From: a virus | Length of the DNA stretch: 64,000 nucleotides | Virus record (IMG/VR): IMGVR_UViG_3300045988_175656 | Strand: one strand, 5' to 3' | Part shown: positions 1-64,000 of the stretch, piece by piece | How positions within the stretch are numbered: the first letter of the stretch is position 1 | How the letters are laid out: the number at the start of each line of letters is the position of its first letter | Notes under the pieces: generated by a model | Told to the model about the DNA's origin: nothing | The model's input: the letters and a program-made list of their open reading frames with translations, nothing else | Databases searched by the model: none | Translations under genes and position numbers: made by a program

Positions 1-649
1 AACGTTCGTTAACCTTTGAAGTATGTTTGAATATCAATTTGTTTTTACATTCACGAAGTGCCATATTAAGAGTATTCTCACAGACTACACGAATTGGAGT
101 GAACAATACAGTTACCGCACCCGAACCATCATGTGTGTTTGTAAAGAGAATGTAATCTTCAACCACATCTTTGTTATTGCCACCAATTTGGATATTATGT
201 GGCATACGGGCTGTTACATACATTCTTTCTCCAACTCCAAGAACACCTGCTGTTTCAATAATAGGAGCATCACCACCCAAACGTCCCGAAGTGATAATAT
301 CAATAAATTCAAATGCTTTTGCATTTTGAACAACTCCATAACCACTACCAACAACACCAAGTGTAATATCATTATCATCACGAACTGTTGCCATGTGAGA
401 AGTTATAATATCTTTTGGCTTCAAATCCAAGAATTGAGTGTAATCAGTACCTTCTTTGATAGCTCTAATTGCATCATCTGAAAGTCTTACAAGAGTATCT
501 TTACGAACTGAATAATCAGCACCACATTCGGCTACTGCTTGACTGATAGGTACAGGGGTTGAATAGTTTTGACAACCTTTAACACCTCTCCATGCTCTTT
601 GAACAGGAGTATCATTCATTCTCAAACGGACTACATTGTTATCTGCCAT
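1..649 (-). CDS. DUF932-like phage/plasmid protein (N-terminal part; ORF runs off window start)
   Basis: Unlisted minus ORF with ATG at 649-647 (MADNNVVRLRMND...), open to position 1. Contains LFTNTHDGSGAVTVLFTPIRVVCENTLNMAL, matching the (S/T)HDGS...R.VC.N core of DUF932. Track ORF 23..481(+) is its antisense shadow. Confidence 0.6.
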   Translation of the reverse strand, partial: MADNNVVRLRMNDTPVQRAWRGVKGCQNYSTPVPISQAVAECGADYSVRKDTLVRLSDDAIRAIKEGTDYTQFLDLKPKDIITSHMATVRDDNDITLGVVGSGYGVVQNAKAFEFIDIITSGRLGGDAPIIETAGVLGVGERMYVTARMPHNIQIGGNNKDVVEDYILFTNTHDGSGAVTVLFTPIRVVCENTLNMALRECKNKLIFKHTSKVNER

Positions 650-661
650 AATACTTATTTG

Positions 662-940
662 TTATGATTTTTTGTATGAAACTTTAATTGCTAACTTATT
701 CTTGCTGAAAATGCAAGGTGTTTGGCTTCTTCTGCCATTAGTGTAACGAGCAATGTTACCTAACATTTTTTCGTCTGTACCATACGTTTGTGGCAAATAA
801 ATTGCCAATTCAATAATGTTACCTGTTGCATCATCTTTAATCATCTGACGATTTTTAAAGCCATGAACTTGACACAATTTTGTGAAGTTCAATTGTTCTT
901 TCCTTGAAAAGAAAGGATTCTTTTTGTTCTTAACTATCAT
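662..940 (-). CDS. hypothetical protein
   Basis: Track ORF 662..985 begins at a TTG inside the promoter. The first ATG (MIVKNKK) at 940 lies downstream of the -7 box at 982-989. Confidence 0.6.
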   Translation of the reverse strand: MIVKNKKNPFFSRKEQLNFTKLCQVHGFKNRQMIKDDATGNIIELAIYLPQTYGTDEKMLGNIARYTNGRRSQTPCIFSKNKLAIKVSYKKS

Positions 941-981
941 ATTATTGTAAATTAAATTGTTATTTGTTTTCTTTTTACAAT

Positions 982-1014
982 GCAAATATATGAATTAATT
1001 TTTAAACCACCAAA
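982..1014 (-). promoter_or_regulatory. Bacteroidota-type promoter (-33 TTTG / -7 TATATTTG)
   Basis: Minus sense reads TTTG(1014-1011), a 20 nt spacer, then TATATTTG(989-982), upstream of the 662..940 gene. Confidence 0.6.
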
Positions 1015-1033
1015 TATTAATTGATTTTTTAAT

Positions 1034-1312
1034 CTATTTTAATATTTCATTCTCGCAACCCATTTCCTTTAACATTTCTTTAACTTGTTCTTTCTCTTTA
1101 TCTGAATATACAAGGTTATCCAATACTTTTTGGAATGGTTGTAATCCATTTTTAAGAGTCTTACGAGCTTCACATCGCCCCATTTCAGCGTGTAAATAAG
1201 CCACATGTTCAATGTATTCATTTTCGGTCATGTCATAAGCAGTAATACTGCCCATTATTGTATTTAATCTACACAAAAGACCATTAGGTTGTTTGGCTAC
1301 TATTACTCCCAT
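1034..1312 (-). CDS. hypothetical protein
   Basis: ORF track; sits in the head-to-tail minus-strand array. Confidence 0.65.
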   Translation of the reverse strand: MGVIVAKQPNGLLCRLNTIMGSITAYDMTENEYIEHVAYLHAEMGRCEARKTLKNGLQPFQKVLDNLVYSDKEKEQVKEMLKEMGCENEILK

Positions 1313-1317
1313 GATTT

Positions 1318-1545
1318 TTATTTATTGTTTATTACAGTGGTAATCCATTCTTTAGCTGCATTAATTTTTTCAGTTTCCCTATCTAACAAATAAGCAAAAT
1401 TGTTTCTAAAACTATTCCTATCTTGTTGTTCAGTGATACCAAATTTTTTTAGTAATTCATCAAGCCCCGAATAAATATTACCATAAGAAAAATCTTTCAA
1501 TAATTCTAAGGAATGTCTTAATGCTTTATTTTCTAACTCTGTCAT
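1318..1545 (-). CDS. hypothetical protein
   Basis: Track start is a TTG inside palindrome 1562-1577. The first ATG (MTELENK) is at 1545. Confidence 0.6.
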   Translation of the reverse strand: MTELENKALRHSLELLKDFSYGNIYSGLDELLKKFGITEQQDRNSFRNNFAYLLDRETEKINAAKEWITTVINNK

Positions 1546-1561
1546 AATAATAAATGTTAAT

Positions 1562-1577
1562 GTACTCAATTGAGTAC
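1562..1577 (-). promoter_or_regulatory. GTACTCAWWTGAGTAC hairpin/palindrome, copy a
   Basis: Perfect 16-nt palindrome GTACTCAATTGAGTAC, 16 nt upstream of the ATG at 1545. Confidence 0.6.
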
Positions 1578-1583
1578 AATATA

Positions 1584-1799
1584 TTACAAAATTTTATAAT
1601 AATACTCTTTACTAATAGATTTTAATGATACAAACCTATCAGCAAGTTCTTTTGTCTCAAACTCATAGTATTTAACATTTTCTTCATCTTCATTATACAG
1701 CATGAATGCAGTTCCATATTCAAAACTATCCACTTGTTCAAAAGTATAATGTGTTTTCTTAAACAAGAAAACATAAAACATTATTTCATTTGTAATCAT
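1584..1799 (-). CDS. hypothetical protein
   Basis: ORF track; minus array. Confidence 0.6.
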   Translation of the reverse strand: MITNEIMFYVFLFKKTHYTFEQVDSFEYGTAFMLYNEDEENVKYYEFETKELADRFVSLKSISKEYYYKIL

Positions 1800-2077
1800 T
1801 TCCGCATTCCTTTTAATATTTTTTGACTTATTAACAATCCTGTATCTTCTTCAATCTCCAATGTAGTAAGCATTATTCGATAATGTTTCTCCTTTTGATT
1901 TTTATAATCTTTTATCATCAATTCTCTTACCTCTTTAAAGTTTTCATCAAACAGTTTTTGAAGGGTTTTTAATCCCTTCAAACCTGCTGCTTGTTCTTTA
2001 TTTGTGTACAAGGTAATCCAATTGTTATCAGTTAATATCAAATAACAATAAACTTCTAATTGATAAAGTTGTTTCAT
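1796..2077 (-). CDS. hypothetical protein
   Basis: ORF track; 4-nt and 1-nt overlaps with neighbours suggest translational coupling. Confidence 0.65.
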   Translation of the reverse strand: MKQLYQLEVYCYLILTDNNWITLYTNKEQAAGLKGLKTLQKLFDENFKEVRELMIKDYKNQKEKHYRIMLTTLEIEEDTGLLISQKILKGMRK

Positions 2078-2262
2078 TAATTCAATTTTATTTTTAATAC
2101 ACGATTATCAACTTCTCGCATTGTATCAAGAAGTTTTACTCTCTGTTTAACGATTTTCATATTCCAAGAGAGTTTATTTTGAAGCCTGTTCCATGCACAT
2201 TCTTCACTATCCTCATGTAAAACATAGAGGGTATTATGATGCTTGAATATATAAGTGTTCAT
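2077..2262 (-). CDS. hypothetical protein
   Basis: ORF track; overlaps neighbours by 1-4 nt. Confidence 0.6.
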   Translation of the reverse strand: MNTYIFKHHNTLYVLHEDSEECAWNRLQNKLSWNMKIVKQRVKLLDTMREVDNRVLKIKLN

Positions 2263-2486
2263 TGTTTTACCTCAATTGACAAAAGGAAATCATTCTTTAA
2301 TGTTGGAATCAATACATTTTTGTGATATGGATTATAATCAAACCTAATAAAGTCATACAATTCTCTTATTGCATCTTTTTTATCAGAGCAACTAACATAC
2401 AAAATATTGTTTCTTTGATTGATTGAAAAATCTTTAGCACCTTGACACTTTAAGAAAAACGAAACTGTTTTAATTACTCTTTCCAT
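2259..2486 (-). CDS. hypothetical protein
   Basis: ORF track; the revcomp of ACAAAGATA is a TAnnTTTG box upstream, near 2512-2520. Confidence 0.6.
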   Translation of the reverse strand: MERVIKTVSFFLKCQGAKDFSINQRNNILYVSCSDKKDAIRELYDFIRFDYNPYHKNVLIPTLKNDFLLSIEVKQ

Positions 2487-2553
2487 AATACTATATGTTT
2501 TTAAATTTGATACAAAGATAATACATTAATTGAAATATAACAAAGTTTTTTAG

Positions 2554-3051
2554 TTAAAGTTCATTAATTTCTTTAATTTGAAACTTTTTAAAATCATCAA
2601 GTTTATACAAATACCAATAAGTAGGATTAGTATAATCACCCGACAAATTAGTAAAACTAATGATAAGATATGTTTCTCCTGCTTCCAATGATGGCATATC
2701 TTTCAGTGAAACATCATATTTTAGTTCCCCATTAATAATTGTTTCAAAAGGAAAATTGTGAAAAAAATCATAACCAAGAATTTTTACATATTCTTCAAGA
2801 GAAAATTCTGAATTATAAACAAATTTATAAGCCAAATAATGATGGTCAAATCCATCAACATATTTTTCAAACAAATAATCGTTCCCTCTCATGTTAACAA
2901 AGTTCATTTTATCAAACATTTGTTTTTTAACACGTTCTTTTTCCTTTTCTTCTTGAAGTTTTTCCTCATGTTTTATACACGCTTCTTCTGAATTGAAAAC
3001 TTTACCATCACAAGCCACAAAAGTAGCTACAATTGTATTTATCTTCTCCAT
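2554..3051 (-). CDS. hypothetical protein
   Basis: ORF track, 165 aa; minus array. Confidence 0.7.
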   Translation of the reverse strand: MEKINTIVATFVACDGKVFNSEEACIKHEEKLQEEKEKERVKKQMFDKMNFVNMRGNDYLFEKYVDGFDHHYLAYKFVYNSEFSLEEYVKILGYDFFHNFPFETIINGELKYDVSLKDMPSLEAGETYLIISFTNLSGDYTNPTYWYLYKLDDFKKFQIKEINEL

Positions 3052-3052
3052 A

Positions 3053-3619
3053 TTATTTTACATTATTTATTAATTGTTTAATATTTGGATTTGTTGAGAG
3101 CAATCCGATTTTTTCAAACATTTCATCATCATTTTCTGCCATGATGTTAGACAAATTTTCAACTACTTCACCGTTTTCTAAAATGGTTACATCAAAACTG
3201 CCAATGACAAACCAATTATTCATTAGTTTAATTTCATCTTTGATAACATTCTTTGCCTTATCAATAACAACTTGTTTCTTAGCTCTCTGTAACTCATGCC
3301 ATATAGTACGAACTGTTCTCTTGGAGCAGGTTACAATTCCTACACAAAACATATTTGTCACTAAATCAGACACATCAACAAGAAATGTTTTAGTTTTAAT
3401 ACAATAATGAAGATACATTACTATATTTTCTTGTTTATTAACAGATTTTACAGCTTCTTCCACATTTTGAAAATTATGTTTAAAACCAAAATCAGCAATT
3501 TTATTAAGCGTTTGGTCTATTACATAAACTTTTACAAGTCCTCTTTGAATTAAAGGATTTTCTATATTCTTATTTGGTTCAATATTCAATGTTAAATTTT
3601 TATATCTACTTACTATCAT
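3053..3619 (-). CDS. hypothetical protein
   Basis: ORF track, 188 aa; 1-nt gap to the next gene. The 3033..3407(+) ORF is an antisense shadow. Confidence 0.7.
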   Translation of the reverse strand: MIVSRYKNLTLNIEPNKNIENPLIQRGLVKVYVIDQTLNKIADFGFKHNFQNVEEAVKSVNKQENIVMYLHYCIKTKTFLVDVSDLVTNMFCVGIVTCSKRTVRTIWHELQRAKKQVVIDKAKNVIKDEIKLMNNWFVIGSFDVTILENGEVVENLSNIMAENDDEMFEKIGLLSTNPNIKQLINNVK

Positions 3620-3621
3620 AT

Positions 3622-3993
3622 TTATTCATTCTCTCCTTTCTTAAACAAACACCATTCGCAATTATCATCCATATCTACAAGGAAATTTCCTTGTCTTATC
3701 CATTTTGGCAACAATGATTTATGTTTCATTGCATCAATCAATCTGTTAATACATCTTACATCAGTATTATAAACTGCATCAGTAATCATTTTCTGATATT
3801 TCATAATAACAGATGTTGAATGTCTTTGTATTGTGTGTCCCATATACTCGCCACCATATTTAAGCATGGTTTCAAGTTCTGTTCTGTTAATATGGTCTTG
3901 TAAACATAAAACAATTACAGTAGTCCAATCAAAACTATTTGCTAAGTCATAAGCGATTTTTTTCTTTAATGTTTCAACTCTAATTTTATCCAT
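3622..3993 (-). CDS. hypothetical protein
   Basis: ORF track, 123 aa. Confidence 0.7.
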   Translation of the reverse strand: MDKIRVETLKKKIAYDLANSFDWTTVIVLCLQDHINRTELETMLKYGGEYMGHTIQRHSTSVIMKYQKMITDAVYNTDVRCINRLIDAMKHKSLLPKWIRQGNFLVDMDDNCEWCLFKKGENE

Positions 3994-4004
3994 AGTTTTT
4001 TTAA

Positions 4005-4169
4005 TTATATATTATTTTTATGTATATGAAACAATTCTTTATTAGGATATTTTATTGCAAAATTTACTTTAGCTTCTCCCTCACTAAAACCGTTTATATT
4101 AGTAACACCAATTATCTTTTTTCCGTTTTCTGTATAGCTGTAATAAGCTATCCATCTATCTCTTTTCAT
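4005..4169 (-). CDS. hypothetical protein
   Basis: The track start at 4196 lies inside or upstream of the -7 box (caaagata, 4194-4201). The next ATG (MKRDRWIAYY) is at 4169. Confidence 0.55.
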   Translation of the reverse strand: MKRDRWIAYYSYTENGKKIIGVTNINGFSEGEAKVNFAIKYPNKELFHIHKNNI

Positions 4170-4244
4170 ATTTGTTCTTTTATTATTATGATACAAAGAT
4201 AATATATTTATGAATACTAACCAAATTTTTTGTGTTAAAGAACT

Positions 4245-4583
4245 TTAAACAAATTCATGTTTTCTAATTTTCTTTGGAAGAAGTGATAATTTATGTGTTA
4301 ATTTACCTTTTGTTTCAAATACGTCTTTAATTGTTAATTTATGTAAAAAACTTGAATACACAGTATAAACCGCTTTATGAATTTCATTCCACTGTTTAGC
4401 GGATAAATCATCAAGTTTGGGATAAGTTATAATGTGAATATCATTATCCACTAAACAATAAGCCACACCATCAAATATAGTAAATTTTCTCCATGTTCCC
4501 AAATACCATCTATTTACCTTACATGAATTGCTTTTGTTAATAGTGTTAACAAAAGCTAAATAAAGTTCTTCTACATTAAACAT
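4245..4583 (-). CDS. hypothetical protein
   Basis: ORF track, 112 aa. Confidence 0.65.
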   Translation of the reverse strand: MFNVEELYLAFVNTINKSNSCKVNRWYLGTWRKFTIFDGVAYCLVDNDIHIITYPKLDDLSAKQWNEIHKAVYTVYSSFLHKLTIKDVFETKGKLTHKLSLLPKKIRKHEFV

Positions 4584-4600
4584 ACTATTATCTCTTTTAG

Positions 4601-4900
4601 TTATTTACATTTGAACATTTTTTCCCAATATTCATTATATATCTTATCAAAATTACATTTATTTGAAAGATATTCATCAGAAGTAACAACCATTGAATCA
4701 CATCTTAATTTTCCATTTTCATTAATGTAAAGATATTGTACACCCAATAAAGAGTAAACATCAGAAGCCACTTCACGAGCATTTTCATAATCTTTACATC
4801 TAATTGCAATTGGTACATAATTGCGGTGCATATCAACTATCCACCAAAATGTAACAAATACATCATTTTTATTTTTCTTAAAATTAACTTTCTTTATCAT
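4601..4900 (-). CDS. hypothetical protein
   Basis: ORF track, 99 aa. Confidence 0.65.
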   Translation of the reverse strand: MIKKVNFKKNKNDVFVTFWWIVDMHRNYVPIAIRCKDYENAREVASDVYSLLGVQYLYINENGKLRCDSMVVTSDEYLSNKCNFDKIYNEYWEKMFKCK

Positions 4901-4903
4901 AAT

Positions 4904-5158
4904 TTATAAGGTATTTTGTAAATCGACTAAATAATCATCACAATGACAGTGAGGACAAGCATAACTATATGAATATTGTGTTCCCTCAATTGGAGCTAAT
5001 TCCATATTTTCCTCTGTACCTTTCAATTGATATTTTGGAGCATCTACTTGTGGATTTTCATCAATTAAAATTAACCCACAATTATTACATCTACATAAAC
5101 ATACCCCATTAACTGAATCAATAGTATAATCTTTGGCTGAATAAAACTGTTTTCCCAT
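4904..5158 (-). CDS. Zn-ribbon mini-protein
   Basis: Two Cys pairs: CRCNNC ... CPHCHC. Confidence 0.65.
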   Translation of the reverse strand: MGKQFYSAKDYTIDSVNGVCLCRCNNCGLILIDENPQVDAPKYQLKGTEENMELAPIEGTQYSYSYACPHCHCDDYLVDLQNTL

Positions 5159-5169
5159 TTTGTTATAAT

Positions 5170-5433
5170 TTAATAGTAACTACCTCTGCATCTTTCAAAC
5201 ACTTTCTTGTCAGCTTCTAATTGTCTTTCAATAGCATAGAGTAAATTATCTAACTCTATTTCTTGTAAGTCCTCTAATTCAACTTCCACTTCATCATCAG
5301 AAAATGATAATTCACCACAATAACTAATTGATAATAGTTCTTCACCTGCAATTTCTTCGGGAACATCAAATACAATTCCGCTATTATCACGCATTAGAAC
5401 TTCAATATTTTCAATCAATTCATTTTTTTTCAT
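5170..5433 (-). CDS. hypothetical acidic protein
   Basis: Start trimmed to MKKNELIEN (ATG 5433), which follows AAGGAGGATTAATA, an SD-like sequence. Confidence 0.6.
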   Translation of the reverse strand: MKKNELIENIEVLMRDNSGIVFDVPEEIAGEELLSISYCGELSFSDDEVEVELEDLQEIELDNLLYAIERQLEADKKVFERCRGSYY

Positions 5434-5578
5434 TATTAATCCTCCTTGTTTTATTATTACACTACAAAGATATGATATTAATTTCAAATCTCCAAATGTT
5501 TTATGTTAATGAATTTTAAATTAGATAAATAAAAGATGAAAGAAAAGAATATTATTTTTCATATTATAAAGGTAATAT

Positions 5579-5797
5579 TTAATCATCCAATAATAATGAC
5601 ATTAGCCAAAGCATACCCATTATAAAAATAGTTAATATGTTAACCATTATATAATCTTCTACATTAGCATCTTTAATTTTTGTTGCACAAAATATATTTG
5701 CTCCAATAAAGCCAATTATGATTATAAAATAACATATACAATTATTTTTATTCTCATAATTGTTAAATCTTGCGATTAATTTTAAAATGTATTTCAT
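5579..5797 (-). CDS. small membrane protein
   Basis: Two hydrophobic helices (CYFIIIIGFIGANIFC, ILTIFIMGMLWLMSLLL). Confidence 0.55.
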   Translation of the reverse strand: MKYILKLIARFNNYENKNNCICYFIIIIGFIGANIFCATKIKDANVEDYIMVNILTIFIMGMLWLMSLLLDD

Positions 5798-5805
5798 ATA
5801 TAATA

Positions 5806-6105
5806 TTATTTGATAATATTTTCATTAATTACATATTGAATAAATGGTCTTAATTCATATTCATCATTTGTTAAATAATATAACTTTTTATCCCCATCCT
5901 CAATTAACATATAATGAACTTTGGTCGTAAAACTATTTTGTCCTTTAAATTGTTTAGAAATATCTCTAACAATAACAGGTTTTTTTAATGTGTTAATAAA
6001 TTCAGTGGCAGATTTTTTGCTCTCTTTTTTTGGATAAAAATATATACATAAAATACACCCAAACAATATATTTACCATTAAAATATATTTGTGAAAAGTT
6101 TTCAT
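5806..6105 (-). CDS. membrane-anchored hypothetical protein
   Basis: N-terminal hydrophobic segment ILMVNILFGCILCIYFY. Confidence 0.6.
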   Translation of the reverse strand: MKTFHKYILMVNILFGCILCIYFYPKKESKKSATEFINTLKKPVIVRDISKQFKGQNSFTTKVHYMLIEDGDKKLYYLTNDEYELRPFIQYVINENIIK

Positions 6106-6338
6106 CTTAGTTTTCCGTTTTTATTATACCTTGCACTCCAATCTCTATCAATATTATAAATTGATACTTCATAAATCGGATGAAGCCAACCGCCACCTTT
6201 TTGATTAAGTTGTGATATAACAGAAGATATACAAGTAAATCCACTATCATATATAGTTGCCATTATTTTTCCATTTTTATCAAAAGAATGTGCTTTTATA
6301 CAATCTTTTTTAGTTATTATATTTCGACTTCTTGCCAT
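6102..6338 (-). CDS. hypothetical protein
   Basis: ORF track; 4-nt overlap with the downstream gene. Confidence 0.6.
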   Translation of the reverse strand: MARSRNIITKKDCIKAHSFDKNGKIMATIYDSGFTCISSVISQLNQKGGGWLHPIYEVSIYNIDRDWSARYNKNGKLR

Positions 6339-6340
6339 AA

Positions 6341-6565
6341 TTAACTTTGTTTAAATCGGTTTTTACTAATATAAAAAATACAAACATCTTTATTTACAAC
6401 TTCATCAAAAATAGGCGGGGTTATCATTATATATAAATTACGATAAACTGTTAAATAATGAATCTGTTTATATAGTTCTTTTTCTGAAAGTTCATCAAAT
6501 GAATCATGTTTAATCCCTGTTGTAGATTCAAAATTTTCTTGCCAATAGCGATATTTTATTACCAT
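6341..6565 (-). CDS. hypothetical protein
   Basis: ORF track. Confidence 0.6.
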   Translation of the reverse strand: MVIKYRYWQENFESTTGIKHDSFDELSEKELYKQIHYLTVYRNLYIMITPPIFDEVVNKDVCIFYISKNRFKQS

Positions 6566-6569
6566 AAAA

Positions 6570-6773
6570 TTATAATGTTATAGAGGTTATTTTATTTAAT
6601 TCTATTTCTTCTTCATTTCCATTTTCATCTGCAATAGTAAGTATTCCTCTATGGGAAACATGAATAAATGTAGCTGAACGAGGTTTATTTTCCACTTTAA
6701 ACTCTATTGTTTCACCTTTTACAAAAGTTTTCAGCACATTATATTGATTAACATTAAATTGACTTTTATTCAT
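6570..6773 (-). CDS. hypothetical protein
   Basis: ORF track; preceded by AAGAAAGGAGAATATAA-ATG and a hairpin promoter at about 6795-6845. Confidence 0.6.
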   Translation of the reverse strand: MNKSQFNVNQYNVLKTFVKGETIEFKVENKPRSATFIHVSHRGILTIADENGNEEEIELNKITSITL

Positions 6774-6854
6774 TTATATTCTCCTTTCTTTATTATTATG
6801 ATACAAAGGTAGAGAAAGTTTCTCTACCTTGCAAATTATTTGAGTTAATATTTG

Positions 6855-7193
6855 TCATATTTTAGACCGAATATCTAATCTCACTTCATTTTTCCAAATG
6901 CTTTCCATATTAGAAATTTCATTTGTAGAATGACTTACCAAGAAAGGATATGTTTTAAATCCTTTTAACATATCATCACTCCATTTTTCAAGACTAAACT
7001 TTTCATCTTCAATACTTAATTCAATAATATGTTTAATAACATTGGCTTTAAACATATTTTTAAATGTTGTTTCATACATGAAATGTCCATATTTTTCAAA
7101 ATCTTTGTGAATTAAGTCTAATCCATTGTTAAACTTTTCATTAGCAGTTTCCAAAATGCCTTGTAAAGCATCAATTTGTCTTTTATTTACCAT
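6855..7193 (-). CDS. hypothetical protein
   Basis: ORF track. Confidence 0.65.
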   Translation of the reverse strand: MVNKRQIDALQGILETANEKFNNGLDLIHKDFEKYGHFMYETTFKNMFKANVIKHIIELSIEDEKFSLEKWSDDMLKGFKTYPFLVSHSTNEISNMESIWKNEVRLDIRSKI

Positions 7194-7662
7194 TTATAAC
7201 TTTATTTAATATTTTAATCTTTTCTTCTTGCGCACACTTTTTAGTTGTGAAAAAATTATTAGTAAGTTTTCTCCACTTGTCCGCTTCTTCATCTTTGCCT
7301 GTAACAGCACTTTGCACAACTCCTTTTGAAGATAAAAAATAATATATTTCTACTTTTTCTAACCATTTTTCAGCAACACCTTTGAAAGCAAATCTATTAC
7401 TATCAATAAAACAAAGGTCATACCTTTTTTGCCCATTATCAAAACCTACAACTTCATAAACAATATTTTCATATTTCACATAATCACCACGCTTAAATTT
7501 TTCGGTAAAAGGTTCAAAAAATTTTGTATTGTGTAAATCAATATATGGAAATTTTCGTTCTTCGTTCTTTGCCAAGCATGGAACACCATTTTTAATAATT
7601 AAAATTTCACCTTTTTTAAGATAAAGTTCTTTAATATCACATTTTACTATGTATTTTTCCAT
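7183..7662 (-). CDS. hypothetical protein
   Basis: ORF track, 159 aa. Confidence 0.7.
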   Translation of the reverse strand: MEKYIVKCDIKELYLKKGEILIIKNGVPCLAKNEERKFPYIDLHNTKFFEPFTEKFKRGDYVKYENIVYEVVGFDNGQKRYDLCFIDSNRFAFKGVAEKWLEKVEIYYFLSSKGVVQSAVTGKDEEADKWRKLTNNFFTTKKCAQEEKIKILNKVINGK

Positions 7663-7665
7663 GAT

Positions 7666-7974
7666 TTAATTAATATAAAAAGTTTCTAATAGTTTACCTC
7701 TCGCAAATTTTCTTGTTATAGGATTAAACTTACAATCCAATTTAAGAACCTTGTTAATATTTGTGTCAAAATTATAAGTAAAAGTTGCTTTTTCACTTCT
7801 ACCAATTGTTAATCTTGATAATATTTTACATTGAATTTCACTATCTAAAGCAAAATATAAACTTTTTAAAAATATAACAAATTCTTTATTGGTGAGTTGT
7901 GCATCATTTCCATACACACAACTCACTTTTTCACCATTTTTTAAAACTATATTCAAATTACCTATTACTGCCAT
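7666..7974 (-). CDS. hypothetical protein
   Basis: ORF track. Confidence 0.65.
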   Translation of the reverse strand: MAVIGNLNIVLKNGEKVSCVYGNDAQLTNKEFVIFLKSLYFALDSEIQCKILSRLTIGRSEKATFTYNFDTNINKVLKLDCKFNPITRKFARGKLLETFYIN

Positions 7975-7977
7975 ATA

Positions 7978-8349
7978 TTAAAATCCTGCTTTTTCAATAA
8001 TACCAACAATTTTATTTAACCATTTAAGATAATCTTCAAAATCCTTTAATGATTGTTTCAATGTAAATGCACTCTTATAACTTTCTCCTTCTCTATGAAG
8101 GTCTATCTCTTCTTCTACATCAAAATTTTCAACATAATCTTTAAAATCTTCAAGTAGCCCTTTGTCATTTTCAAGATAAACAATCATATTCACACCGCCA
8201 TCAGTCCATGTTTCCATTTCAATACCATCTCCATTTGCAAAATTACAAATATCTACATTAGCAAAAAACAATTCAAAAAATTCTTGAATTTTTTCATTTT
8301 TCAAAAGTTTTTTTGCTTCTTTTTGTACTTCGGGTGTAATCTTTTCCAT
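7978..8349 (-). CDS. hypothetical acidic protein
   Basis: ORF track; AAAAGGAGATTTAATA-ATG leader. Confidence 0.7.
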   Translation of the reverse strand: MEKITPEVQKEAKKLLKNEKIQEFFELFFANVDICNFANGDGIEMETWTDGGVNMIVYLENDKGLLEDFKDYVENFDVEEEIDLHREGESYKSAFTLKQSLKDFEDYLKWLNKIVGIIEKAGF

Positions 8350-8393
8350 TATTAAATCTCCTTTTTTTTATTATATTGTTATTTCTTATGTTA

Positions 8394-8425
8394 CAAAGGT
8401 AGATATTTTTTAGTTACCCACCAAA
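8394..8425 (-). promoter_or_regulatory. Bacteroidota-type promoter
   Basis: Minus sense reads TTTG(8425-8422), a 20 nt spacer, then TACCTTTG(8401-8394). It is preceded by the recurrent TTAATACAAAATATTTGG motif. Confidence 0.6.
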
Positions 8426-8448
8426 TATTTTGTATTAATAAATGTTAA

Positions 8449-8901
8449 TTAAAATAACATTTGTAAATCTCTGTAAGCATCAAGAATTTCATGGAATTTA
8501 ATTCTTGAAATTTCGGTTACATTTCTAAGAGAATCATTTATTAAATCGCAAAAGTCGATAGTATCATTTTCTTTAAATTCATAATTCATCCCATACTTTG
8601 TTAAACTTCTACAAGTGAATTTCCTCTGTAACATATCTATATCAGTGAGATGTACCACATAAATACATTCTTTTGAATTTACCATAGTGCTTGTAAACTT
8701 GATAATATAGTATTTATCAATCATTTTACGATACTTCTTTTCGTTATTATCAGAAATTTCTTCTAATAAAAGTTTACGTTCTTCCATAAAACGTTTAATA
8801 TCGCCCACAGTAATATCATTATCTAATAAATTAACAGTTCCCAATACTTCTTGAACACCTGCTAATGTAATTTCACTAAATTTATCTCTTAAACTTCCCA
8901 T
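8449..8901 (-). CDS. hypothetical protein
   Basis: ORF track, 150 aa. Confidence 0.7.
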   Translation of the reverse strand: MGSLRDKFSEITLAGVQEVLGTVNLLDNDITVGDIKRFMEERKLLLEEISDNNEKKYRKMIDKYYIIKFTSTMVNSKECIYVVHLTDIDMLQRKFTCRSLTKYGMNYEFKENDTIDFCDLINDSLRNVTEISRIKFHEILDAYRDLQMLF

Positions 8902-8902
8902 A

Positions 8903-9193
8903 TTAATTTAATGTTTTATAAAATTCTACTTGTCTATCAGCTAATTCACGAGCAATTCTATCTTTTGACTGTTCAACCCAATTAGTTAAATCAGTTGTTA
9001 CCCAATCATCAAAAGATTGTGGTAATGCCTGTTCAACATAATCATTTGCAATATATTCATTACAATCTTTCATTTCCTCAAACAAAGCAAGTAATTCATT
9101 GCTAACATCTAAAAAATCACCAAGTTTTTTATAGGCAGAAATTAATATTTCTTTTTTATCCTTACTTGTTATTTCTCTGTCTAAATTTTCCAT
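8903..9193 (-). CDS. hypothetical acidic protein
   Basis: ORF track; AGAAAGGAGATTTAATA-ATG leader. Confidence 0.65.
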   Translation of the reverse strand: MENLDREITSKDKKEILISAYKKLGDFLDVSNELLALFEEMKDCNEYIANDYVEQALPQSFDDWVTTDLTNWVEQSKDRIARELADRQVEFYKTLN

Positions 9194-9295
9194 TATTAAA
9201 TCTCCTTTCTTTTAAGTTATTTTCTTATGATACAAAGATAGACCATTTTTTCTAATCTACCAAATATTTTGTGTTAATAAAAGCAAAAACTTTAA

Positions 9296-9337
9296 TTAAA
9301 AAATGGCTGATTATATTCCCATACTATCAGCCATTTT
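9296..9337 (-). terminator. intrinsic terminator after 9371..9673
   Basis: 10-bp stem AATGGCTGAT/ATCAGCCATT (9302-9311 / 9326-9335), followed in minus sense by a T-run. Confidence 0.6.
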
Positions 9338-9370
9338 AACAAATAAAATTAAAGTTATGAATATCAATGT

Positions 9371-9673
9371 TTAATTGTTATCATCAACAATAATGATATT
9401 GTCCTTATCATTATCATTCATAATGTTTTCGATTGCATCCATTATAGGAATGGAAGTTGAAAATGCACATTCATCTTTCAAATGACCTGCAATAAATTCA
9501 ATAATTTCATTCATTGCATCATTTATTAAATCATCATGTGTATTCTCGTCCTCTTCATCACAATAAAGATAAATCTTTAATGGTTCTCTTGGGATAGGTT
9601 CTGTTAAAAACAGTGTTGATAAATTTTGATACAATTCAATACGACCAATTGTGTTATTAATTCCTACTTTCAT
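9371..9673 (-). CDS. hypothetical acidic protein
   Basis: ORF track; AAAAAGGAGAATTAAAC-ATG leader. Confidence 0.65.
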   Translation of the reverse strand: MKVGINNTIGRIELYQNLSTLFLTEPIPREPLKIYLYCDEEDENTHDDLINDAMNEIIEFIAGHLKDECAFSTSIPIMDAIENIMNDNDKDNIIIVDDNN

Positions 9674-9675
9674 GT

Positions 9676-10086
9676 TTAATTCTCCTTTTTAATTTGATTA
9701 TATACATTAATTACTTGTTTCATTTTTTCAACCATTTTTTCTCTTACTTTGCTGTTTAACGAAAATGAATTTTCGGGTTTGCAAAGATAGTTATAATGTT
9801 TAAACATTTTCTCCACATCTCTTATTTTTTCATCCAAAGCATTGCTTAATATAAATTCTGAAAAAGAAACTACTTCAATTGGTTCTTCATCATAAGAACC
9901 AAAATAATATTCTATATGGTTTCTGTTTTTCACAATTACCACAGGATAACCAATCTCTTTAGATGAAACATTTATTTCATTTATTAATCCTTTCATATTT
10001 GGATTAATAAGATTTCCTTTTGCTTCATTAAAATGATTGAGGATTATTTCAACCTCTTTTAAATTGTTACATTCAATACCTAACAT
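9676..10086 (-). CDS. hypothetical protein
   Basis: ORF track, 136 aa. Confidence 0.7.
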   Translation of the reverse strand: MLGIECNNLKEVEIILNHFNEAKGNLINPNMKGLINEINVSSKEIGYPVVIVKNRNHIEYYFGSYDEEPIEVVSFSEFILSNALDEKIRDVEKMFKHYNYLCKPENSFSLNSKVREKMVEKMKQVINVYNQIKKEN

Positions 10087-10192
10087 ATCATTTAAATTTT
10101 AAAGTTTATACTTTCTTTATTTTAGTACTGCAAAGATAAAAAGAATATTTTATTTCACCAAATAATTTGAGTTAATAAAAGTTAAAGAACTT

Positions 10193-10639
10193 CTATATCT
10201 CACAAAAACTTCTATATCCTACAATTCCACCACAAATAGGCAAAATTAATGATGTAATTACAATTAAGGTTATTGATATATAAGGGTATTTCCAATCTTT
10301 AATCTCTTTATCAATATCTAATATAGGTGAAAAAAATAGCATATCAAAAAGAATACCAATAATAATACCAAGCAAAGTAAAAAACAAAAATTCATAGATA
10401 AAACAACATATAACGAATATTAACACACAAATTGTTATTATAATTGTTTTCCAATGAAATTTGAGGTATTGAATCAAACTATTTTTAAAATCTATAAGAG
10501 ATGGTAAAATACCACAGAATACATCTTTAATGATGTTAAGAACATCAGTAAGCAGACCTTTAAAGTATTTAAACACATATATGCCAATTATGTTAAATAT
10601 TGCAAATACAATATAACCAATAGTTTTTTCTCTTTTCAT
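10193..10639 (-). CDS. integral membrane protein
   Basis: About 4 hydrophobic helices along the 148-aa protein. Confidence 0.65.
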   Translation of the reverse strand: MKREKTIGYIVFAIFNIIGIYVFKYFKGLLTDVLNIIKDVFCGILPSLIDFKNSLIQYLKFHWKTIIITICVLIFVICCFIYEFLFFTLLGIIIGILFDMLFFSPILDIDKEIKDWKYPYISITLIVITSLILPICGGIVGYRSFCEI

Positions 10640-10640
10640 A

Positions 10641-10958
10641 TTATCTATTGTAATAATCTTCTCTTCCTTTTAGAAAAGTCTTTAATAAAGAAGTGTTATT
10701 TTTTGTTAAATGAATATAAACCAATTTTCGGTTTTTACATTCGTCAATTTTCCCTTGTTTATCTGAAAAGGGTATGAATACAGTTGTTAACAAATTCAAA
10801 CAACCCTTTTCTGAGTTAAAAACCGCTTCAACATTTTTAATTACTTCATTAGTTGAATATTCAATTTTCAAATCTGTTATTGTGCCATCATCTAATATAT
10901 TAGTTACATCAAATGTAGCTTTACAATAGTTACCATTAAACATAAATGTTTGAATCAT
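10641..10958 (-). CDS. hypothetical protein
   Basis: ORF track. Confidence 0.65.
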   Translation of the reverse strand: MIQTFMFNGNYCKATFDVTNILDDGTITDLKIEYSTNEVIKNVEAVFNSEKGCLNLLTTVFIPFSDKQGKIDECKNRKLVYIHLTKNNTSLLKTFLKGREDYYNR

Positions 10959-11026
10959 ATTATTTCTTCTTTTATTTGTTCAGTACAAAGGTAGGTATTT
11001 TGCTTATACCTACCAAATATTTTATG

Positions 11027-11662
11027 TTAAACAATACTAATAACTCCATTAATATGTTCTACTTCAATTAATTTGTAATTATCAATTGAATCATAATCTT
11101 TAACAATGGCTTCAATTTCAGTCTTAATTGGCTCACCTCTAAATATAGCAGCACTTTTTACATTAAATCTAAAATTCCATGCTAAAAAATTACAAAGTCT
11201 TTCTTCCCAAACACTATATTTTTGGTATAACATTTGTCGCATTCCTTTACCATAGCCATTACTATTTTCATAGTAATATGTATTAGTAGGTAAATGACAT
11301 AAAACATATTGTTTAGCACATTTTAAAGCCATCAGTTGCTTTTCTTTAACCAAATCAATATCTTCATCTATTACATGATTATGTTGCTTAAAATCGCTTA
11401 TAAACGCTTCAATTCCATCATAAGACATGCTGTAAAAATATTTACCATTTTTAACACTTCTGACAATCTTTTGTCGTGGCAGGAAATTATACATTTCATA
11501 GTTAAATCCGTGGTCTGATAATCTAATAATATCGGGCACTTGGGTTATATGAATGTAAAAAGAATTTGTTGAAACAGATTCTTGTACACTTCCAAAATAA
11601 CCAATATCATATAATCTTACAACAATACTTTGAGCATATTCATTAATTTCCTTTCTTTTCAT
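11027..11662 (-). CDS. hypothetical protein
   Basis: ORF track, 211 aa. Its N-terminal STNSFYIHI...IIRLSDH motif recurs in 18274..18813. Confidence 0.7.
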   Translation of the reverse strand: MKRKEINEYAQSIVVRLYDIGYFGSVQESVSTNSFYIHITQVPDIIRLSDHGFNYEMYNFLPRQKIVRSVKNGKYFYSMSYDGIEAFISDFKQHNHVIDEDIDLVKEKQLMALKCAKQYVLCHLPTNTYYYENSNGYGKGMRQMLYQKYSVWEERLCNFLAWNFRFNVKSAAIFRGEPIKTEIEAIVKDYDSIDNYKLIEVEHINGVISIV

Positions 11663-11670
11663 TATTTAAC

Positions 11671-11931
11671 TTATTTTGATTCAATTAATTTCATTAATTC
11701 AGCTTTTTTAATCTCGCCTTCAAAAGCATTCATCACTTTTTTAATGGCATAATCAGATAAATCATACATATCTTTTAAATGTTTTTTAAACCATTTAGTA
11801 AATGTTATTCTATTATTCACATTTTTTTGATAATCAATAAATTCATATTTTAAAGAAACCCAATTCCAACCACCATTAATAACAATTGAAGTGATAAAAT
11901 CATTTACATTTGTATATTCTTTTTTTCTCAT
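11671..11931 (-). CDS. hypothetical protein
   Basis: ORF track. Confidence 0.65.
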   Translation of the reverse strand: MRKKEYTNVNDFITSIVINGGWNWVSLKYEFIDYQKNVNNRITFTKWFKKHLKDMYDLSDYAIKKVMNAFEGEIKKAELMKLIESK

Positions 11932-11932
11932 A

Positions 11933-12790
11933 TTAAATTTGCTTTGAAATTTCCTTTACATAATCAATGTGTTCTTGGCTCATAATTTTGCCAGTAAAAT
12001 TTACCATCAAAAAAGTTTCAATTACATCTTCATCTGTTGCACTTTCCCCCAATGAAGCATAGGAGATTACATCACTATTTAAAAATTTATGTTGTGCTTT
12101 ATTAGAAAGGTCAGAATAGTAGTTACCATGTAAATCGGGGAATTTATCGTTAACAAAATCCAATAAAGCCCCAATTCTTTGTTTGCCATCCACAACATCA
12201 CGAAATGCAACCTCTTTGTTCCCTTTATTTAATTCAGATATAATATAGTTATACCCTCTATCACGTAAAACAATTTTACCACAATTAATTCCATTGTAGA
12301 TTGATTCAATCAACAATTGTTTATCTTTCAATTCCCACACAAAATCTCTTTGATAGTAATTTTTTTTACCATTTTTATCAATTACATAAGGATTAAAATT
12401 TAATTCATCAACATCTACTTCCCCTAATTTTGTTTGATATTTTCTTTCCCTTTTATCCCAACCACATCTATATAAAATAGAATCAAGTCCAAATTGAGAA
12501 GTGGTTAATTTTCCCCACCAAGATTTTTCGGGAAAAGGGTTTGCGCCTATATCATATACACTTTTTTTAATAATTTCAGATTTATCAATAGTAACAACTT
12601 CATTTCCATAATAAGAACTATCATCTAACATAAGTTTAATTTTATCTCCAACTACCTCTATAACTTTGCAAAGAACTTTTTTATCTTCACCATAAGTTCT
12701 GAAATGTTTAACAGATACATACACTTCATCATTAACTTGTAATGGTTTTTCATTAAATTCTTTCAACAATTTATCTTTTTTCGCTCCCAT
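11933..12790 (-). CDS. DUF262 (ParB/Srx-fold, GmrSD N-terminal-like) domain protein
   Basis: RDFVWELKDKQLLIESIYNGINCGKIVL ... VVDGKQRIGALLDF matches the DUF262 pattern (FVW..., LI.SI, DGxQR). Confidence 0.65.
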   Translation of the reverse strand: MGAKKDKLLKEFNEKPLQVNDEVYVSVKHFRTYGEDKKVLCKVIEVVGDKIKLMLDDSSYYGNEVVTIDKSEIIKKSVYDIGANPFPEKSWWGKLTTSQFGLDSILYRCGWDKRERKYQTKLGEVDVDELNFNPYVIDKNGKKNYYQRDFVWELKDKQLLIESIYNGINCGKIVLRDRGYNYIISELNKGNKEVAFRDVVDGKQRIGALLDFVNDKFPDLHGNYYSDLSNKAQHKFLNSDVISYASLGESATDEDVIETFLMVNFTGKIMSQEHIDYVKEISKQI

Positions 12791-12791
12791 A

Positions 12792-13265
12792 TTAATTTAA
12801 TTTTTCTTTATATTCTTTAATAAATTCTTTAAAAATCAATTCAGCTTTATATTTTGCTCTGTTGGCAAATTCAAAATTCAAATCACTAAACATCATAGGA
12901 TGATAATGTTTTGTTTTAACTTTCTTTTCAGTAAAAGATAATAAAATATGTTTAATAACAAACTTTGCTTTTTTAGATAAATCTTTAGCATCTTCATTAT
13001 TTTTAGCAATAAGAGAGTATGAACCATCTTCGTTTTTAGTCAAAATAAAATATTCATATAACTTATTTTTAATACGACTAATAATCCGATTAAGTAGTTC
13101 ATTTTCATAATCTTTTTCTGTTTGAAATTCAATTTTTTCACCACAGATAGGGCAAAAATCAAAATGACTTCGTATTACATATTCGTTACAATAAGGACAC
13201 ATATAAAAATCATCGTATATTTCATTAGTAATATAACTACTATGGTATTTAATTATTCTCTTCAT
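12792..13265 (-). CDS. Zn-ribbon protein
   Basis: CPYCNEYV...CPICGEKI near the N-terminus. Confidence 0.65.
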   Translation of the reverse strand: MKRIIKYHSSYITNEIYDDFYMCPYCNEYVIRSHFDFCPICGEKIEFQTEKDYENELLNRIISRIKNKLYEYFILTKNEDGSYSLIAKNNEDAKDLSKKAKFVIKHILLSFTEKKVKTKHYHPMMFSDLNFEFANRAKYKAELIFKEFIKEYKEKLN

Positions 13266-13336
13266 GTTTACACCTCTTTTACTATTTTAGTAATACAAAA
13301 ATACAACAAAAAAACGAAACGGTCAAACAATTTGTG

Positions 13337-13978
13337 TTAAAAAATGTTATCTTCAATAGATACTCTCACATTAGCACTTTCAAAATATACTCCATACGGA
13401 TGAACATAGGTCACAGGTATATTATGTTCTTTCAAAAATGACATTGTTTTTGTTTGCAATTCTGAATAGTTTTGATTCTTAAAAAATTCAATGGTAAAAG
13501 CGTGTGAACGGGTAGTTAAGTTAATATCTTTACATTCAATTTCCACATATTCATTAGTTGGAATATGAACAATTTTAAGTAAATAGTTGTTTAATTTTTG
13601 TTCAAATTCATCTAAATATTCATCCCATTTATAAGAAAGAATAGTCCAATAGTCATGCCCTTTTTTAGTTGAATTAAAAGGAAAAATCTCCATTAGATTA
13701 TAAATGCTTGATGAAAGTTCTAATAGAACCTTTTTAACATTTTCAACATCATCAGCATTCAAGTTAGAATGTAATCCTATGTTAAATTCTTTAACATATT
13801 CAGAATAGACTCTTTTGGATTTAAGCCATTTAACAAATTCAGCTACAATCATTTGATTATAAGTAAGCCCCTTTTTAGGAATGATATTATAATCAATTAA
13901 CTTTTTTTCAAGTTCTGTAAGAGTAATATTATCAAAATATGAATCAACATTTTCTTTAATTTCTTTTGTAAGTTTCAT
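13337..13978 (-). CDS. hypothetical protein
   Basis: ORF track, 213 aa. Confidence 0.7.
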   Translation of the reverse strand: MKLTKEIKENVDSYFDNITLTELEKKLIDYNIIPKKGLTYNQMIVAEFVKWLKSKRVYSEYVKEFNIGLHSNLNADDVENVKKVLLELSSSIYNLMEIFPFNSTKKGHDYWTILSYKWDEYLDEFEQKLNNYLLKIVHIPTNEYVEIECKDINLTTRSHAFTIEFFKNQNYSELQTKTMSFLKEHNIPVTYVHPYGVYFESANVRVSIEDNIF

Positions 13979-14069
13979 TTTTATTTATCGTTTAATTATT
14001 ATAATGCAAATATAAGAAAAATAACTGAATTAACAAAATATTTTGTGTTAAAAAATAATAACTTTTTCA

Positions 14070-14098
14070 TTTAGTTTACTAATAATTAGTAAACTAAA
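14070..14098 (+). promoter_or_regulatory. 29-nt perfect palindrome in the leader of the MASTFKI gene (copy A)
   Basis: TTTAGTTTACTAAT-A-ATTAGTAAACTAAA, ending 5 nt before the ATG at 14104. A paralogous palindrome lies at 60437-60465. Confidence 0.7.
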
Positions 14099-14103
14099 CA
14101 AAC

Positions 14104-14442
14104 ATGGCAAGCACTTTTAAAATTTATCAACAAGGAAAACAAGTTGAAGAAATCACTATTACTGTTATGGCTTATCAATATTGTCAATTAACAGTAGAAA
14201 TGTCAGAAGATGGCAATACAACATTTAAACAAAATATGTCACAAGGAAGTCAAGAAAGATATATGGTAGCCAAAGATTCTGTTATAAATTATAAAACATT
14301 CCCAATAAATTGTAGTGAAGATGTTATAAGTAATTTCTATGATGATAATGGAAATTTAATTAATTCTTGTTCAATGGGGGTAACATTATATAATATAACA
14401 AAAGGTGTTGATAAATTTATGACTATTGAAATAGGAAGATAA
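14104..14442 (+). CDS. hypothetical protein, MASTFKI N-terminal module (paralog A)
   Basis: The only plus-strand gene inside the minus block. Its N-terminus MASTFKIYQQGK is shared with 60472..60828. A convergent terminator follows. Confidence 0.65.
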   Translation: MASTFKIYQQGKQVEEITITVMAYQYCQLTVEMSEDGNTTFKQNMSQGSQERYMVAKDSVINYKTFPINCSEDVISNFYDDNGNLINSCSMGVTLYNITKGVDKFMTIEIGR

Positions 14443-14446
14443 AAAA

Positions 14447-14470
14447 CATTAAGGGAAAACTCCCTTAATG
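14447..14470. terminator. bidirectional intrinsic terminator
   Basis: CATTAAGGGA-AAAC-TCCCTTAATG, a 10-bp stem flanked by an A-run and T-rich sequence, between convergent genes. Confidence 0.65.
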
Positions 14471-14482
14471 TTATAATTTAAT

Positions 14483-14755
14483 TTATAATGTTTTACGAAA
14501 CCTATCCCAATCATCAGAAATACTACACCAATCAATAGGGATTCTTGGACGAAGAATAGTTTCTTCAGTTGCTAACCAAGTATTATTATCACATTGTAGT
14601 TGAAATGGGTTTTCTTCTATTGGGTTTACTTTTTTTAAATAATCACAAAATTCTTCAACTTTAAAACCATCTTTATAATAAAATATATTTTCTAAAGTAA
14701 GAAAATACCAACTACTTAAACGATTTGCTGCAAGCCAACTTAGAAATTCGTTCAT
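14483..14755 (-). CDS. hypothetical protein
   Basis: ORF track. Confidence 0.65.
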   Translation of the reverse strand: MNEFLSWLAANRLSSWYFLTLENIFYYKDGFKVEEFCDYLKKVNPIEENPFQLQCDNNTWLATEETILRPRIPIDWCSISDDWDRFRKTL

Positions 14756-14756
14756 A

Positions 14757-15185
14757 TTATTTAATTTTTAAAAATTTTTTAACTGTTTTTAAGAACTTTT
14801 TAATAGTGGAAGATTCAGATGATTCAACTAAGGAATGTATTTCTTCATAATCTTTTTCAAGTTGTTCTTGACTTGTTGTTGAAAAATATTCAATAAGCTC
14901 TCCAACCAAAGGACTTAAAATTTTTATTCTCCCCACTTTTAACATTCTTTCAGCATCAGAAGTGTAGAGAGTTTCATCACCAAAATGCTCTCTATCAAGA
15001 GGGACAAAACGAATTTTGTAATTAATATCACTATCATCTTCTCTATATTTTTCAACTTTGAAATAAGTTGAAACTGTTTTATCATTTGAAGAAGTAAGCG
15101 CAATATTCATTGATGGAATAATATAAGAAAGTGGTATTGCTTCCATTTCCACAATCATACCATATTTGAAACTATAATTATTCAT
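14757..15185 (-). CDS. hypothetical protein
   Basis: ORF track. Confidence 0.7.
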   Translation of the reverse strand: MNNYSFKYGMIVEMEAIPLSYIIPSMNIALTSSNDKTVSTYFKVEKYREDDSDINYKIRFVPLDREHFGDETLYTSDAERMLKVGRIKILSPLVGELIEYFSTTSQEQLEKDYEEIHSLVESSESSTIKKFLKTVKKFLKIK

Positions 15186-15804
15186 TTGGAAATTCTTTTA
15201 CAAGTTCAACACTGTTTTTATAGAGGGGTAATGATTTGATAAAATCAAAATCTTTTTTATTTTTAACAAAAATTTTCTTATCAAAATTTGTTTTTGTATA
15301 GATGTATGTATCTGCCTGTCCTAAATCTTCAAGAACATAAAGATTTTCATCTACTTTTTGAACATAATCAAAATCAACATCAGTTCCAACAAATGCAATT
15401 TTATCAACTTCAACATTTTCATCTGCTCTAACATACATGATACCTACTATAATATCATATTTTCTATTAAAAGCTACATAAATATCATTACTGAAACCAT
15501 TTGGGTATAATGGTTCATTCCATGCGTTTTTATCCACAAAAAAAGATGTCACAAAAGGATGTTTGAACATTTCACACTTTACACTATCTTTTGTAAAAAA
15601 AGATAATTTCGGTTTATCATTTAATTCTTCAACCAAAACATAGTCATAAAGATACGCATTTGTCAATATTTCAGTAATGATAATTTTACAATTATCGTCA
15701 AATGGAGCACCATTTTCTGTAAAATATCCTACCCATGAAAGAGAATTAAATTTATCAACAAAGATAGGTAATAATTTTAATTTTTTTACCTTTTGATTCG
15801 GCAT
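15178..15804 (-). CDS. hypothetical protein
   Basis: ORF track, 208 aa. Confidence 0.7.
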   Translation of the reverse strand: MPNQKVKKLKLLPIFVDKFNSLSWVGYFTENGAPFDDNCKIIITEILTNAYLYDYVLVEELNDKPKLSFFTKDSVKCEMFKHPFVTSFFVDKNAWNEPLYPNGFSNDIYVAFNRKYDIIVGIMYVRADENVEVDKIAFVGTDVDFDYVQKVDENLYVLEDLGQADTYIYTKTNFDKKIFVKNKKDFDFIKSLPLYKNSVELVKEFPNE

Positions 15805-15889
15805 AACTTGTTAAAATATATGCAAAATCATCATTACTCATTCTGTTTAAAACACTTGTAAAATCGTCATAATGTTTAATTTCATTCAT
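15755..15889 (-). CDS. possible 44-aa micro-protein
   Basis: Unlisted ORF MNEIKHYDDFTSVLNRMSNDDFAYILTSYAESKGKKIKIITYLC, preceded by GAAAGGAGAAATAAAA-ATG. It overlaps the start of 15178..15804. Confidence 0.35.
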   Translation of the reverse strand: MNEIKHYDDFTSVLNRMSNDDFAYILTSYAESKGKKIKIITYLC

Positions 15890-15905
15890 TTTTATTTCTC
15901 CTTTC

Positions 15906-16181
15906 TTAAATATTATTAAAAACTTCAATTACTGAATTATATAAATTATTGTTTAAATCTCTACATTGCCATTGTCCTAAATCACATTCAAGATGATTAA
16001 AACCATCACATTGTTCTATGAAATGATAAGTTGTTTCCTCAATAACATCTATTACACAATCATTATCATGTTCAGTTGTTTCAAAATCTTCCTTTGTGAA
16101 CCCAATTGTTTTAAGACTTTTTACTATATCATTTAATAAATGATTGTAATGTTCTTCACTAATATACTTTGGTATGTTCAT
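15906..16181 (-). CDS. hypothetical acidic protein
   Basis: ORF track; AAAGGAGTTATATT-ATG leader. Confidence 0.65.
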   Translation of the reverse strand: MNIPKYISEEHYNHLLNDIVKSLKTIGFTKEDFETTEHDNDCVIDVIEETTYHFIEQCDGFNHLECDLGQWQCRDLNNNLYNSVIEVFNNI

Positions 16182-16250
16182 AATATAACTCCTTTATTTT
16201 ATTATGTTACAAAGATAAGCATTTTAATTGAATGACACAAATATTATGTG

Positions 16251-16871
16251 TTAAAGAGTATTAATTGATTTATTTTTTAAATGCTGTTTTGCTTTTCTTC
16301 TTCTTTCAGCCATATAAATGTTTAATTTAGCTTCATGTAAACTTTGAAAGTCATAATTATCTAATACTGTTTTAACAGCCAATTTACAATCTAACCAATA
16401 GTTAGCTAAGAAATCAGCAACACAATTATAACGAGTTTGATTGTGACCTTTTACGTGTTTAACATATATTAGATTATCCAAGTAATGTTCACTTTTTTTA
16501 AATGAATAGAATAAACCTTTTAAATTTGGTTCTCTCCGAAAAAGAGATTTACATTTATGTTCAAATTGAAACATTTTATTAATTTCATTCCAATCTGAAT
16601 ATACAACTATTTCTTCATTATGAAATTCACATAAGTTAAAGCATTCAAATAATGCAATAAATTCTAAAATACCATTTTTTAATGACAATTTATCAGCTTT
16701 AAACTCCATTAATGCCAAAATATCCTCTTTGGTGTAACGTTTTGCATAATATTCTTCATTAATTATATTACCTATATAATCATAATGAAGTACAACAATT
16801 CCAACACCACCAATAATATTTGTATTAGGGTTAACATAATTAAATGAAGCATCTACATAAATTTTAACCAT
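16251..16871 (-). CDS. RNase H (RNase HI-like) family protein
   Basis: Catalytic-motif order is IYVDAS (D), NGILEFIAL (E), VVYSDW (D), then VKGHNQTRYNCVADFLA (H...N..AD.LA). Confidence 0.7.
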   Translation of the reverse strand: MVKIYVDASFNYVNPNTNIIGGVGIVVLHYDYIGNIINEEYYAKRYTKEDILALMEFKADKLSLKNGILEFIALFECFNLCEFHNEEIVVYSDWNEINKMFQFEHKCKSLFRREPNLKGLFYSFKKSEHYLDNLIYVKHVKGHNQTRYNCVADFLANYWLDCKLAVKTVLDNYDFQSLHEAKLNIYMAERRRKAKQHLKNKSINTL

Positions 16872-16907
16872 AATATTATAAAAATATAATAATTAAATTA
16901 ATAAATT

Positions 16908-17159
16908 TTAACATATACAAGGACCCCAATAACTAAGTTGTTCTTTTAATTCTTCTAATGTACCAAAAAATAATTGTTCTCCATTAAATGATATATCAAC
17001 TTTTAATATAGTAGATTCATTTTCAGTAGTTGCTTCAATTACACATACTAAATCATCCAATTTAGAATTTTCAGTAAATTCTTGTACAAGAACTAATTTA
17101 GCTTTAGGTTGTTGATTTAACAACATTGATAATAAATTTTCGTTATTTTTCATCATCAA
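16908..17159 (-). CDS. hypothetical protein
   Basis: ORF track. Confidence 0.6.
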   Translation of the reverse strand: MMMKNNENLLSMLLNQQPKAKLVLVQEFTENSKLDDLVCVIEATTENESTILKVDISFNGEQLFFGTLEELKEQLSYWGPCIC

Positions 17160-17367
17160 ACTCTTTAAATTGTTCTACGCACCAATCGCTAAACTGTTCT
17201 ACACACCAATTGTTAAATTTTCTTAAATTTTGCTCATTACTTAATTCTTCTCTCCAAAAATTGATAATGAAACATTCAATAGCATCTTTACAAGCGTCAT
17301 ATTTTCCATTATCAATAAGAAATGCAACTCGTTTTTCAAACTCTACTTTTTTATTTTTAATATCCAT
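17143..17367 (-). CDS. hypothetical protein with internal 8-aa tandem repeat
   Basis: ORF track; contains NNWCVEQFSDWCVEQF, encoded by a 24-nt tandem duplication at 17171-17218. Confidence 0.6.
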   Translation of the reverse strand: MDIKNKKVEFEKRVAFLIDNGKYDACKDAIECFIINFWREELSNEQNLRKFNNWCVEQFSDWCVEQFKEFDDEK

Positions 17368-17379
17368 AATTAATTATTG

Positions 17380-17589
17380 TTAGAATTTAACAACCCAATT
17401 TCTTTTTTCAAAATTTTCTTCACTATCACTTTCTAAGTAATATTCCCAATTCTCTTTAGACACGCATACTACATTCTCTTCATCAAGTATTTCAATGCGC
17501 AAACAAGCAGCTAAACTGAATGTATCTATATCTTTTTTAGAATAAACATCTTTACTAAAAAGAAACACTTTACTATAATTCTTTTCCAT
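17380..17589 (-). CDS. hypothetical protein
   Basis: ORF track. Confidence 0.6.
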   Translation of the reverse strand: MEKNYSKVFLFSKDVYSKKDIDTFSLAACLRIEILDEENVVCVSKENWEYYLESDSEENFEKRNWVVKF

Positions 17590-17654
17590 ATCATTTAATT
17601 TTTAATTATAATGCAAATATAATAGACTTTTTGCTATTTACCAAATATTTTATG

Positions 17655-18200
17655 TTAAACAAGTTTAAAAAGTTCTTCTAACTCCTCACGATTATTCTTA
17701 TAATATTTAAAAAATTCGTCCAAATCAGAATCAAAAAAATCACAATGAAAATTCTTCTTTTTAAGAAACTCATTAAGTTTCTTGTATAACTCACCTTTAC
17801 GATTAGATTTAAATCGGTAATTTGTTTTGATTACAATTCTTTTATTATCAATAACAAAAGAAACATTGTCAAAAATATATATTTTGGTACCAATTTCTTC
17901 GGTCATTTCTTTACTTTTAAAATCTTTAATATATTCCATAGGAATATAAAGTTCCTTTTTGTAAAGGAATATTTCATTTTTAGAAAGATTAATTTTTCGT
18001 CTATTATGACATTCTCCAAACAAAGTGATAGTACCAATACTATTATTTCCACAATCAAACCATCCTCTTTTTGTTTGGAAAATAACACCATCAATACTAT
18101 TGTAAAATAAAATATTTTCCAACTCAACATCATTAACAAAAAGAGGATTATACCATAATTCTTTTTGTATCAACACAGTTAATTTTTCAACATTGCTCAT
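17655..18200 (-). CDS. hypothetical protein
   Basis: Start trimmed to MSNVEKL (ATG 18200), which follows GAAAGGAGAAACAATT. The inner ORF 17903..18139 is an out-of-frame shadow. Confidence 0.7.
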   Translation of the reverse strand: MSNVEKLTVLIQKELWYNPLFVNDVELENILFYNSIDGVIFQTKRGWFDCGNNSIGTITLFGECHNRRKINLSKNEIFLYKKELYIPMEYIKDFKSKEMTEEIGTKIYIFDNVSFVIDNKRIVIKTNYRFKSNRKGELYKKLNEFLKKKNFHCDFFDSDLDEFFKYYKNNREELEELFKLV

Positions 18201-18273
18201 AATTGTTTCTCCTTTCATTTATTATTATACAACAAAGGTAAGCATTCTCAGCTTACCTTGCAAAAAATTAGAG

Positions 18274-18813
18274 TTAAAGAGTATTAAAAGTATCTTCTAT
18301 TTCTTCATCACTCATTGTAGAATTAATTTTTTTAAGTCCTTCAATGAATTTTTCACCTCTAATTTGGTTATTAATGAATAATTTCTTTAAAATACCTTTT
18401 TGGTGTTTACTAAGTGTTTTATACTTGCTTGACGTAATATCAGTACAAGTAACAAAAATTTCCCAATCATCACTATTTACATACTCTTTATATATTTCTT
18501 TGGCTTTTTTCCGCATTTCTGCATTAACAGTATTAAGTTTATACTGCCAATATGTAGAACAAAGAAATGTTTTAAGTTCCTTATAAGTCAAAACAAGCGC
18601 ACTTGAACCATGTTTAACAGTTACAATATAAAACTTTGTGTTCAATGACCGAACAATGCTAATATCACAACTATTAAAATTAGATGGCAAATGATTACTT
18701 ACCCTTATTTTAAATGTGCCAAATGTATAATACACACTATCAGTAGTATTACTATTTGTTATTTCACATTTCTTGTCTAATGTCAAAATATATTTTTTAA
18801 GCCAATCTATCAT
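18274..18813 (-). CDS. hypothetical protein
   Basis: ORF track; TTDSVYYTFGTFKIRVSNH resembles the N-terminal motif of 11027..11662. Confidence 0.7.
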   Translation of the reverse strand: MIDWLKKYILTLDKKCEITNSNTTDSVYYTFGTFKIRVSNHLPSNFNSCDISIVRSLNTKFYIVTVKHGSSALVLTYKELKTFLCSTYWQYKLNTVNAEMRKKAKEIYKEYVNSDDWEIFVTCTDITSSKYKTLSKHQKGILKKLFINNQIRGEKFIEGLKKINSTMSDEEIEDTFNTL

Positions 18814-19340
18814 GCTTTTTGATTTTTAGAAGTAATAGGAAGAAGTCTCATATTCCCCAACATACGACTCATATCTTCTTCCCAAATTTCAATTACAATA
18901 TGTTTATCTGTGAAAATTTTTCTATTTTCATCAAGTTGGAAAATCATTTTCACTTTGTAATTACTTGGATTATCAATTAAAGTAATTTCTTTACAAGAAA
19001 TAAAGTATTTTCTATCTTCAAGTGATACAAATATAGCCCTTTTTTCAATATCAGATAACAAAAAAGTAAAAGTCTGATTTTTAAAAGAAAATTCAATATA
19101 TGGCTCTACATCTAAATAAGTTTCAAACAATGAAACCAATTGATTCTTAGTGAAGTTCATTTTTAAGCGAGAAACCATTACTTCTCTACAAAATTCTCTA
19201 TTTTGTTGATAAAACTTATTCAGAAAAATACGCATTTCATCCCTAAGTTCATTTGAAAATGTTGTTAAATAAACATATTCCAATAAAGTTAAAGGAATTT
19301 CACCAAAATTTACCCGTTTTAAACATATATCATCCATCAT
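18810..19340 (-). CDS. hypothetical protein
   Basis: ORF track; 4-nt overlap with the downstream gene. Confidence 0.7.
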   Translation of the reverse strand: MMDDICLKRVNFGEIPLTLLEYVYLTTFSNELRDEMRIFLNKFYQQNREFCREVMVSRLKMNFTKNQLVSLFETYLDVEPYIEFSFKNQTFTFLLSDIEKRAIFVSLEDRKYFISCKEITLIDNPSNYKVKMIFQLDENRKIFTDKHIVIEIWEEDMSRMLGNMRLLPITSKNQKA

Positions 19341-19716
19341 TTTCCTTTTTTAATTCATTAAGATACAAAGTTAACAACTCTATTCTAAGCTCTCTTGTTG
19401 AAGTATCATAACTACTAAACCAAGCATCCCCATTAAATTGGAAATTATCTTCATAAAAAATGCTAAAGTTACTATATTCATCTATATGTTTAGGAACATA
19501 ACTGTTAGCAATATCTAACAAATCACTAAAATACTCTTTTAAAATATTATAAGAACTTGAATGATTAGAATCAATTTCAATTTTTTTTAATTTTTCAATT
19601 CCTTTAAACAAACCATAACAAATATAATTTGTTTCAAAAGTCATTAAAAAACCTCTTGCTAATTCGACTACTTTAATTACTTCGTCTTTATTTAATGTAA
19701 TGATTTTTCCTGCCAT
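19330..19716 (-). CDS. hypothetical protein
   Basis: ORF track. Confidence 0.7.
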   Translation of the reverse strand: MAGKIITLNKDEVIKVVELARGFLMTFETNYICYGLFKGIEKLKKIEIDSNHSSSYNILKEYFSDLLDIANSYVPKHIDEYSNFSIFYEDNFQFNGDAWFSSYDTSTRELRIELLTLYLNELKKENDG

Positions 19717-19737
19717 ACTTATTTGTATTATTTAACA

Positions 19738-19986
19738 TTACTCATTTGAGTACATCTTTTTAGCTTCACTTAATCCTGCAATCAAGCCATCCAAATATAT
19801 GTTCATTTCTTTGGCAGTCATATCATAATAACCACTTGAACCCAATACTCTATGAAAACAAGAAGTCCATTCTTCAAGCAAAGCATATTTGCCACCACTA
19901 TATTTAACTACAAGGTCTTGATTACCTGTTAAAAGTTTTAATGATTCAACTTTTTCATCTATAATTTTTCTTGCTCGACTTGCCAT
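19738..19986 (-). CDS. hypothetical protein
   Basis: ORF track. The C-terminal codons MYSNE* are encoded by hairpin motif copy i. Confidence 0.65.
   Translation of the reverse strand: MASRARKIIDEKVESLKLLTGNQDLVVKYSGGKYALLEEWTSCFHRVLGSSGYYDMTAKEMNIYLDGLIAGLSEAKKMYSNE
19739..19754 (-). promoter_or_regulatory. GTACTCAWWTGAGTA(C) hairpin/palindrome, copy i
   Basis: Minus sense reads TGTACTCAAATGAGTAA. It spans the stop codon of 19738..19986, 22 nt before the next ATG. Confidence 0.55.
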
Positions 19987-20010
19987 AATTTTATCTCCTT
20001 TCTTATTATA

Positions 20011-20142
20011 TTATTCTTTCCATAATTTACCACAACAATCACACTTATATACCGTTATAGGCACTCCCCAAACATAAGTCGTTCCATATTTGTACAATTT
20101 CCCATTACAACAATGTGGGCAATCCATTTTAAAAAATCTCAT
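20011..20142 (-). CDS. 43-aa Zn-ribbon micro-protein
   Basis: Unlisted ORF MRFFKMDCPHCCNGKLYKYGTTYVWGVPITVYKCDCCGKLWKE. Its ATG overlaps the TGA of 20139..20363 (ATGA). It has two CxxC pairs. Confidence 0.45.
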   Translation of the reverse strand: MRFFKMDCPHCCNGKLYKYGTTYVWGVPITVYKCDCCGKLWKE

Positions 20143-20363
20143 ACTTTCAATATTTTTCTGTATTTAACTTTTGGGCATTGGTTTTCCCACTGAAAATAAA
20201 CTTTACCTACCAATGTTTCATGTTCCCACAATGTTTGCCTATACGAACGGGTAAAGTAATAAGTATTATCAGATGTATCAAGTATGATTAATTGGTCGTA
20301 ACCGTCTCTCATTGCTGTTTTCTTAGCATTTTTAATACATTCTTTATAATCGTTTGTTTCCAT
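20139..20363 (-). CDS. hypothetical protein
   Basis: ORF track. Confidence 0.65.
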   Translation of the reverse strand: METNDYKECIKNAKKTAMRDGYDQLIILDTSDNTYYFTRSYRQTLWEHETLVGKVYFQWENQCPKVKYRKILKV

Positions 20364-20451
20364 ATAACTTTATTTTTATTTGTTTTTTAACTAATACAAA
20401 GATAATACATAATTGGGGTATTACCAAATGTTTTTAGTTAAAGAATATTAT

Positions 20452-20697
20452 TTAATTATTTCTAAAAGTTTTACAAAAACCAATTTCTCCATTACTTTTA
20501 CGAATGATTTTAGTTAAAGTAATTGTTTCACCCTTATTAATACCCGAAATATAAACTTCTTCAAGTTCTTCATCAGTTAAAGGTTTTTCATCTTCTTTTT
20601 CCAAATCTTTGATATATTCCTTTGCTGTTATTTTTGCATCTTTAAGAGTTGATTCAGTTTCCATCATACCCTCAATTCTATAATATTCTACTCTCAT
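20452..20697 (-). CDS. hypothetical protein
   Basis: ORF track. Confidence 0.65.
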   Translation of the reverse strand: MRVEYYRIEGMMETESTLKDAKITAKEYIKDLEKEDEKPLTDEELEEVYISGINKGETITLTKIIRKSNGEIGFCKTFRNN

Positions 20698-20701
20698 ATT
20701 A

Positions 20702-21037
20702 TTAGTTTTTTGTTTTTTTATTTGGAACTTCTACTATGTTATAAATTTTTGAACTGTAATTTTTACGAATAGTTGTTTTATCAAAAGACCATAACGCAAC
20801 TATTCCAATATAATCACTTTCAACAAAGTATCGTTTCATTACTTGTCTGAAATCCATTACAACACCCATTAACATAACACAGCCAAGTGGTGTACAAATC
20901 CCTATATTAACTTGTTTGTAAAGAAACACCTTTTCATCATAACTAAGATGTTCACCATTATTAATTTTTACAGAAAGGTTATATAATTTACTACCCTTAA
21001 TTAAATCTGTATTGCCATGAAAAATAACTTGTGCCAT
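20702..21037 (-). CDS. hypothetical protein
   Basis: ORF track. Confidence 0.65.
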   Translation of the reverse strand: MAQVIFHGNTDLIKGSKLYNLSVKINNGEHLSYDEKVFLYKQVNIGICTPLGCVMLMGVVMDFRQVMKRYFVESDYIGIVALWSFDKTTIRKNYSSKIYNIVEVPNKKTKN

Positions 21038-21142
21038 AATGTTTTTACTATTAGTTATCTTATTTTATTACACAACAAAGATATGAAATAAGTTCATACT
21101 TTGCAAATTATTTGAGTTAATTAATCTTAATTGGATTTTAAT

Positions 21143-21397
21143 TCATTCTTTAAGTTTATTACACAATTCTTCAAAACTACCCTCAAAAATTATGTTTCCT
21201 TCTTTATCAATGACTTCAAGCATTTCAGTAGTAGAAATATTATCTTCAAAGAAAGTTCTCAAAGCATTAAGACTAAAAATGCTAATGCGTGCAATATCAT
21301 TTTCTTCTCCATAAGGAAAAACAGATACGCCACCTGCATTACAGAATGTTGGTGAGGTATGACGAATACCATATTTTTTAATTTGTATAGTTTTCAT
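21143..21397 (-). CDS. hypothetical protein
   Basis: The minus ORF has protein-like composition. The overlapping 21131..21355(+) ORF is low-complexity. Confidence 0.6.
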   Translation of the reverse strand: MKTIQIKKYGIRHTSPTFCNAGGVSVFPYGEENDIARISIFSLNALRTFFEDNISTTEMLEVIDKEGNIIFEGSFEELCNKLKE

Positions 21398-21479
21398 ATT
21401 ATTTATACTAATTCTAAATTAACTAATTATGTTTAAAAACAGCTTAAAATATTTGCAAATTAAATAAAAAACAGTATTA

Positions 21480-21554
21480 ATATAATGGTCCTTATAATAG
21501 TTAATATTATATAATATTAATATAAATTATATAATATATTAAGGACCATTATAT
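21480..21554. repeat. 15-bp inverted repeat enclosing a 20-nt perfect AT palindrome
   Basis: Arms are ATATAATGGTCCTTA (21480-21494) and TAAGGACCATTATAT (21540-21554). The 45-nt A/T-only spacer contains TTAATATTATATAATATTAA (21501-21520). Confidence 0.8.
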
Positions 21555-21580
21555 ATACTTTTTTCTGAATTATACAAATT

Positions 21581-21946
21581 TTAGATGTTAAAAATATAAA
21601 ATCTCAAACCGTTCATATCAATAATGTAATCAGCATCATCTTCTGTTAAATCATCACATTCATCCAATTCATCTTGATACATTGAACTAACATTAACTGT
21701 TATACCCAAATATTCAAAACTAATTTCATATTCTCCAACAACTGAAAAACTTTCCAATATTTCAGATAAATGTTTTTCATTGTTCATTGGATTACTCAAC
21801 ATAAATGCAGCAATAGTAAGTACAGACCGTTCATCCAAAAGGTTATCATCATCTGTCAGTTCTCCATTGAAATAATTGATTATATCATTTTCAATCTTTT
21901 CATACAGTTTTGTACTAATGAATATTTCTTTACAATTTTTTTTCAT
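21581..21946 (-). CDS. hypothetical acidic protein
   Basis: Start trimmed to MKKNCKEIF (ATG 21946), which follows AAGAAAGGAGAAAATGAA. The track N-terminus MYSNE... is encoded by hairpin motif copy b. Confidence 0.65.
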   Translation of the reverse strand: MKKNCKEIFISTKLYEKIENDIINYFNGELTDDDNLLDERSVLTIAAFMLSNPMNNEKHLSEILESFSVVGEYEISFEYLGITVNVSSMYQDELDECDDLTEDDADYIIDMNGLRFYIFNI

Positions 21947-21964
21947 TTCATTTTCTCCTTTCTT

Positions 21965-21980
21965 GTACTCATTTGAGTAC
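21965..21980 (-). promoter_or_regulatory. GTACTCAWWTGAGTAC hairpin/palindrome, copy b
   Basis: Minus sense reads GTACTCAAATGAGTAC, 18 nt upstream of the ATG at 21946. Confidence 0.6.
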
Positions 21981-21992
21981 ATTTATAATGTT

Positions 21993-22391
21993 TTAAAAAT
22001 ATTTAGTTTTGTGTCTTAATTCTTCAATGTAAGAATCAATTTCTTCTTCAATGATAATTACTGCACGTTTTTCAGCCACAAGTTTTAACTGATACCTGTT
22101 TTGAACAATGTAAGAACTTGCATCACAGTAAGGATAATCTTTCAATTCGTTTCTGTCATCAGTTAAATCAAAAACTACATACGCATTTATAAACAGTACA
22201 AAATTATTTTCCAAAATATCAGCAAATATTTCGTTTTTAAAAGCTATGGAATAAACAAGACCAAAGTCTTTTACCTTTTCATTAAATTCTTTTCTTGTTT
22301 TGAAACGCATAACTTTTGCGAAATCACCATAAATAAACTTTTGTAAATTAATAGCCAAAGCTACTTTTTCTTCAAGTTCCAACATAAGCAT
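21993..22391 (-). CDS. hypothetical protein
   Basis: ORF track. Confidence 0.65.
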   Translation of the reverse strand: MLMLELEEKVALAINLQKFIYGDFAKVMRFKTRKEFNEKVKDFGLVYSIAFKNEIFADILENNFVLFINAYVVFDLTDDRNELKDYPYCDASSYIVQNRYQLKLVAEKRAVIIIEEEIDSYIEELRHKTKYF

Positions 22392-22696
22392 TCTTCAATT
22401 ATTATTATTGTTTGATATTTTAATACTTCTTTAACATGTTTATCATCTGTCAATACACAACAACAATCACCTACTTTCGTTTTCTTAAATTCAACCAATC
22501 CCATTTGAACAAGTTTAGTTGCAACATCACCATCCACACAACAAACCAATTCTAAATTTGAGTTTAACACATCATTAATATCTTTATTCGCTTCTTCATA
22601 TTCAGATTGTGTGCGATAGTATAGAATGTGATTATAACCCGTTTTAAGCCCCTCTCTAAGACTTTTATAGACTTTTAATACAATTGCTCGTTTCAT
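22361..22696 (-). CDS. hypothetical protein
   Basis: ORF track. Confidence 0.65.
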   Translation of the reverse strand: MKRAIVLKVYKSLREGLKTGYNHILYYRTQSEYEEANKDINDVLNSNLELVCCVDGDVATKLVQMGLVEFKKTKVGDCCCVLTDDKHVKEVLKYQTIIIIEECLCWNLKKK

Positions 22697-22944
22697 TACT
22701 TAAATGCGTTTAAAAGGTCTGAAATTGATTTGTTTGCCACAATAACATTAGCACCCTCTTTCAAGAAGAAAGTTAATGAACCGTCTTTTTGTTGTTCAAA
22801 CATTAATGTAGTACAGTTATTGTGTGCATCCACAAAACTTTGTCCCTCTTTTGGTTCAATTAACTTAATAAATACACCTGTTGAACCTTGTACTAATTTC
22901 GGAGAACCTTTTTTAGATAAAACTGTTACATCTATTTGTCCCAT
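22696..22944 (-). CDS. hypothetical protein
   Basis: ORF track; 22730..22996(+) is an antisense shadow. Confidence 0.65.
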   Translation of the reverse strand: MGQIDVTVLSKKGSPKLVQGSTGVFIKLIEPKEGQSFVDAHNNCTTLMFEQQKDGSLTFFLKEGANVIVANKSISDLLNAFK

Positions 22945-22997
22945 AATCTTTTGTTTTTTAATTTTTCGATATGCAAAGATAAAAATATTTTTTTAAA

Positions 22998-23612
22998 TTA
23001 GGAAATAATTTGAGTTAAAAAATCTTTAATTCTATCATTTCCATTATTAGAAGATGAAACAATAGGAGAAATGACCGCATTATGGGCTGAATAATATTCT
23101 TTTAGTTTATACCAAACTACAAATGCTTCACATAGAGAATATTGTTTACACTCATAAAAACTTCTCCACACCCTATTAGAAGTCATTTTTACAGTATAAC
23201 CCTTATTATCATCCCATACAGCAAATTTGTATGGTAAAGAAGATAAACTTTTCAATCTATAATAAAGTTCTTTAAACTTTTTCAGATACTTTTCAAAAAG
23301 TTCTTTTTGTTCTTTGGTTGCTTCATCTTCCAAATGATAACCTAACCATATTTGTGTAGTATCATCACCATTTCTCTTTATCATTCCAAAAAATATAGTC
23401 ATTAGAGCTTTCCAAAAGTACTTATTAGCACTGTCATTCGGTTGCCAATCTTCACCTAAAAGATTATAAAAGAATTGTTCCCATGTTCGTGTGCCCTCAT
23501 ATTTCACATAATTAAGCGGAATAATATTATTAGACGCAACTGTCATTTTGATATGTACATTTCCGTCTTTATCTTCTTTGATAATCATTGTTTTAATTTT
23601 TTGGTAACTCAT
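22998..23612 (-). CDS. hypothetical protein
   Basis: ORF track, 204 aa. Confidence 0.7.
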   Translation of the reverse strand: MSYQKIKTMIIKEDKDGNVHIKMTVASNNIIPLNYVKYEGTRTWEQFFYNLLGEDWQPNDSANKYFWKALMTIFFGMIKRNGDDTTQIWLGYHLEDEATKEQKELFEKYLKKFKELYYRLKSLSSLPYKFAVWDDNKGYTVKMTSNRVWRSFYECKQYSLCEAFVVWYKLKEYYSAHNAVISPIVSSSNNGNDRIKDFLTQIIS

Positions 23613-23690
23613 AACTATTATTTTTTTTAATTATTATACTACAAAGATATGAAATGTTCTGCAATATAACAAATTATTTGTGTTAAAGAA

Positions 23691-24188
23691 TTATAATTTA
23701 CAAATATTTGTTGTTATAGTATCTATATGTTCATCTCCATCCATTTCAAAAATACTTACATTTACTTCTCCCTCTATTACAATCTTGTTGTTAATATATG
23801 GAGCATAAACTTCAATATCATAACATTCTCCATTAGAAAGAGTGATTGTAGTCCAATATGCCCAATTTTCACTATACCCATTATATTGTTCAATTTCTTC
23901 ATCATTAATTGGAATTTCAATATTTTCACCTTTGAAATTAAACGAAACATAGTTAAGAGTTTTAACATGATTATCGAAATAACCCAAAGCAATAAGTTCA
24001 GTGGTAGAATAGATATTAGTAAATGCTTCTTGAATATAACATCTACATGATTGATTATGCGCTTCTCCCCACCTTTCCAATATTTTCTTATGGCGATAAT
24101 CACAATTAAATTCGTTACAATATAACAAAATTAATGTTTCTGTGGAGATATTACTCCATGCAATTACTTGACACTTTTCTTTATTCAT
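23691..24188 (-). CDS. hypothetical protein
   Basis: ORF track, 165 aa; two overlapping alternative-frame ORFs were rejected. Confidence 0.7.
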   Translation of the reverse strand: MNKEKCQVIAWSNISTETLILLYCNEFNCDYRHKKILERWGEAHNQSCRCYIQEAFTNIYSTTELIALGYFDNHVKTLNYVSFNFKGENIEIPINDEEIEQYNGYSENWAYWTTITLSNGECYDIEVYAPYINNKIVIEGEVNVSIFEMDGDEHIDTITTNICKL

Positions 24189-24306
24189 AATATTTCTTTT
24201 TATATGTTTAAACTAAAAATCCTTATCTCTATCAACATGACAAAGATAAGGACTTAATTTGTAACTACCAAATGTTTTGTGCTAAAGAATATTAATTAAT
24301 TTATTT

Positions 24307-24459
24307 TTAAAAACCTAACATCAATTGATATAATTTCGGACATTTCTGTTTCAATTCTTCAATTTCCTTTTTAGTATAAATTGGAAAATTATGTAAAGTA
24401 ACATTAAATTTCACACCTTGCGAATTGGTTTCAGTGAACTTAACAGTTTTTAATTCCAT
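24307..24459 (-). CDS. possible 50-aa micro-protein
   Basis: Unlisted ORF MELKTVKFTETNSQGVKFNVTLHNFPIYTKKEIEELKQKCPKLYQLMLGF, filling the gap directly after 24464..24799. Confidence 0.45.
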   Translation of the reverse strand: MELKTVKFTETNSQGVKFNVTLHNFPIYTKKEIEELKQKCPKLYQLMLGF

Positions 24460-24463
24460 AATA

Positions 24464-24799
24464 TTATAATGTTAAAGTTTGATAAACAGCTTCGTAAATA
24501 TCAATAGCAATACTATTTTGTACTTCATAATAATATTCCCATTCATCAATTTCGGAATCTGAACAATCACATTTGAACATGATATATTTTTCACCATTTG
24601 AAAGTTCACCAACTTTAACAATAGTCACCATATCTTCACTCAAACCATATCCATTATCATGGTGAGCATAAGCAATATCACATTTGTCTGATAATATTAC
24701 CTCTGTTAAACCACTTTCTAAAATTAAACGAACTGTTTCTTTTTCTGCATCCTTATACAGTTTAGATGCTTTTTCGCTAAAATTTATATAATTTTCCAT
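24464..24799 (-). CDS. hypothetical protein
   Basis: ORF track. Confidence 0.65.
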   Translation of the reverse strand: MENYINFSEKASKLYKDAEKETVRLILESGLTEVILSDKCDIAYAHHDNGYGLSEDMVTIVKVGELSNGEKYIMFKCDCSDSEIDEWEYYYEVQNSIAIDIYEAVYQTLTL

Positions 24800-24802
24800 A
24801 AT

Positions 24803-25189
24803 TTAATTAATTTCTGTTAATGGTAATACTTCTTTATCAGCTTCCACTATTTCAAACATATTTTTTGATAATTGGGAAAGTAAACTTAAACAAACATAGA
24901 TTATTGCAGTATCTTGGCTACAATTATACCATAATTGACGTTTGCTTACTTCCTCAAACATATAAACAATTGATAAACAGTTAATTTCTTTCTTAATCAC
25001 TTCTTGGTGACTTGAAATATAATTTAACATATAGGTTGCAACTTCATGTTCATTTGAAAGTGTTATCAGCCCATCAGCAGCAAGAGTTTTAACAAGGTCT
25101 TTCCACTGTTCTTTATTTTTTACATACCACCCCTTAGAATAAAGAATGGTATGTGATAATTTTAACTTTTCCATAATGACTTTTAACAT
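24803..25189 (-). CDS. hypothetical protein
   Basis: ORF track; an alternative start MEKLKL lies 15 nt downstream. Confidence 0.65.
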   Translation of the reverse strand: MLKVIMEKLKLSHTILYSKGWYVKNKEQWKDLVKTLAADGLITLSNEHEVATYMLNYISSHQEVIKKEINCLSIVYMFEEVSKRQLWYNCSQDTAIIYVCLSLLSQLSKNMFEIVEADKEVLPLTEIN

Positions 25190-25422
25190 CCCCTGTATGA
25201 ATAACTGTCAATGTAACATGGTCGCTTAATGTCCCCTTCAAACACTTTTACAATTTCAACATTGCGCATATTAACATTGTAAAATTCGATAAAGTCGTTT
25301 ACATCTTTGGAAGTCATAAAAACATTATTATCTTCTAATACAAGAGCCAATCTTCCATTTTTGTAACACTTTAACGGTTTTCCGTTTTCTTTAAGCTGAT
25401 AGCCTATTACTTTCTTTCTCAT
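25183..25422 (-). CDS. hypothetical protein
   Basis: ORF track. Confidence 0.65.
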   Translation of the reverse strand: MRKKVIGYQLKENGKPLKCYKNGRLALVLEDNNVFMTSKDVNDFIEFYNVNMRNVEIVKVFEGDIKRPCYIDSYSYRGC

Positions 25423-25489
25423 AACTAATTTGTTTTATTATTATAATACAAAGATAATCATTTTAATGATATTAGCCAAGTATTTTATG

Positions 25490-25702
25490 TTAATCTATAT
25501 TAATAGCATATAACCAATTATTTTCAGTATCAATACTATCACTATTCAAATCATCTGTAAACTCTTTTACATTGGCATAATCATAGATAAACGCATTTTC
25601 TGAATCAGATAAAGCATATTCATTTAATTGCACATCAGTTAGTGCATCAAGTTCAGTTTTATTATAAACAGAGTTATCAAATGTTAAAATTCTTACTTTC
25701 AT
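25490..25702 (-). CDS. hypothetical acidic protein
   Basis: ORF track; AATAAGGAGATTAAAAC-ATG leader. Confidence 0.6.
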   Translation of the reverse strand: MKVRILTFDNSVYNKTELDALTDVQLNEYALSDSENAFIYDYANVKEFTDDLNSDSIDTENNWLYAINID

Positions 25703-25721
25703 GTTTTAATCTCCTTATTAT

Positions 25722-26015
25722 TTAATTACTAATTAATCTTTTAAGTGAAAATCTTCTATCAAACAGATAATGTACACCATAGTTTTTATAAGTTGTTGAT
25801 ATTTTATACCAATACCAACCAAAACACATATCCATAAATTCATTTGGTCTTTCATGTGCCATATTCATGTATGATTGGTAATTTAATGCAGTTACATTAT
25901 TAGAAACATATTTTGTGACAATATCCCTTGTTTCAATGTTATATTGGCAATGCGCTTCAACTAATGCAGTCTCTATCAATATTCTTTTCTTCTTTGCTAA
26001 TGTTAACTTATCCAT
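25722..26015 (-). CDS. hypothetical protein
   Basis: ORF track. Confidence 0.65.
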   Translation of the reverse strand: MDKLTLAKKKRILIETALVEAHCQYNIETRDIVTKYVSNNVTALNYQSYMNMAHERPNEFMDMCFGWYWYKISTTYKNYGVHYLFDRRFSLKRLISN

Positions 26016-26104
26016 TTGTTTATCTCTTTAATTTTGATATGGCAAAGATAATACTTTATACCCAATTAACCAAATATATTGTGTTAATAAAATATAAATT
26101 ACTC

Positions 26105-26509
26105 TTACCATGAATAAGTTGAACAAGGTGCATTAATATCATGTTTAATTTCTATAATATCAATTACAACTTTCTTATCAAACATTAAAGAAATTTCTTT
26201 TGTTAATTTGTCAATATCACTACCACCTCTTCCAATTAAAATCCCTGGTCTTTTTGTAAAGATTTTTATATCAATAATATCTTTTTGCGTATCAACATTT
26301 ATACCATGTATTTGTAATATGTTGGCTGTATTATATACTTTCTCAATGCAAAGATACACAGTTTTTAATGGGCTATATATAGCAAGTGTTTTGCTTTTAC
26401 TTCCATCCATGAAATACTCGTTTTCAATCTTAAATGACAAAGTATTCATTTCATTTTTAATGAATAATTGTTTAATCTTTTTTTCAATGAATTTTTTAAA
26501 ATCTTTCAT
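26105..26509 (-). CDS. KH-domain RNA-binding protein (ribosomal protein uS3 KH-like)
   Basis: IDIKIFTKRPGILIGRGGSDIDKLTKEISLMFDKKVVIDIIEIK carries the GxxG core (IGRGG). It resembles the type-II KH segment of uS3 (rPGivIGkgG..i..L). Start trimmed to MKDFKKF (ATG 26509), because the track extension overlaps micro-ORF 26526..26675. Confidence 0.55.
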   Translation of the reverse strand: MKDFKKFIEKKIKQLFIKNEMNTLSFKIENEYFMDGSKSKTLAIYSPLKTVYLCIEKVYNTANILQIHGINVDTQKDIIDIKIFTKRPGILIGRGGSDIDKLTKEISLMFDKKVVIDIIEIKHDINAPCSTYSW

Positions 26510-26525
26510 AGTGAAATATTTTTTG

Positions 26526-26675
26526 TTAATTAAATATAAAATCATACGCTTTCTGTACACTGTCAAAACTAATATGTAAACAGTCATTTCCGATTGAAAT
26601 GCCTAAATCTGACTTGTGTATAGATATATTATAACCTTGTTGCATGATAGCAACTATCATAGTAAAATCATCCAT
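26526..26675 (-). CDS. 49-aa micro-protein (tandem paralog 2)
   Basis: Unlisted ORF MDDFTMIVAIMQQGYNISIHKSDLGISIGNDCLHISFDSVQKAYDFIFN. It shares the (F)D(S/N)V(Q/E)KAY(D/K)F tail with 26677..26835. Confidence 0.4.
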   Translation of the reverse strand: MDDFTMIVAIMQQGYNISIHKSDLGISIGNDCLHISFDSVQKAYDFIFN

Positions 26676-26676
26676 A

Positions 26677-26835
26677 TTATTCAATGTATAGAATTAAAAA
26701 TTTATATGCTTTCTCCACATTATCAAATGTAAGTAAGAAAAGTTCATCACAAACTGTTATTCCATTATCATAAGAATGGTGAAGTACAATAAAACCTCTC
26801 CCCTTAATAATTTGTATCATTTCATGTTCTTTCAT
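26677..26835 (-). CDS. 52-aa micro-protein (tandem paralog 1)
   Basis: Unlisted ORF MKEHEMIQIIKGRGFIVLHHSYDNGITVCDELFLLTFDNVEKAYKFLILYIE, preceded by GAAAGGAGATAAGTT-ATG. Its stop is 1 nt from the next ATG. Confidence 0.45.
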   Translation of the reverse strand: MKEHEMIQIIKGRGFIVLHHSYDNGITVCDELFLLTFDNVEKAYKFLILYIE

Positions 26836-26931
26836 AACTTATCTCCTTTCTTATTTAATATATGCAAAGATAAGAAGAATTTATTTCCTATACAAGTATT
26901 TTGCGTTAATAATAGTTAATAGAATATTAAA

Positions 26932-26967
26932 TAAAAAATGCTGACTATTTTCACAAACAATCAGCAT
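26932..26967 (-). terminator. intrinsic terminator after 26988..27386
   Basis: Minus sense reads ATGCTGA-N16-TCAGCAT, followed by TTTTT. Confidence 0.55.
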
Positions 26968-26987
26968 AGGAAATAAAAAGTATGTTC

Positions 26988-27386
26988 TTAGTGTAATATT
27001 GTCATTTTGATTTTTTCATCAAATATCATTTTCTTATCAGACGGGTGTAATAATATATCAACTCTATGATTAAAACGCTTGTTCATTACATCTCTTACTT
27101 CATAAGTACCATAACCATGTATATGTACTTTCTTAGGCTTATCTTTAGGAAATAACCAAAGCAAATCACGAGAAATTGCACACCACTTTATTTTACCTTG
27201 TTTCAATTTATGTAAATCAATTTTACTGCCGTCAGCCGTAATTAATGGATTATCATCACATTGTTCTTTAACAGGTTGATAACAAGTAACTGTTACATGG
27301 GTAATAACATTTTTTGTATTTCTGTTTTCACCAAATGAAAAAATTGAACAAAAACAAAGTATTGTTAAAATAAATATACTTCTCAT
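26988..27386 (-). CDS. secreted 3D-domain (MltA/RlpA-like fold) cell-wall hydrolase
   Basis: N-terminal signal-like MRSIFILTILCFCSIFSF. VTCYQPVKEQCDDNPLITADGSKI...AISRDLL...GYGTYEVRDVMNKRFNHRVDIL matches the pattern of Bacteroidota 3D-domain proteins. Confidence 0.65.
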   Translation of the reverse strand: MRSIFILTILCFCSIFSFGENRNTKNVITHVTVTCYQPVKEQCDDNPLITADGSKIDLHKLKQGKIKWCAISRDLLWLFPKDKPKKVHIHGYGTYEVRDVMNKRFNHRVDILLHPSDKKMIFDEKIKMTILH

Positions 27387-27396
27387 ATAAACCTAA

Positions 27397-27747
27397 TTAA
27401 TCATTAATAATTCTTAAAAATTCTCTTAATCTTACTTTAAGATATTCTTCTAATTCTTCTTTGTCCGATATTTTTCCTGCAATTTCACTTGCAAAAAACT
27501 TAACCTGTTGAGATATTATTAAATCTTCTTTTGTCTGTGTATCATAATAACTTTTAAAATTAGATAAAAGATACATTCTTATTGGATGATATATAATATT
27601 TTTATTTTTAGGTGTTTTAGCAACAAGATAATAATCACCTTTTATCTTTTTAACAAAAGATTTAGTACCGTTGAAAATAACTTTTATTCCATTATCAACA
27701 TCCTTTTCAATATCTTCATAATTATTATATAATTTTTTTCTTACCAT
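27397..27747 (-). CDS. hypothetical protein (V.NG family paralog)
   Basis: N-terminal NYEDIEKDVDNGIKVIF is similar to 27759, 32999 and 32315. Confidence 0.65.
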   Translation of the reverse strand: MVRKKLYNNYEDIEKDVDNGIKVIFNGTKSFVKKIKGDYYLVAKTPKNKNIIYHPIRMYLLSNFKSYYDTQTKEDLIISQQVKFFASEIAGKISDKEELEEYLKVRLREFLRIIND

Positions 27748-27758
27748 AATATTTTACT

Positions 27759-27962
27759 TTAAAAATTTCTAATATAAGAATAAAAATCTTCTACATTACC
27801 CAATTCGATTTTTCCACCACTATAATGTGGATTGGAAACAATAGCTATGATATATAAATCATTTAACTTAGAAACAAAATAGCGGTCATTCATCCAACAT
27901 ACTCTAATGCCATTTTCAACATCTTGTTTAATTTCTTCAAAACTACTATATTTCTTTTCCAT
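27759..27962 (-). CDS. hypothetical protein (V.NG family paralog)
   Basis: SFEEIKQDVENGIRVCW. Confidence 0.6.
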   Translation of the reverse strand: MEKKYSSFEEIKQDVENGIRVCWMNDRYFVSKLNDLYIIAIVSNPHYSGGKIELGNVEDFYSYIRNF

Positions 27963-27963
27963 A

Positions 27964-28224
27964 TTAATTAATTTTATTTAATGGTGATTCTTTAAGCCTT
28001 GTTAAATTAAAGCCTATCATATTTCCACAAGAGGGACATTTAAAACCATAATCAGTAGAAATCATTCTACCATTATAAGAACAAGTACAACAATAAGGTT
28101 TCCAATCATCATACCATGTGCCACCTTTTGCTTCTTTTAATCTTTTTAACTTTTCTTCATCAGATAGATTAATGTTCTCTTGAACAGTTTCCATTTGATT
28201 GTATAATTCTTCTGATACTACCAT
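27964..28224 (-). CDS. Zn-ribbon mini-protein
   Basis: The track N-terminus is encoded by the promoter (TATCTTTG at 28237-28244 in minus sense). First ATG after it is MVVSEELYNQ at 28224. Cysteines: CCTC...CPSC. Confidence 0.55.
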   Translation of the reverse strand: MVVSEELYNQMETVQENINLSDEEKLKRLKEAKGGTWYDDWKPYCCTCSYNGRMISTDYGFKCPSCGNMIGFNLTRLKESPLNKIN

Positions 28225-28296
28225 GTTACTCTTATTTTTGTATGACAAAGATACACCAATTATTCCAATTTTCATAATATTTTGTGTTAAAGTATA

Positions 28297-28503
28297 TTAA
28301 ACACAATCACTACAATAAAATTCGTCTGTATCTTCATCATATTCGCTAACAGAATTGTGGATATAATTACCACAGTTTCGACACATTTCAAATTCATCTT
28401 CACTGTATTCTTCACCACAGCAATTCAACATAAGACAATCATTTTCATTGTTATACTGTCTTTCCATTACTTCACCACAAATAGGACAAATGTATTCTTC
28501 CAT
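28297..28503 (-). CDS. Zn-ribbon mini-protein
   Basis: CPICGE...CRNCGN...CSDC. Confidence 0.6.
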   Translation of the reverse strand: MEEYICPICGEVMERQYNNENDCLMLNCCGEEYSEDEFEMCRNCGNYIHNSVSEYDEDTDEFYCSDCV

Positions 28504-28516
28504 ATTATTTAACTTT

Positions 28517-28771
28517 TTATATCAATTTCCAAATAATAAACATATTTAACGCATCCTTATATTTACAAGGTAATTTTACTCTGTTACCATCCTTAGAAAT
28601 AAGATTGGACGGATTATAACCATAAAACAGTATTTTTGTTTTTCTATGTTCTTTATATTGTTCTTTCCATGTTTTAGGCTTAAAATGCTTGAATGTGTCT
28701 CTATTTATAATCCAATAGTCTAAATGACTTATTCTACATATAGCCTTTCTTGTTCTTGAATATTTACTCAT
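28517..28771 (-). CDS. hypothetical basic protein
   Basis: ORF track. Confidence 0.6.
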   Translation of the reverse strand: MSKYSRTRKAICRISHLDYWIINRDTFKHFKPKTWKEQYKEHRKTKILFYGYNPSNLISKDGNRVKLPCKYKDALNMFIIWKLI

Positions 28772-28881
28772 AACTGTTTATTTATTGATTAATATTTCCT
28801 TTTTCTTATGATACAAAGATAAGAAATAATATTTAGCTTACCAAATGTTTTGTGTTAATAAAATATAAACACATTAATATA

Positions 28882-28966
28882 AAAAATGGTGTTAACTATC
28901 TTCACAGACTGTTAACACCCGATATGTTTAATTTAAAATCCAATTTTGTATCGTATATTCATTATT
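28882..28966 (-). ncRNA. candidate orphan sRNA (promoter to terminator, no ORF)
   Basis: Minus sense has a promoter TTTG-20nt-TATCTTTG (-7 box at 28973-28980). About 50 nt follow with only a 9-codon ORF. Then comes a 9-bp hairpin GGTGTTAAC/GTTAACACC (28888-28919) plus a T6 run. Confidence 0.4.
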
Positions 28967-29009
28967 ACACTACAAAGATAATACTTTTATTTTAATCCAC
29001 CAAATTATT

Positions 29010-29327
29010 TTAGTTAATTATTTCTAATCTATATGCTTTCCCCTTATTATGTTTTTCTTCAATATCAATACCATACGGAAAACAAACAAAAAGCATTTTG
29101 TAATTTGGATATATCATTGTAAACTCTTTTTTTTCAAAGTCATACCAACCCCAATATTCTTGCTCATTTCTATTAGGTGGAGATTGATTTTCAGAAATAC
29201 ACATCTTTACTTCCAATACATCTTCTGCCTTATTTCCCCATATATGCGCATGGTCTTTGTGAATACCAAAGTGAGTGTAATAATCTCCATAGTCACATTT
29301 GACACAAGTTTCAATAAATGTTTCCAT
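29010..29327 (-). CDS. hypothetical protein
   Basis: ORF track; 29049..29339(+) is a shadow. Confidence 0.65.
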   Translation of the reverse strand: METFIETCVKCDYGDYYTHFGIHKDHAHIWGNKAEDVLEVKMCISENQSPPNRNEQEYWGWYDFEKKEFTMIYPNYKMLFVCFPYGIDIEEKHNKGKAYRLEIIN

Positions 29328-29328
29328 A

Positions 29329-29526
29329 CTAAAATATGAATAGTTTAATACGAATTTTTAATACATTCCAATAGTATTGAAAACGGTTATCACAATATAT
29401 GTAAATTTCATCATTGTTTGGATGTTTCTCTCTGTTAAGATATATGGTTATTTCGTAATCTTCATTATCGAAATATACATCTATAATATCATGTTTGAAA
29501 ATACCACGCTTGCCAATCTTAATCAT
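29329..29526 (-). CDS. hypothetical protein
   Basis: ORF track. Confidence 0.55.
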   Translation of the reverse strand: MIKIGKRGIFKHDIIDVYFDNEDYEITIYLNREKHPNNDEIYIYCDNRFQYYWNVLKIRIKLFIF

Positions 29527-29573
29527 ATTGTTTAATTTTTTATTAATACAAAGATATAAAATAAATTCAAATC

Positions 29574-30011
29574 CTACAAATTTTCTCGCTCTTTTTTCAA
29601 ATCTTCAAGATTTTTTAACATATTTTTATATTCTTCTTTATCAAAGAAATCGGGGCTATATGAAGCAAAAGTATTTTCCAAATCTTTTATTTCTTCATTA
29701 AGTGATTCATCAGTAATACTCAATTTAACACCCTCATAACATTCTTTAAATGCTTCAATAATGACATTTCTAATTTCAACAGTTTTATATTCTTCAAAGT
29801 TTAATTCCTTTAATAAAAAATCAAAAGTAAAAGTACAAATTACTTTGTTCCCCTCATAATCCATAATAGTAATATCAGTGTAATCAACAGTACTACTATA
29901 TTGTAAAATTTTATATTTATAGTAGTAAAAACTATTGTTAAGAGATGAATCACTCTTTGTTATCTTATTAATCAATCTTTTAAGTGCCCGATATTTCTTA
30001 TTCTGTTTCAT
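29574..30011 (-). CDS. hypothetical protein
   Basis: ORF track. Confidence 0.65.
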   Translation of the reverse strand: MKQNKKYRALKRLINKITKSDSSLNNSFYYYKYKILQYSSTVDYTDITIMDYEGNKVICTFTFDFLLKELNFEEYKTVEIRNVIIEAFKECYEGVKLSITDESLNEEIKDLENTFASYSPDFFDKEEYKNMLKNLEDLKKERENL

Positions 30012-30090
30012 AACTTATATATGTTTTTAATTACTGATACAAAGATATGGATTAATATTCATATACACAAATTATTTGTATTAAAAAGTA

Positions 30091-30465
30091 TTAATAGAAA
30101 AATTTTTCAAGGTCTTTAACTCTAATCATAAAAATTGTATCTTCATCACTACCAATATAACCAATAAGAGTTTTCATTAAAATTTCTTCATCATCAAAAA
30201 TGTTTCCAATAATAAGACCATTATTTGAAAAGTTCTTAGTAGCATAATTTAACAAAACGTCATTATAAGAAACATCTGTTAAAATATTATAATTATCTAA
30301 ACCTTTTTTAATGGAAACATAAAGCAATCTGTTAAAATTGTTAGACATTACAAAATTACCTCTGAAAATATAATCTAACTTCTTTATGTTAGAACATAAT
30401 TCTTTTAAAGAAATGATTACATAACCATCTAATTTAAAGTGTTCTTTTACTTCATCTATATTCAT
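30091..30465 (-). CDS. hypothetical protein
   Basis: ORF track. Confidence 0.65.
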   Translation of the reverse strand: MNIDEVKEHFKLDGYVIISLKELCSNIKKLDYIFRGNFVMSNNFNRLLYVSIKKGLDNYNILTDVSYNDVLLNYATKNFSNNGLIIGNIFDDEEILMKTLIGYIGSDEDTIFMIRVKDLEKFFY

Positions 30466-30494
30466 AATTTTAATTCTTTTAATATTATATAATT

Positions 30495-30587
30495 TTAATA
30501 AATTAAAAGAAGTATCTTATAAAATATAGCTAATAGAATAGCCATTACTAAATAAGGTAACGCATCATTTATAATTTTTCTTAACAT
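30495..30587 (-). CDS. possible 30-aa hydrophobic peptide
   Basis: Unlisted ORF MLRKIINDALPYLVMAILLAIFYKILLLIY in the gap between 30465 and 30607. It has a single predicted TM helix. Confidence 0.25.
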   Translation of the reverse strand: MLRKIINDALPYLVMAILLAIFYKILLLIY

Positions 30588-30606
30588 ATTTATTTCTTAA
30601 TTAATA

Positions 30607-30846
30607 TTAAAAATCATCTACAATTTCTGCACTAAGACATCCAATCATTATTTCATCATTGTAAGTGGTGAATTGTTTTACAAATTTAATTACATGAATA
30701 TTATCAAAATAATCATTAATGTATTCCACCTTATCAATATCATTTGTTAATGACATTAACATATTATATGCAAATGATGATAATGTGAAATGACAAAGAC
30801 CACTATCCAATGTGATAATTTCTATACAATATATCTTTTTATCCAT
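30607..30846 (-). CDS. hypothetical protein
   Basis: ORF track. Confidence 0.6.
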   Translation of the reverse strand: MDKKIYCIEIITLDSGLCHFTLSSFAYNMLMSLTNDIDKVEYINDYFDNIHVIKFVKQFTTYNDEIMIGCLSAEIVDDF

Positions 30847-31174
30847 GTGATTGAAAATTATTTGCTTTAAGTAAAGGGAAAATTACTTGTCTGTAAATTG
30901 CATTGTAAATCTTTATTTGATAATCAAAGCTATAATCATTGATATAACGCATAATACCACTTTCTGTACTAAGAGAAACCTCGCAATCAAAAATGTTATA
31001 TTCTACTTTATATTCACGACCATTTAAAATAATATAACAACCAATCACCTCTATTTCACCACAACAATAGTTACGAAATACTGTGTTACTACCTTTCACT
31101 ATTTTAACACTCTCCCATGAATTACTAATAAACTCTAAAAGAGTACCTATCAAATGATTATAATCTATACGCAT
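30839..31174 (-). CDS. hypothetical protein
   Basis: ORF track. Confidence 0.65.
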   Translation of the reverse strand: MRIDYNHLIGTLLEFISNSWESVKIVKGSNTVFRNYCCGEIEVIGCYIILNGREYKVEYNIFDCEVSLSTESGIMRYINDYSFDYQIKIYNAIYRQVIFPLLKANNFQSHG

Positions 31175-31212
31175 GATATTATTTAATTTTTATATGTATT
31201 AAAAATATGTAA

Positions 31213-31227
31213 TACTCATTTGAGTAC
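31213..31227 (-). promoter_or_regulatory. GTACTCAWWTGAGTA hairpin/palindrome, copy c
   Basis: Minus sense reads GTACTCAAATGAGTA. It starts 3 nt after the TGA of 31231..31680 and lies 41 nt before the ATG at 31174. Confidence 0.55.
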
Positions 31228-31230
31228 ATA

Positions 31231-31680
31231 TCAAAACTTAATATGCTTCACCTCATATCTCTTTTGAAAATCCTTACATTCAGATATTACATCTTTGAAA
31301 ATATCCATTAATTCAGATAATTCAGTATTGTAATCATACCAAGAATATATATTCAAATCCTCCGTCTTACTTCTTCCCTTAAAACGCATAACACCACTTA
31401 ATTTCATCTTAAATGAATAAGAAATGTTATTGTCCTTATCTATATTCTTTGAAAGAAAAATATGCAGACCACTACAAATACATTGCCAATCCCGATAAAC
31501 AAGGAAAAATGGAACGTAAGACAACATATAGCCTAATGTAGAAGTAACCTTTTCACCCTTATGTGTATTATAACTCTTATAAGGATAAAGATAGATACTA
31601 TCAAAAACCTCTTTGATTAAAGACATTTCTTTATCAGTAAAATCAACTGTGCCAACTGCTATAAAATCACCATTTCTCAT
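31231..31680 (-). CDS. hypothetical protein
   Basis: ORF track. Confidence 0.65.
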   Translation of the reverse strand: MRNGDFIAVGTVDFTDKEMSLIKEVFDSIYLYPYKSYNTHKGEKVTSTLGYMLSYVPFFLVYRDWQCICSGLHIFLSKNIDKDNNISYSFKMKLSGVMRFKGRSKTEDLNIYSWYDYNTELSELMDIFKDVISECKDFQKRYEVKHIKF

Positions 31681-31789
31681 AACTTGTTATTTTTAATTCA
31701 TTATTATATACTATTAGTTTATTATCACAATGCAAAGATAACACATTTCAATATACAAACCAAATAATTTGAGTTAATTAATATTAATA

Positions 31790-31804
31790 TACTCATTTGA
31801 GTAC
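31790..31804 (-). promoter_or_regulatory. GTACTCAWWTGAGTA hairpin/palindrome, copy d
   Basis: Minus sense reads GTACTCAAATGAGTA, just after the stop of 31819..32232 and just upstream of a standard promoter. Confidence 0.55.
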
Positions 31805-31818
31805 ACTATCTCAAACAA

Positions 31819-32232
31819 TTATATATCACATATTTGTATCTCTGTCTCAAATAACCTTAAACGTTCAGACGTTAAAAGAAGTAAATCTTTAATATCGTTC
31901 GTTTGAGAAGAATAACTAATCTTAATATTACTATTAATAAACTCAATTACATAATAATAATAAAAATCGTTAATATCTAATCTGTTTACCCTCTTTGATA
32001 AACGAACAATCATATCATTAAAAAACATCTCAACATTATTAGTAAAATGCACAGGAATTTTAAAATGATATAAAAATTCTAAATCGTTATTAATATAACG
32101 AACATAAGGCTTCATATCCCTAAACTTTATATGTTTAAGAATATCCTTAATACAAGAAACATAACAATCATTAAATTTCTCTAATTCATCACAAATTGGG
32201 GCAGAATTGAAATCATAACAAACATAAACCAT
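31819..32232 (-). CDS. hypothetical protein
   Basis: ORF track. Confidence 0.65.
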   Translation of the reverse strand: MVYVCYDFNSAPICDELEKFNDCYVSCIKDILKHIKFRDMKPYVRYINNDLEFLYHFKIPVHFTNNVEMFFNDMIVRLSKRVNRLDINDFYYYYVIEFINSNIKISYSSQTNDIKDLLLLTSERLRLFETEIQICDI

Positions 32233-32290
32233 ATATTTTAAATTAATAAATAAACTACTCTGCTAATAATAAGCAAATATACAAATTTAT

Positions 32291-32306
32291 GTACTCATTT
32301 GAGTAC
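32291..32306 (-). promoter_or_regulatory. GTACTCAWWTGAGTAC hairpin/palindrome, copy e
   Basis: Minus sense reads GTACTCAAATGAGTAC. It is directly followed by overlapping TAAATTTG and TATATTTG -7 boxes, so it occupies the -33 position. Confidence 0.6.
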
Positions 32307-32314
32307 ATATTATG

Positions 32315-32920
32315 TTAAATAATGCTATATCTAAACACACAACCATAATTTAAACCATTTTCAATATTATTAAAATCATTTAAGAATTGCTTCTTTATAT
32401 CCTCACCATTAGTAATAGGATAAACCAATTCACCAAATGTTTTAATAAATTTATTGAATATTTCACATATATTAATATAAGATTGAGTTATGTTTTCTCT
32501 ATACCTTAATGTAGGTATAACCCTATAACCGCAATCTTTACCATTTTCGTAAACTTTATTTACAATGTAAGTGTAATGTTCAAACGTACCATAATACATA
32601 CGATAAGGAATATTTACTTTCGTTTCAAGATGAAAATGTAACTCCACATAATCACAAGGAGTTGTAAATACACCTTTTTCATACATAGACGTTATACCCT
32701 CATAAGTAATAAGGTCAGAACCTTTTACTCCCTCAAAACTATTATCACAATGCCATAAGTGATAAACATCCCTTACATTATCATAAATCATAAGTTCATT
32801 AAACAAATTGCTATCTGCTTTAATTCCACAACCATTAACATTATAATACACAACTTTACCTCTGTTAACAAAGTCCTTGAACTCATTAACAGTATTTAAC
32901 TTTTTTAAATTCATATACAA
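32315..32920 (-). CDS. hypothetical protein (V.NG family, long form)
   Basis: N-terminal TVNEFKDFVNRGKVVYY. Confidence 0.7.
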   Translation of the reverse strand: MYMNLKKLNTVNEFKDFVNRGKVVYYNVNGCGIKADSNLFNELMIYDNVRDVYHLWHCDNSFEGVKGSDLITYEGITSMYEKGVFTTPCDYVELHFHLETKVNIPYRMYYGTFEHYTYIVNKVYENGKDCGYRVIPTLRYRENITQSYINICEIFNKFIKTFGELVYPITNGEDIKKQFLNDFNNIENGLNYGCVFRYSII

Positions 32921-32998
32921 TAATTTACTGTTCTTAACATAAAATGTTAAGAAATATTAAAATACACCACACCCTATAAAAAGAGTGTAGCGTACATT

Positions 32999-33241
32999 TT
33001 ATTTAACAAAATATTCATCTAAGTTAAATTCGGGTGAATAGACTATTCTGTTATGATAGTCGTAAATAAGCGTATTTAAACGCAAATTTGTACCCGTACA
33101 ATAAATGTAGTATCTATCACAAAATTTGTCTGTATTGTCAAATTTGACAATGTAATCACTGTCAGACCAATAAACAGTTTTACCATTTTTAACACTTTCA
33201 CAAAATTCTTTTACACTTTTAAACTTACTAATTTTCTCCAT
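32999..33241 (-). CDS. hypothetical protein (V.NG family paralog)
   Basis: SVKEFCESVKNGKTVYW; promoter with a 20-nt spacer at about 33262-33310. Confidence 0.6.
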   Translation of the reverse strand: MEKISKFKSVKEFCESVKNGKTVYWSDSDYIVKFDNTDKFCDRYYIYCTGTNLRLNTLIYDYHNRIVYSPEFNLDEYFVK

Positions 33242-33310
33242 ATAGTTATACTTTTTATTATCTCAAACAAAGGTAAGAACTTAATTCCATATATACAAAT
33301 TATTTGAGTT

Positions 33311-34088
33311 AAATTATGTAAAAATTTAGATAAAGTACTGATTATTAAGCAAGTACAGTAATAAATATAAAATACCTCGTTTTAAAGCCTTATTTTGATA
33401 GATAAACCGTTTTAATACAGAGTATTAGATGATAGGGTGAAATGGTCTGAAAACGGCTTAAAATAGCCTTATTTGGCGTGTGAAGTGATTGAGTAGTAAG
33501 GAGTTTAGAAAATGAATGAAAAGTAGTAATATAATATAACTTAAAAACAAATATATTAAGAGAGATTAATTGGGATTAATATAAATTAAGAAGAAAGAGG
33601 GGATAAGGCTTAAATAAACTAAAATATAGCTTAAATTGATAGGAATTAACAAAAACAAGTAAAAACAAACTGTGTGCTGTGTAAATTTTAACAATTTTTT
33701 AGAAAATTTTGAAATTAGTTAAAATATTTTAACATTAATATTAATTAACTAAAATTATTTGCAAATATTAAATTGTCATTTTGTCAGTAAAATATAATAA
33801 AAGTTAATCATTTAGTTATCTTAACTGAAAATATTTGGTAAATAATTATCATCTAATATTTTAAAAATACCCATAGAGAAAATTTAAAATTATGTTAAAA
33901 TTGCTATATAGAGTTAGCAATTTACATATTTTATATCATATATCATATTATTAGTAAAAATGTTAATAATGATTACAAAATGATATTTTTAAATTTATTT
34001 AAGTAAAAAATTTTGGTCATTAATATTTGTTAAATTTAAGTTTATTTAACAAATGGAAAGGTTCATTAACAATTTTAGTTTTTATATA
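33311..34088. other. ORF-free region of about 0.78 kb with short direct repeats and an extreme-AT half
   Basis: No ORF of 60 aa or more in any frame. The plus strand is purine-rich at 33340-33660, with repeated GCCTTATTT, (G/A)GCTTAAA and TGATAG(A/G) words. 33660-34085 is almost pure A/T. Confidence 0.7.
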
Positions 34089-34140
34089 TTGGAGACTATA
34101 CTTTAGAATATTACTCCTACCTCTTTATCTCTTTTTGTAT
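34089..34140 (-). ncRNA. UAUAGUCUCC-element, copy 1
   Basis: Promoter TTTG(34176-34173)-20nt-TATCTTTG(34152-34145). RNA sense reads ...GGU-AGGA-GUAAUA-UUCU-AAAGUAUAGUCUCCAA. No ORF. Confidence 0.6.
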
Positions 34141-34185
34141 AGTACAAAGATAGGGAAATTTTCGTTCCCTACCAAATTATTTTAG

Positions 34186-34407
34186 TTAATAAATGTCAAA
34201 TTTATACCCTAATTTATCTGCAAGTTTCTTTATATATTTTGCTGTTGGGTGCGGTGGATAATAGCCATGTACGGGTGTGACTGTTTTATTATGTTCATTT
34301 ACTAAACAAACTGAATAACCGCTATAATCTTCCATGAAATAACAATCTATCACATCATTTCCTTTGTATGAATATTCACTTCCTTTCACTTTTTTCAATG
34401 CTGCCAT
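34186..34407 (-). CDS. hypothetical protein
   Basis: ORF track. Confidence 0.6.
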   Translation of the reverse strand: MAALKKVKGSEYSYKGNDVIDCYFMEDYSGYSVCLVNEHNKTVTPVHGYYPPHPTAKYIKKLADKLGYKFDIY

Positions 34408-34503
34408 AATTTATTTAATTTTTAATTGTTAGTATTCTTATTTTGATATATACAAAGGTAGGTATTTTCCCGATACCTACCAAATATTTTGAGTTAATAA
34501 AAG

Positions 34504-34809
34504 TTAATCTTCTTTGTTAAATTCTTCACTATCGTATATATCACCACATATAGACCACAATACCCAAACGGATAATTCTTCTTTATTCCATTTTTGTAGC
34601 TCTGTTTTCTCATGGCAACCATATTCAAGAATGTGGTTAATTAGTCTTTCTTTTGGTATTTTATCAAATTGCTTTTTGATTTCGGGTATTTCTATCCACC
34701 TTTGACAATCTTCTTCACAATCTCCACTATGGCAGCAATTTTCTACACATTCTCTACTTAGTTCAATTTCAAAGCTGTTATCTACATAGCCATAAAATAA
34801 ATTTTCCAT
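34504..34809 (-). CDS. hypothetical Cys-rich protein (paralog of 35435..35734)
   Basis: IELSRECVENCC...WIEIPEIKKQF parallels VELPFECIKECG...WMKNEKVLKQF. Confidence 0.65.
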   Translation of the reverse strand: MENLFYGYVDNSFEIELSRECVENCCHSGDCEEDCQRWIEIPEIKKQFDKIPKERLINHILEYGCHEKTELQKWNKEELSVWVLWSICGDIYDSEEFNKED

Positions 34810-34911
34810 ATCTGTTATTTTTAATTGTTAGTACTTTAATTTTGATACAACAAAGGTAAATAAAAAAGGTGAACTATGCAAATAATTCACCTTATATTTT
34901 CTTCCTTTTAA

Positions 34912-35355
34912 CTATTTTTTAATAATCTCGTATCTATCTTTGTCCCACCTACTATTAAACCATTCATCCGCATTTTTATACAGACGTAAAGTATCAACGT
35001 TTAAGTTTCTATTAACGCATAATAGTTGGTGAATTGACTTGATAGATAAAAATTTCTTAATCATATCAACTGTTAGTGTATAATCGTCTCTATCAAGCAA
35101 ACAACACCCCGAACCGTTATTTTTTGTTGGAACATATTCAAAGCTACAACTCCATGAATAAAAGTCGTTTCTACCAATATAAAGTATTGTAGTTCCGTCT
35201 GTTACAAAAAACCACATACGATGATACATAGTATTAACTACACTTTCTTTTTCTTCTTCGGTTAATACCTTATGGAAATAAACAGTTAAACCTTCATCTA
35301 CACATTGATTTAAAAGGTTTACCAATTCTTTTTTAAATTCTTCTTTCATGCTCAT
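34912..35355 (-). CDS. hypothetical protein
   Basis: ORF track. Confidence 0.7.
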   Translation of the reverse strand: MSMKEEFKKELVNLLNQCVDEGLTVYFHKVLTEEEKESVVNTMYHRMWFFVTDGTTILYIGRNDFYSWSCSFEYVPTKNNGSGCCLLDRDDYTLTVDMIKKFLSIKSIHQLLCVNRNLNVDTLRLYKNADEWFNSRWDKDRYEIIKK

Positions 35356-35434
35356 AACTTATATTCTTTAATTGTTTATGCAAATGTAGGTATTTAATCA
35401 ATATGAACCAAATTATTTTAGTTAATAAATGTTG

Positions 35435-35734
35435 TTATATATCAGCCAATTCATCACTTACTTTAATACAACATTCGTACAATGCCCATTGAATTAATTC
35501 TCTACGTCCTAATTTTTTAACTTCTTCAAAAGATAATTCACATGGCATATCATAAACAAAAGTAGCTAATGTTTCATCTTTAATGAATTGAAATTGTTTC
35601 AATACCTTTTCATTCTTCATCCATTTTTCAACATTATCAGAATTAAATTCAATAGTACCACATTCCTTAATACATTCAAAAGGAAGTTCTACAAATATAC
35701 TATCATCTATACCAACTTTAATTAATACTTTCAT
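35435..35734 (-). CDS. hypothetical protein (paralog of 34504..34809)
   Basis: Start trimmed to MKVLIKVG (ATG 35734), which lies downstream of the TACCTTTG box encoded within the track N-terminus. Confidence 0.6.
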   Translation of the reverse strand: MKVLIKVGIDDSIFVELPFECIKECGTIEFNSDNVEKWMKNEKVLKQFQFIKDETLATFVYDMPCELSFEEVKKLGRRELIQWALYECCIKVSDELADI

Positions 35735-35868
35735 ATTGTTTAATTTATTATTAATTTTACTATTGCAAAGGTATAAATTAGTTTTCATATATGCAAATAT
35801 AACATGAATTATTTATGTTAATAGTTCTTAATTTATTTATATTTTTTAACTAAAAATTATTATATCTA

Positions 35869-35916
35869 TTGGAGACTATACTTTATATTGTTACATATAC
35901 CTCTTTGTTTTTCTTA
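35869..35916 (-). ncRNA. UAUAGUCUCC-element, copy 2
   Basis: Promoter TTTG(35953-35950)-20nt-TATCTTTG(35929-35922). RNA reads GG-UAUAU-GUAACA-AUAUA-AAGUAUAGUCUCCAA. Confidence 0.6.
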
Positions 35917-35984
35917 TAGTACAAAGATAAGAAAAAGGTATGACACTACCAAATAATATCATACCTTTAACATTATATTAACAT

Positions 35985-36209
35985 TTACTTATTTCCCACC
36001 ACTTCAATATATACATTGCATTTAGGATAGCATTTTTGTAACTTCCTTTGTGTTATTTCAGCCCTACTAAATGAATTATAATACTTTGGTGGGCGTGTGT
36101 CTGTATAAAACATGGTAGGTGGATTAAGGATAGGTTTATGTTTCCTATCCCACCTAACAAACACATAAGGAGTATAATTATAATTGACAAAAACCAAATA
36201 TTGTTTCAT
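35985..36209 (-). CDS. hypothetical protein
   Basis: ORF track. Confidence 0.6.
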   Translation of the reverse strand: MKQYLVFVNYNYTPYVFVRWDRKHKPILNPPTMFYTDTRPPKYYNSFSRAEITQRKLQKCYPKCNVYIEVVGNK

Positions 36210-36784
36210 ACTGCATAATATTTACCGTTTTCTAAAAATTCATATAAATTAGCTTCGCAAATTTCGTTTAAATCTTCTTCTGATATTTCATAAAAGAAAG
36301 CATATCCATAATTTTCAAATTCTTTACATTTAGCAAAATACCATGCTTTTACATTTTCTTCAACTTTTTGTAAAATTTGTTCATGTTTAGGATTTTCATA
36401 ATTATCCTCAATTTCTATACTAACTGTATGTGCATGGCAATAATGATAATCAAACTTTGTGAATTTAATTTTTGAAATATCGTCACCTGCAATTTCTTTT
36501 TGTCTCTTTGTCAAACCTTGTGTAAAGATTTTCCAAATACGTTCATCAATACCATAGGTAGGAATTTCACCATACATACAAAAGCCGTCTCCTTGACAAT
36601 AGTCCAAAGAGAAACTTACTTTTAAAGTTTCAATGCCATATTCAGACTTTAATTCTTCTAAACAATCTCTTTCAAATTCAGACGGTTCTAAATTATTAAG
36701 CCACCATTGTTTCACAACTTCTTTTGCTTCACTTGACAGTTCATTAAATTTGTAAACCTTAATTTCTTTAATTTCTGTTCTCAT
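36206..36784 (-). CDS. hypothetical protein
   Basis: ORF track, 192 aa. The N-terminal VYKFNELSSEAKE type is seen in plasmid and phage proteins, but I cannot name the family. Confidence 0.7.
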   Translation of the reverse strand: MRTEIKEIKVYKFNELSSEAKEVVKQWWLNNLEPSEFERDCLEELKSEYGIETLKVSFSLDYCQGDGFCMYGEIPTYGIDERIWKIFTQGLTKRQKEIAGDDISKIKFTKFDYHYCHAHTVSIEIEDNYENPKHEQILQKVEENVKAWYFAKCKEFENYGYAFFYEISEEDLNEICEANLYEFLENGKYYAV

Positions 36785-36931
36785 AACTCATATAATTTTT
36801 AATTGTTACTATCTTTATTTCTCTGTGACAAAGATAAGGCTTTTATTTGAATTGGCAAAATATATTAGAATATTTTTATGTTAATGATTATTAAATTTTT
36901 CACATTAATTAACAAATTAAAATTAAATATA

Positions 36932-36974
36932 TTGGAGACTATACTTTAAGATATTACTCTTACCTTTTTTCTTA
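36932..36974 (-). ncRNA. UAUAGUCUCC-element, copy 3
   Basis: Promoter TTTG(37011-37008)-20nt-TACCTTTG(36987-36980). RNA reads GGU-AAGA-GUAAUA-UCUU-AAAGUAUAGUCUCCAA. Confidence 0.6.
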
Positions 36975-37030
36975 TACAACAAAGGTACGAAATAAATCCG
37001 TACCTTACAAATTATTATGGTTAAAAGATG

Positions 37031-37192
37031 TTACCAAATACAATAATAATAGTTACCACTTCTCACAATCTCACTTGCTTTATCCCAACCGTAAAGTTTT
37101 TTCATACCTTTTAAACTCCCTGTCGTTGAGCAACTTGTATATCTCTTATCACTTAAATAAGATGATATTTTCTTTGTACTAATATATTTCAT
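37031..37192 (-). CDS. possible 53-aa micro-protein
   Basis: Unlisted ORF MKYISTKKISSYLSDKRYTSCSTTGSLKGMKKLYGWDKASEIVRSGNYYYCIW, starting 5 nt after the stop of 37197..37394. Confidence 0.4.
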   Translation of the reverse strand: MKYISTKKISSYLSDKRYTSCSTTGSLKGMKKLYGWDKASEIVRSGNYYYCIW

Positions 37193-37196
37193 AACT

Positions 37197-37394
37197 TTAA
37201 TATTTTTCGTTACATATATTTTCTATCTCTTTAATTATGTTTTCTGTACTTATACCCGTTAATACTGTTATATCAGATAACAATTTCATAAGTTTATTGT
37301 AGTTCCTACTACCTTTTACGGACAAGTCACCATTTTTCTTAAACATTTGACTTTTATTATATCCTAAAGTTTTTAAGAGTTTTTCTAAATCCAT
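37197..37394 (-). CDS. hypothetical protein
   Basis: ORF track, 65 aa. Confidence 0.55.
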   Translation of the reverse strand: MDLEKLLKTLGYNKSQMFKKNGDLSVKGSRNYNKLMKLLSDITVLTGISTENIIKEIENICNEKY

Positions 37395-37471
37395 ATTTTT
37401 AATTGTTATTTCTTATGATACAAAGGTAGGGAAATTTCTATTCCCTACCAAATATTTTATGTTAATAAGAA

Positions 37472-38191
37472 TTAATATTCTTCACTTGCTTTCATAATTC
37501 CTTCAAGAAGTGATATTTCCTTAATATCAAAAAGATAGTATTCGTCCTGTGTATCATACGAATAATCACAATTATTACATATTTGTCCTTTTGCGTTAAG
37601 ATAAATCATTGTATCAACATTAATATAATCTTCAAGTTCTTCAATACTAATTTCTTTGGTGTAGTCTAATGTTTTCCAACCGCCTAATTCATATCCTCTG
37701 CCCTCTGAAATGATATTACGCACATTATATTCATCATTTCTAAGTGAGAAGAAAGAAAGCATGGAAAGAAATTGAATACTTTCTTTTTGTTCTTTTGGGT
37801 ATGTGTGGTAACTATCATTTGATAATTGTATCATTGATAAACATTCATCTTTATAATTTTGATACATATACATTTCAATCAATAAATGTATAAATTCTAA
37901 TGATTGGCAAGATTTTCTACCATTAACAACTATGTAAAAATTACTTACAGATATTTTTAATCTCTTCAATTCCTCTAATATAAAACGTATTGCAGGAATA
38001 TTTAGAGTAGGTTCACCACCTGTAATTGTAAGGCTACCAATTGAACTAATATCTTGTAATGCTTTTGTAATATATGCTTTATGTATATTTCTTTTTTGTG
38101 CTTCACCTCTTAAACAATGCGCACATTTCATATTACATTTGCGTGTTACTTCAATTGCCAATTCATTTAAAATTAATTTCTTCTTTTCCAT
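37472..38191 (-). CDS. radical SAM enzyme (short, possible C-terminal twitch/SPASM-like remnant)
   Basis: CNMKCAHC (CxxxCxxC) at residues 19-26, within IEVTRKCNMKCAHCLRG. Also has the LTITGGEPTL SAM-binding motif and a C-terminal NAKGQICNNC. Confidence 0.8.
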   Translation of the reverse strand: MEKKKLILNELAIEVTRKCNMKCAHCLRGEAQKRNIHKAYITKALQDISSIGSLTITGGEPTLNIPAIRFILEELKRLKISVSNFYIVVNGRKSCQSLEFIHLLIEMYMYQNYKDECLSMIQLSNDSYHTYPKEQKESIQFLSMLSFFSLRNDEYNVRNIISEGRGYELGGWKTLDYTKEISIEELEDYINVDTMIYLNAKGQICNNCDYSYDTQDEYYLFDIKEISLLEGIMKASEEY

Positions 38192-38333
38192 AACTTATTA
38201 TCTTTAATTGTTTGATACAAAGGTATGGTTTTTATTTGAATTATGCAAGCATTTATCATATTATTTTGTGTTAATAAAAGTTAATAGATTATAGTTAAAA
38301 TTATATAAAATTAACAAAAATGCTACTGATATG

Positions 38334-38382
38334 TTGGAGACTATACTCTAATATTTTACTATTACCTATCATTTATTTCTGA
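38334..38382 (-). ncRNA. UAUAGUCUCC-element, copy 4
   Basis: Promoter TTTG(38419-38416)-20nt-TATCTTTG(38395-38388). RNA reads GGU-AAUA-GUAAAA-UAUU-AGAGUAUAGUCUCCAA. Confidence 0.6.
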
Positions 38383-38443
38383 TAATACAAAGATAAGGAT
38401 AATAAATGGAATTACCAAATTATTATCCTTATTAAATGTTAAT

Positions 38444-38701
38444 TTATTTTTTATATATGTGTTCTTCCATAATTAGGCGACCATTTAAATCGTATGTGCG
38501 TTTAATGACTTCATCACTGTGAAATATTTCAGCAATTGAAATTGCTTTATCATCACTTTTACATTTTATTTGTGTGAAGTTTTCGCATAATACTTGTGTT
38601 CTGCCCCAATTGATTAGCCCAACATATCTATTATTTGGAATAAAACCTTTAGCACGTGTTTTAATTGCATAATAAACACCTTTAAAAACTCTTTTACTCA
38701 T
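38444..38701 (-). CDS. hypothetical protein
   Basis: ORF track. Confidence 0.6.
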   Translation of the reverse strand: MSKRVFKGVYYAIKTRAKGFIPNNRYVGLINWGRTQVLCENFTQIKCKSDDKAISIAEIFHSDEVIKRTYDLNGRLIMEEHIYKK

Positions 38702-38728
38702 AACTATACATTTTTAATTGTTACAAAT

Positions 38729-38941
38729 TTACCATATTCTTATGTTATAATCATTGAAATAGTTTTCAAGTTCTTTCAAGCCCTCTAAACTATGAATACC
38801 ACCATTTTTATCTTTTACTTCAATATCAATAGTTTCGCCATAGTCATTTGTTAATGCTATTTCAGAAGTAGAGAAAACCTCTTTTACAATGTTTACTACT
38901 TCATCATTATTCTTTTTCCCTTTTACGATATTTAATTTCAT
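38729..38941 (-). CDS. hypothetical protein
   Basis: ORF track. Confidence 0.6.
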   Translation of the reverse strand: MKLNIVKGKKNNDEVVNIVKEVFSTSEIALTNDYGETIDIEVKDKNGGIHSLEGLKELENYFNDYNIRIW

Positions 38942-39083
38942 AACTTAAAACTTTTAATTGTTAATACTATATGTTCTTTTTCTATATTACAAAGATACAA
39001 TAATCATTTGATATATGAAAGTATTTTGTGTTAATGAATATAAATTAATTCTTAAAAAATGTTAACTACTACTTGCGTTGAGG

Positions 39084-39126
39084 CTTATAAAAATAGGGCT
39101 ATCTATTCATCACGAACTGATAACCC
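39084..39126 (-). terminator. intrinsic terminator after 39159..39881
   Basis: Minus sense reads GGGUUAUC-N15-GAUAGCCC (39126-39096), followed by UAUUUUUAU. Confidence 0.55.
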
Positions 39127-39158
39127 TTTCTAACAATTAAAAATATTAGTTATGAAAA

Positions 39159-39881
39159 CTAAATTATATTTTCCGTTAAGAATTTTTCCCCTTTTAAGTG
39201 TCTTATGTGCCCCTCATTATAAGTCATTGGTTTGGGATTAATAAAACAACTTTCAAAAGTAAATCTCGTATGTTTTCTATTATCTTGATTTTTATCAATG
39301 TTTTGTGTTTTAATGAATGAAGAGAAATACTGTTGAGTTAAATCATTTATTTTTACATCACCATTAAATTCCATATCAACATTACCATTTTGTGTAATAT
39401 ATTGTGGCATTCCGTTTGGTGCTTTTACCAATACACTATCTTGATTATACTTCTTACATAGATTAATTGCAAGATTTTTTAAAGCGTTAAAATCCTTTTC
39501 ATTTCCATTTCTATCGAAATTTAACACAATGTAAGAAGTTTCATATACTTGTTTTTCATTTTCAGTTCCTTTGTTTTCAATAAAACCACCAAAAACAGGT
39601 ACAAATGAAAATCCAGAATTTTTAATATCATTTAATAATTGTTTAGATAATTTATTATTGGTTTGATTATCATTTTCTCCACGAGAAGCTGATATGATTA
39701 TAAAACCGTTATTATAATGTTTACCTAACAATCTATCAACCGTCATTTCATTTAAAGGCTGTAAAGGAAATGTATTGGTATCACCTACTTCCATATATTC
39801 TTTGATAAGATTATATTGTTTAGCTAAATTAGTATTACATAACTTATCAAATTGTTCATTTATATTTTTTAAAATAGTCAT
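39159..39881 (-). CDS. hypothetical protein
   Basis: ORF track, 240 aa. Confidence 0.7.
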   Translation of the reverse strand: MTILKNINEQFDKLCNTNLAKQYNLIKEYMEVGDTNTFPLQPLNEMTVDRLLGKHYNNGFIIISASRGENDNQTNNKLSKQLLNDIKNSGFSFVPVFGGFIENKGTENEKQVYETSYIVLNFDRNGNEKDFNALKNLAINLCKKYNQDSVLVKAPNGMPQYITQNGNVDMEFNGDVKINDLTQQYFSSFIKTQNIDKNQDNRKHTRFTFESCFINPKPMTYNEGHIRHLKGEKFLTENII

Positions 39882-39910
39882 AATTTATCTAATTTTATTA
39901 TATAAATAGT

Positions 39911-39994
39911 AGCTCTGATGGGAGTCGAACCCACACGTCTATAAAGACCTCAGTGTTTGAGACTGATGCGTACTACCAATTTCGCCACAGAGCC
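39911..39994 (-). tRNA. tRNA-Leu (anticodon CAA), type II with long variable arm
   Basis: The minus sense folds as a cloverleaf: GGCTCTG-TG-GCG-AAATTGGTAGTA-CGC-A-TCAGT-CTCAAAC-ACTGA-GGTCTTTATAGACGT-GTGGG-TTCGACT-CCCAT-CAGAGCT. The anticodon CAA is at 39959-39957. The T-loop is TTCGACT. There is a 15-nt variable arm and no encoded CCA. Confidence 0.85.
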
Positions 39995-40000
39995 ATTTTA

Positions 40001-40086
40001 AATAAGGGAAGAAGCGATGATTGTATTTGCTGATTATCAATCGGATTAGACATTAAAAGTTATTAAAATGCTTATCTTCCCTTATT
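40001..40086 (-). repeat. 12-bp inverted repeat enclosing 62 nt, 6 nt upstream of the tRNA
   Basis: Arms are AATAAGGGAAGA (40001-40012) and TCTTCCCTTATT (40075-40086). There is no ORF. It is co-oriented with, and presumably co-transcribed with, the tRNA. Confidence 0.6.
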
Positions 40087-40096
40087 ATATTTTAGA

Positions 40097-40111
40097 TACT
40101 CAATTGAGTAC
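40097..40111 (-). promoter_or_regulatory. GTACTCAWWTGAGTA hairpin/palindrome, copy f
   Basis: Minus sense reads GTACTCAATTGAGTA, beginning 1 nt after the TAA of 40113..40562. Confidence 0.55.
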
Positions 40112-40112
40112 T

Positions 40113-40562
40113 TTAAATCTTTTTATGCTCATTATACTTGTTAAGTATCTGTTTTGCACGTGAAGTTGTGAAACCTTTTTCATTGTATGTTTCAGCCATA
40201 ATAGCCACACACTGATTAAAGATACTTTCAACATTGGCAGCACAAACATTTACTTTCGGTGTGGAAAGCTGTTCTTTCAACTTTTGAATTTCAAGTTTAA
40301 GCTCTTTATTTTCAAGAGACAATTCCTTGTTTTTCTTTGCCAAAAGTTGTGCATTTTCTCCGTCTGCAATGTGCGACAAGATGTTCATAATACTTTCTTT
40401 CTGTTGGATAAGACGCTTGTTAATTTCGTCTTTATTCCAAATGTTACACATTGGAAGTTTGATAACAAGGTTATCATTGTACTTAACATCTACACTGTTT
40501 CCGTTCTTTTCAACTGTAAAGAATGCGAAACTTGTCTGAAATGGAAATTTTTCTGTTGCCAT
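40113..40562 (-). CDS. hypothetical coiled-coil protein
   Basis: ORF track; LENKELKLEIQKLKEQL heptads. The plus ORFs 40284..40769 and 40327..40539 are shadows. Confidence 0.65.
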   Translation of the reverse strand: MATEKFPFQTSFAFFTVEKNGNSVDVKYNDNLVIKLPMCNIWNKDEINKRLIQQKESIMNILSHIADGENAQLLAKKNKELSLENKELKLEIQKLKEQLSTPKVNVCAANVESIFNQCVAIMAETYNEKGFTTSRAKQILNKYNEHKKI

Positions 40563-40600
40563 AATCTAATACTTTTAAAATTGTTTTTAATATATTACCT

Positions 40601-40615
40601 AACTCATTTGAGTAC
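40601..40615 (-). promoter_or_regulatory. GTACTCAWWTGAGT hairpin, copy g (inside a 5' UTR)
   Basis: Minus sense reads GTACTCAAATGAGTT. It lies between the TACCTTTG promoter (about 40640) and the ATG at 40562, so it is transcribed. Confidence 0.55.
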
Positions 40616-40672
40616 GTCTATCTCTTATTTTGATATTACAAAGGTAAGAACTTTCTCTGACATATCCAAATT

Positions 40673-40909
40673 TTATTTGTTAATTTTTTCCCAAAGTTCG
40701 TTAAAGGAATTAAACTTTATCATTTGTCCGTCTTTTTCAAAAGCAAGTGCAGTTTCTTTTCTTTCTTGATAGGTATCTCCATACCCTTGAAACGCATCCA
40801 CACATATAGAACAATTGTTATCAATTGTTAAAATGGCTCGTCCTTGTTTACCAATTGATTTCAAACCTTTTCCTTTTACGCCCTCATGTTCTATTAATAA
40901 ATTTGCCAT
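40673..40909 (-). CDS. hypothetical protein
   Basis: ORF track. Confidence 0.6.
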   Translation of the reverse strand: MANLLIEHEGVKGKGLKSIGKQGRAILTIDNNCSICVDAFQGYGDTYQERKETALAFEKDGQMIKFNSFNELWEKINK

Positions 40910-40918
40910 GATACAGTA

Positions 40919-41095
40919 TTATTTAGATGAAACATCAATTAAGAATGTACCTTTACTAATTGTAGTCGTATTGGTAATGCGGAAATTTCTTTTTTCGCAA
41001 TAGTCCTCTACTTCTTCATAAGAAGAAAAACGCTTACCATTTACAATGTACTTTTCTCTCTGTTTTGAACTTTTCATTTTCTCAAAATTTTTCAT
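40919..41095 (-). CDS. 58-aa hypothetical protein
   Basis: Unlisted ORF MKNFEKMKSSKQREKYIVNGKRFSSYEEVEDYCEKRNFRITNTTTISKGTFLIDVSSK. It has the AACAATTAAAGATTATATGATATG-type leader and a promoter upstream. Confidence 0.45.
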   Translation of the reverse strand: MKNFEKMKSSKQREKYIVNGKRFSSYEEVEDYCEKRNFRITNTTTISKGTFLIDVSSK

Positions 41096-41167
41096 ATCAT
41101 ATAATCTTTAATTGTTTAATGCAAAGGTAAGCATTTAAAACTTACCTTGCAAATTTTCAGTGATTAT

Positions 41168-41821
41168 TTAACTTTTTAATGCTTGCTTTAACAGATATTT
41201 GTTAATGTAAGGAAATGTTTTGTTTAATTCCATTTCTTCCATAAAAAGTTTTAAAATATCATAATAAGTTTCATATTGTTTTGCGGCTTCTTTACAAGTG
41301 TCATTTATACCGTTAATAGCGTTTGTTGTGTACACATTTGAGTACATGATAACGCTTTTTACCTTGTTAAAGTTTTCTTCATCAAAATAATACACATCTT
41401 TTTCATTTGTTTGGTGTTTCACCTCAATAAATGAAATATCAAAACATGACATCAATTCAGTTAAAAAATAGCCACATCTTTCAAGTTTGATAGTACGCTT
41501 TTTACTATCAATTTTTTCAATGATGTTATAAAATCTATTTACCATATAAATTTCGGGATTGCAGATAGCAAATAACATCACATCAGGTATATTAATAACT
41601 TTTAACAAAGGCAAAGTCCTTTTCCATGTTGGTTCATTGTACATATAATTTACCACAGGGTGTATTTTTCTTAATTCAGATTGAAAACGGTTGTTAAACT
41701 CTTCATCTAAATTAATAGAATAGCCTAAACTTTTTGCATAGGCTTCAATACATTCTTTATCCATTATCATTTTGTTTGATAACTCTGATAAACTATTAAT
41801 TACTTCTTCTCGATTTTTCAT
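41168..41821 (-). CDS. hypothetical protein
   Basis: ORF track, 217 aa. It contains a near-copy of the hairpin motif (41339-41354, GTACTCAAATGTGTAC in sense) that encodes MYSNV. Confidence 0.7.
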   Translation of the reverse strand: MKNREEVINSLSELSNKMIMDKECIEAYAKSLGYSINLDEEFNNRFQSELRKIHPVVNYMYNEPTWKRTLPLLKVINIPDVMLFAICNPEIYMVNRFYNIIEKIDSKKRTIKLERCGYFLTELMSCFDISFIEVKHQTNEKDVYYFDEENFNKVKSVIMYSNVYTTNAINGINDTCKEAAKQYETYYDILKLFMEEMELNKTFPYINKYLLKQALKS

Positions 41822-42070
41822 AAACTTATATGTTTTAATTGTTTAGTGCAAATGTAGGGCATTTTTTTGAAACTACCAAATTTTAGACCTTTTTTTAACT
41901 TACTTTCACACATAATTCATTTTTAGTTAAATTCACATAAAGTATGTCTATTGTTAATAAATCTTAACAACAGTCTATCTCTACATAGGTGCGAAGTTAC
42001 AAAATACTTTTCATATAAGCAAGTGTTTTAACATTTTTTAGTGTTTATTAACTATTAATGTTAAAATATA

Positions 42071-42114
42071 TTGGAGACTATACTTTAGTATTTTACTACT
42101 ACCTTTTCTTTTTC
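42071..42114 (-). ncRNA. UAUAGUCUCC-element, copy 5
   Basis: -7 box TATCTTTG (42127-42120), with a weaker -33 (CTTG). RNA reads GGU-AGUA-GUAAAA-UACU-AAAGUAUAGUCUCCAA. Confidence 0.55.
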
Positions 42115-42312
42115 TATATCAAAGATAAGGGAAATAATTGATATATACAAGTGTTTAACAGAGATTAACGTAATGTATTTTTATATGGCTTATATCAATG
42201 CTAAAAATGTATTTTAATGTTAATGAATGTAATTTGCTTGCGTATGTCAATTATAAATCTTACATTTGCATATCAAAATTAAAGAAGTACTAACAATTAA
42301 AGATTTAAAGTT

Positions 42313-42579
42313 ATGGATAGTTATAAAACAATTGAGAGCAGAGTTTTTGAAACGGTTGAAAATGCCATCAAAAATGATATAAGATATAAAGACTATTTTA
42401 TAATAGTTCGTAGTGATAATTCTTATTATGTAGTTGGCAAAGATATAATTACATTAAATCTTATTTTAGATAAGGCTGTTAAAAATATATTTCGTTTTGA
42501 TAATAGCGAGCTTGACTATATTTTATCATCACTTGTTCGTAGTGGTTTTAGAGTAGCAATTATCGAGAGTGAAAAATAA
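42313..42579 (+). CDS. hypothetical protein (weak MutS-domain-I-like motif)
   Basis: First gene of the plus arm. DYFIIVRSDNSYYVVGKDIITLNLIL...LDYILSSLVRSGFRVAIIES resembles the MutS N-terminal pattern (FYE.fg.DA...L...LT...Yl..L...G.kVAI.EQ). This rests on motif only. Confidence 0.6.
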   Translation: MDSYKTIESRVFETVENAIKNDIRYKDYFIIVRSDNSYYVVGKDIITLNLILDKAVKNIFRFDNSELDYILSSLVRSGFRVAIIESEK

Positions 42580-42595
42580 TGTTCCACGTGAAACA
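42580..42595 (+). promoter_or_regulatory. TGTTCCACGTGRAACA palindrome, copy 1
   Basis: TGTTCCACGTGAAACA, 8 nt before the ATG at 42604. Confidence 0.55.
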
Positions 42596-42603
42596 ATTTA
42601 GTT

Positions 42604-42867
42604 ATGGAAAATAGAGAAGTTAAAGATATTGCAATAATCGCAAATTTATTAGACGGAAAAGTTAAATTCCGTAAAATCGAATGGTCTCAAATATTAATGG
42701 GTAAACATGGAGAAAGTTTTAATGATTTGTACTTTATTGGGAAAAAACATGGAGTATATTTTTATACAAGTAGAGCGAGTTTAGATAGATTATGTTATCT
42801 TAACAATAAAGATATGCCTACTTATGTGGTTTGTGAAGAAAGTAAAAATGTTTTTAAAATAGAATAA
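42604..42867 (+). CDS. hypothetical protein
   Basis: ORF track. Confidence 0.65.
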   Translation: MENREVKDIAIIANLLDGKVKFRKIEWSQILMGKHGESFNDLYFIGKKHGVYFYTSRASLDRLCYLNNKDMPTYVVCEESKNVFKIE

Positions 42868-42918
42868 AAAAAAAATTAACTTGTTTTCAATTGCTATTGA
42901 TTTTAAATTAATACATAA

Positions 42919-43029
42919 TAGTTAGGGCTTGTGAAAGTCTTAACTATTTTTTTAATTTTTTAACTAAAAAAGTTAATATCTGTTGGAGACTATACTCTAT
43001 ATTATTACATATACCTTTTTATTTTTTCT
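42919..43029 (-). ncRNA. UAUAGUCUCC-element, copy 6 (stand-alone unit, antisense to the plus arm)
   Basis: Leftward promoter TTTG(43066-43063)-20nt-TACATTTG(43042-43035). RNA reads GG-UAUAU-GUAAUA-AUAUA-GAGUAUAGUCUCCAA (core 42983-43015). It runs into the 12-bp hairpin 42919-42946, which also terminates 42604..42867. Confidence 0.6.
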
Positions 43030-43240
43030 TTATACAAATGTAAGCATTATATTTGATATATGCAAATTATTATCTAATTATTTTCTCTAAATTAAGTTTT
43101 ATTAATACAAAAATTGTTTTGTGTTAATGAATAATAAAAGAAAGTGCAAATGTATTGTAGTCTCAAATAAAGTTCTTATATTTGCAGTGTTGAAAGACAA
43201 AAGAATAAATTATATAATCAAACATTTAAAAATTATAGTT

Positions 43241-43921
43241 ATGAAAGAAGTAAATTTTGTATTGTATTTTGGAGCAAACAGAGGTAAAAATGCTTTGAAT
43301 AATCCTCAAACTGTGACAACTCATGCTAATTGTGATGCGGTTACACGTGAAAAAGAAAATCTTTTTAAAGCGATTTATGGCTACTTAGTTGAATTGTCTG
43401 ATATGGGTATCAGTTATGCAGATACGTTTTATCATCCTTCGCAAACTTGTTTTACAGTGTATCAAACAACCTTAGTAGAACCTACTGTTTATGTGAAATC
43501 TTTGGAAAATAACCAAGTAGGAATTTTTGTCAAAGGTTTGGAAAGAAAAACCGATATTGAGTTTAACTTTTTGCTTGATATGGAAATACATATCACCACA
43601 TTAAGAAACCTTTCAAAAGCGGTTTATTTTGCTCTTTTACACGCAAAGAAAGATGCTGCAAATAAAGCTCGTGAAGAAGAAGAAAAACGTCAAAAAGAAG
43701 AAAAAGAACTTTTTGAAATGTTTGTAAATAATTCTCCTTACATACAAATGAACTTGAAAAGTCGTGATGAATTGTTATCACAGATTATTCAGTTGGAACA
43801 ACTTTTGAACAAAAGAGACAGAGAGTTTTTAACTAATTTAAGTGAACACATGGAAAAGTTAAGCGGAAAAGAAACAGCGGAACGTTTTGTTAAGTTCATG
43901 CAAGAAAAGCTAAATTCATAA
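43241..43921 (+). CDS. hypothetical protein with E/K-rich coiled coil
   Basis: Start trimmed to MKEVNFVLYF (ATG 43241), which follows a TATATTTG box near 43170. Contains KAREEEEKRQKEEKE. Confidence 0.65.
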   Translation: MKEVNFVLYFGANRGKNALNNPQTVTTHANCDAVTREKENLFKAIYGYLVELSDMGISYADTFYHPSQTCFTVYQTTLVEPTVYVKSLENNQVGIFVKGLERKTDIEFNFLLDMEIHITTLRNLSKAVYFALLHAKKDAANKAREEEEKRQKEEKELFEMFVNNSPYIQMNLKSRDELLSQIIQLEQLLNKRDREFLTNLSEHMEKLSGKETAERFVKFMQEKLNS

Positions 43922-43943
43922 CTTTAAATATTGTTAATTAATT

Positions 43944-43985
43944 AAAGAAAGTCTGCTATCTGTTTGGATATGTCAGACTTTCTTT
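43944..43985 (+). terminator. 12-bp hairpin overlapping the next promoter spacer
   Basis: AAAGAAAGTCTG-N18-CAGACTTTCTTT. The 3' arm runs into TATCTTTG (43987-43994). Confidence 0.6.
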
Positions 43986-44000
43986 TTATCTTTGTATATC

Positions 44001-44096
44001 GAAAATAAAAAAGTAATAGTAAAATATTAGAGTATAGTCTCCAACAGGTAAAATATAAAACTGTTAATGAATGTGAATTTTTTAATAATCATTAAC
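44001..44096 (+). ncRNA. UAUAGUCUCC-element, copy 7
   Basis: RNA reads AGU-AAUA-GUAAAA-UAUU-AGAGUAUAGUCUCCAA (to 44046), followed by the hairpin GTTAATGA/TCATTAAC (44063-44096). Confidence 0.6.
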
Positions 44097-44176
44097 ACAA
44101 AAATATATCAAAAAATTAGGTTCGTATTGAAATAAGCCTTATCTTTGCACATATCAAAATTAAAAACAATAAAGTT

Positions 44177-44428
44177 ATGAAAACAATTCAAGAAGTATTA
44201 AATATTATTGCTACATCTGATTTAATAATGTATGCAGTTAATTACATTGATTTGATAGATGAAAATGTACCTAATACGAATGCAAGTATCGTTTTAAATT
44301 TTAGGTATAGTAATATAAGTTTGTTATTAATGAATGAAATTTTGAATATCATTCTTACAAACGGTTTATCTTATAATATGGATATTGATAATAAGATAAT
44401 GTATATATACTATAAAATAGAAAAATAA
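44177..44428 (+). CDS. hypothetical protein
   Basis: ORF track. Confidence 0.6.
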   Translation: MKTIQEVLNIIATSDLIMYAVNYIDLIDENVPNTNASIVLNFRYSNISLLLMNEILNIILTNGLSYNMDIDNKIMYIYYKIEK

Positions 44429-44554
44429 ATTAATTAATATTCTTTAACACAAAATATTTGGTGGCTATAAAAAAAGTCCTTATCTTTGTAACATCAAAAT
44501 AAGAGAAACCAAAACAATTAAAAATATAAATTTAACAATTAAAAATTTGAAGTT

Positions 44555-45469
44555 ATGAAAAAGAATGAACTTAAAGTTAGCGTGATTATCGAAAATGGTA
44601 TGGTAAGAAAAGAAATGGTAGAAATCTTTTACAGTGAAGATTATGATTTGTTAAACAATTTCGATGGCAACCGTTTAGGTAGTGACGAACAAAAAGAAAG
44701 CGGAAATTATTCTGCAAACGAAATAAAGGCTTTTGATAGTCGTGTTAATAAACTTGTTGCATCTATGCAAAAACGTATTGCAGACGGAAAAGAGGGTTTT
44801 GACAAAAATTTTCCTATACTTGTTGCAGTCATAGACGGTAAAAAAGTAAACATAGACGGACAAGGTAGAAAAGCTGCTTGTAAAAGGTTAGGTATCGGTT
44901 TTTGGTATCGTATATTAGACCAAAAGTTTGATACAATGAAAGATTTGATTAATTATACTATCTCAATAAATACCACTGCATCAAGCTGGAAAATTACTGA
45001 CAAATATAAGGCTTGGGCGATTGCAAATGACCGCAAAGACTTGTTAGAAATTATGCTTGATTGTACAAAAAAATTTGACATTGCAGAAAATTTAACATTA
45101 ATGGTTCTGTTCAAAAATCAGAATGTTTGCAAAAAGAATAATTTCAACATTGACAATATTAAAATTAAAACATATACAGAACAAGCAAAAATCGACTTGT
45201 ACGAAATTTTGAATTTCAGACAAGAATTGATTAACGCAATAAAAGGTTTGAGAGATAGTGAAGGACACAAAGTAGCTATCAAGAAAGAAGAATGTTTGCA
45301 CGCTATTGTAAATTTTTATTGCCAAAATAGCAAACTTAATCGCACAATTGCGGTAAAATATGTGGCTGAATATTATCAAAAAAGCGATATGAAAATTTTT
45401 ACCGCCAATACTACATTATTTGAAAAATTTTTAAATCGCTGTGCGCTTAATCATGATGAAAAGATTTAA
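44555..45469 (+). CDS. ParB/Srx-like N-terminal domain protein
   Basis: FPILVAVIDGKKVNIDGQGRKAACKRLGIGFWYRIL fits the ParB-like nuclease-domain core (P..V....g...iDGqHR..A...LG). Confidence 0.55.
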   Translation: MKKNELKVSVIIENGMVRKEMVEIFYSEDYDLLNNFDGNRLGSDEQKESGNYSANEIKAFDSRVNKLVASMQKRIADGKEGFDKNFPILVAVIDGKKVNIDGQGRKAACKRLGIGFWYRILDQKFDTMKDLINYTISINTTASSWKITDKYKAWAIANDRKDLLEIMLDCTKKFDIAENLTLMVLFKNQNVCKKNNFNIDNIKIKTYTEQAKIDLYEILNFRQELINAIKGLRDSEGHKVAIKKEECLHAIVNFYCQNSKLNRTIAVKYVAEYYQKSDMKIFTANTTLFEKFLNRCALNHDEKI

Positions 45470-45498
45470 ACTTCATAACTTTAATTTTTGATTGAAAA

Positions 45499-45534
45499 AG
45501 GGAGTACTAATAAAAAAAGTACTTCCTTTTTTAC
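45499..45534 (+). terminator. intrinsic terminator after 44555..45469
   Basis: GGAGTACT-N9-AGTACTTCC hairpin, followed by TTTTTT. Confidence 0.6.
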
Positions 45535-45552
45535 ATTTATTAACACAAAATA

Positions 45553-45584
45553 TTTGGTTCGTATTGATAAAAGCATTATCTTTG
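45553..45584 (+). promoter_or_regulatory. Bacteroidota-type promoter
   Basis: TTAACACAAAATATTTGG motif, with TTTG (45553-45556), a 20 nt spacer and TATCTTTG (45577-45584). Confidence 0.6.
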
Positions 45585-45633
45585 TCATATCAAAATAAGA
45601 GATAATAAGTTTAACAATTTAAAAACTAAAGTT

Positions 45634-45828
45634 ATGAATAGAATTAAATTTTTTGGTAGTGTTGGTATGGTAATGTTTATCATGTGGTTGTGCTTTTGGA
45701 TGTTTGGCGGTTGGTATGTGAAAGGTAGTTTTGAAACATTCTCCTATATTTGGTTAGGTGTTTGTGTGGCTGTTTTAGTCGCTGTTAATAGCAAATTAAC
45801 TAAGATACATAAAGAGATAAGCAAATAA
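45634..45828 (+). CDS. small membrane protein
   Basis: Two hydrophobic helices. Confidence 0.6.
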   Translation: MNRIKFFGSVGMVMFIMWLCFWMFGGWYVKGSFETFSYIWLGVCVAVLVAVNSKLTKIHKEISK

Positions 45829-45884
45829 GTAGATAATTCAAGGTAGGGCAAATAAATAAGCCCTACCAATAAAATATAAAAGTT

Positions 45885-46235
45885 ATGAGTAAAAAATTCA
45901 AGTTATATGCAACAATAAAAGAAAATGTAGGCTATCAGTCTAATTTGAATAATAATAGAGACAGTTATAACAATGCGCTTTTCTTACTTCGTGGAAAAGA
46001 AATTGAGATAGAGACAGACTATTTGTTTCTTAATCAGTTAAACACTGCACCAATTAAAGATATTAGTAAGAACGGTTTAAGATTATATTTTAATGATATT
46101 AAGTCTTTAAGAATAGAAAACCGTACTTTTCGCACTATTAAAATGAGAGTGAAAAAGTTTTATAAAAGTGCTTGGGATGTTGATATTAAAGAACAACAAC
46201 TTAAAGGATATAAACTTTTATTAGGAATTAATTAA
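45885..46235 (+). CDS. hypothetical protein
   Basis: ORF track. Confidence 0.65.
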   Translation: MSKKFKLYATIKENVGYQSNLNNNRDSYNNALFLLRGKEIEIETDYLFLNQLNTAPIKDISKNGLRLYFNDIKSLRIENRTFRTIKMRVKKFYKSAWDVDIKEQQLKGYKLLLGIN

Positions 46236-46292
46236 TTCTTATTAACACAAAATATTTGGTAGGTATTGAAAAAATACCTACCTTTGTTGTGT

Positions 46293-46335
46293 AAGAAAAA
46301 AGTAGGGGTAATATTCTAAAGTATAGTCTCCAACA
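46293..46335 (+). ncRNA. UAUAGUCUCC-element, copy 8
   Basis: Promoter TTTG(46255-46258)-20nt hairpin spacer-TACCTTTG(46279-46286). RNA reads AGU-AGGG-GUAAUA-UUCU-AAAGUAUAGUCUCCAA. Confidence 0.6.
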
Positions 46336-46470
46336 GGTAAAATATAAAATTGTTAATAAATGCAAAAATTTTAATATTATTTAACATAAAAAAGTATTGA
46401 AATGTTTTGGTGTATCGAATATTATTCGTACATTTGCATATCGGAAATACAGAAATAAGTTATTAACCAT

Positions 46471-46486
46471 TGTTTCACGTGGAACA
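46471..46486 (+). promoter_or_regulatory. TGTTYCACGTGGAACA palindrome, copy 2
   Basis: TGTTTCACGTGGAACA within the leader, 17 nt before the ATG at 46504. Confidence 0.55.
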
Positions 46487-46503
46487 ATTAAAAATTTAAA
46501 GTT

Positions 46504-47034
46504 ATGGGTAATGTTTATTACATGGATAAAGAAACATTTGTTTTGAAAAGCAAACAACAAATTTTGGTTTATAATTACATGATTGAAGATTTAAAAAACA
46601 TTCTTCCAATTGTGCAAAAATTTGACCAAAGGTTTTTAACCAAAAGATTAACTACTGCAATAGAAAAAGTTTTGAAACATTGCATAGTTAGTTTACACGC
46701 TGATAAAATAAAAATCAGCATACAAGGAGAGTTAAGATACGTTAAAGGTGGTGGCTATATTGAATGGGACAGTTACGATATAGATTTAGATGTTAATAGA
46801 CTTGGTTGGTTGTTAAATTCTGAAAAAAGTATTGAAAACATTCAATCGACTATTAATTACTTTGAAAAACAGATTAACGAATACCAACTATGTATCACTA
46901 ACTATGATGAATTTGTTAATAAACGTTTAGAAATTGAAAAACAAATTGAAGAATACCAAAAACTTGTGCCTTATTGTATGCGAACAGGTTTTAGTGTATA
47001 TGGTACTAAATATTATATAGATGAAATAAAATAA
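46504..47034 (+). CDS. hypothetical protein
   Basis: ORF track, 176 aa. Confidence 0.7.
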   Translation: MGNVYYMDKETFVLKSKQQILVYNYMIEDLKNILPIVQKFDQRFLTKRLTTAIEKVLKHCIVSLHADKIKISIQGELRYVKGGGYIEWDSYDIDLDVNRLGWLLNSEKSIENIQSTINYFEKQINEYQLCITNYDEFVNKRLEIEKQIEEYQKLVPYCMRTGFSVYGTKYYIDEIK

Positions 47035-47045
47035 AAGTTAAAATA

Positions 47046-47077
47046 TTTGCAAAGGTAGATTTTATTTTCTACCTTTG
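47046..47077 (+). promoter_or_regulatory. promoter with 11-bp hairpin in the spacer
   Basis: TTTG(47046-47049)-20nt-TACCTTTG(47070-47077). GCAAAGGTAGA and TCTACCTTTGC form the arms. Confidence 0.6.
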
Positions 47078-47123
47078 CATAAACAATAAAAAACTAAAGT
47101 TTTATTTTAAAGCGTTTTAAAAC

Positions 47124-47507
47124 ATGAAAAAATTATTATTTAATACATTATCAAGACAAACAAAAGAGCTTGAAAAAACGGCTAAAAATGCTATTTTAGC
47201 CTTATTAAATGAGATACCAAACAAAACATATCAGACTGATAAAATAGACGAAGAAAGAAATATAACAACCTATGATAATGAAAAATTTGCTTTTGTAGGC
47301 TGTTATATTGATAAAACAAAAGGCACATTTACATATAATCTACATGATGGGTTAAAGTTATTAGGCTATAAAATAATAAATGATAATGATATGATAAGCG
47401 AAATATTATACAATAAACTGTATGAAATAGAGCTTTTTAATATTGATAATATTCAACTATTAAACGTTATAAAATACATCAATGAGATAGAATTTTCTGA
47501 GGATTAA
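47124..47507 (+). CDS. hypothetical protein
   Basis: ORF track. Confidence 0.65.
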   Translation: MKKLLFNTLSRQTKELEKTAKNAILALLNEIPNKTYQTDKIDEERNITTYDNEKFAFVGCYIDKTKGTFTYNLHDGLKLLGYKIINDNDMISEILYNKLYEIELFNIDNIQLLNVIKYINEIEFSED

Positions 47508-47526
47508 GATTTATTAACTCAAATAA

Positions 47527-47558
47527 TTTGCAAGGTACGGATGTTCTTCGTACCTTTG
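47527..47558 (+). promoter_or_regulatory. promoter with hairpin spacer
   Basis: TTTG(47527-47530)-20nt (GGTACGgatgttctTCGTACC)-TACCTTTG(47551-47558). Confidence 0.6.
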
Positions 47559-47600
47559 TTGTATCAAAATTAAAGTACTAACAATTAAAAAATTAAAGTT

Positions 47601-47765
47601 ATGAAAAAGTTAAAATCTATTGAGCTTTACAGAAATTTTCCAGTTATAGACCAAAAACAAAATTCTAATTTTATTTTAAAATTATTTCCTTTTTTCTTTC
47701 AGAAATTAAAAAAAACAATGTGGATAGAAATACCTTTTGTTGGCGTTAAAATAGTAATTAATTAA
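47601..47765 (+). CDS. 54-aa hypothetical protein
   Basis: Unlisted ORF MKKLKSIELYRNFPVIDQKQNSNFILKLFPFFFQKLKKTMWIEIPFVGVKIVIN, with a full canonical promoter and the GTACTAACAATTAAAAAATTAAAGTT leader. Confidence 0.45.
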   Translation: MKKLKSIELYRNFPVIDQKQNSNFILKLFPFFFQKLKKTMWIEIPFVGVKIVIN

Positions 47766-47793
47766 TATTATTAACGAATAATAACATAGAATA

Positions 47794-47825
47794 TTTGGTA
47801 GGGAACGGAAATTTCCCTACCTTTG
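47794..47825 (+). promoter_or_regulatory. promoter with hairpin spacer
   Basis: TTTG(47794-47797)-20nt (GTAGGGAAcggaaaTTTCCCTAC)-TACCTTTG(47818-47825). Confidence 0.6.
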
Positions 47826-47868
47826 TATTATAAGAAATAAGAAGTACTAACAATTAAATTTTAAAGTT

Positions 47869-48084
47869 ATGGGATGTTTAAATGTTAAAAAGTATAACGC
47901 TATGCAAGCGGAACGGGAACAAGAATTTTTAAACAAGTTAGACCGTACAGGATTAACAGAAACAGATATTAAAAAAATGTGTGAAAGCTACTTTCCACGT
48001 ATTAACAAAAATTATGGCTTTGTTACGTTTGATAACAGAACTTGTGCAACTGAAATTCATTGGCACAAAAGAAAACCTTATTAA
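47869..48084 (+). CDS. hypothetical protein
   Basis: ORF track. Confidence 0.6.
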   Translation: MGCLNVKKYNAMQAEREQEFLNKLDRTGLTETDIKKMCESYFPRINKNYGFVTFDNRTCATEIHWHKRKPY

Positions 48085-48141
48085 CAACAATTAACTCAAA
48101 TAATTTGGTGGGGAAAGAAATTTCCCCTATCTTTGTAATAC

Positions 48142-48191
48142 AGAAAAGGAAACAAAGGTATAAGTAACATTATAGAGTATAGTCTCCAACA
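48142..48191 (+). ncRNA. UAUAGUCUCC-element, copy 9
   Basis: -7 box TATCTTTG (48128-48135). RNA reads GG-UAUAA-GUAACA-UUAUA-GAGUAUAGUCUCCAA. Confidence 0.6.
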
Positions 48192-48339
48192 TATTTAATA
48201 TAAAATAGTTAAAAAATACTAATTAAATTAATAATTTTTAATACAAAATAATTTGTAAAATACTTGCATAATTGAAATATTATCTATATCTTTGTATTAT
48301 CAAAATTAAGAAGATTACTAACAATTAAATTTTAAAGTT

Positions 48340-48624
48340 ATGGCAAATTTCATTTTTCTTAAAAACGACTCTTATAATAGTCCCGTAGTTGCAAAATTGG
48401 CTGTTATTGAAATAGAAGGTGACTATGATTGGTGGCACATTAAAACACGCCCTATCAAGGCTACTAAACGAAATATAGAGCTTTTAAAACTCTATGCAAG
48501 AGAGAACACAACAGATTATATGTGTTGTGAATACGATTGCACAGGTAGCACTAAAAGAACATATAAAGTAAAAGTTAAAAAAGGTAAATGTTGGTTAATT
48601 GAATATGGTAGTGTAGATTGCTAA
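48340..48624 (+). CDS. hypothetical protein
   Basis: ORF track. Confidence 0.65.
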   Translation: MANFIFLKNDSYNSPVVAKLAVIEIEGDYDWWHIKTRPIKATKRNIELLKLYARENTTDYMCCEYDCTGSTKRTYKVKVKKGKCWLIEYGSVDC

Positions 48625-48700
48625 CATTTATTAACATAAATAATTTGGTAGGTATCAGAGAAATACCTACCTTTGTTTCAAACAATTAAAAAGAATAGTT

Positions 48701-48976
48701 ATGGAAGAAAAAATTAAACAATTTGTTAAACAGCTAAATGAAAAATATCCCGAATATGTAACATCATACACACAAGGGAAAAAGTTTTACAAAATATGGA
48801 GAACATTTGGCGTGCAGAAATGTATCTATTGTTTTGTAGATATGGACGGAAATATTTACAAAGCTGCAAGTATTAACGCACCCGCAAAACATATTAGAGG
48901 GCACATTTCAGAACCTTTTAAAGACAATTGTTGCGGACGTTACGGAATTAAGTATTTAAAAGGTCCTAACTTCTAA
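48701..48976 (+). CDS. hypothetical protein
   Basis: ORF track. The FVDMDGNIYKAASINAPAKHIRG motif is of a type common in phage hypothetical proteins. Confidence 0.65.
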   Translation: MEEKIKQFVKQLNEKYPEYVTSYTQGKKFYKIWRTFGVQKCIYCFVDMDGNIYKAASINAPAKHIRGHISEPFKDNCCGRYGIKYLKGPNF

Positions 48977-48985
48977 TTAAGTTTA

Positions 48986-49101
48986 TTAACATTTGGTGAA
49001 GTGTAGTAGCCAAATGTTAATTTTTTTAATATTTTTTAACTAAAAAAATATAGATGTGTTGGAGACTATACTCTAAGATATTACTCTTACCTTTTTTATT
49101 A
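48986..49101 (-). ncRNA. UAUAGUCUCC-element, copy 10 (stand-alone unit, antisense to the plus arm)
   Basis: Leftward promoter TTTG(49138-49135)-20nt-TATCTTTG(49114-49107). RNA reads GGU-AAGA-GUAAUA-UCUU-AGAGUAUAGUCUCCAA (core from 49059). It ends at the shared 11-bp hairpin TTAACATTTGG/CCAAATGTTAA (48986-49020). Confidence 0.6.
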
Positions 49102-49273
49102 CATTACAAAGATAAGAATAATTTCTTTAAGTACCAAATATTTGATTAATTTTTATTGTTCATTAACACAATATAGTTTTAAAGTTAATTTTGTGTTAAA
49201 GATAGAAAAATACTTGTTTGGTATTGATATAATTCATACTTTTGTGCATATCAAAATTAAAAGCAATAAAGTT

Positions 49274-49546
49274 ATGAAAGCAAAAAATTACATTCCGCAA
49301 ATTTCTGTTTATTACAGTGAGAGAAACTATAATGACTATAATAACGCTATACAACAAGCTATAAAGCGTTTTAAAGAGTTTTATTCCCGTTTTGATAAAA
49401 GACTACTCACAACAAAGAAAAAAGTTAATGTGAACATAAAAGGGCACATTTTAAATGTGAATATTGACTTTAATAAAGTACATTATTCACAATGTTATGA
49501 GATAGTAAACTATAACGAAATAAAAGGGCTACAAATCAATTATTAA
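49274..49546 (+). CDS. hypothetical protein
   Basis: Start trimmed to MKAKNYIPQ (ATG 49274), which follows the ATCAAAATTAAAAGCAATAAAGTT leader. Confidence 0.6.
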   Translation: MKAKNYIPQISVYYSERNYNDYNNAIQQAIKRFKEFYSRFDKRLLTTKKKVNVNIKGHILNVNIDFNKVHYSQCYEIVNYNEIKGLQINY

Positions 49547-49550
49547 AGAT

Positions 49551-49799
49551 ATGGCACGAAATATAAGTCTTTCAACCGTAGAGAAAATTTTTAATAATTT
49601 AGGTGATGTTAAATTAGAACCTAAAGTTTATAAACAAATTGAAAAAGAATTACGATTTGAGGGGAGAGATAAAAGGTTTGATTTATTTGTTGAGGCTGGC
49701 ACAAATAAATCTATGCTCTTTAAGTTTATGAAAAAAAGATACTATGTTTACTATGATTACAGTATTAATAAGTGGAAAGCTGAATATAATATAAGATAA
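49551..49799 (+). CDS. hypothetical protein
   Basis: ORF track. Confidence 0.6.
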   Translation: MARNISLSTVEKIFNNLGDVKLEPKVYKQIEKELRFEGRDKRFDLFVEAGTNKSMLFKFMKKRYYVYYDYSINKWKAEYNIR

Positions 49800-49917
49800 A
49801 ATAATACTATGTTAATTTATAGTTAAATATAGGAAAATATTTGTTTGGTATTAATTTAATTCTTATCTTTGTACTATCAAAATTAAGGAAATTATTAACA
49901 ATTAAAAAATAAAAGTT

Positions 49918-50424
49918 ATGGCAATATTCGGAAATTTCGTAGGTAAAAAAGATTTAGAATTAACAAACGAAGAAAAAGAAATGTTTATGAATTTCTTCAA
50001 AATGAAACTTTTTAACTATCATAATTGCAATTTTGAAAAGGTATTAACAATTCAAAATGTAAAAGAAGAGTGTTATACAACTTTTACAGATTTTAAATCA
50101 TATTACTTTATTTTCAAGCCAAAAGAAAGTTTAAATGGGAGAAACGTTAAAAGAGATAGAGTTATTGATTTTTCGGGTATTTCTTTTATAATTCGCAAAG
50201 AAAGCGGTTTTTTAGAGATAAAAAATAAAGAAGAAAATATAAATACGCCCGAATTTCAATATTCTTTAAATATCCTTATTCAAGGAAAACAAATAAGGTA
50301 TAAATGTAGAAATATAGAAAGTATTTCTTTAAAAAATTCGTTTCAATTTGGTACTGAATTAAGCGATTTCGATTTTTCAGCTACTTTCTATGACTTATAT
50401 AGAACACTTTATGGCTTATATTAA
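49918..50424 (+). CDS. hypothetical protein
   Basis: ORF track, 168 aa. Confidence 0.7.
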   Translation: MAIFGNFVGKKDLELTNEEKEMFMNFFKMKLFNYHNCNFEKVLTIQNVKEECYTTFTDFKSYYFIFKPKESLNGRNVKRDRVIDFSGISFIIRKESGFLEIKNKEENINTPEFQYSLNILIQGKQIRYKCRNIESISLKNSFQFGTELSDFDFSATFYDLYRTLYGLY

Positions 50425-50441
50425 TTAAAAATAAAATAGTT

Positions 50442-50636
50442 ATGAAAGAAAAATATTTTATAGTTGTAAACGAAACAAAGAAAGAAATATACTTTGCGTC
50501 TAAAAATCAATTCAGAGCACAACATTTTACAAAATTCATTTACCAAAAATATGATAAACATGTTTCCTGTGTGCCACGTTATTTGACGCAAAAAGAAATT
50601 GAAATGTATAAAGATATAATCAGTAAGAGAGGTTAA
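50442..50636 (+). CDS. hypothetical protein
   Basis: ORF track. Confidence 0.6.
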   Translation: MKEKYFIVVNETKKEIYFASKNQFRAQHFTKFIYQKYDKHVSCVPRYLTQKEIEMYKDIISKRG

Positions 50637-50646
50637 AATAAATAAA

Positions 50647-50761
50647 ATGTTAAGAATTTGACTGTTCTTAACATTTTTTAACTTATTTTTATATATAAAA
50701 AATAAAGCATAACGGAGACTATACTTTAGAATATTACTTCTACTTTTTCCCCCTTTTGGAA
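50647..50761 (-). ncRNA. UAUAGUCUCC-element, copy 11 (stand-alone unit of about 115 nt)
   Basis: Leftward promoter TTTG(50798-50795)-20nt-TATCTTTG(50774-50767). RNA reads AGU-AGAA-GUAAUA-UUCU-AAAGUAUAGUCUCCGU (core from 50713). A bidirectional terminator hairpin, ATGTTAAGAA/TTCTTAACAT, lies at 50647-50674. Confidence 0.6.
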
Positions 50762-50931
50762 CACTACAAAGATAAGAAGAATATTTGAAACTAACAAATT
50801 TATTCCAATGATTAACATTTAATTAACTCTTAAAACGTATTGTGTTAATCAATATTAATAAATCACGTTTTATTTGGTAGATATAAAATTAATTCATATA
50901 TTTGCAATATCAAAATTAAAACAAAGAAGTT

Positions 50932-51402
50932 ATGGAAAAGAATTTAGAGTATTACAGAGAACAATGTCAAGAAATTGCAAACATGATTGCAAATGAAGTT
51001 ACGGACGCAAAAAGTGTTAAAGTTGATTGTGGCGGCTTTTGTCCTTACTTGTGCTTTATTAGAATAGACGCACTTGACAAAAAAGATTATATAAATAATA
51101 TATCAAATAATAGTATCTTTATAGATATTAAAATAGACTTTCAAGAAAATAAATTTGAACTGTTTAGAGATGGACACATTTACCTATCACCAAAGGATAA
51201 AAAAACACCACAATTTAAATATTTAGCTATGCGTGGTATGATTAATATTGCAGAAGAAAAAGGAGTTAAAAAAATGCGTAAAACAAAGCATAAAGACAAT
51301 AAAACAACCGCTAATAAAATAGCTCTTTACTTCAATGAAGTTATGAAAGCTGTAAAAGAATATACAGGCGGTTATCCTTACAGACAAGGAATCGAAGAGT
51401 AA
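50932..51402 (+). CDS. hypothetical protein
   Basis: ORF track, 156 aa. Confidence 0.7.
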   Translation: MEKNLEYYREQCQEIANMIANEVTDAKSVKVDCGGFCPYLCFIRIDALDKKDYINNISNNSIFIDIKIDFQENKFELFRDGHIYLSPKDKKTPQFKYLAMRGMINIAEEKGVKKMRKTKHKDNKTTANKIALYFNEVMKAVKEYTGGYPYRQGIEE

Positions 51403-51483
51403 TTAACATTTATTAATACAAAAAATTTGGTAGGAATGAAATAATTTCCTACCTTTGTATCAAACAATTAAAGATAACAAGTT

Positions 51484-51702
51484 ATGGATAAAGAAAAAAT
51501 TATTAATAGTATTTGTATAGCTTGCAGAGCTACACAAGGCGGTACTTTAAAGTTTGGTACAGGCGGTTTTGTAGATTTTTCTGTAAGTTGGGATTATCAA
51601 TGTAATTTTGACATTTTTAATCTTAAAACAAAAAAACATCACTTTTGTAGCACTTTAGGCACAGCCGTTGAAATTGTTGAAAAATTATTAACAGAAATAT
51701 AA
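51484..51702 (+). CDS. hypothetical protein
   Basis: ORF track. Confidence 0.6.
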   Translation: MDKEKIINSICIACRATQGGTLKFGTGGFVDFSVSWDYQCNFDIFNLKTKKHHFCSTLGTAVEIVEKLLTEI

Positions 51703-51721
51703 CATTTATTAACTCTAAAAA

Positions 51722-51753
51722 TTTGGTGATATGAGATAAAAGTCGTACATTTG
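51722..51753 (+). promoter_or_regulatory. Bacteroidota-type promoter driving an ORF-less unit
   Basis: TTTG(51722-51725)-20nt-TACATTTG(51746-51753). Confidence 0.6.
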
Positions 51754-51759
51754 TAATAA

Positions 51760-52176
51760 AGAAATACAACTAACAGAAAAAGAGATTAAGTATTAATTTT
51801 AATAATGTCTAAAAATGGAAACAAATAAGCCACCGCCCTAAAAAGGTTATTTAAATTTGATAATATAAGATAGAATAATTTAATAGCTACGAAAACTAAC
51901 AAGGTACGCAAGTTTAAAGAGTAAAAAGTTTTAGAACGTACTGCATTAAGCGAAAAAGCTATGCCACCACAGTATTAAGTTTATAACATTATAATATATA
52001 GAGTAATTTAATTTATATTTAATTTTAACTTTCCGCTGTTTGCGGACTAAAAACATAAGTATGCACTTAATTAGAGATAAGACCATATAAAAATTATATG
52101 TAATATAGAATGAATTTATAGATTAAGAAAATAAGGCAAAAGCTCTGATAATACCGTCATTTATCAGAGCTTTTTT
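51760..52176 (+). ncRNA. candidate long ncRNA of about 415 nt
   Basis: A canonical promoter precedes it and no ORF exceeds about 9 codons. It has locally GC-richer patches and nested helices: ATAGCT(51883-88)/AGCTAT(51957-62) encloses GTACG(51904-08)/CGTAC(51937-41). A CCGC-TGTT-GCGG hairpin is also present. It ends at the strong terminator AGCTCTGATAA-N8-TTATCAGAGCT plus T6 (52141-52176). Confidence 0.45.
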
Positions 52177-52258
52177 AATTACAGTTTTTAACATTTTTTA
52201 TAAGTACGTGACGGAGACTATACTTTAAAGTTTTAACCTTACCTCTTTGTTTTTCTTA
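52135..52258 (-). ncRNA. UAUAGUCUCC-element, copy 12 (stand-alone unit of about 120 nt)
   Basis: Leftward promoter TTTG(52295-52292)-20nt-TATCTTTG(52271-52264). RNA reads GGU-AAGG-UUAAAA-CUUU-AAAGUAUAGUCUCCGU (core from 52212). It converges on the same terminator hairpin, 52141-52170. Confidence 0.6.
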
Positions 52259-52428
52259 CACTACAAAGATAAGGATAATAATTCAATCTACCAAACATTA
52301 TTTCAGTTTTAACATTACTTTAACACAAAATACTTAATATGTTAATATTGTGTTAAAGATATGATATTACTTGCATATATGAAAAATAACATATATATTT
52401 GCAATATCAAAATTAAAGTAATAAAGTT

Positions 52429-52869
52429 ATGATTGGAAAAGATAAAAGTTACATTAAAAGTAACGAGATTACAGAAATAAAACTAAAAGCGTTTAGAAGC
52501 TCTTTTTCAAAGGATATTATTCTTTGTGGGGAAAGTATTACAGATAGACAAAAAGTATCTCAAAAGTGCTTAGATTATCTCTGTGATAAATTTAAAATTG
52601 AAAAGGTGAAACTAACAGTTTTAAATAAGCCACAAAGAAAAAAAGCAAATGGCAAAACTTTAGGTTTTTATACTGTTGGGAGAAATCATATCACAATATA
52701 TAATCTAACAGCCACCACACAAAAAACTGTATCTATAAAAACTTTTTACGATACATTATTACATGAATTTATGCACCACTATGACTATAAAGTTTTAAAA
52801 CTTGAAAACAGTCTGCATACAAGCGGTTTTTATCAAAGAATAAGCGACTTAAAAAATAAATTGCAATAA
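52429..52869 (+). CDS. HExxH Zn-metallopeptidase-like protein (SprT-like pattern)
   Basis: TFYDTLLHEFMHHYDYK contains HEFMH, preceded by a basic region. Confidence 0.55.
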   Translation: MIGKDKSYIKSNEITEIKLKAFRSSFSKDIILCGESITDRQKVSQKCLDYLCDKFKIEKVKLTVLNKPQRKKANGKTLGFYTVGRNHITIYNLTATTQKTVSIKTFYDTLLHEFMHHYDYKVLKLENSLHTSGFYQRISDLKNKLQ

Positions 52870-52965
52870 AAACATTTATTAACACAAAAAATTTGATTAT
52901 TAAAGAAAAACACCTTATCTTTGTAACATCAAAATAAGAGAATTAACAATTTAAAAATTAAAGTT

Positions 52966-53091
52966 ATGGAAATAGAATTATTAAAGAAAGCAATTTATAT
53001 CAGAACTAAAAAGTTTTCAATTTGGTTCGGATGGCTATCATTCTCAAAAAATGATTGTTTTATACCAACATTCTATTTTAATAAGTTGTAA
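52966..53091 (+). CDS. 41-aa micro-protein
   Basis: Unlisted ORF MEIELLKKAIYIRTKKFSIWFGWLSFSKNDCFIPTFYFNKL, with a canonical promoter and the ATCAAAATAAGAGAATTAACAATTTAAAAATTAAAGTT leader. Confidence 0.4.
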   Translation: MEIELLKKAIYIRTKKFSIWFGWLSFSKNDCFIPTFYFNKL

Positions 53092-53110
53092 CATTTTAAA
53101 TTTTAAAGTT

Positions 53111-53425
53111 ATGTTATATAGTGGTGAAACCGTTTTTTTAAAAAGTACTGATAATGCAAAAGCAAATGTACTCTGCAAGCAAGTTAATAAACTGACAGCA
53201 AAAAAATTATATGATAAGGGAGTTAAAATTTGGTTACATCCTTGCAATTTAACGCTTAATAACGTTTGGCAAGTGCCTTATCATTTCCAAAAAAGCGAAA
53301 CAAATACTGAATGTTTTGATAGCCTTGTTAATTCTTTTAGGTGGTATAATTGTGACAGACAGAGAGGTAAAAGAATTATTTTCTTTGCCGAATGTGATAA
53401 AATGGGAAAATTACTTCATTCTTAA
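53111..53425 (+). CDS. hypothetical protein
   Basis: Start trimmed to MLYSGETVF (ATG 53111), which follows TTTTAAAGTT. Confidence 0.6.
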   Translation: MLYSGETVFLKSTDNAKANVLCKQVNKLTAKKLYDKGVKIWLHPCNLTLNNVWQVPYHFQKSETNTECFDSLVNSFRWYNCDRQRGKRIIFFAECDKMGKLLHS

Positions 53426-53436
53426 AAACTGACAGT

Positions 53437-53583
53437 ATGACAAACATATTATATATAGGGCTATTTACAGCCCTTTTAATAGCACTTTTTTTCTTTGCAA
53501 TGAAAGTATTATCTAAGCAAAGAAAAGCTAACAGAGAGGAAAAAACTCGCTTTATTTGGGCGAATATAAGATATAAAACATAA
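53437..53583 (+). CDS. 48-aa single-pass membrane peptide
   Basis: Unlisted ORF MTNILYIGLFTALLIALFFFAMKVLSKQRKANREEKTRFIWANIRYKT. Confidence 0.4.
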   Translation: MTNILYIGLFTALLIALFFFAMKVLSKQRKANREEKTRFIWANIRYKT

Positions 53584-53742
53584 CTTTAGATTTATAGAAC
53601 TTAATTTTGATGAAAAAATGCACCCGTTTGTGAAAATAGGTGCATTTTGCTTTTATTAACACAAATAATTTGTATATGATAAATAAATCGCTTATCTTTG
53701 TAATATCAAAATAAGAGTACTAATAATTAAAATTTTAAAGTT

Positions 53743-53928
53743 ATGATACATTTTAATTCTCATCCAGAAGTAATAAATATTACAGCAGCCACTAATGCTA
53801 ATCAGATAACAAAAGAATACTATGATTTTTTAGTAGGAGAAATTAATAGAGGTACAATAAAAAAAGCTGTTTGTCGTATTGAGAATGAAGTATTTGGTAC
53901 AGTATCTTATCATTTAATATCATATTAA
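53743..53928 (+). CDS. hypothetical protein
   Basis: ORF track; canonical leader. Confidence 0.55.
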   Translation: MIHFNSHPEVINITAATNANQITKEYYDFLVGEINRGTIKKAVCRIENEVFGTVSYHLISY

Positions 53929-53978
53929 CATTCATTAGTGATAATAATTTGTATATTCAAAATTAAAAATTTAAAGTT

Positions 53979-54251
53979 ATGGATAATAATTTACAAGAAT
54001 TTAGATTTAATACAGGTGTAAAAGTATATAGTTTTTGTCCTCCAGTTCCTTGTGTGGGTGAATATCAAATTGTAGACGGAAACGGAGTTAAAATAATTTT
54101 GTTTTATTGTACTGATGTTCCGAAAAATGCTACTTTCTTATTTGCTTGCGATACGCCTAATTTAGACAAAGCAAAAGAAAATAATGTGATAGTAAGGGAA
54201 ATTATAAAAGGTGGCTTATGTTCCAAATATGCTTATTTTAAAACTTATTAA
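53979..54251 (+). CDS. hypothetical protein
   Basis: ORF track. Confidence 0.6.
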   Translation: MDNNLQEFRFNTGVKVYSFCPPVPCVGEYQIVDGNGVKIILFYCTDVPKNATFLFACDTPNLDKAKENNVIVREIIKGGLCSKYAYFKTY

Positions 54252-54338
54252 CACAAAATATTTGGAACATATCAAAAAAATACCTATCTTTGTAATATCA
54301 AAATTAAAGAAGTTACTAACAATTAAAAATTTAAAGTT

Positions 54339-54539
54339 ATGAAAAAATTTCAATTAAGTTTTCAAGCAAGAAAGATTAATGCAATCGGAATTGTTTACAA
54401 TAACTCTGCAACTGTGGTTGCAGATAATTTACAAGAAGCAACAAATTATCTTTACACAATCTTTGAGCATATAAAAGATATAAAAATTGTGAAAAAAACT
54501 AAAACAAATATGGAAAAGGGAATTGTTAAACATAGTTAA
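54339..54539 (+). CDS. hypothetical protein
   Basis: ORF track; the last gene with the canonical leader. Confidence 0.6.
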   Translation: MKKFQLSFQARKINAIGIVYNNSATVVADNLQEATNYLYTIFEHIKDIKIVKKTKTNMEKGIVKHS

Positions 54540-54545
54540 AAAAAT

Positions 54546-54561
54546 TGTTCCACGTGGAACA
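54546..54561 (+). promoter_or_regulatory. TGTTCCACGTGGAACA palindrome, copy 3 (perfect)
   Basis: Perfect 16-nt palindrome 7 nt after the stop of 54339..54539, abutting the C-tract island. Confidence 0.6.
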
Positions 54562-54640
54562 CCCCCTACATGGGGGCTACCCCCGTAACCCCCCACTCCG
54601 TTCCCCCTACCTTGAAGGGGTGGGTAAAACAGGGAACGGT
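54562..54640. other. C/G-tract island in otherwise AT-rich DNA
   Basis: Tracts are C5 (54562-66), G5 (54572-76), C5 (54580-84), C6 (54589-94), C5 (54603-07), G4 (54617-20), G3 (54622-24) and G3 (54632-34). It also contains the CCCCC-TACAT-GGGGG hairpin and the pair CCGTTCCC...GGGAACGG. Confidence 0.8.
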
Positions 54641-54851
54641 CTGGAAAATGAAATTTTTTTGGTCCAGAAAATTTTTATTTTTCGTAAATGCCTAAAAATC
54701 TAATTTTAAATTTCACATTTTTTAAAATAAAAAATGGCTTTTCAAAAAAATTTTCCAGAAAATTTTTTAGCTTTTTAAAAAAGGTATTATTTTATTTTTG
54801 CTAATTTATAAAAAAAAACGTATATTTGCAAAAAAAAAATGAGATTATATT

Positions 54852-56729
54852 ATGATAAGAATATTTGAGCATATAAAAAGTGATTATACCTATTACATAG
54901 ATGAAAATACATTTAGTATTTTTAAAAAAAGAAAAAATGGGTCATTAAAAGAAATTGGAACTAAAAAAAGTAAATATGGTTTAACTGTACAATTACATAT
55001 TTTTTATGACGAAAAAATAAAAAGATGCCGTAATAGGAATGTTTATCTGCATACTATTGTTGGGGATTATATTTTTAAAGCAAGAAAGAAATATGTTATA
55101 AATTATAAAGATAATGATATATATAACTGCACAAAAGAGAATATATACATTACATATTTGTGTGATTTAAACAGAAAATGGAATAAGTTAAAGAATAAAG
55201 AATCTACTTATTTATCTGATAATGGTGATGTTTATTATGAACCTTATAAATGTTTTCTTTCGCCATCATTTGATATTACTGGTTATGCATATTTCTATAT
55301 TAATGGTGAAAACATAAAACGTTCCCATCTTGTATGGAAATATTTTGGTAATGAACCATTTAAAGATGGCTATGTTGTTGACCATATTGATAATAATCCA
55401 TCTAATGATGACATTAATAATTTGCAGTTAATAACAATTAGGGAAAATATTATTAAGGATTTGCACAAAAAATCAAATTTGCCAACTGGTGTGCGTAAAG
55501 AAGGTAACAAGTATAAATCTTATATTGGCTATACTATGGATGGGGTATATCATGAAAATATATACTTAGGTGTATTTGATACAATCGAGTTAGCAAGTGA
55601 TTGTTATCAAAGGGCATTATCTTTAGTTGAGAATGGTATTAATCCCATAAAAAGTGGTGACAATAAAGATATTAAGTATAAATTTTCTGTTGATAAATGG
55701 TATTATAGATTGCCATCAAATAATGGTAGAGACAAATATTTTGGTGATTTTGATTCTTACGACAAGGCATTAGAAAGTTATAACAGTCACATTGATATAT
55801 TTAAACAATTTTTTAATGAGACAGATGAAGAAAAAGCAATAAGGAAAGGTAATTTTTCTTTCAAATATAATGGTGTATCATATATGATATGCAAACGCAA
55901 ATATGGTGATATTGAATTTATTAATGCACTCAATTATTATAAAAAATGCAAAAAGAATTGTAATGTTCAAGAATTTATAAACAGCATTCCATTGATAAGA
56001 GAGAAAATATATAATGAGCACAATAAAATTTATGAGTCATTAAAGAAGAAAAAGAAAGAAGAAGCAGCCATTAAATATGCTAAACTTTTAAGAGAAAAAA
56101 AGATTGAAAAGTTAAAGAAAGAATCTTTTAAAGATATAAAAGATGAATTAGATTCTATTAATGAGTTTTTAAAAGAGTCGAAAATGATTGAATTTATGAA
56201 TAAACCTAATTATATTCAAAATTCTTATAATGATTGTTATACAATAAATGTCCCATACAAAGATGGTAAATATTACTATTTACACAGTTTCAAAAACAAA
56301 GAAATAGTAGATGAAATAGATAATATAATGAATGAATATAAACAATCAGATAATTTCATAAATTTATTCAATGATTTTAAAAGTAATAAACTTCTATCAT
56401 ATATAGAAAAAGACAATGTTTATAGGCAACAAATTGAATCTCAAAAGAAGAACAAATTAGGTTATTATTATTTGCCAAAAAAAGATTTATATAGAGTTAA
56501 AAAACATTTAAATAACAAAGAATATGTATTAGGTTATTATAAAGATGAAAGATGTTGTAAATATATTTTAGATGAATGTAATAATGCAATAAAATTGGGT
56601 ATATTTTCTACATGGTATAAAGATATAGAAAAACATAAACTTCGTGTTAGAAATATGTTTAATGATTTAACTTTAGTCAGAAGCAGGAACATAGCATCTA
56701 ATAATAAAAAATATTTAGAATTACCTTAA
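54852..56729 (+). CDS. free-standing HNH homing endonuclease with AP2-type DNA-binding repeats
   Basis: The HNH_3 core is HLVWKYFGNEPFKDGYVVDHIDNNPSNDDINNLQLITIRENI. The AP2-like unit is LPTGVRKEGNKYKSYIGYTMDGVYHENIYLGVFDTIELASDCYQRAL. Further degenerate units follow (KWYYRLPSN...YFGDFDSYDKALESY and GYYYLPKKDLYRVKKH...VLGYYKDERCCKY). Confidence 0.8.
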   Translation: MIRIFEHIKSDYTYYIDENTFSIFKKRKNGSLKEIGTKKSKYGLTVQLHIFYDEKIKRCRNRNVYLHTIVGDYIFKARKKYVINYKDNDIYNCTKENIYITYLCDLNRKWNKLKNKESTYLSDNGDVYYEPYKCFLSPSFDITGYAYFYINGENIKRSHLVWKYFGNEPFKDGYVVDHIDNNPSNDDINNLQLITIRENIIKDLHKKSNLPTGVRKEGNKYKSYIGYTMDGVYHENIYLGVFDTIELASDCYQRALSLVENGINPIKSGDNKDIKYKFSVDKWYYRLPSNNGRDKYFGDFDSYDKALESYNSHIDIFKQFFNETDEEKAIRKGNFSFKYNGVSYMICKRKYGDIEFINALNYYKKCKKNCNVQEFINSIPLIREKIYNEHNKIYESLKKKKKEEAAIKYAKLLREKKIEKLKKESFKDIKDELDSINEFLKESKMIEFMNKPNYIQNSYNDCYTINVPYKDGKYYYLHSFKNKEIVDEIDNIMNEYKQSDNFINLFNDFKSNKLLSYIEKDNVYRQQIESQKKNKLGYYYLPKKDLYRVKKHLNNKEYVLGYYKDERCCKYILDECNNAIKLGIFSTWYKDIEKHKLRVRNMFNDLTLVRSRNIASNNKKYLELP

Positions 56730-56747
56730 AATATTGTTGAGAACTAA

Positions 56748-56769
56748 AAAGACACTACTTAGTGTCTTT
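56748..56769. terminator. bidirectional terminator
   Basis: AAAGACACT-ACTT-AGTGTCTTT lies between the convergent genes 54852..56729(+) and 56777..57322(-). Confidence 0.65.
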
Positions 56770-56776
56770 TATCTTT

Positions 56777-57322
56777 TTATAATATTGGCATTATTTTTTC
56801 ATTTATGAAATTTGTAAAAGTTAGTTTTGATTCTTTATATTGTTTATATAATTGTTTCTTTTGTTTGAGTGTTAACTTTTTGAATATTTTCCATTCATCT
56901 GTGCCATCTTTATGAATTATATTATAATTGTTATCATATTGATGTGCATATGCTTCCAGTTCAAATTCAATAAATTTATATGGCATTTTAATTCCGTTTA
57001 TAATTGGTAAGTTTTTAAGGTATAGCCAAATATAATGAAGATAATATAATATCCATGAATTATGGCATTTAATTGCTTGTTTAACGTGTGTCATTTCATG
57101 ATTTTTATCATCTTCATTTCTTCCTTTTTCTTCATCTTTTACCCATCTATCATACGTTTTCTTTCTAATGTATATATTTCCAAAGAAACACATTAATTTA
57201 CTATTATTAAATGGGATGAAATTATTCACTATTAATTTCATTTCCGTTATTTGACTAGGCTTTTTCATGTTAATTACAATTTTATCATAAATATTTGTGT
57301 TATGATTAATATAAATTAACAT
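56777..57322 (-). CDS. HExxH metallopeptidase-like protein (DUF4157-like HE.THV.Q motif)
   Basis: KNHEMTHVKQAIK resembles the HE(L/M).HV.Q signature of DUF4157. An alternative start MKKPSQ is at 57268. Confidence 0.55.
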   Translation of the reverse strand: MLIYINHNTNIYDKIVINMKKPSQITEMKLIVNNFIPFNNSKLMCFFGNIYIRKKTYDRWVKDEEKGRNEDDKNHEMTHVKQAIKCHNSWILYYLHYIWLYLKNLPIINGIKMPYKFIEFELEAYAHQYDNNYNIIHKDGTDEWKIFKKLTLKQKKQLYKQYKESKLTFTNFINEKIMPIL

Positions 57323-57387
57323 TGATTATTTGTGGCTTTTATTTTTTGTTTATATCTTTGTGTCATAATTAAAAAATATATAATTAT

Positions 57388-57630
57388 ATGGACGAAAAAT
57401 TAAAGAGATGTATTGAGGTGTTAGTACATTATGTATATGACACATATGACGGTAATGAATCTGAAATATACACATTATCTTATTATTACATGTATATTAA
57501 TAAAGTTAATGATATTGAAGGTTTATTGGCTTGTTTTGTACAAGCTATAATAGATGTAACAGATAAAGAGTTTTCTGATGTATATAAGAAAATAGTTAAT
57601 CATCCACAAATTAAAAAAGTATTATTTTAG
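57388..57630 (+). CDS. hypothetical protein
   Basis: ORF track; promoter TTTG-20nt-TATCTTTG at about 57331-57362. Confidence 0.6.
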   Translation: MDEKLKRCIEVLVHYVYDTYDGNESEIYTLSYYYMYINKVNDIEGLLACFVQAIIDVTDKEFSDVYKKIVNHPQIKKVLF

Positions 57631-57711
57631 TTAACATTTTTTATAGAAATAAATTTTGTATATTAAAAAAATAGTTTTATATTTGCACAATAAATTTAAA
57701 AAAGGTATAAC

Positions 57712-58131
57712 ATGGAAAAAATTTTCATATTGAGTCAGATTGTTTCTGTATCTCTTTACAAGACAGTGAACCGTAGTGATTTATTTAAATGGGTAAAGAA
57801 AGAGAAATACAAAGGTTTTCTTTTTTGGAGAAAAAAGATTGAGTATTATGAATGGAATGATGGTACCAGTAGTGATTTTCTTAGTGAAAGATATGCTACT
57901 GATGAAGAATTATTGAATTATTTTAAAACTTATATCGGAAGGGATGATTTATTCATTAAGGATAAGGTATTATATCAGAAACCTTATGTGAAGTTAATTT
58001 TATCTAATGACACACATTTGAATAAGGTATTTGAAGATGATATTCTTGCAGAGCAGTATTATGTTTCTGTTCAGGCTGAATTAAGTCGTTGTGGTATTCC
58101 TTATAGAGATTTATCAAAAGATTTGTTTTAA
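57712..58131 (+). CDS. hypothetical protein
   Basis: ORF track; TATATTTG box near 57680. Confidence 0.65.
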   Translation: MEKIFILSQIVSVSLYKTVNRSDLFKWVKKEKYKGFLFWRKKIEYYEWNDGTSSDFLSERYATDEELLNYFKTYIGRDDLFIKDKVLYQKPYVKLILSNDTHLNKVFEDDILAEQYYVSVQAELSRCGIPYRDLSKDLF

Positions 58132-58149
58132 AATATAAATAGAAATATT

Positions 58150-58644
58150 ATGATTGATTTGTTATTATTATCTTTATCCATATTCATTGTTTATTTGTCA
58201 TATACGTTGTTTAGTATTAAGATGATGCCAATTAGTTTATCTGATACATATTATCAATTAGAAAAAGTTGGTAAACCGAAATGGTTATTTCAATTATGTA
58301 TGTTTTTGATAAGTGCTTTATTGTTACCTTGTTGGCTTGTCATATCTCCTGAGAATATACAATTTTTAGCATTTTTAGGTTGTGGTGGTTTATTATTTGT
58401 TAGTGTTGCTCCTGCATTTAAATTACCATTAGAAGGTCCTGTTCATTATGTTTCTGCATACATTAGTGGTGGTTGTGCAGTATTATGGGTTTTATGGGTG
58501 GGTTTATGGTATATTCCTGTGTCTTTATTAGTTGTTGCATTATTGCTTACGTTTATAAAGTATAAAAAGCAGGTAGCATTTTTATTGGAATTGGTAGCAA
58601 TTATCAGCGTATTTATTAGTTTATTAATGATGTATTATAAATAA
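58150..58644 (+). CDS. polytopic membrane protein
   Basis: About 5 hydrophobic helices over 164 aa. Confidence 0.65.
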   Translation: MIDLLLLSLSIFIVYLSYTLFSIKMMPISLSDTYYQLEKVGKPKWLFQLCMFLISALLLPCWLVISPENIQFLAFLGCGGLLFVSVAPAFKLPLEGPVHYVSAYISGGCAVLWVLWVGLWYIPVSLLVVALLLTFIKYKKQVAFLLELVAIISVFISLLMMYYK

Positions 58645-58646
58645 TT

Positions 58647-59096
58647 ATGGAAAATATTGAAAATAGCACAGCGACTCTTAGAGATACTAATTGCATTATT
58701 TTAAAGAAGCGTGAATATGATGATTTAGTAGATGCTGCTGACAAGGGTATAATGCTTCACATAGGTGTTTCCAATAGTGATAATTATGATGTTGATATTA
58801 AGGCGCATAAAAGCTGTATTATTGTTGGTACTGATAAGATAGCTATTTCCCCAGGTATAAGTAGTCAAATATATCGTATTGCTAAATATATTAAAGAAGA
58901 ATTTGATACCATTATTAAAAGTAATGATAGTATAATAAGAAAAAATCACATTGATAATTTAGAATCTCTTCAAGATGATTTATTAGATGAATTTAGTCAA
59001 TTATCTTGGTGGGAAAGGTTATTTTTTAACCCTGATAAGATTAAGAAGAATATAAATGATTATAATACGATAGATGAAGATTTATCTAAAGAATAG
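58647..59096 (+). CDS. hypothetical protein
   Basis: ORF track; 2-nt gap from the previous gene. Confidence 0.65.
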   Translation: MENIENSTATLRDTNCIILKKREYDDLVDAADKGIMLHIGVSNSDNYDVDIKAHKSCIIVGTDKIAISPGISSQIYRIAKYIKEEFDTIIKSNDSIIRKNHIDNLESLQDDLLDEFSQLSWWERLFFNPDKIKKNINDYNTIDEDLSKE

Positions 59097-59101
59097 AATT
59101 T

Positions 59102-59539
59102 ATGGCAAGTAGTGTTTCAGAAAGAAATTTATTAAGTGTAATTAAGTCTCATTATTCGGATGCTGTATCACAGAAACGTTTTGATTGGTTAGGCAATCAA
59201 AGTTTAGATATATACATTCCCTCAAAGAATGTTGCTATTGAGTATCAGGGTGAGCAACATTACAAGCCTGTTCACATTTATGGTGGTAAAAAGGGTTTTA
59301 GGCAGCAACAGAGATTTGATAAAAAGAAAATCAATTTATGTAAAAAACATGGGGTAAATTTATATTATTTCACTTTTGTAGAAGATGCTCCTAATAAGTT
59401 ACATGGGAAAGTAATGTATAAGAATACTCGTAAATTATTGCGTAGTATTAAATATCCTTGGTTAAAGTGGACAAAGTTTATTATTGAAGGGATATTTTGG
59501 TTAATTGTTATATTTTATATGATTTTATTTTTCATTTAA
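59102..59539 (+). CDS. PD-(D/E)XK-like (Vsr/DUF559-type) nuclease-fold protein with C-terminal TM helix
   Basis: LDIYIPSKNVAIEYQGEQHY fits the D...(I/V)E(Y/V).G..H core. The C-terminal segment FIIEGIFWLIVIFYMILFFI is hydrophobic. Confidence 0.5.
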   Translation: MASSVSERNLLSVIKSHYSDAVSQKRFDWLGNQSLDIYIPSKNVAIEYQGEQHYKPVHIYGGKKGFRQQQRFDKKKINLCKKHGVNLYYFTFVEDAPNKLHGKVMYKNTRKLLRSIKYPWLKWTKFIIEGIFWLIVIFYMILFFI

Positions 59540-59552
59540 TTAAAAAAATATT

Positions 59553-59927
59553 ATGTTAGTAAAAATAGAAAATGAATATTATGAAGCATCTCGTGTTCAA
59601 AAGGTAGAGAAGCCCTATTTGTTTATTAAAGTAACTAAATTATCAGATGGCAGTTATAAACTTATTCAAGTAATAGATGATTTAAGTTTACAAGAGGATT
59701 GTGGTTTGACTGATGTCATAATTCGTTATGATAAAAACTTATGTAAGGTTGATTTAACTAAATATGATTATGTCATATCATATGGTTTTTCAGTTCATGT
59801 TGATGGTAAAGGCTTAAACATGTTTGATAGTAATTACAAAATATTAGTAAGTGGTTTTAAAACCATGCTTGAAGCAGCCGAAAATAGAGAAAAGTTTGTT
59901 AAAGAAGTTAATGAAAAAAAAAAATAA
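59553..59927 (+). CDS. hypothetical protein
   Basis: ORF track. Confidence 0.65.
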   Translation: MLVKIENEYYEASRVQKVEKPYLFIKVTKLSDGSYKLIQVIDDLSLQEDCGLTDVIIRYDKNLCKVDLTKYDYVISYGFSVHVDGKGLNMFDSNYKILVSGFKTMLEAAENREKFVKEVNEKKK

Positions 59928-59935
59928 AAAATAAT

Positions 59936-60130
59936 ATGAATAAGAAAGAAGTTATTGAAATGTCTAAAAAGTATTCTAAGAATAAACAATATCAGGATGC
60001 TTATAAAGCAGGTTTTCAAGCCGCATGTAACATTGTCAGATGTAAGATTAATACTTGTGATAATGGTGAATTTTGTGATGAAATGGAAGAGTTAGCTAAT
60101 GTTTCATTTATGGATTTAGATGATGAATGA
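59936..60130 (+). CDS. hypothetical protein
   Basis: ORF track. Confidence 0.55.
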   Translation: MNKKEVIEMSKKYSKNKQYQDAYKAGFQAACNIVRCKINTCDNGEFCDEMEELANVSFMDLDDE

Positions 60131-60425
60131 AGATAAAATAAAAGGAATAAAAGCTATTGTATCTTATTACAATAAGGTTGAATTATTGAAAGAAGAAATT
60201 AATAAATTAAAAAGTATCAGAGAAAGCAATACATTTATAATGACAATATTTCTTGCAGGTGAAAATTCTGTTGACAATTATACCATGAGCATTACATCAG
60301 ATAATATGATGCAAAACGATTATGGGGTACTTTATCAGGACTTTATTGATAAACTGATTGAAGGGAAAGAGAAAGAATTGGCAAGTTATAATATGGTATT
60401 AGAAAAATTTTCTGAAAAAATCTAA
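60120..60425 (+). CDS. hypothetical protein
   Basis: ORF track; overlaps the previous gene by 11 nt. Confidence 0.6.
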   Translation: MMNEDKIKGIKAIVSYYNKVELLKEEINKLKSIRESNTFIMTIFLAGENSVDNYTMSITSDNMMQNDYGVLYQDFIDKLIEGKEKELASYNMVLEKFSEKI

Positions 60426-60436
60426 GTATTTTTTGA

Positions 60437-60465
60437 TTTAGTTTGATAATAATTATCAAACTAAA
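60437..60465 (+). promoter_or_regulatory. 29-nt perfect palindrome in the leader of the MASTFKI gene (copy B)
   Basis: TTTAGTTTGATAAT-A-ATTATCAAACTAAA ends 6 nt before the ATG at 60472. It differs from copy A at two positions in each arm, and the changes are compensatory. Confidence 0.7.
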
Positions 60466-60471
60466 CAAATT

Positions 60472-60828
60472 ATGGCGAGCACATTCAAAATTATACAAGC
60501 AGGAAAAGCTCAAATGGTATTAAGAATAATCTTTGGACAATGTTTAGGGCAAATAAAAGATGAAGTTTTTACCACAGGTACAGCTTATATAGGCAATAAA
60601 ACTTATGATTTTTTTTATCAGAAATTAGCAGGTCAAGAATTACAAGGTAATTATCCTTTAGACGAATCTTATGAAAGTGAGATTGGTAAACCTTTTTCTG
60701 TGCAGATTAATGATGTTTCATTTAATGGTGAGTCTATAATGGATAATCCTAATCTTCATTTCACAGATTATAATACAGTTGTTGAAATGGATAATGTATA
60801 TGGTATAGCATATGATTGTAGAACTTAA
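60472..60828 (+). CDS. hypothetical protein, MASTFKI N-terminal module (paralog B)
   Basis: The N-terminus MASTFKIIQAGK is shared with 14104..14442. The rest of the protein is unrelated by eye. Confidence 0.65.
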   Translation: MASTFKIIQAGKAQMVLRIIFGQCLGQIKDEVFTTGTAYIGNKTYDFFYQKLAGQELQGNYPLDESYESEIGKPFSVQINDVSFNGESIMDNPNLHFTDYNTVVEMDNVYGIAYDCRT

Positions 60829-60830
60829 TA

Positions 60831-60858
60831 AAAAAGCCTGATATTATTCAGGCTTTTC
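60831..60858. terminator. bidirectional terminator
   Basis: AAAAAGCCTGA-TATTAT-TCAGGCTTTT, followed by T-rich sequence. Confidence 0.65.
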
Positions 60859-60990
60859 TTTTTTATCTTTGTCTAATAAATCTAATACATGTCTTTTTAG
60901 ACATTCAGGAGTATTATATATGCTTCTCCAATTATTTTTTACAAGTTCATAGAACATTTGTATAATATCTTTATCAATTTCTGGTATCAT
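60844..60990 (-). CDS. possible 48-aa protein
   Basis: Unlisted ORF MIPEIDKDIIQMFYELVKNNWRSIYNTPECLKRHVLDLLDKDKKEKPE, starting 8 nt after the stop of 60999..62489. Its stop lies in the terminator loop. Confidence 0.35.
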   Translation of the reverse strand: MIPEIDKDIIQMFYELVKNNWRSIYNTPECLKRHVLDLLDKDKKEKPE

Positions 60991-60998
60991 AATTTTAA

Positions 60999-62489
60999 TT
61001 ATTTTAAATAATATTTTCTTATTTGGTTTTTATTGTTGATACTATCTTTTCCATGATAGAAATCTTGACTATTAACAAACTGTGGCAATCTATATGATGC
61101 TGCTTGGAAGAATTTAAGGTTTTCATATTGAAATGAACCAAAATCAAATAATTCTCTTTTTTCTTCATCACCAATTCCCAATTTATTTACAATGTCAAGC
61201 ATTTGTAATACTGAAATATTATTTTTAGCAAGATGCTGTAAATAATAGTAAAAGTGATTATCATCTTTACTTTTATGTTTACCTTCAGCCATGCCATAAA
61301 GATTATTTATAAAACGTTCTCTATCAGGTATAATATCCCAAAATGATGTTTTATTTGGATTAGGTATTATTATTTCATTAAAATTACGTCCTTTATAAGT
61401 TAAGAATTGGATTTGTTTTTCTTTATCTGTTAATTGGTCACTATCATAATCGGAAACAGTTCCTAATTCAGTTTTATATTTTAACGCATCTCTATAACTT
61501 TTTAATCCATGTTTTCTAAAATAGTCAGTTAGCAATTTAACAACTTTTTGTGATTCTTCGTTTGGTTGTCTTGACAATCCACTAATTTCATTAGAAATTT
61601 CATCCATAATTCCACGCATCCCACCATAATATCCGCTATTGATATTACTGATAAGTTGACCATTTAGATATTTTTCAAGACCATATTGTTTAAGTAGGTT
61701 TGCAGCTTCTCTTCCACTATCTTTTTCTGAAACCTCACCTGCAAACATAAACTTTAATATTTTAGCCAATACATTAGCATAAGTTTTTCTATCTGCTTTG
61801 TCGTTAGGTTTTGTATCATAATATCTACTATAATTTTCATAGTCATCATTAATTTGTTTATTCAATGTATTGTCACTTTGTTTGTTAAAATCATTTTCAT
61901 TGTCATAAACAAATATCCACCTATTTAATTTTGACATTAGCATATGATAAACATATTGATATTGGTTTTTATCTTGTGGATTAAAAATTACATCAATTCT
62001 TTTAATATACTTATGCGCATCGTATAGAGTTGGTTCATTAGAAAACATTCTATCTTCAGACTCATTACTTGTATGGTGGGCTTTTGAATCCAAATCAGTA
62101 TCTCTATTACCATTATAATAGCTCATTTTACCCATTGATGAACCCCAGTAGTCAATTGCTTTTCCTTTGAATCTTTGTGAAAGTTTTCTGCCATCAAATT
62201 CAATTCTCACACCTGCTGTTCTAAACTTATATGAATAGCCAAAATTAACATTTCTTTGTCTTGTTAGAGACAAATAATACAATTCTTTTCTGTTTGTATT
62301 ATCAGCACTACCACCTAATGCAGATTGAAGATATATTGTATCAGTATTGGCAATTTTTAAGCCTGTGTTAAGTGATGTATAATGAAACACTTCATCAGAC
62401 AGTGCTTCTGATAACAAAGCTAACTTAGATTCAGGAATAATAATTTTCTTCTTTTCTCTTATATTATTTAAATTTGTATATAGTATCAT
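60999..62489 (-). CDS. hypothetical protein (496 aa)
   Basis: Second-largest ORF in the window. The N-terminal third has an H-Y-T / Y-Y-L-S / E-S-E-D-R series that could be an ADP-ribosyltransferase-like core. This is weak and motif-only. Confidence 0.75.
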   Translation of the reverse strand: MILYTNLNNIREKKKIIIPESKLALLSEALSDEVFHYTSLNTGLKIANTDTIYLQSALGGSADNTNRKELYYLSLTRQRNVNFGYSYKFRTAGVRIEFDGRKLSQRFKGKAIDYWGSSMGKMSYYNGNRDTDLDSKAHHTSNESEDRMFSNEPTLYDAHKYIKRIDVIFNPQDKNQYQYVYHMLMSKLNRWIFVYDNENDFNKQSDNTLNKQINDDYENYSRYYDTKPNDKADRKTYANVLAKILKFMFAGEVSEKDSGREAANLLKQYGLEKYLNGQLISNINSGYYGGMRGIMDEISNEISGLSRQPNEESQKVVKLLTDYFRKHGLKSYRDALKYKTELGTVSDYDSDQLTDKEKQIQFLTYKGRNFNEIIIPNPNKTSFWDIIPDRERFINNLYGMAEGKHKSKDDNHFYYYLQHLAKNNISVLQMLDIVNKLGIGDEEKRELFDFGSFQYENLKFFQAASYRLPQFVNSQDFYHGKDSINNKNQIRKYYLK

Positions 62490-62490
62490 A

Positions 62491-63051
62491 TTACTTTGCT
62501 TGTTTTAAATTTTCTAAAGGTTTTGGTTTAAGAATATTCCATGTTCTTCCATTATCAAGTGAGAACTCCCAGAATGTATCAATCATCCATCCTGATTTTT
62601 TTGCTTTATCAACTGATTTATCTAATGTAATAGTTCTATACATTACATATTTTCCATTTCTTTTAGCCCCACCATTTAAAAGGTCAATTGCGGTTCTAAG
62701 ATTATTTGTACCATAAGCTCCAGAGCCAAATAATGACATTGTTGAAGGAATTGCATCATTACCAAAATTTTTTATCTTATATATTGTAAATTTATTTTGA
62801 TTTACAATTCTTCTATTATCATCTGTTGCTTGAAAAGTTTCACCATTATAATCATAGGTTGAAGGTTGACTTACAACATCATTACTAGCATGACCACCAT
62901 TGTCAACAGCTAATGGGTTATAGCCAAGATTTCTATTGGCTACTGTTCTACTATTATCAGGTGTAATACTATCTTTATATCTATCTTCATTTAAAATTTC
63001 TCGTATTGTAGATTCAATTAAAGAGATAAAATTATTTTTACTTATTTTCAT
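62491..63051 (-). CDS. hypothetical protein
   Basis: ORF track; 1-nt gap to the 60999..62489 gene. Confidence 0.7.
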   Translation of the reverse strand: MKISKNNFISLIESTIREILNEDRYKDSITPDNSRTVANRNLGYNPLAVDNGGHASNDVVSQPSTYDYNGETFQATDDNRRIVNQNKFTIYKIKNFGNDAIPSTMSLFGSGAYGTNNLRTAIDLLNGGAKRNGKYVMYRTITLDKSVDKAKKSGWMIDTFWEFSLDNGRTWNILKPKPLENLKQAK

Positions 63052-63126
63052 ATTGTTATATGTTATTATATATGATAAATATGATTAAAAATTACTATTT
63101 ATTGGTATATAAAATATAAATAAACG

Positions 63127-63417
63127 ATGGATAAAGATAAAGTTATATTTCTAAATTCTAGGTTTATAGATGGAAGTGATGCTCGTGTGCCAAATGCTTC
63201 AGCAATTGATTATGGTGAAATAGCCATCAATTACAAAGCCAAATATGAGACAATATCTTTTAAAAACGACAATGAAGAACTTGTTCGTTTAAAACCTATG
63301 TATTTAGTTGATAATAAATTAAATGAAATCAGAAGAACTATTTTTTATCAAGTAGTCATTCCTGATTCACCTAAGAATGGAGATATGTGGATTGTACCAC
63401 CGCCAACGATTAAATAA
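63127..63417 (+). CDS. hypothetical protein (possible tail-fibre-type N-terminus)
   Basis: AIDYGEIAINYKAKYETISFKNDNEELVRL resembles the GE(I/L)A(I/V)N...-type N-terminal motif seen in some phage fibre proteins. This is weak. Confidence 0.6.
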   Translation: MDKDKVIFLNSRFIDGSDARVPNASAIDYGEIAINYKAKYETISFKNDNEELVRLKPMYLVDNKLNEIRRTIFYQVVIPDSPKNGDMWIVPPPTIK

Positions 63418-63438
63418 AAAACTATTATAAAAAGAAAG

Positions 63439-63786
63439 ATGAAACAAGAAATTTACAATGATTATGGCTTCATAGAAAGTGATTATTTATACACTCTACC
63501 TGAAGAAAGAAGAGATTGGAGAATAAAGATAGAAAACGAGATTGAAGAAGCCAAAGAAAGTATTAATACAAATGTGGATGAAGCTGAAGATAAATTATCT
63601 ACGGATATTACAGAAGCAAAGGTTGAGATAAATAACAACATTGAATCATCAAAAGATGAAATTATAAATGAATTACATACAACAGTTAATTCATATGTAG
63701 TTAATGCTAAAAATGAAGTAATATCTAATGATAATGCTAATAAGGAAACTATATTAACAACTATTAAAGGTTGGCTTAAAATTTAG
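63439..63786 (+). CDS. hypothetical acidic coiled-coil protein
   Basis: ORF track; repetitive (I/V)(N/D)..(V/I)(D/E).AK periodicity. Confidence 0.6.
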   Translation: MKQEIYNDYGFIESDYLYTLPEERRDWRIKIENEIEEAKESINTNVDEAEDKLSTDITEAKVEINNNIESSKDEIINELHTTVNSYVVNAKNEVISNDNANKETILTTIKGWLKI

Positions 63787-63833
63787 GCTACCTTTCAAAT
63801 AATAAATTAATATTTATAGTAAAACAATATATA

Positions 63834-64000
63834 ATGGAAAATTACGCATATTATATAGATAAATATTGTGATAACCGTCCCTTAGTTGGTTATGGAACTC
63901 AATTTAAACAATACTTAGATGAAGCGTTAAGTGGCAATACAATTAACATCTCTAAGATTAGTGAAGAATTGAAAGAAGTTGATGAACATTTAACAGATGT
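63834..64000 (+). CDS. hypothetical protein (5' part; runs off window end)
   Basis: ATG at 63834 (MENYAYYIDKYCDNRPLVGYG...), open to the window end. Confidence 0.5.
   Translation, partial: MENYAYYIDKYCDNRPLVGYGTQFKQYLDEALSGNTINISKISEELKEVDEHLTD

Follow-up and report, generated by a model that had tools for sequence, protein, structure and literature searches.

Repeated hairpins and promoter elements are familiar from several phage systems. The early genes of coliphage N4 have hairpin promoters read by the virion RNA polymerase, and the promoter-early stem-loop (PeSL) element combines a host sigma-70 early promoter with a stem-loop. PeSL cassettes of T4-type phages were reportedly described by Arbiol et al. 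in 2010 (Genome Biol Evol).

Here we analysed a palindrome repeated in the window, i.e. the whole 64,000-nt stretch of viral DNA (IMG/VR record IMGVR_UViG_3300045988_175656). Like this motif, the N4 hairpin promoters are short inverted repeats with conserved stem letters, strictly directional, and present as few copies of one orientation in one region of small early-type genes; their reader is a phage enzyme and not a host sigma factor, as we propose likewise for the motif. The two differ in geometry (stem of 5–7 bp and loop of 3 nt in N4, against 6 bp and 4 nt here) and in the reader, which in N4 is a single-subunit polymerase carried in the virion, whereas the clade of the motif is reported to have a multisubunit-type RpoC. 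Unlike N4, the motif region is full of host-type promoters, and for the motif both hairpin extrusion and a start site are putative. PeSL elements resemble the motif in being short regulatory repeats that separate the small ORFs of a hyperplastic region, and in having copies at which single-gene cassettes are gained or lost. Their description, however, matches the TTTG-hairpin-TAnnTTTG promoters of this phage and not the GTACTCAAATGAGTA motif, which has no host promoter inside.

The compact, highly conserved promoters used by phage-encoded polymerases, i.e. those of the T7, T3 and SP6 class together with the early and late promoters of phiKZ and AR9, resemble the motif in their all-or-none conservation over ~17 bp, in being directional, intergenic and sometimes directly after terminators, and in being conserved in related phages regardless of host promoter type. 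Yet none of them is palindromic or similar to the motif in sequence, and they span whole temporal gene classes, whereas the motif is confined to a segment of 40–50 kb. Palindromic sites of phage repressors and activators, such as operators of the Cro/CI type and MotA-box style replacements of the -35 element, have comparable dyad symmetry, and one copy of the motif (site 6) lies at -33. Unlike such sites, the motif has a strong orientation bias, mostly keeps no fixed distance from core promoter elements, and is dispersed over 40 kb, where phage operators cluster at one control region. Within the literature that could be searched, no previous report of the motif sequence came to light.

Copies of the motif in the window

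The motif has the form (A)TG-TACTCAAATGAGTA-(C/T), a sharply conserved palindrome of 15–18 bases. Its nine sites in the window, eight intergenic and one a degenerate in-gene copy, all lie on the minus strand and in mRNA sense read GTACTCA(A/T)ATGAGT(A)(C/T/A). They are listed here with two neighbouring genes:

1562–1577, minus strand: site 1, reads GTACTCAATTGAGTAC; starts 6 nt past the stop of gene 1584–1799 and ends 18 nt ahead of the ATG of gene 1318–1545, in a gap with no host-type promoter
19738–19753, minus strand: site 2, reads GTACTCAAATGAGTAA; overlaps the final codons and stop of gene 19738–19986 (..MYSNE*) and ends 21 nt ahead of the ATG of gene 19330–19716
21965–21980, minus strand: site 3, reads GTACTCAAATGAGTAC; starts 12 nt past the stop of gene 21993–22391, with 12 nt between its end and the ATG at 21952
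31212–31227, minus strand: site 4, reads GTACTCAAATGAGTAT; starts 3 nt past the stop of gene 31231–31680 and ends ~40 nt ahead of the ATG of gene 30839–31174, with no host-type promoter between site and ATG
31789–31804, minus strand: site 5, reads GTACTCAAATGAGTAT; starts 14 nt past the stop of gene 31819–32232
32291–32306, minus strand: site 6, reads GTACTCAAATGAGTAC, with an extended stem of 9 bp; starts 8 nt past the stop of gene 32315–32920
39909–39994, minus strand: tRNA-Leu(CAA), downstream of site 7
40096–40111, minus strand: site 7, reads GTACTCAATTGAGTAT; starts 1 nt past the stop of gene 40113–40562
40113–40562, minus strand: gene for a 149-aa protein, flanked by the motif on both sides
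40600–40615, minus strand: site 8, reads GTACTCAAATGAGTTA; ends ~37–39 nt before the ATG of gene 40113–40562
41330–41345, minus strand: site 9, degenerate, reads GTACTCAAATGtGTAC; inside gene 41168–41821, stem broken

Site 9 is probably a decayed or a chance copy. The first-pass annotation had placed this near-copy at 41339–41354; its other coordinates agree with ours to within 1 nt. It was right that the copies at 31212, 31789 and 40096 follow a stop codon (1–14 nt upstream) and that the copy at 19738 overlaps one, and also that those at 1562, 21965 and 40600 precede an ATG, the distance being 12–39 nt instead of the 16–40 nt given.

That the motif is real and non-random was borne out, with nine sites against 0–0.5 expected from shuffles (0.00 matches for the exact pattern, 0.48 ± 0.63 for the pattern with two mismatches). 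Although the full 16-mer GTACTCAWWTGAGTAC is matched exactly at only three of the nine sites, the 12-nt core ACTCAWWTGAGT is exact in all eight intergenic copies and has one mismatch in the ninth; the 5' G is kept in 9/9 sites and its 3' partner C in only 4/9. No additional copies were found in the window at up to three mismatches, and this lack of intermediates with two or three mismatches makes the motif all-or-none. Eight of the nine sites fall within or straddle intergenic DNA, which makes up 17% of the window. As the annotation had also claimed, the motif is confined to the minus arm, with no copy in the plus arm (42–64 kb), in the 10 kb beyond it, or in the tail-fibre region.

Conservation in related phages

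Many contigs of uncultivated jumbo phages, with GC contents of 25–50%, contain the same sequence; in each genome it is limited to one region of 40–50 kb, which together with its absence from the plus arm and tail-fibre region indicates that it is no general middle or late promoter. A position weight matrix built from 94 non-redundant instances reads A-3 T-2 G-1 TACTCAAATGAGTA Y+14; the flanks are asymmetric, the upstream one (A-3 T-2 G-1) being more conserved and the downstream one degenerate, and nothing else is conserved between -30 and +57. The stem letters are invariant, with variation limited to the four central bases (AAAT, AATT, AAAA, AAAC or GAAT), and no compensatory changes in stem pairs were seen across this range of GC content. 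The feature conserved across distant phages is sequence, not structure. The centre also follows transcription, a check that the first-pass annotation had proposed: all seven asymmetric centres in the window are co-oriented with the genes, as is the AAAT centre in 77 of 81 non-redundant sites of related contigs, against 4 in the opposite orientation (p = 1e-18). Phages that lack Bacteroidetes -7 boxes carry it too, such as 10049_9 (2/33 gaps); here the motif lies 1–5 nt upstream of GCATCGGAT-N14-TATATTA. An identical sequence over 25–50% GC, and in phages lacking Bacteroidetes -7 boxes, argues for a conserved phage-encoded reader.

Proteins of the window were located on human-gut scaffolds of 375–393 kb, and the source is a very abundant human-gut jumbo phage of roughly 380 kb, probably from the 'Jug' clade, with a Bacteroidetes-type (Bacteroides) host. 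An RpoC-like subunit has been reported for this clade (PMC12880540), and since the scaffolds fit the clade, the phage probably has an RNA polymerase of its own; the window itself showed neither an RNA polymerase nor a sigma gene. A host regulon site was considered and rejected, as the motif is absent from host genomes and a scan of GTDB genomes returned multi-copy contigs only among phage-like MAG contigs. Among the genes adjoining the motif, the one that related phages share most widely is the 149-aa gene, which encodes a conserved coiled-coil protein.

Host-type promoters and terminators in motif gaps

Host-type promoters of the sigma-A type (TTTG/TAnnTTTG) are present in nearly all other gene gaps. 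In the window, a host -7 box lies downstream in 2/7 motif gaps versus 53/62 other gaps (p = 0.003), and in the family in 25/67 versus 222/348 (p = 7e-5); in the gaps where it occurs, the motif takes the place of host-type promoters. Sites 1–3 leave just 12–21 nt before the start codon, too little for another promoter, and at site 3 this short spacer includes AAGGAG. Site 2 stands midway along a series of genes that otherwise lack a promoter; in a relative (L008) it carries a TCA to TCG change (centre GAAT) that is synonymous in the overlapping ORF. Between site 7 and tRNA-Leu(CAA), 101 nt downstream, there is no host-type promoter.

Other copies accompany promoters. A complete host-type promoter (-7 box TATCTTTG at 31733–31740) comes after site 5, and the -7 boxes TAAATTTG and TATATTTG (32274–32289) come directly after site 6; of these, TATATTTG begins 10 nt after the site, so that site 6 occupies the -33 position, as had been noted. 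Site 8 lies 24 nt downstream of the -7 box TACCTTTG (40639–40646) and thus probably within the 5' UTR of that promoter. Across the family, 26/60 sites (~43%) directly precede a complete host-type promoter, their distance to its -7 box being 40–90 nt and peaking at 50–69 nt; ~10% are in a 5' UTR, and about half have no recognisable promoter. Copies that precede such a promoter or lie in a 5' UTR would equally suit a regulator site placed upstream, or a 3'-end element with a promoter after it.

In several relatives, seven non-redundant copies in all start 0–8 nt after an intrinsic terminator (GC hairpin and T-run), and five of the seven have a further promoter-like element between motif and gene; with a terminator before and such an element after, transcription probably reaches those copies from neither side. 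Over half of the family sites start ≤15 nt from an upstream stop codon or tRNA end, which we counted against an initiation signal, as we did the outcome of a noisy test in which motif-less orthologous genes had no recognisable promoter in 17 cases versus a host-type one in 5.

A candidate initiation signal and its rivals

Our leading, tentative reading is that the motif is a phage-specific promoter, or an obligatory promoter-proximal recognition site, read on DNA. A factor encoded by the jumbo phage, presumably its own RNA polymerase or a specificity factor, would read it in a single orientation, with transcription predicted to start at or just after the motif. Selected genes and a tRNA in the arm of small genes would thereby gain a second expression route, independent of host sigma-A type promoters, and tRNA-Leu(CAA), which has no other promoter, would be served via site 7. 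The palindromic form is not needed by a promoter and counts against this reading; going beyond what a plain promoter requires, it may reflect single-strand hairpin recognition or a dimeric recruiter. The first-pass annotation had proposed either a dimer operator or an RNA hairpin: its conserved regulatory palindrome stands, but both mechanisms fit less well than an initiation signal.

An operator for a phage-encoded dimeric DNA-binding regulator, which would activate or repress adjacent promoters or roadblock read-through, seems unlikely. Dyad symmetry over 14–16 bp around four variable central base pairs is what half-site recognition typically shows, the copies between terminators and promoters point to action at the DNA level, and the family sites 40–90 nt upstream of host-type -7 boxes, the overlap of site 6 with a -33 position and the element just downstream of the motif in 10049_9 would all suit a regulator, as would autoregulation of the coiled-coil gene flanked on both sides. 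However, co-orientation with transcription (77 versus 4) and asymmetric flanks would not be expected of a symmetric dimer site, roughly half of the copies have no recognisable promoter to regulate, and neither an HTH or regulator domain in the window nor a structural match of the flanked 149-aa protein to DNA-binding folds was found. We regard as similarly doubtful an RNA hairpin, GUACUC-AAAU-GAGUAC, acting through a phage protein or nuclease as a processing site, 3'-end stabiliser, sequence-specific terminator of the phage polymerase or translational operator. Co-orientation with transcripts suits it, the variable part would be the loop, and position +14 is a C or U that would pair with G-1 (G-C or G-U) in 72/93 instances; most copies lie ≤15 nt after a stop codon or 5–8 nt past a tRNA 3' end, site 2 (in a CDS end) is certainly transcribed and so is site 8 with its probable place in a 5' UTR, and the arm encodes a KH-domain protein (26105–26587) and an RNase H-like protein. 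Against this, very divergent phages have no compensatory change in any stem pair, the flanking pairs lack covariation (p = 0.07–0.86), and the fold is weak (-2.6 to -6.1 kcal/mol), two copies being reduced to 4–5 pairs (-2.6 and -4.2 kcal/mol). A U-tract is absent, the phage has ordinary GC-rich terminators elsewhere, and the seven post-terminator copies, five with a promoter-like element following, should be little transcribed.

Comparison of contigs indicates that gene cassettes are lost precisely at repeated motif copies, which form the junctions. The human-gut contig L210 lacks gene 31819–32232 through an exact deletion, a single motif copy having the flank of site 6 on its upstream side and that of site 5 on its downstream side, and the 3' edge of site 4 is the exact point at which synteny with relatives breaks, L047, L048 and L036 carrying different genes inserted there. 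Relatives commonly have HNH, TnpB or other mobile genes close to the motif, and a single-strand hairpin signature with strand specificity would fit a mobility or recombination site (a REP/RAYT- or IS200/IS605-like hairpin, a homing-endonuclease or nicking site, or an attC-like cassette boundary). We nevertheless consider such a site highly improbable: the insertions at site 4 come without a second motif copy, the window yielded no Y1 transposase, integrase or RAYT, and confinement to gene gaps with conservation across distant phages points to a role in expression. An equally precise cassette loss occurred in L207 at a 13-nt shared host-type -7 box, TATCTTTGTATCA, so that short-repeat recombination would suffice and no dedicated system is needed. 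Cassette loss at motif copies, as at host-type -7 boxes, is the behaviour of a regulatory repeat, and was counted in favour of the initiation signal.

Phage origin of the window and recurrence of the palindrome

The window, with a GC content of 25%, carries about 100 small minus-strand genes up to ~42 kb and then a plus-strand arm, the GC skew switching where the two meet. A 12-kb query gave no megablast match among cultured phages. One window protein, found in 1857 blocks of the assembly collection and encoded next to tail-fibre-like genes with a BACON domain, is also encoded, identical in every residue, on human-gut scaffolds of 375–393 kb. These features accord with the 'Jug' jumbo gut phages, for which an RpoC-like polymerase subunit is the marker used and which are 360–402 kb in size with 27–30% GC, with Bacteroides or Phocaeicola as predicted hosts (PMC12880540). 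Phages of this type have been reported at ~1% of human-gut metagenome reads, and the window appears to derive from a Jug-type jumbo phage of Bacteroides/Phocaeicola. The host type is readable from the sequence itself, since nearly every gene gap contains TTTG-N~20-TAnnTTTG, the Bacteroidetes −33/−7 promoter (host-type promoter hereafter, with TAnnTTTG as its −7 box); TATCTTTG, TACCTTTG and related octamers were the most enriched words of the window gene gaps.

The directional palindrome GTACTCA(A/T)(A/T)TGAGTAC (the motif) occupies nine minus-strand sites, starting at 1562, 19738, 21965, 31212, 31789, 32291, 40096, 40600, and 41330 (sites 1–9). The window contains three exact copies of the 16-mer GTACTCAWWTGAGTAC, against 0.00 expected from shuffles, and allowing up to two arm mismatches gave nine sites against 0.48 ± 0.63 expected. 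This bears out the first-pass annotation, which had described nine copies confined to the minus arm; every copy indeed lies in this one small-gene arm. The ninth, however, had been placed 9 nt too far to the right, and its real place is:

41330–41345, minus strand, in-gene copy of the core with one mismatch

The exact core ACTCAWWTGAGT is common to all eight intergenic sites. A three-mismatch search of the 64-kb window and 10 kb past its right end yielded zero further sites, so the motif is all-or-none. In minus-arm gene sense, the motif copies read GTACTCA(A/T)ATGAGT(A)(C/T/A), with the 5' G kept throughout and its palindromic partner C in just four of nine; eight of the nine fall within or straddle intergenic DNA, which makes up 17% of the window.

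Distribution, orientation and promoter context of the motif

An exact 15-mer scan of IMG/VR recovered many multi-copy contigs of 211–380 kb, and nearly all of the 36 stretches with the 17-mer ATGTACTCAAATGAGTA lie on such contigs. Motif-bearing contigs range from near-identical to the window to those sharing few genes with it, and in each the copies are confined to one segment of 40–50 kb. From 94 non-redundant instances we derived the consensus A-3 T-2 G-1 TACTCAAATGAGTA Y+14; the same matrix shows no further conserved position from −30 to +57 around the motif, and an upstream flank clearly better conserved than the downstream one. Variation is restricted to the four central bases (AAAT, AATT, AAAA, AAAC, GAAT), and the stem pairs never change. 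The same sequence is present on phage-like contigs of 42–50% GC binned with a yak-rumen Paludibacteraceae MAG, and in a 367-kb phage nearly devoid of Bacteroidetes −7 boxes (2 of 33 gaps).

In GTDB, multi-copy contigs were phage-like MAG contigs only. Bacterial genomes gave single matches, by chance or at one orthologous locus, so the motif belongs to phages and not to a host regulon; a site for a Bacteroidetes transcription factor was discarded, the scan containing no multi-copy host chromosomes. The simplest candidate for its reader is a conserved protein of the phages. The 17-mer does occur once each in ~25 Flavobacterium genomes (L130, L139, L143, and about 22 others), inside a gene at one orthologous, well conserved locus (..TTAATGTACTCAAATGAGTAAATGCTGC..); this occurrence is unrelated to the phage motif and counsels caution in pattern-only searches.

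The first-pass annotation had proposed checking whether AAAT, the asymmetric centre, keeps to transcript orientation. It does at all seven asymmetric centres of the window, and of the non-redundant family sites 77 pointed with transcription and 4 against it, 13 being ambiguous (binomial p = 1e−18). The bias is not a search artefact, because retrieval covered both strands, and mild A-richness of the sense strand cannot give a ratio of 77:4.

Gaps carrying the motif are poor in host-type promoters: a −7 box was found in 53 of 62 ordinary window gaps of at least 40 nt versus two of seven motif gaps, counted downstream of the motif (Fisher p = 0.003). Sites 1, 2, and 3 lie 12–21 nt from the start codon and therefore leave no space for a second promoter, and a tRNA-Leu gene with no other promoter begins 101 nt downstream of site 7. 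A complete host-type promoter follows site 5, a −7 box precedes site 8 by 24 nt, and site 6 occupies the place expected for the −33 element of a −7 box, just as had been claimed for the copy at 32291. Among 60 non-redundant sites surveyed in Bacteroidetes-type relatives, 28 had no nearby −7 box and 26 had one 40–90 nt downstream (peak 50–69 nt), placing the motif right at the upstream border of a full promoter; at the other six the box was up to 50 nt upstream, one of these also having a box within 90 nt downstream. The upstream stop codon ends no more than 15 nt before the motif at more than half of the sites, and two family copies begin 5–8 nt past a tRNA gene. The short distances to stop and start codons follow from the compactness of the gaps; since host-type promoters likewise sit right next to stop codons, these distances do not discriminate between readings. 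Convergent and divergent array ends were likewise dropped as a promoter-versus-terminator discriminator, the apparent cases having dissolved on inspection. One clear promoter swap was seen for gene 29574–30011, which has a host-type promoter in the window and the motif alone in three other phages; taken over all orthologues compared, however, the counterpart of the motif was 'no promoter' in 17 cases against 'host promoter' in five, a noisy and indecisive outcome based on crude gene calls.

In the more distant 367-kb phage IMGVR_UViG_3300010049_000009 (10049_9; loci L027 and L115) the motif reads ATACTCAAATGAGTA, often after an intrinsic terminator. Four copies are followed, 1–5 nt past the motif, by GCATCGGA(T/A), a spacer of ~13–14 nt and TATATT(A/T), and a fifth by ATCGGAAT-N13-TATATTA ~15 nt past it. 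This is a second promoter-like element, conserved and specific to 10049_9.

Readings of the motif

Motif copies coincide with points of gene gain and loss. The human-gut contig L210 lacks the 137-aa gene 31819–32232, and its junction is a single motif copy, with the sequence upstream of site 6 on one side and that downstream of site 5 on the other. Close relatives carry different genes, inserted precisely at the 3' edge of site 4, where synteny breaks. The motif also illustrates, at base-level detail, the way in which short regulatory repeats drive the gain and loss of single genes. That it is itself a mobility site we consider very improbable. The same precise loss occurs at host-type promoter boxes, which makes a dedicated recombination system unnecessary: three genes (window 29010–30011) are absent from the gut contig L207 (4040–4160 versus window 28772–30105), and the junction falls inside the 13-nt identity TATCTTTGTATCA common to two host-type promoters. 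This loss is a cassette deletion by recombination between promoter boxes, and short regulatory repeats generally serve as cassette junctions in these genomes. REP/RAYT or IS200/IS605 hairpins have a cognate Y1 (HUH) transposase in the genome, which they flank or which acts on them; no Y1_Tnp was detected among the 143 window ORFs or 40 large ORFs of related loci, TnpB/OrfB_IS605 being the only such match in the latter. Promoter-early stem-loops (PeSL) of T4-type phages reportedly combine a host-type early promoter with a stem-loop, and their repeats act as cassette junctions. The motif resembles them in mediating gain and loss of single-gene modules (the L210 junction, the site 4 edge), but it lacks the TTTG/TAnnTTTG element, and it is the phage's ordinary promoters that fit the PeSL description.

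An RNA element, a terminator for a phage polymerase included, would explain the orientation of the copies, and yet we regard it as unlikely in view of the invariant stem and of copies flanked by terminators. The hairpin has a 6-bp stem with invariant letters and a 4-nt loop, only two of the six bases in each arm being G/C; as RNA the core is weak (−2.6 to −6.1 kcal/mol), with four or five pairs in two copies. An intrinsic (rho-independent) terminator was rejected on this low-GC weak stem and on the lack of a consistent T-run after it. For terminators the phage itself uses ordinary GC hairpins, which in relatives lie upstream of the motif, and the motif is therefore not its terminator for the host polymerase. 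A structured RNA was also not borne out by compensatory substitution: the core pairs never vary and are hence uninformative, and flank pairs −1/+14 to −6/+19 were paired no more often than in shuffles. In Rfam, tRNA was the sole match, with none for the motif. Seven of 73 non-redundant family copies start 0–8 nt after a strong same-strand GC hairpin with a T-run, and five of these seven have a further promoter-like element between motif and gene (GCATCGGAT-N14-TATATTA in 10049_9, a host-type −33/−7 pair in the related phage 28805_41). Such copies should be little transcribed from either side, which points to a role at the DNA level.

A palindrome is what the operator of a dimeric regulator would look like, and the dyad symmetry is present. 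Symmetric operators work in either orientation, lie near or over the core promoter and usually have their regulator gene nearby. The 77 versus 4 orientation contradicts such independence and is left unexplained by an operator, and overlap with a core promoter was found at site 6 only. Pfam searches of all 143 window ORFs gave no sigma, RNAP or HTH domain, and Pfam and PHROGs gave no informative matches for the genes adjoining each site. The 149-aa gene 40113–40562, considered as cognate regulator because the motif lies on both its sides, was set aside: only close homologues exist, its AlphaFold model (pLDDT 70) is a beta-sheet plus long helices, and Foldseek against PDB returned no match with E below 0.8. 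No regulator was identified by either route; overall, an operator seems a rather improbable explanation. A parS-type centromere was also dismissed. Sites of that kind are 16-bp palindromes, present in several copies near the origin, orientation-independent, often intragenic and partnered by ParB; the motif copies do cluster beside the strand switch at ~42 kb, but are strictly oriented and intergenic.

We tentatively favour, at a little short of even chances, a phage-specific initiation signal read on DNA. Such a promoter would account for the sharpness and direction of the motif and its asymmetric flank, for conservation of the sequence across hosts and GC contents, for the substitution of host promoters and the very short start-codon distances, and for the position after terminators and the tRNA. 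It leaves the palindromic form unexplained, as well as the restriction to a single arm. An oriented centre within a palindrome could be the signature of one-strand hairpin recognition, in the way N4 virion polymerase reads its early promoters. N4-type hairpin promoters are inverted repeats with a 5–7 bp stem, a 3-nt loop and conserved bases, co-oriented upstream of early genes in one genome region, and are read by a virion-packaged single-subunit RNA polymerase that starts ~11 nt from the loop. The motif stem (6 bp) is within this range whereas its loop has 4 nt, and the copies similarly lie in one small-gene arm, clustered in 40–50 kb per genome and oriented 77:4 with transcription. By this analogy, the motif could conceivably, if quite improbably, be an N4-kind hairpin promoter in DNA, specific to one strand: it would extrude from supercoiled, AT-rich DNA and be read on that strand by a polymerase either brought in or made by the jumbo phage. 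A search of motif-bearing contigs for RNAP beta' with the back-translated NADFDGD pattern gave, among the matches listed, giant-virus contigs, and the gut contig L246, a different phage type. Were the N4-kind promoter real, Bacteroides jumbo phages would run a host-independent hairpin-promoter programme beside dozens of host-type promoters, and this would be the first hairpin-promoter system outside N4-like podoviruses, in a very abundant human-gut clade.

Papers on Jug phages contain no promoter or motif analysis, and either strand of the motif sequence gave nothing relevant in the searchable literature. Compact phage-specific regulatory signals are a known kind, of which this member is new and widespread. 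Read as an initiation signal, the motif offers a concrete handle on the transcription programme of many uncultivated jumbo phages of 25–50% GC: it predicts start points of phage-controlled transcripts, marks a gene set, tRNA included, predicted to be expressed independently of host promoters, and could serve to fish for its reading factor or possibly as an orthogonal control element in Bacteroides.

Other elements of the window

Four proteins of the small-gene arm, likely to have counter-defence and RNA-binding roles, were recognised:

39159–39881, small-gene arm, SAM-lyase-family protein
37472–38191, small-gene arm, radical-SAM protein
26105–26587, small-gene arm, KH_2-domain protein with a GRGG motif, confirmed by precomputed Pfam in L207
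11933–12790, small-gene arm, GmrSD_N/DUF262-type protein

Several short palindromes are nearly or wholly absent from the window (GATC 0 versus 115.6 expected, CTAG 3 versus 70.5, GGCC 0 versus 24.5, CCGG 0 versus 16.2, CGCG 0 versus 10.9), which looks like strong restriction-site avoidance. TTAA and GTAC counts are at expectation, the latter (the RsaI site; 116 observed versus 122 expected) thus not being avoided.

Host-type promoter spacers often contain a GC hairpin, GGTAGGG..CCCTACC (e.g. 37425–37449, 34457–34481, and 34149–34173). This terminator-like hairpin is fused with the next promoter, since its 3' arm and the following TTTG form the −7 box, an arrangement resembling the PeSL of T4-type phages. 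A further conserved unit occurs in twelve copies:

34089, 35869, 36932, 38334, 42071, 42983, 49059, 50712, 52211, minus strand, nine copies of the unit
44031, 46320, 48176, plus strand, three copies of the unit

Each consists of a host-type −7 box, ~12 variable nt, AAAGGTAnnAGTAAtAttnTAaAGTATAGTCTCC(AA/GT) and, ~25 nt on, GTTAA, and lies in a long gap with a second promoter for the next gene. The unit matched no Rfam family; its copies resemble a family of short leaders or transcripts proximal to the promoter. One AGTATAGTCTCCAA unit copy and several promoter-like boxes lie in window 33242–34185, a stretch of 944 nt without an ORF of at least 45 aa. Downstream of gene 21581–21952, window 21398–21580 holds an extended AT-rich inverted repeat (taatggtcctta ... 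taaggaccatta; arms ~30 nt each), possibly a strong terminator or other structured element.

Follow-up and report, generated by a model that had tools for sequence, protein, structure and literature searches.

A family of independently promoted, non-coding hairpin-box units in a jumbo phage of gut Bacteroidales

What do the short, ORF-less elements encode that recur in a 64-kb stretch of viral DNA (hereafter, the window)? The original prediction described a twelve-copy family of promoter-driven units, each with a covarying hairpin and an invariant tail. Here, we report a computational analysis of these units and their relatives. We find that the elements are twelve paralogous, independently promoted, non-coding mini-genes, and that their source is a jumbo phage infecting gut Bacteroidales.

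Twelve copies of one unit

The tail, AGTATAGTCTCC, occurs in exactly 12 exact copies in the window (0.14 expected from shuffles), with no additional copies at one mismatch. A covariance model built from the family and run on the 64 kb returned exactly the same 12 units at 62–80 bits; the next-best match, at 29.8 bits, is a promoter in reverse complement. The twelve-copy claim is thus borne out, and its 12 sites are real, although the positions first given were 0–2 nt off. On the minus strand lie units 1 (34065–34176; tail 34091–34102; 73.5 bits), 2 (35845–35953; tail 35871–35882; 64.7 bits), 3 (36908–37011; tail 36934–36945; 73.2 bits), 4 (38310–38419; tail 38336–38347; 70.7 bits), 5 (42047–42151; tail 42073–42084; 72.2 bits), 6 (42959–43066; tail 42985–42996; 68 bits), 10 (49035–49138; tail 49061–49072; 80 bits), 11 (50677–50798; tail 50714–50725; 62.5 bits) and 12 (52187–52295; tail 52213–52224; 77.9 bits); on the plus strand lie units 7 (43963–44068; tail 44031–44042; 66.5 bits), 8 (46255–46357; tail 46320–46331; 70.1 bits) and 9 (48104–48213; tail 48176–48187; 72.5 bits). 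The unit cores in the window hold no ATG ORF, as had been predicted. Paralogous similarity of the cassettes extends over 120–270 nt.

The hairpin is conserved as RNA

In the window the hairpin directly precedes the tail, and its stem has 5 bp in all 12 copies, with nine distinct stem sequences, all paired. The nine paired variants had been recognised before; the length had been given as 4–5 bp, and is 5 bp throughout because the U of the ‘(G/A)GU’ placed before the stem is itself the first stem base. Examples are UAUAU/AUAUA (unit 2, 35884–35899), UAAGA/UCUUA (unit 3), UAAUA/UAUUA (units 4 and 7), UAGUA/UACUA (unit 5), UAGGG/UUCUA with two G:U pairs (unit 8), UAUAA/UUAUA (unit 9) and UAAGG/CUUUA (unit 12). 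On recheck we found the same four loops as reported earlier, GUAAUA, GUAACA, GUAAAA and UUAAAA (the last in unit 12), and the family-wide consensus, G-U-R-A-N-A, agrees with their description as GNRA-like and boxB-like.

Among 70 diverse units, stem pairing is 99.7% with 117 double-sided changes, a level matched by none of 500 shuffles and approached by slid controls only to 61% at most. RNAalifold found this helix alone, and mutual information across units revealed no further covarying pair. Sense-strand wobbles comprise 13 G:U or U:G pairs against one A:C, and this confinement of G:U to the promoter-sense strand indicates an RNA hairpin. Comparison of the units thus shows selection on the hairpin in its RNA form, in the sense set by the promoter. 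The predicted transcribed, folded RNA, with a covarying hairpin beside a conserved single-stranded tail that some partner recognises, is strengthened by the 70-unit covariation, the strand-specific G:U pairs and a promoter at every unit. Compensatory stems and sense-strand G:U pairs also speak against membership among duplex-DNA operators or stoperators, in line with the earlier statement that the motif is not a plain duplex operator.

Loop and box are conserved across the more than 250 units, whereas stems, leaders and flanks diverge. The tail is invariant inside this genome, as first described, but family-wide its positions 6, 7 and 9 vary, the consensus being AGUAU(A/G)N-U(C/U)UCC followed by NWCMCR. 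Most of the allowed changes are A6 to G and C9 to U, both of which would leave pairing to a fixed partner intact; position 7 is free. Within the unit the box has nothing to pair with, but in unit 11 the tail can pair with positions +5 to +12, and a U-run follows the resulting hairpin.

A rigid module behind its own promoter

In every window copy a canonical Bacteroidota promoter precedes the tail by 33–42 nt. The full promoter had been claimed for all copies; TTTG-N20-TAnnTTTG is exact in 11 of 12, and unit 5 (tail at 42073) has CTTG at −33. Across the family, the −7 box stands 29–59 nt upstream of the tail in 194 of 194 units, so that each has the promoter of its own expected of a gene for a trans-acting small RNA (sRNA). 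Host RNA polymerase with its housekeeping sigma factor should initiate at these sites. The 12 unit promoters are of the same type as the roughly 59 gene promoters of the window, yet just 12 of the roughly 59 promoter cassettes carry the hairpin-box module. Most promoters are preceded by TTAAC boxes whose positions are fixed, implying a DNA-binding factor.

The predicted first 45–75 nt of the transcript comprise a purine-rich leader, G-G, the 5-bp hairpin, one purine and the box. In unit 1, the −33 element occupies 34173–34176, the −7 box 34145–34152, the hairpin 34104–34119 and a GTTAAT 34066–34071. This GTTAAW lies exactly 20 nt past the tail in 11 of 12 window copies (GTTAAT in units 1, 3, 4, 5, 7 and 8; GTTAAA in units 2, 6, 9, 10 and 12), unit 11 alone having TATAAA in its place and GTTAAA at +31; the same 20-nt distance holds across the family. 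A second promoter follows in 7 of 12 window copies and in about 70% of family units, at a distance phased in steps of about 11 nt, and serves the next gene. It ends its −7 box at 35766 in unit 2 (gene 35435–35788), at 36829 in unit 3 (gene 36206–36784) and at 46436 in unit 8 (gene 46504–47034); it lies 86 nt past the tail in unit 4 (radical-SAM gene 37472–38191) and 75 nt past it in unit 9 (gene 48340–48624), and has its −33 at offset 73–74 in unit 7 (gene 44177–44428). Unit 5 is followed by a degenerate second promoter and then gene 41168–41821. The original prediction lacked the GTTAAW at +20, the second promoter and the antisense orientation of four copies; the units are not isolated, each being part of a rigid module that includes a GTTAAW box and, in most cases, a second promoter. 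The fixed 20-nt spacing and the phasing of the next promoter at roughly 11 nt suggest a step coupled to transcription or to the DNA. PeSL (promoter-early stem-loop) cassettes of T4-type phages are similarly repeated terminator and promoter cassettes flanking small early genes, but have no conserved transcribed RNA module.

Orientation, neighbours and terminators

Four of the 12 window units are antisense to neighbouring genes and end at terminators, which they borrow from convergent genes. Units 6 and 10 are antisense to flanking plus-strand genes and run into the terminator hairpin of gene 42604–42867 and the terminator of gene 48701–48976, respectively; the promoter of unit 6 diverges from that of plus-strand gene 43127–43921, and unit 10 is back-to-back with the promoter of a plus-strand gene starting at 49274. 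Units 11 and 12 meet strong bidirectional terminators 36–70 nt and 41 nt past the tail (the latter −13.4 kcal/mol), and the promoter of unit 12 diverges from that of plus-strand gene 52429–52869. Unit 1 faces an ORF-free stretch of 850 nt. The promoters of units 3 and 7 overlap terminators, in unit 3 the terminator hairpin of the upstream gene.

Among 167 non-redundant units, 19% have no co-oriented ORF and 73% point the same way as the next ORF, in each case with a promoter in between. In 73%, a separate −7 box stands before the next ORF, and no downstream gene relies convincingly on the unit promoter. Tandem units 167 nt apart have a promoter each. A forward intrinsic terminator follows within 70 nt in 6 of 99 non-redundant units, so a Rho-independent terminator of their own, as expected of sRNA genes, is scarce and most transcripts should read on unless otherwise stopped. 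Nearly every gene in the region ends in a terminator hairpin. Nearly all of the window's 142 ORFs are without a family match. Among the neighbours are SAM lyase and GmrSD-N-like genes, likely anti-defence genes, with an HNH endonuclease gene nearby.

Distribution of the family

We found more than 250 distinct units on phage contigs of 215–400 kb from human gut and rumen, with about 9–12 copies per genome in several phages. Cellular genomes, deposited phages and Rfam 15 all lack the family. Scanned against Rfam 15 at the gathering threshold, the whole window yielded a tRNA only, and a permissive scan of 33.9–38.5 kb (E ≤ 10) gave only noise on the units, SpF51 reaching 18 bits where the gathering score is 50; the motif, which the original prediction could place in no RNA family, is thus confirmed as absent from Rfam. 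The unit pattern matches genomes no more often than expected by chance, and Bacteroides genomes do not contain it. The suggested comparison with host CRISPR repeats, made by exact matching, was negative: GTDB (one genome each of 185,579 species) contains no 12-mer array at a 42–72-nt period, leaving CRISPR-repeat mimicry without a supporting array in this test.

A tentative reading as early small-RNA genes

Our preferred reading, held with less than even confidence, is that the units are independent early small-RNA genes, with a conserved partner that would recognise the hairpin and single-stranded box in trans. The module would act regardless of what lies downstream, and such context independence is suggested by the antisense window units, the promoters of downstream genes and the separately promoted tandem units. 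Its product would be an early RNA present in high copy number, either free or forming the 5′ end of a longer transcript, with the hairpin as a putative protein handle and the box as a recognition surface (seed or protein site); the partner would belong to the core machinery of the host or to the core of the phage, and multiple copies would provide dosage early in infection. GTTAAW, 20 bp downstream, may define the 3′ boundary of the functional RNA, for example by stalling polymerase. A purely trans-acting RNA, however, would not need the GTTAAW spacing or the promoter phasing, which points against the small-RNA reading.

A precedent that we count in favour of this reading is FopS, a set of sibling sRNAs expressed from canonical promoters in the host genus in 12–15 copies (PMC11697453). 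Like the units, the FopS/GibS RNAs of Bacteroides (sigma-ABfr promoters, RbpB-bound) are multicopy paralogous non-coding RNAs with the same promoter type, the same host group and a conserved single-stranded seed. They are unrelated in sequence, the FopS seed beginning GUGUUUUUCAUAGUAUU, and FopS is chromosomal, longer and terminated, whereas the units are phage-only and mostly terminator-less. Membership in FopS/GibS, for which a shared R1/R1′ seed and 41-nt motif would be expected, was rejected, the published 70% consensus seed GUGUUUUUCAUAGUAUUAGAUUUAAGGUUAACAAA being unrelated to the module. Complementary targets were not enriched in phage translation-initiation regions, and no partner for the box occurs elsewhere in 0.9 Mb of phage loci. 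No target was found in the rrn leader and 5′ half of 16S (one rrn), nor in the Bacteroides rpsU leader, so rpsU targeting is without support there. The window's 142 ORFs offer no recognisable candidate for a partner protein.

Alternative explanations

A close rival, possible but doubtful, is a cis-acting leader of the nut, put or LoaP type, in which the nascent boxB-like hairpin and the box would bring a factor, of phage or host origin, to the same polymerase that had transcribed them; the modified polymerase would resist the region's many terminators, with GTTAAW as a boxC-like element or pause. The boxB of lambda and P22 has a 5-bp stem and a GNRA-like loop. The module matches this with its covarying stem and G-U-R-A-N-A loop, promoter-proximal in every unit (29–59 nt from the −7 box) and next to a conserved box, single-stranded and about 12 nt long; mostly no terminator separates it from the next gene, nearly all genes of the region end in one, and 73% of units share the orientation of the next ORF. 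The order of hairpin, box, fixed spacer (20 nt) and third element mirrors that of rrn leaders, boxB-boxA-(18–19 nt)-boxC (PMC10250234), and a small leader hairpin is required by LoaP (PMC12691694), a protein acting on elongating polymerase; its recruitment hairpin, in the dfn and mln leaders of Bacillus velezensis, is small and has a conserved loop, as here. The LoaP loop is UNCG, however, rather than GURANA, with one site per long operon and a leader terminator, and no NusG paralogue was seen in the window. The 3′ part of the box, GUCUCC-AACA, is partly like a Bacteroidales rrn boxA candidate, GAUCUUUGAACA, but agrees at 7 of 11 positions with one gap and no U-run, and we rejected it as a canonical boxA: GYTCTTTAANA is not matched, boxA-critical U residues are missing and, in E. 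coli, a change of the T6C type abolishes activity (PMC5725501). There are 12 sites here (9–12 per genome, against 2 in nut/rrn systems), some family sites being in tandem, where one per transcription direction would be enough; a third of window units and about 19% family-wide face convergent genes, many units thus lying upstream of no co-oriented gene; every downstream gene retains its own promoter; GTTAAW recurs in this phage as a general DNA box upstream of promoters; and the 64 kb show no recognisable N-, Q-, NusG- or LoaP-like ORF or other N-like or Nus-recruiting sign.

Improbable, to our mind, is an RNA processing or stability signal, in which hairpin and box would be the site of a sequence-specific host or phage endoribonuclease that cuts, or protects, read-through and first-promoter transcripts. 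RNase III sites act so in T7 early RNA. The units are intergenic, one between many gene cassettes, and lack their own terminators, and the hairpin, adjoining single strand and conserved loop suggest protein recognition; yet a pure processing site needs no promoter, most cassettes do without the module and antisense copies have nothing useful to process. We give still less credence to an anti-defence decoy that would titrate an immune nuclease by mimicking a host RNA, for example a CRISPR repeat (Racr-like), the RNA of a toxin-antitoxin system or the anticodon arm of a tRNA. The units are multicopy, early and set among likely anti-defence genes; they resemble RNA anti-CRISPRs, solitary repeat units in phages, in being promoter-driven and ORF-less with a hairpin and conserved flank, and 11 of 13 positions of AGUCUCCAACAC are identical to the anticodon arm of a tRNA-Leu(CAA) encoded by the phage. 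That stretch, however, cannot fold the anticodon stem, and its ‘anticodon’ positions vary; exact matching showed no such array in the species genomes, stems differ among copies as repeats do not, RNA anti-CRISPRs come in one or few copies, and clade-wide universal conservation favours a core partner over a patchy defence system. Least probable of all is a DNA-level site formed by the 12-mer and the GTTAA 20 bp away, which would serve as operator or stoperator, as the target of a nuclease or recombinase, or as a promoter used on either strand by a phage polymerase or sigma factor. The rigid spacing, the phasing of the next promoter, the fixed TTAAC boxes and the HNH gene would suit it, but duplex-DNA recognition leaves unexplained a stem free in sequence with pairing kept, and the 13-to-1 strand bias of the wobbles; every unit has a host-type promoter upstream, always oriented the same way, and read from the opposite strand most copies would be antisense to genes. 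A DNA-only site is thus without support. Whatever their mode of action, the units represent a family widespread among jumbo phages of gut and rumen yet new to RNA databases.

A family of twelve promoter-driven units

The window contains 12 exact copies of the 12-mer AGTATAGTCTCC and no further copies at one mismatch, against 0.14 copies in dinucleotide-preserving shuffles of the window. They lie on the minus strand at 34091, 35871, 36934, 38336, 42073, 42985, 49061, 50714 and 52213, and on the plus strand at 44031, 46320 and 48176. Each copy is the tail (hereafter the box) of an ORF-less unit that begins with a TTTG-N20-TAnnTTTG promoter (CTTG replaces TTTG once), followed by a purine-rich leader, such that 33–42 nt separate the -7 box from the start of the tail. 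Downstream of the leader, all 12 copies have the same order of parts: R-G, a 5-bp stem with a hexaloop, one purine and the 12-mer. A covariance model built from the family and run on the 64 kb recovers exactly these 12 units, at 62–80 bits; its next-best match scores 29.8 bits and is an ordinary promoter in reverse complement. The original prediction of twelve copies with a uniform order of parts is therefore confirmed, and so is its account of nine stem sequences and of the loop variants. The stem it described as 4–5 bp is present but has 5 bp in every copy, the U of the preceding ‘(G/A)GU’ being the first stem base. Its claim of an invariant tail holds within this genome but not across the family, in which box positions vary.

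The hairpin is selected as RNA

To examine the structure, 70 diverse units were aligned without gaps, the sequences being picked after anchoring on G-18 and U-11. Pairing across the five stem positions reaches 99.7% in this alignment, and both sides have changed in 117 cells; none of 500 column shuffles matches the observed level, and sliding the partner by 1–3 columns gives at most 61% pairing. All five pairs are intact in 245 of 258 distinct anchored tails, the remainder being chance occurrences of the 12-mer. RNAalifold predicts the same helix and no other, and mutual information over positions -40 to +60 revealed no covarying pairs beyond the stem. The aligned stems hold 13 G:U or U:G pairs and one A:C; these strand-specific wobble pairs indicate that selection acts on the hairpin of the promoter-sense strand and hence on RNA. 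The units contain an RNA hairpin under strong selection, and the pairing, double changes and strand-specific G:U pairs bear out the earlier claim of a covarying folded RNA. Reading GGAGACTATACT as an opposite-strand or T7-like promoter was rejected on the grounds of gene orientation, of the sense promoter present in every unit and of G:U pairs specific to one strand.

Family-wide, the conserved positions are A-22, A-20, G-19 and G-18, a G-U-R-A-N-A loop, R at -1 and a box of consensus AGUAU(A/G)(G/A/U)U(C/U)UCC, which is followed by a semi-conserved NWCMCR. The common box changes, A6->G and C9->U, would leave pairing with a fixed partner intact; position 7 is free. The conserved loop, with the unpaired box beside it, resembles a recognition surface. 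Among units gathered without regard to it, ~86% have GTTAA(A/T) exactly 20 nt past the box. Predictions usually pair this GTTAA with a TTAAC further downstream and, as (G)TTAA(C) is also a general promoter-upstream box, the GTTAA...TTAAC part could work as RNA or as DNA. The 20-nt segment past the box was rejected as a guide or spacer: it has no meaningful matches in the window, and its first 6 nt are semi-conserved. A loop-to-downstream pseudoknot and a leader-to-downstream closing helix were likewise discarded for want of general covariation; a possible GGUG:CACC pairing occurs in one subfamily only. One subfamily carries a tight hairpin, GUGUUAAA-aga-UUUAACAC, after the box, preceded by A8 and with some covarying flank pairs; at loci with tandem units this hairpin would read as an intrinsic terminator on the opposite strand.

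Distribution of the family

Pattern scans of IMG/VR and of metagenomes of human-gut and rumen type located the unit in phage contigs of 215–400 kb. Over 250 distinct units were gathered and, among the matches listed, related phage contigs carry ~9–12 units per genome; the metagenome matches are a lower bound on the family. Deposited phages gave neither near nor distant DNA matches to the unit. Across the genomes of 185,579 prokaryotic species, one per species, the unit pattern matched at chance level only, bar one Paludibacteraceae rumen contig with four units (two of them exact-pattern matches), which is apparently mis-binned. The comparisons proposed with the original prediction found no matching family in Rfam 15, even at E<=10, and, in an exact-match test of the GTDB species genomes, no CRISPR-like arrays of the 12-mer; CRISPR-array mimicry was accordingly set aside. 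A literature search for the 12-mer came back empty. This phage RNA family is strongly supported as real and is apparently undescribed.

Some phages carry units in tandem, 167 nt apart, with one promoter each, as at positions 3700–4060 of locus L140 (ODIN01000001.1) and likewise at the related loci L143, L173, L204 and L218. The leaders of such tandem units include a partial second box copy, GGUGAGUCUCC.

Transcriptional context

A -7 box lies 29–59 nt upstream of the tail in all 194 units examined, and 69% of 252 units have a second co-oriented promoter downstream (7 of the 12 units in the window). The -33 element of this second promoter falls 69–75 nt after the box, with minor classes at 84–87 and 98–109 nt, in steps of about one helical turn. 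In a set of 167 non-redundant units, 73% have a co-oriented ORF at most 330 nt away with its own -7 box between unit and ATG, and 19% are without a co-oriented ORF; the other 8% proved on inspection to be artefacts, or have a promoter further off, which in two cases drives a tRNA. As the next ORFs have their own -7 box or are not co-oriented, no gene relies convincingly on the unit promoter. At loci L170 and L175 (ODIN01000001.1 and ERZ772979 contigs) the second promoter drives, instead of an ORF, a tRNA-like gene with the T-loop GGTTCGAATC, ~120–230 nt after the unit. A forward intrinsic terminator of the unit's own lies within 70 nt in only 6 of 99 non-redundant units, and own intrinsic terminators were rejected as rare.

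The window units at 42985, 49061, 50714 and 52213 are oriented against the neighbouring plus-strand genes and run into the terminators of convergent genes. The plus-strand genes beside them have their own divergent promoters, which led us to reject the reverse complement of the unit as their driver. One of the 12 units, unit 1 (34091), is followed directly by an ORF-free stretch of 820–850 nt (33242–34064). This region is AT-rich and dense in GTTAA/TTAAC boxes and small palindromes; the strand switch and the minimum of GC skew, at ~42–43 kb, are ~9 kb away from it, and it could be an origin or regulatory region.

Genes and promoters of the window

The window has a G+C content of 25% and ~142 small, densely packed ORFs, on the minus strand to ~42 kb and mostly on the plus strand thereafter. 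The standard genetic code fits best, and an alternative code was rejected as the source of the short ORFs. Recognisable domains number six among the 142 ORFs in 64 kb. Domain matches identify an S-adenosylmethionine lyase (39159–39881, minus strand), a radical-SAM protein (37472–38191, minus), a GmrSD-N-terminal-like protein (11933–12790, minus), an HNH endonuclease of 625 amino acids (54852–56729, plus) and, in one ORF, a DUF7717 protein. The lyase, radical-SAM, GmrSD-N-like and HNH genes, set among ORFans, are likely host-takeover or anti-defence genes. A single tRNA-Leu(CAA) lies at 39909–39994 (minus).

Strict matches to the Bacteroidota housekeeping promoter number ~59 in the window, essentially one per gene, so the units use the ordinary gene promoter type and carry a hairpin–box module where ordinary promoter cassettes have a coding region. 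The terminator hairpin of the upstream gene often sits inside the promoter spacer; for example, at 34422–34453, 37390–37421, 46255–46286 and 47794–47825 it occupies the 20-nt spacer and its U-run is the -7 box. These compact terminator–promoter cassettes, paralogous copies of which have 120–270 nt in common, can be likened to the PeSL cassettes of T4-type phages. TTAAC stands exactly 8 nt upstream of the -33 TTTG in 36 of the 59 promoters and 18–19 or 29 nt upstream of the -33 element in others, so that the box positions are helically phased, which suggests a DNA-binding factor, phage- or host-encoded, that marks phage promoters. Examples of this box, present at nearly all host-type promoters, are at 44440–44488, 46240–46286 and 53655–53700, and an additional TTAAT often lies ~11 nt further upstream. 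Gene leaders form two classes, at 34400–54300 and 1–33300: genes at 34–54 kb have the common leader (T)AACAATTAAAAAT ... AGTTATG, and several genes at 5–18 kb have a Shine–Dalgarno-like AAGGAGA 7–9 nt ahead of the ATG, an unusual feature in Bacteroidota.

Candidate partners and targets

A complement of the box was not found elsewhere in 0.9 Mb of related phage loci, complementary sites are not enriched in phage translation-initiation regions, and neither a Bacteroidales rrn leader nor the 16S 5′ half shows complementarity beyond that of shuffles. An anti-SD-like seed acting on SD-bearing phage genes was rejected for lack of enrichment, targeting of host rpsU (bS21) because the Bacteroides rpsU leader has neither an SD nor a complement, and a GTCTC restriction site because its counts are ordinary. 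The anticodon arm of tRNA-Leu(CAA), AGUCUCAAACAC, matches the unit box end and flank, AGUCUCCAACAC, at 11 of 13 positions; this likeness is probably chance (rough p ~0.1), and anticodon-arm mimicry was discarded, as no stem is formed and the positions vary.

The search for a partner protein in the window yielded one weak lead, a KH/uS3-N-terminal-like ORF of ~135–160 amino acids (26105–26587, minus). It has a type-II KH domain closest to the N-terminal half of uS3, PDB matches down to E 2e-9 and a GxxG motif reading GRGG, features that predict a single-stranded-RNA-binding phage protein or a ribosomal-protein mimic. It is the sole candidate RNA binder recognised in the window.

Possible modes of action

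By their promoter sequences, the units are predicted to be transcribed from host-type promoters. Tentatively, we favour the view that they are independent, dosage-driven early small RNAs acting in trans, on the grounds that no transcribed part other than the module is universally conserved, that units occur in any orientation relative to their neighbours, that they are duplicated in tandem and that no gene has the unit promoter as its only one; the high copy number would supply the dosage of such an RNA. A precedent in the host genus is FopS, with 12–15 sibling sRNAs from the same promoter type (PMC11697453); the FopS seed is unrelated to the module, and membership of that family was rejected. 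The main rival, a leader acting in cis in the manner of nut or LoaP elements, seems to us only somewhat less likely. The hairpin, box, fixed spacer and third element do resemble the rrn boxB–boxA–boxC arrangement (PMC10250234), the architecture recalls the LoaP leader hairpin (PMC12691694) and most units have no terminator ahead of the next gene, but the copy number, the antisense copies and the ever-present second promoter sit poorly with such a leader. A canonical boxA was rejected, since the box fits neither the host rrn candidate GAUCUUUGAACA nor GYTCTTTAANA, a gamma-proteobacterial consensus; this too counts against the leader. The host reference came from locus L286 (11240–11345 of IMGVR_UViG_3300029513_000217), the start of a Bacteroidales rRNA operon with three tandem host promoters and the boxA-like element ~45 nt past the last of them; this ‘viral’ contig probably represents host DNA or the flank of a prophage.

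Neither the trans-acting small RNA nor the cis-acting leader by itself accounts for the rigid 20-nt spacing. A ruler set by the polymerase footprint would do so, given a hairpin 12–13 nt from the box end and GTTAAW 20 bp ahead, since both the hairpin-to-3′-end and the active-site-to-box distances fit polymerase footprints. Host RNA polymerase would then meet a programmed stop made up of the module and the DNA box 20 bp further on, a proposal we consider improbable. The (G)TTAA(C) boxes occur at nearly every promoter of the phage; a factor bound to them would stall polymerase, or release it, immediately past the invariant box, giving either ~60-nt terminator-less RNAs that end in the box and serve as RNP cofactors or primers, or poised polymerases later reprogrammed by a phage factor. 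If true, such a stop would give phages in Bacteroidota a new means of producing or using RNA.

Implications

Gut Bacteroidales are host to abundant jumbo phages that are uncultured and almost wholly without annotation, and the transcription and translation signals of these hosts are unlike those of model bacteria. We rate the units as belonging with promoter-driven small structured phage RNAs or leader modules. At 50 nt, the module is compact enough to serve in pull-downs, in reporter assays and in synthetic work, and the conserved box provides a simple metagenome marker of this phage clade. An RNA family backed by covariation, with hundreds of members and a near-invariant box, is a rare testable handle on host takeover, and any of the mechanisms, whether sibling sRNAs, an RNP or decoy, or nut-like polymerase reprogramming, would be new biology for Bacteroidota.
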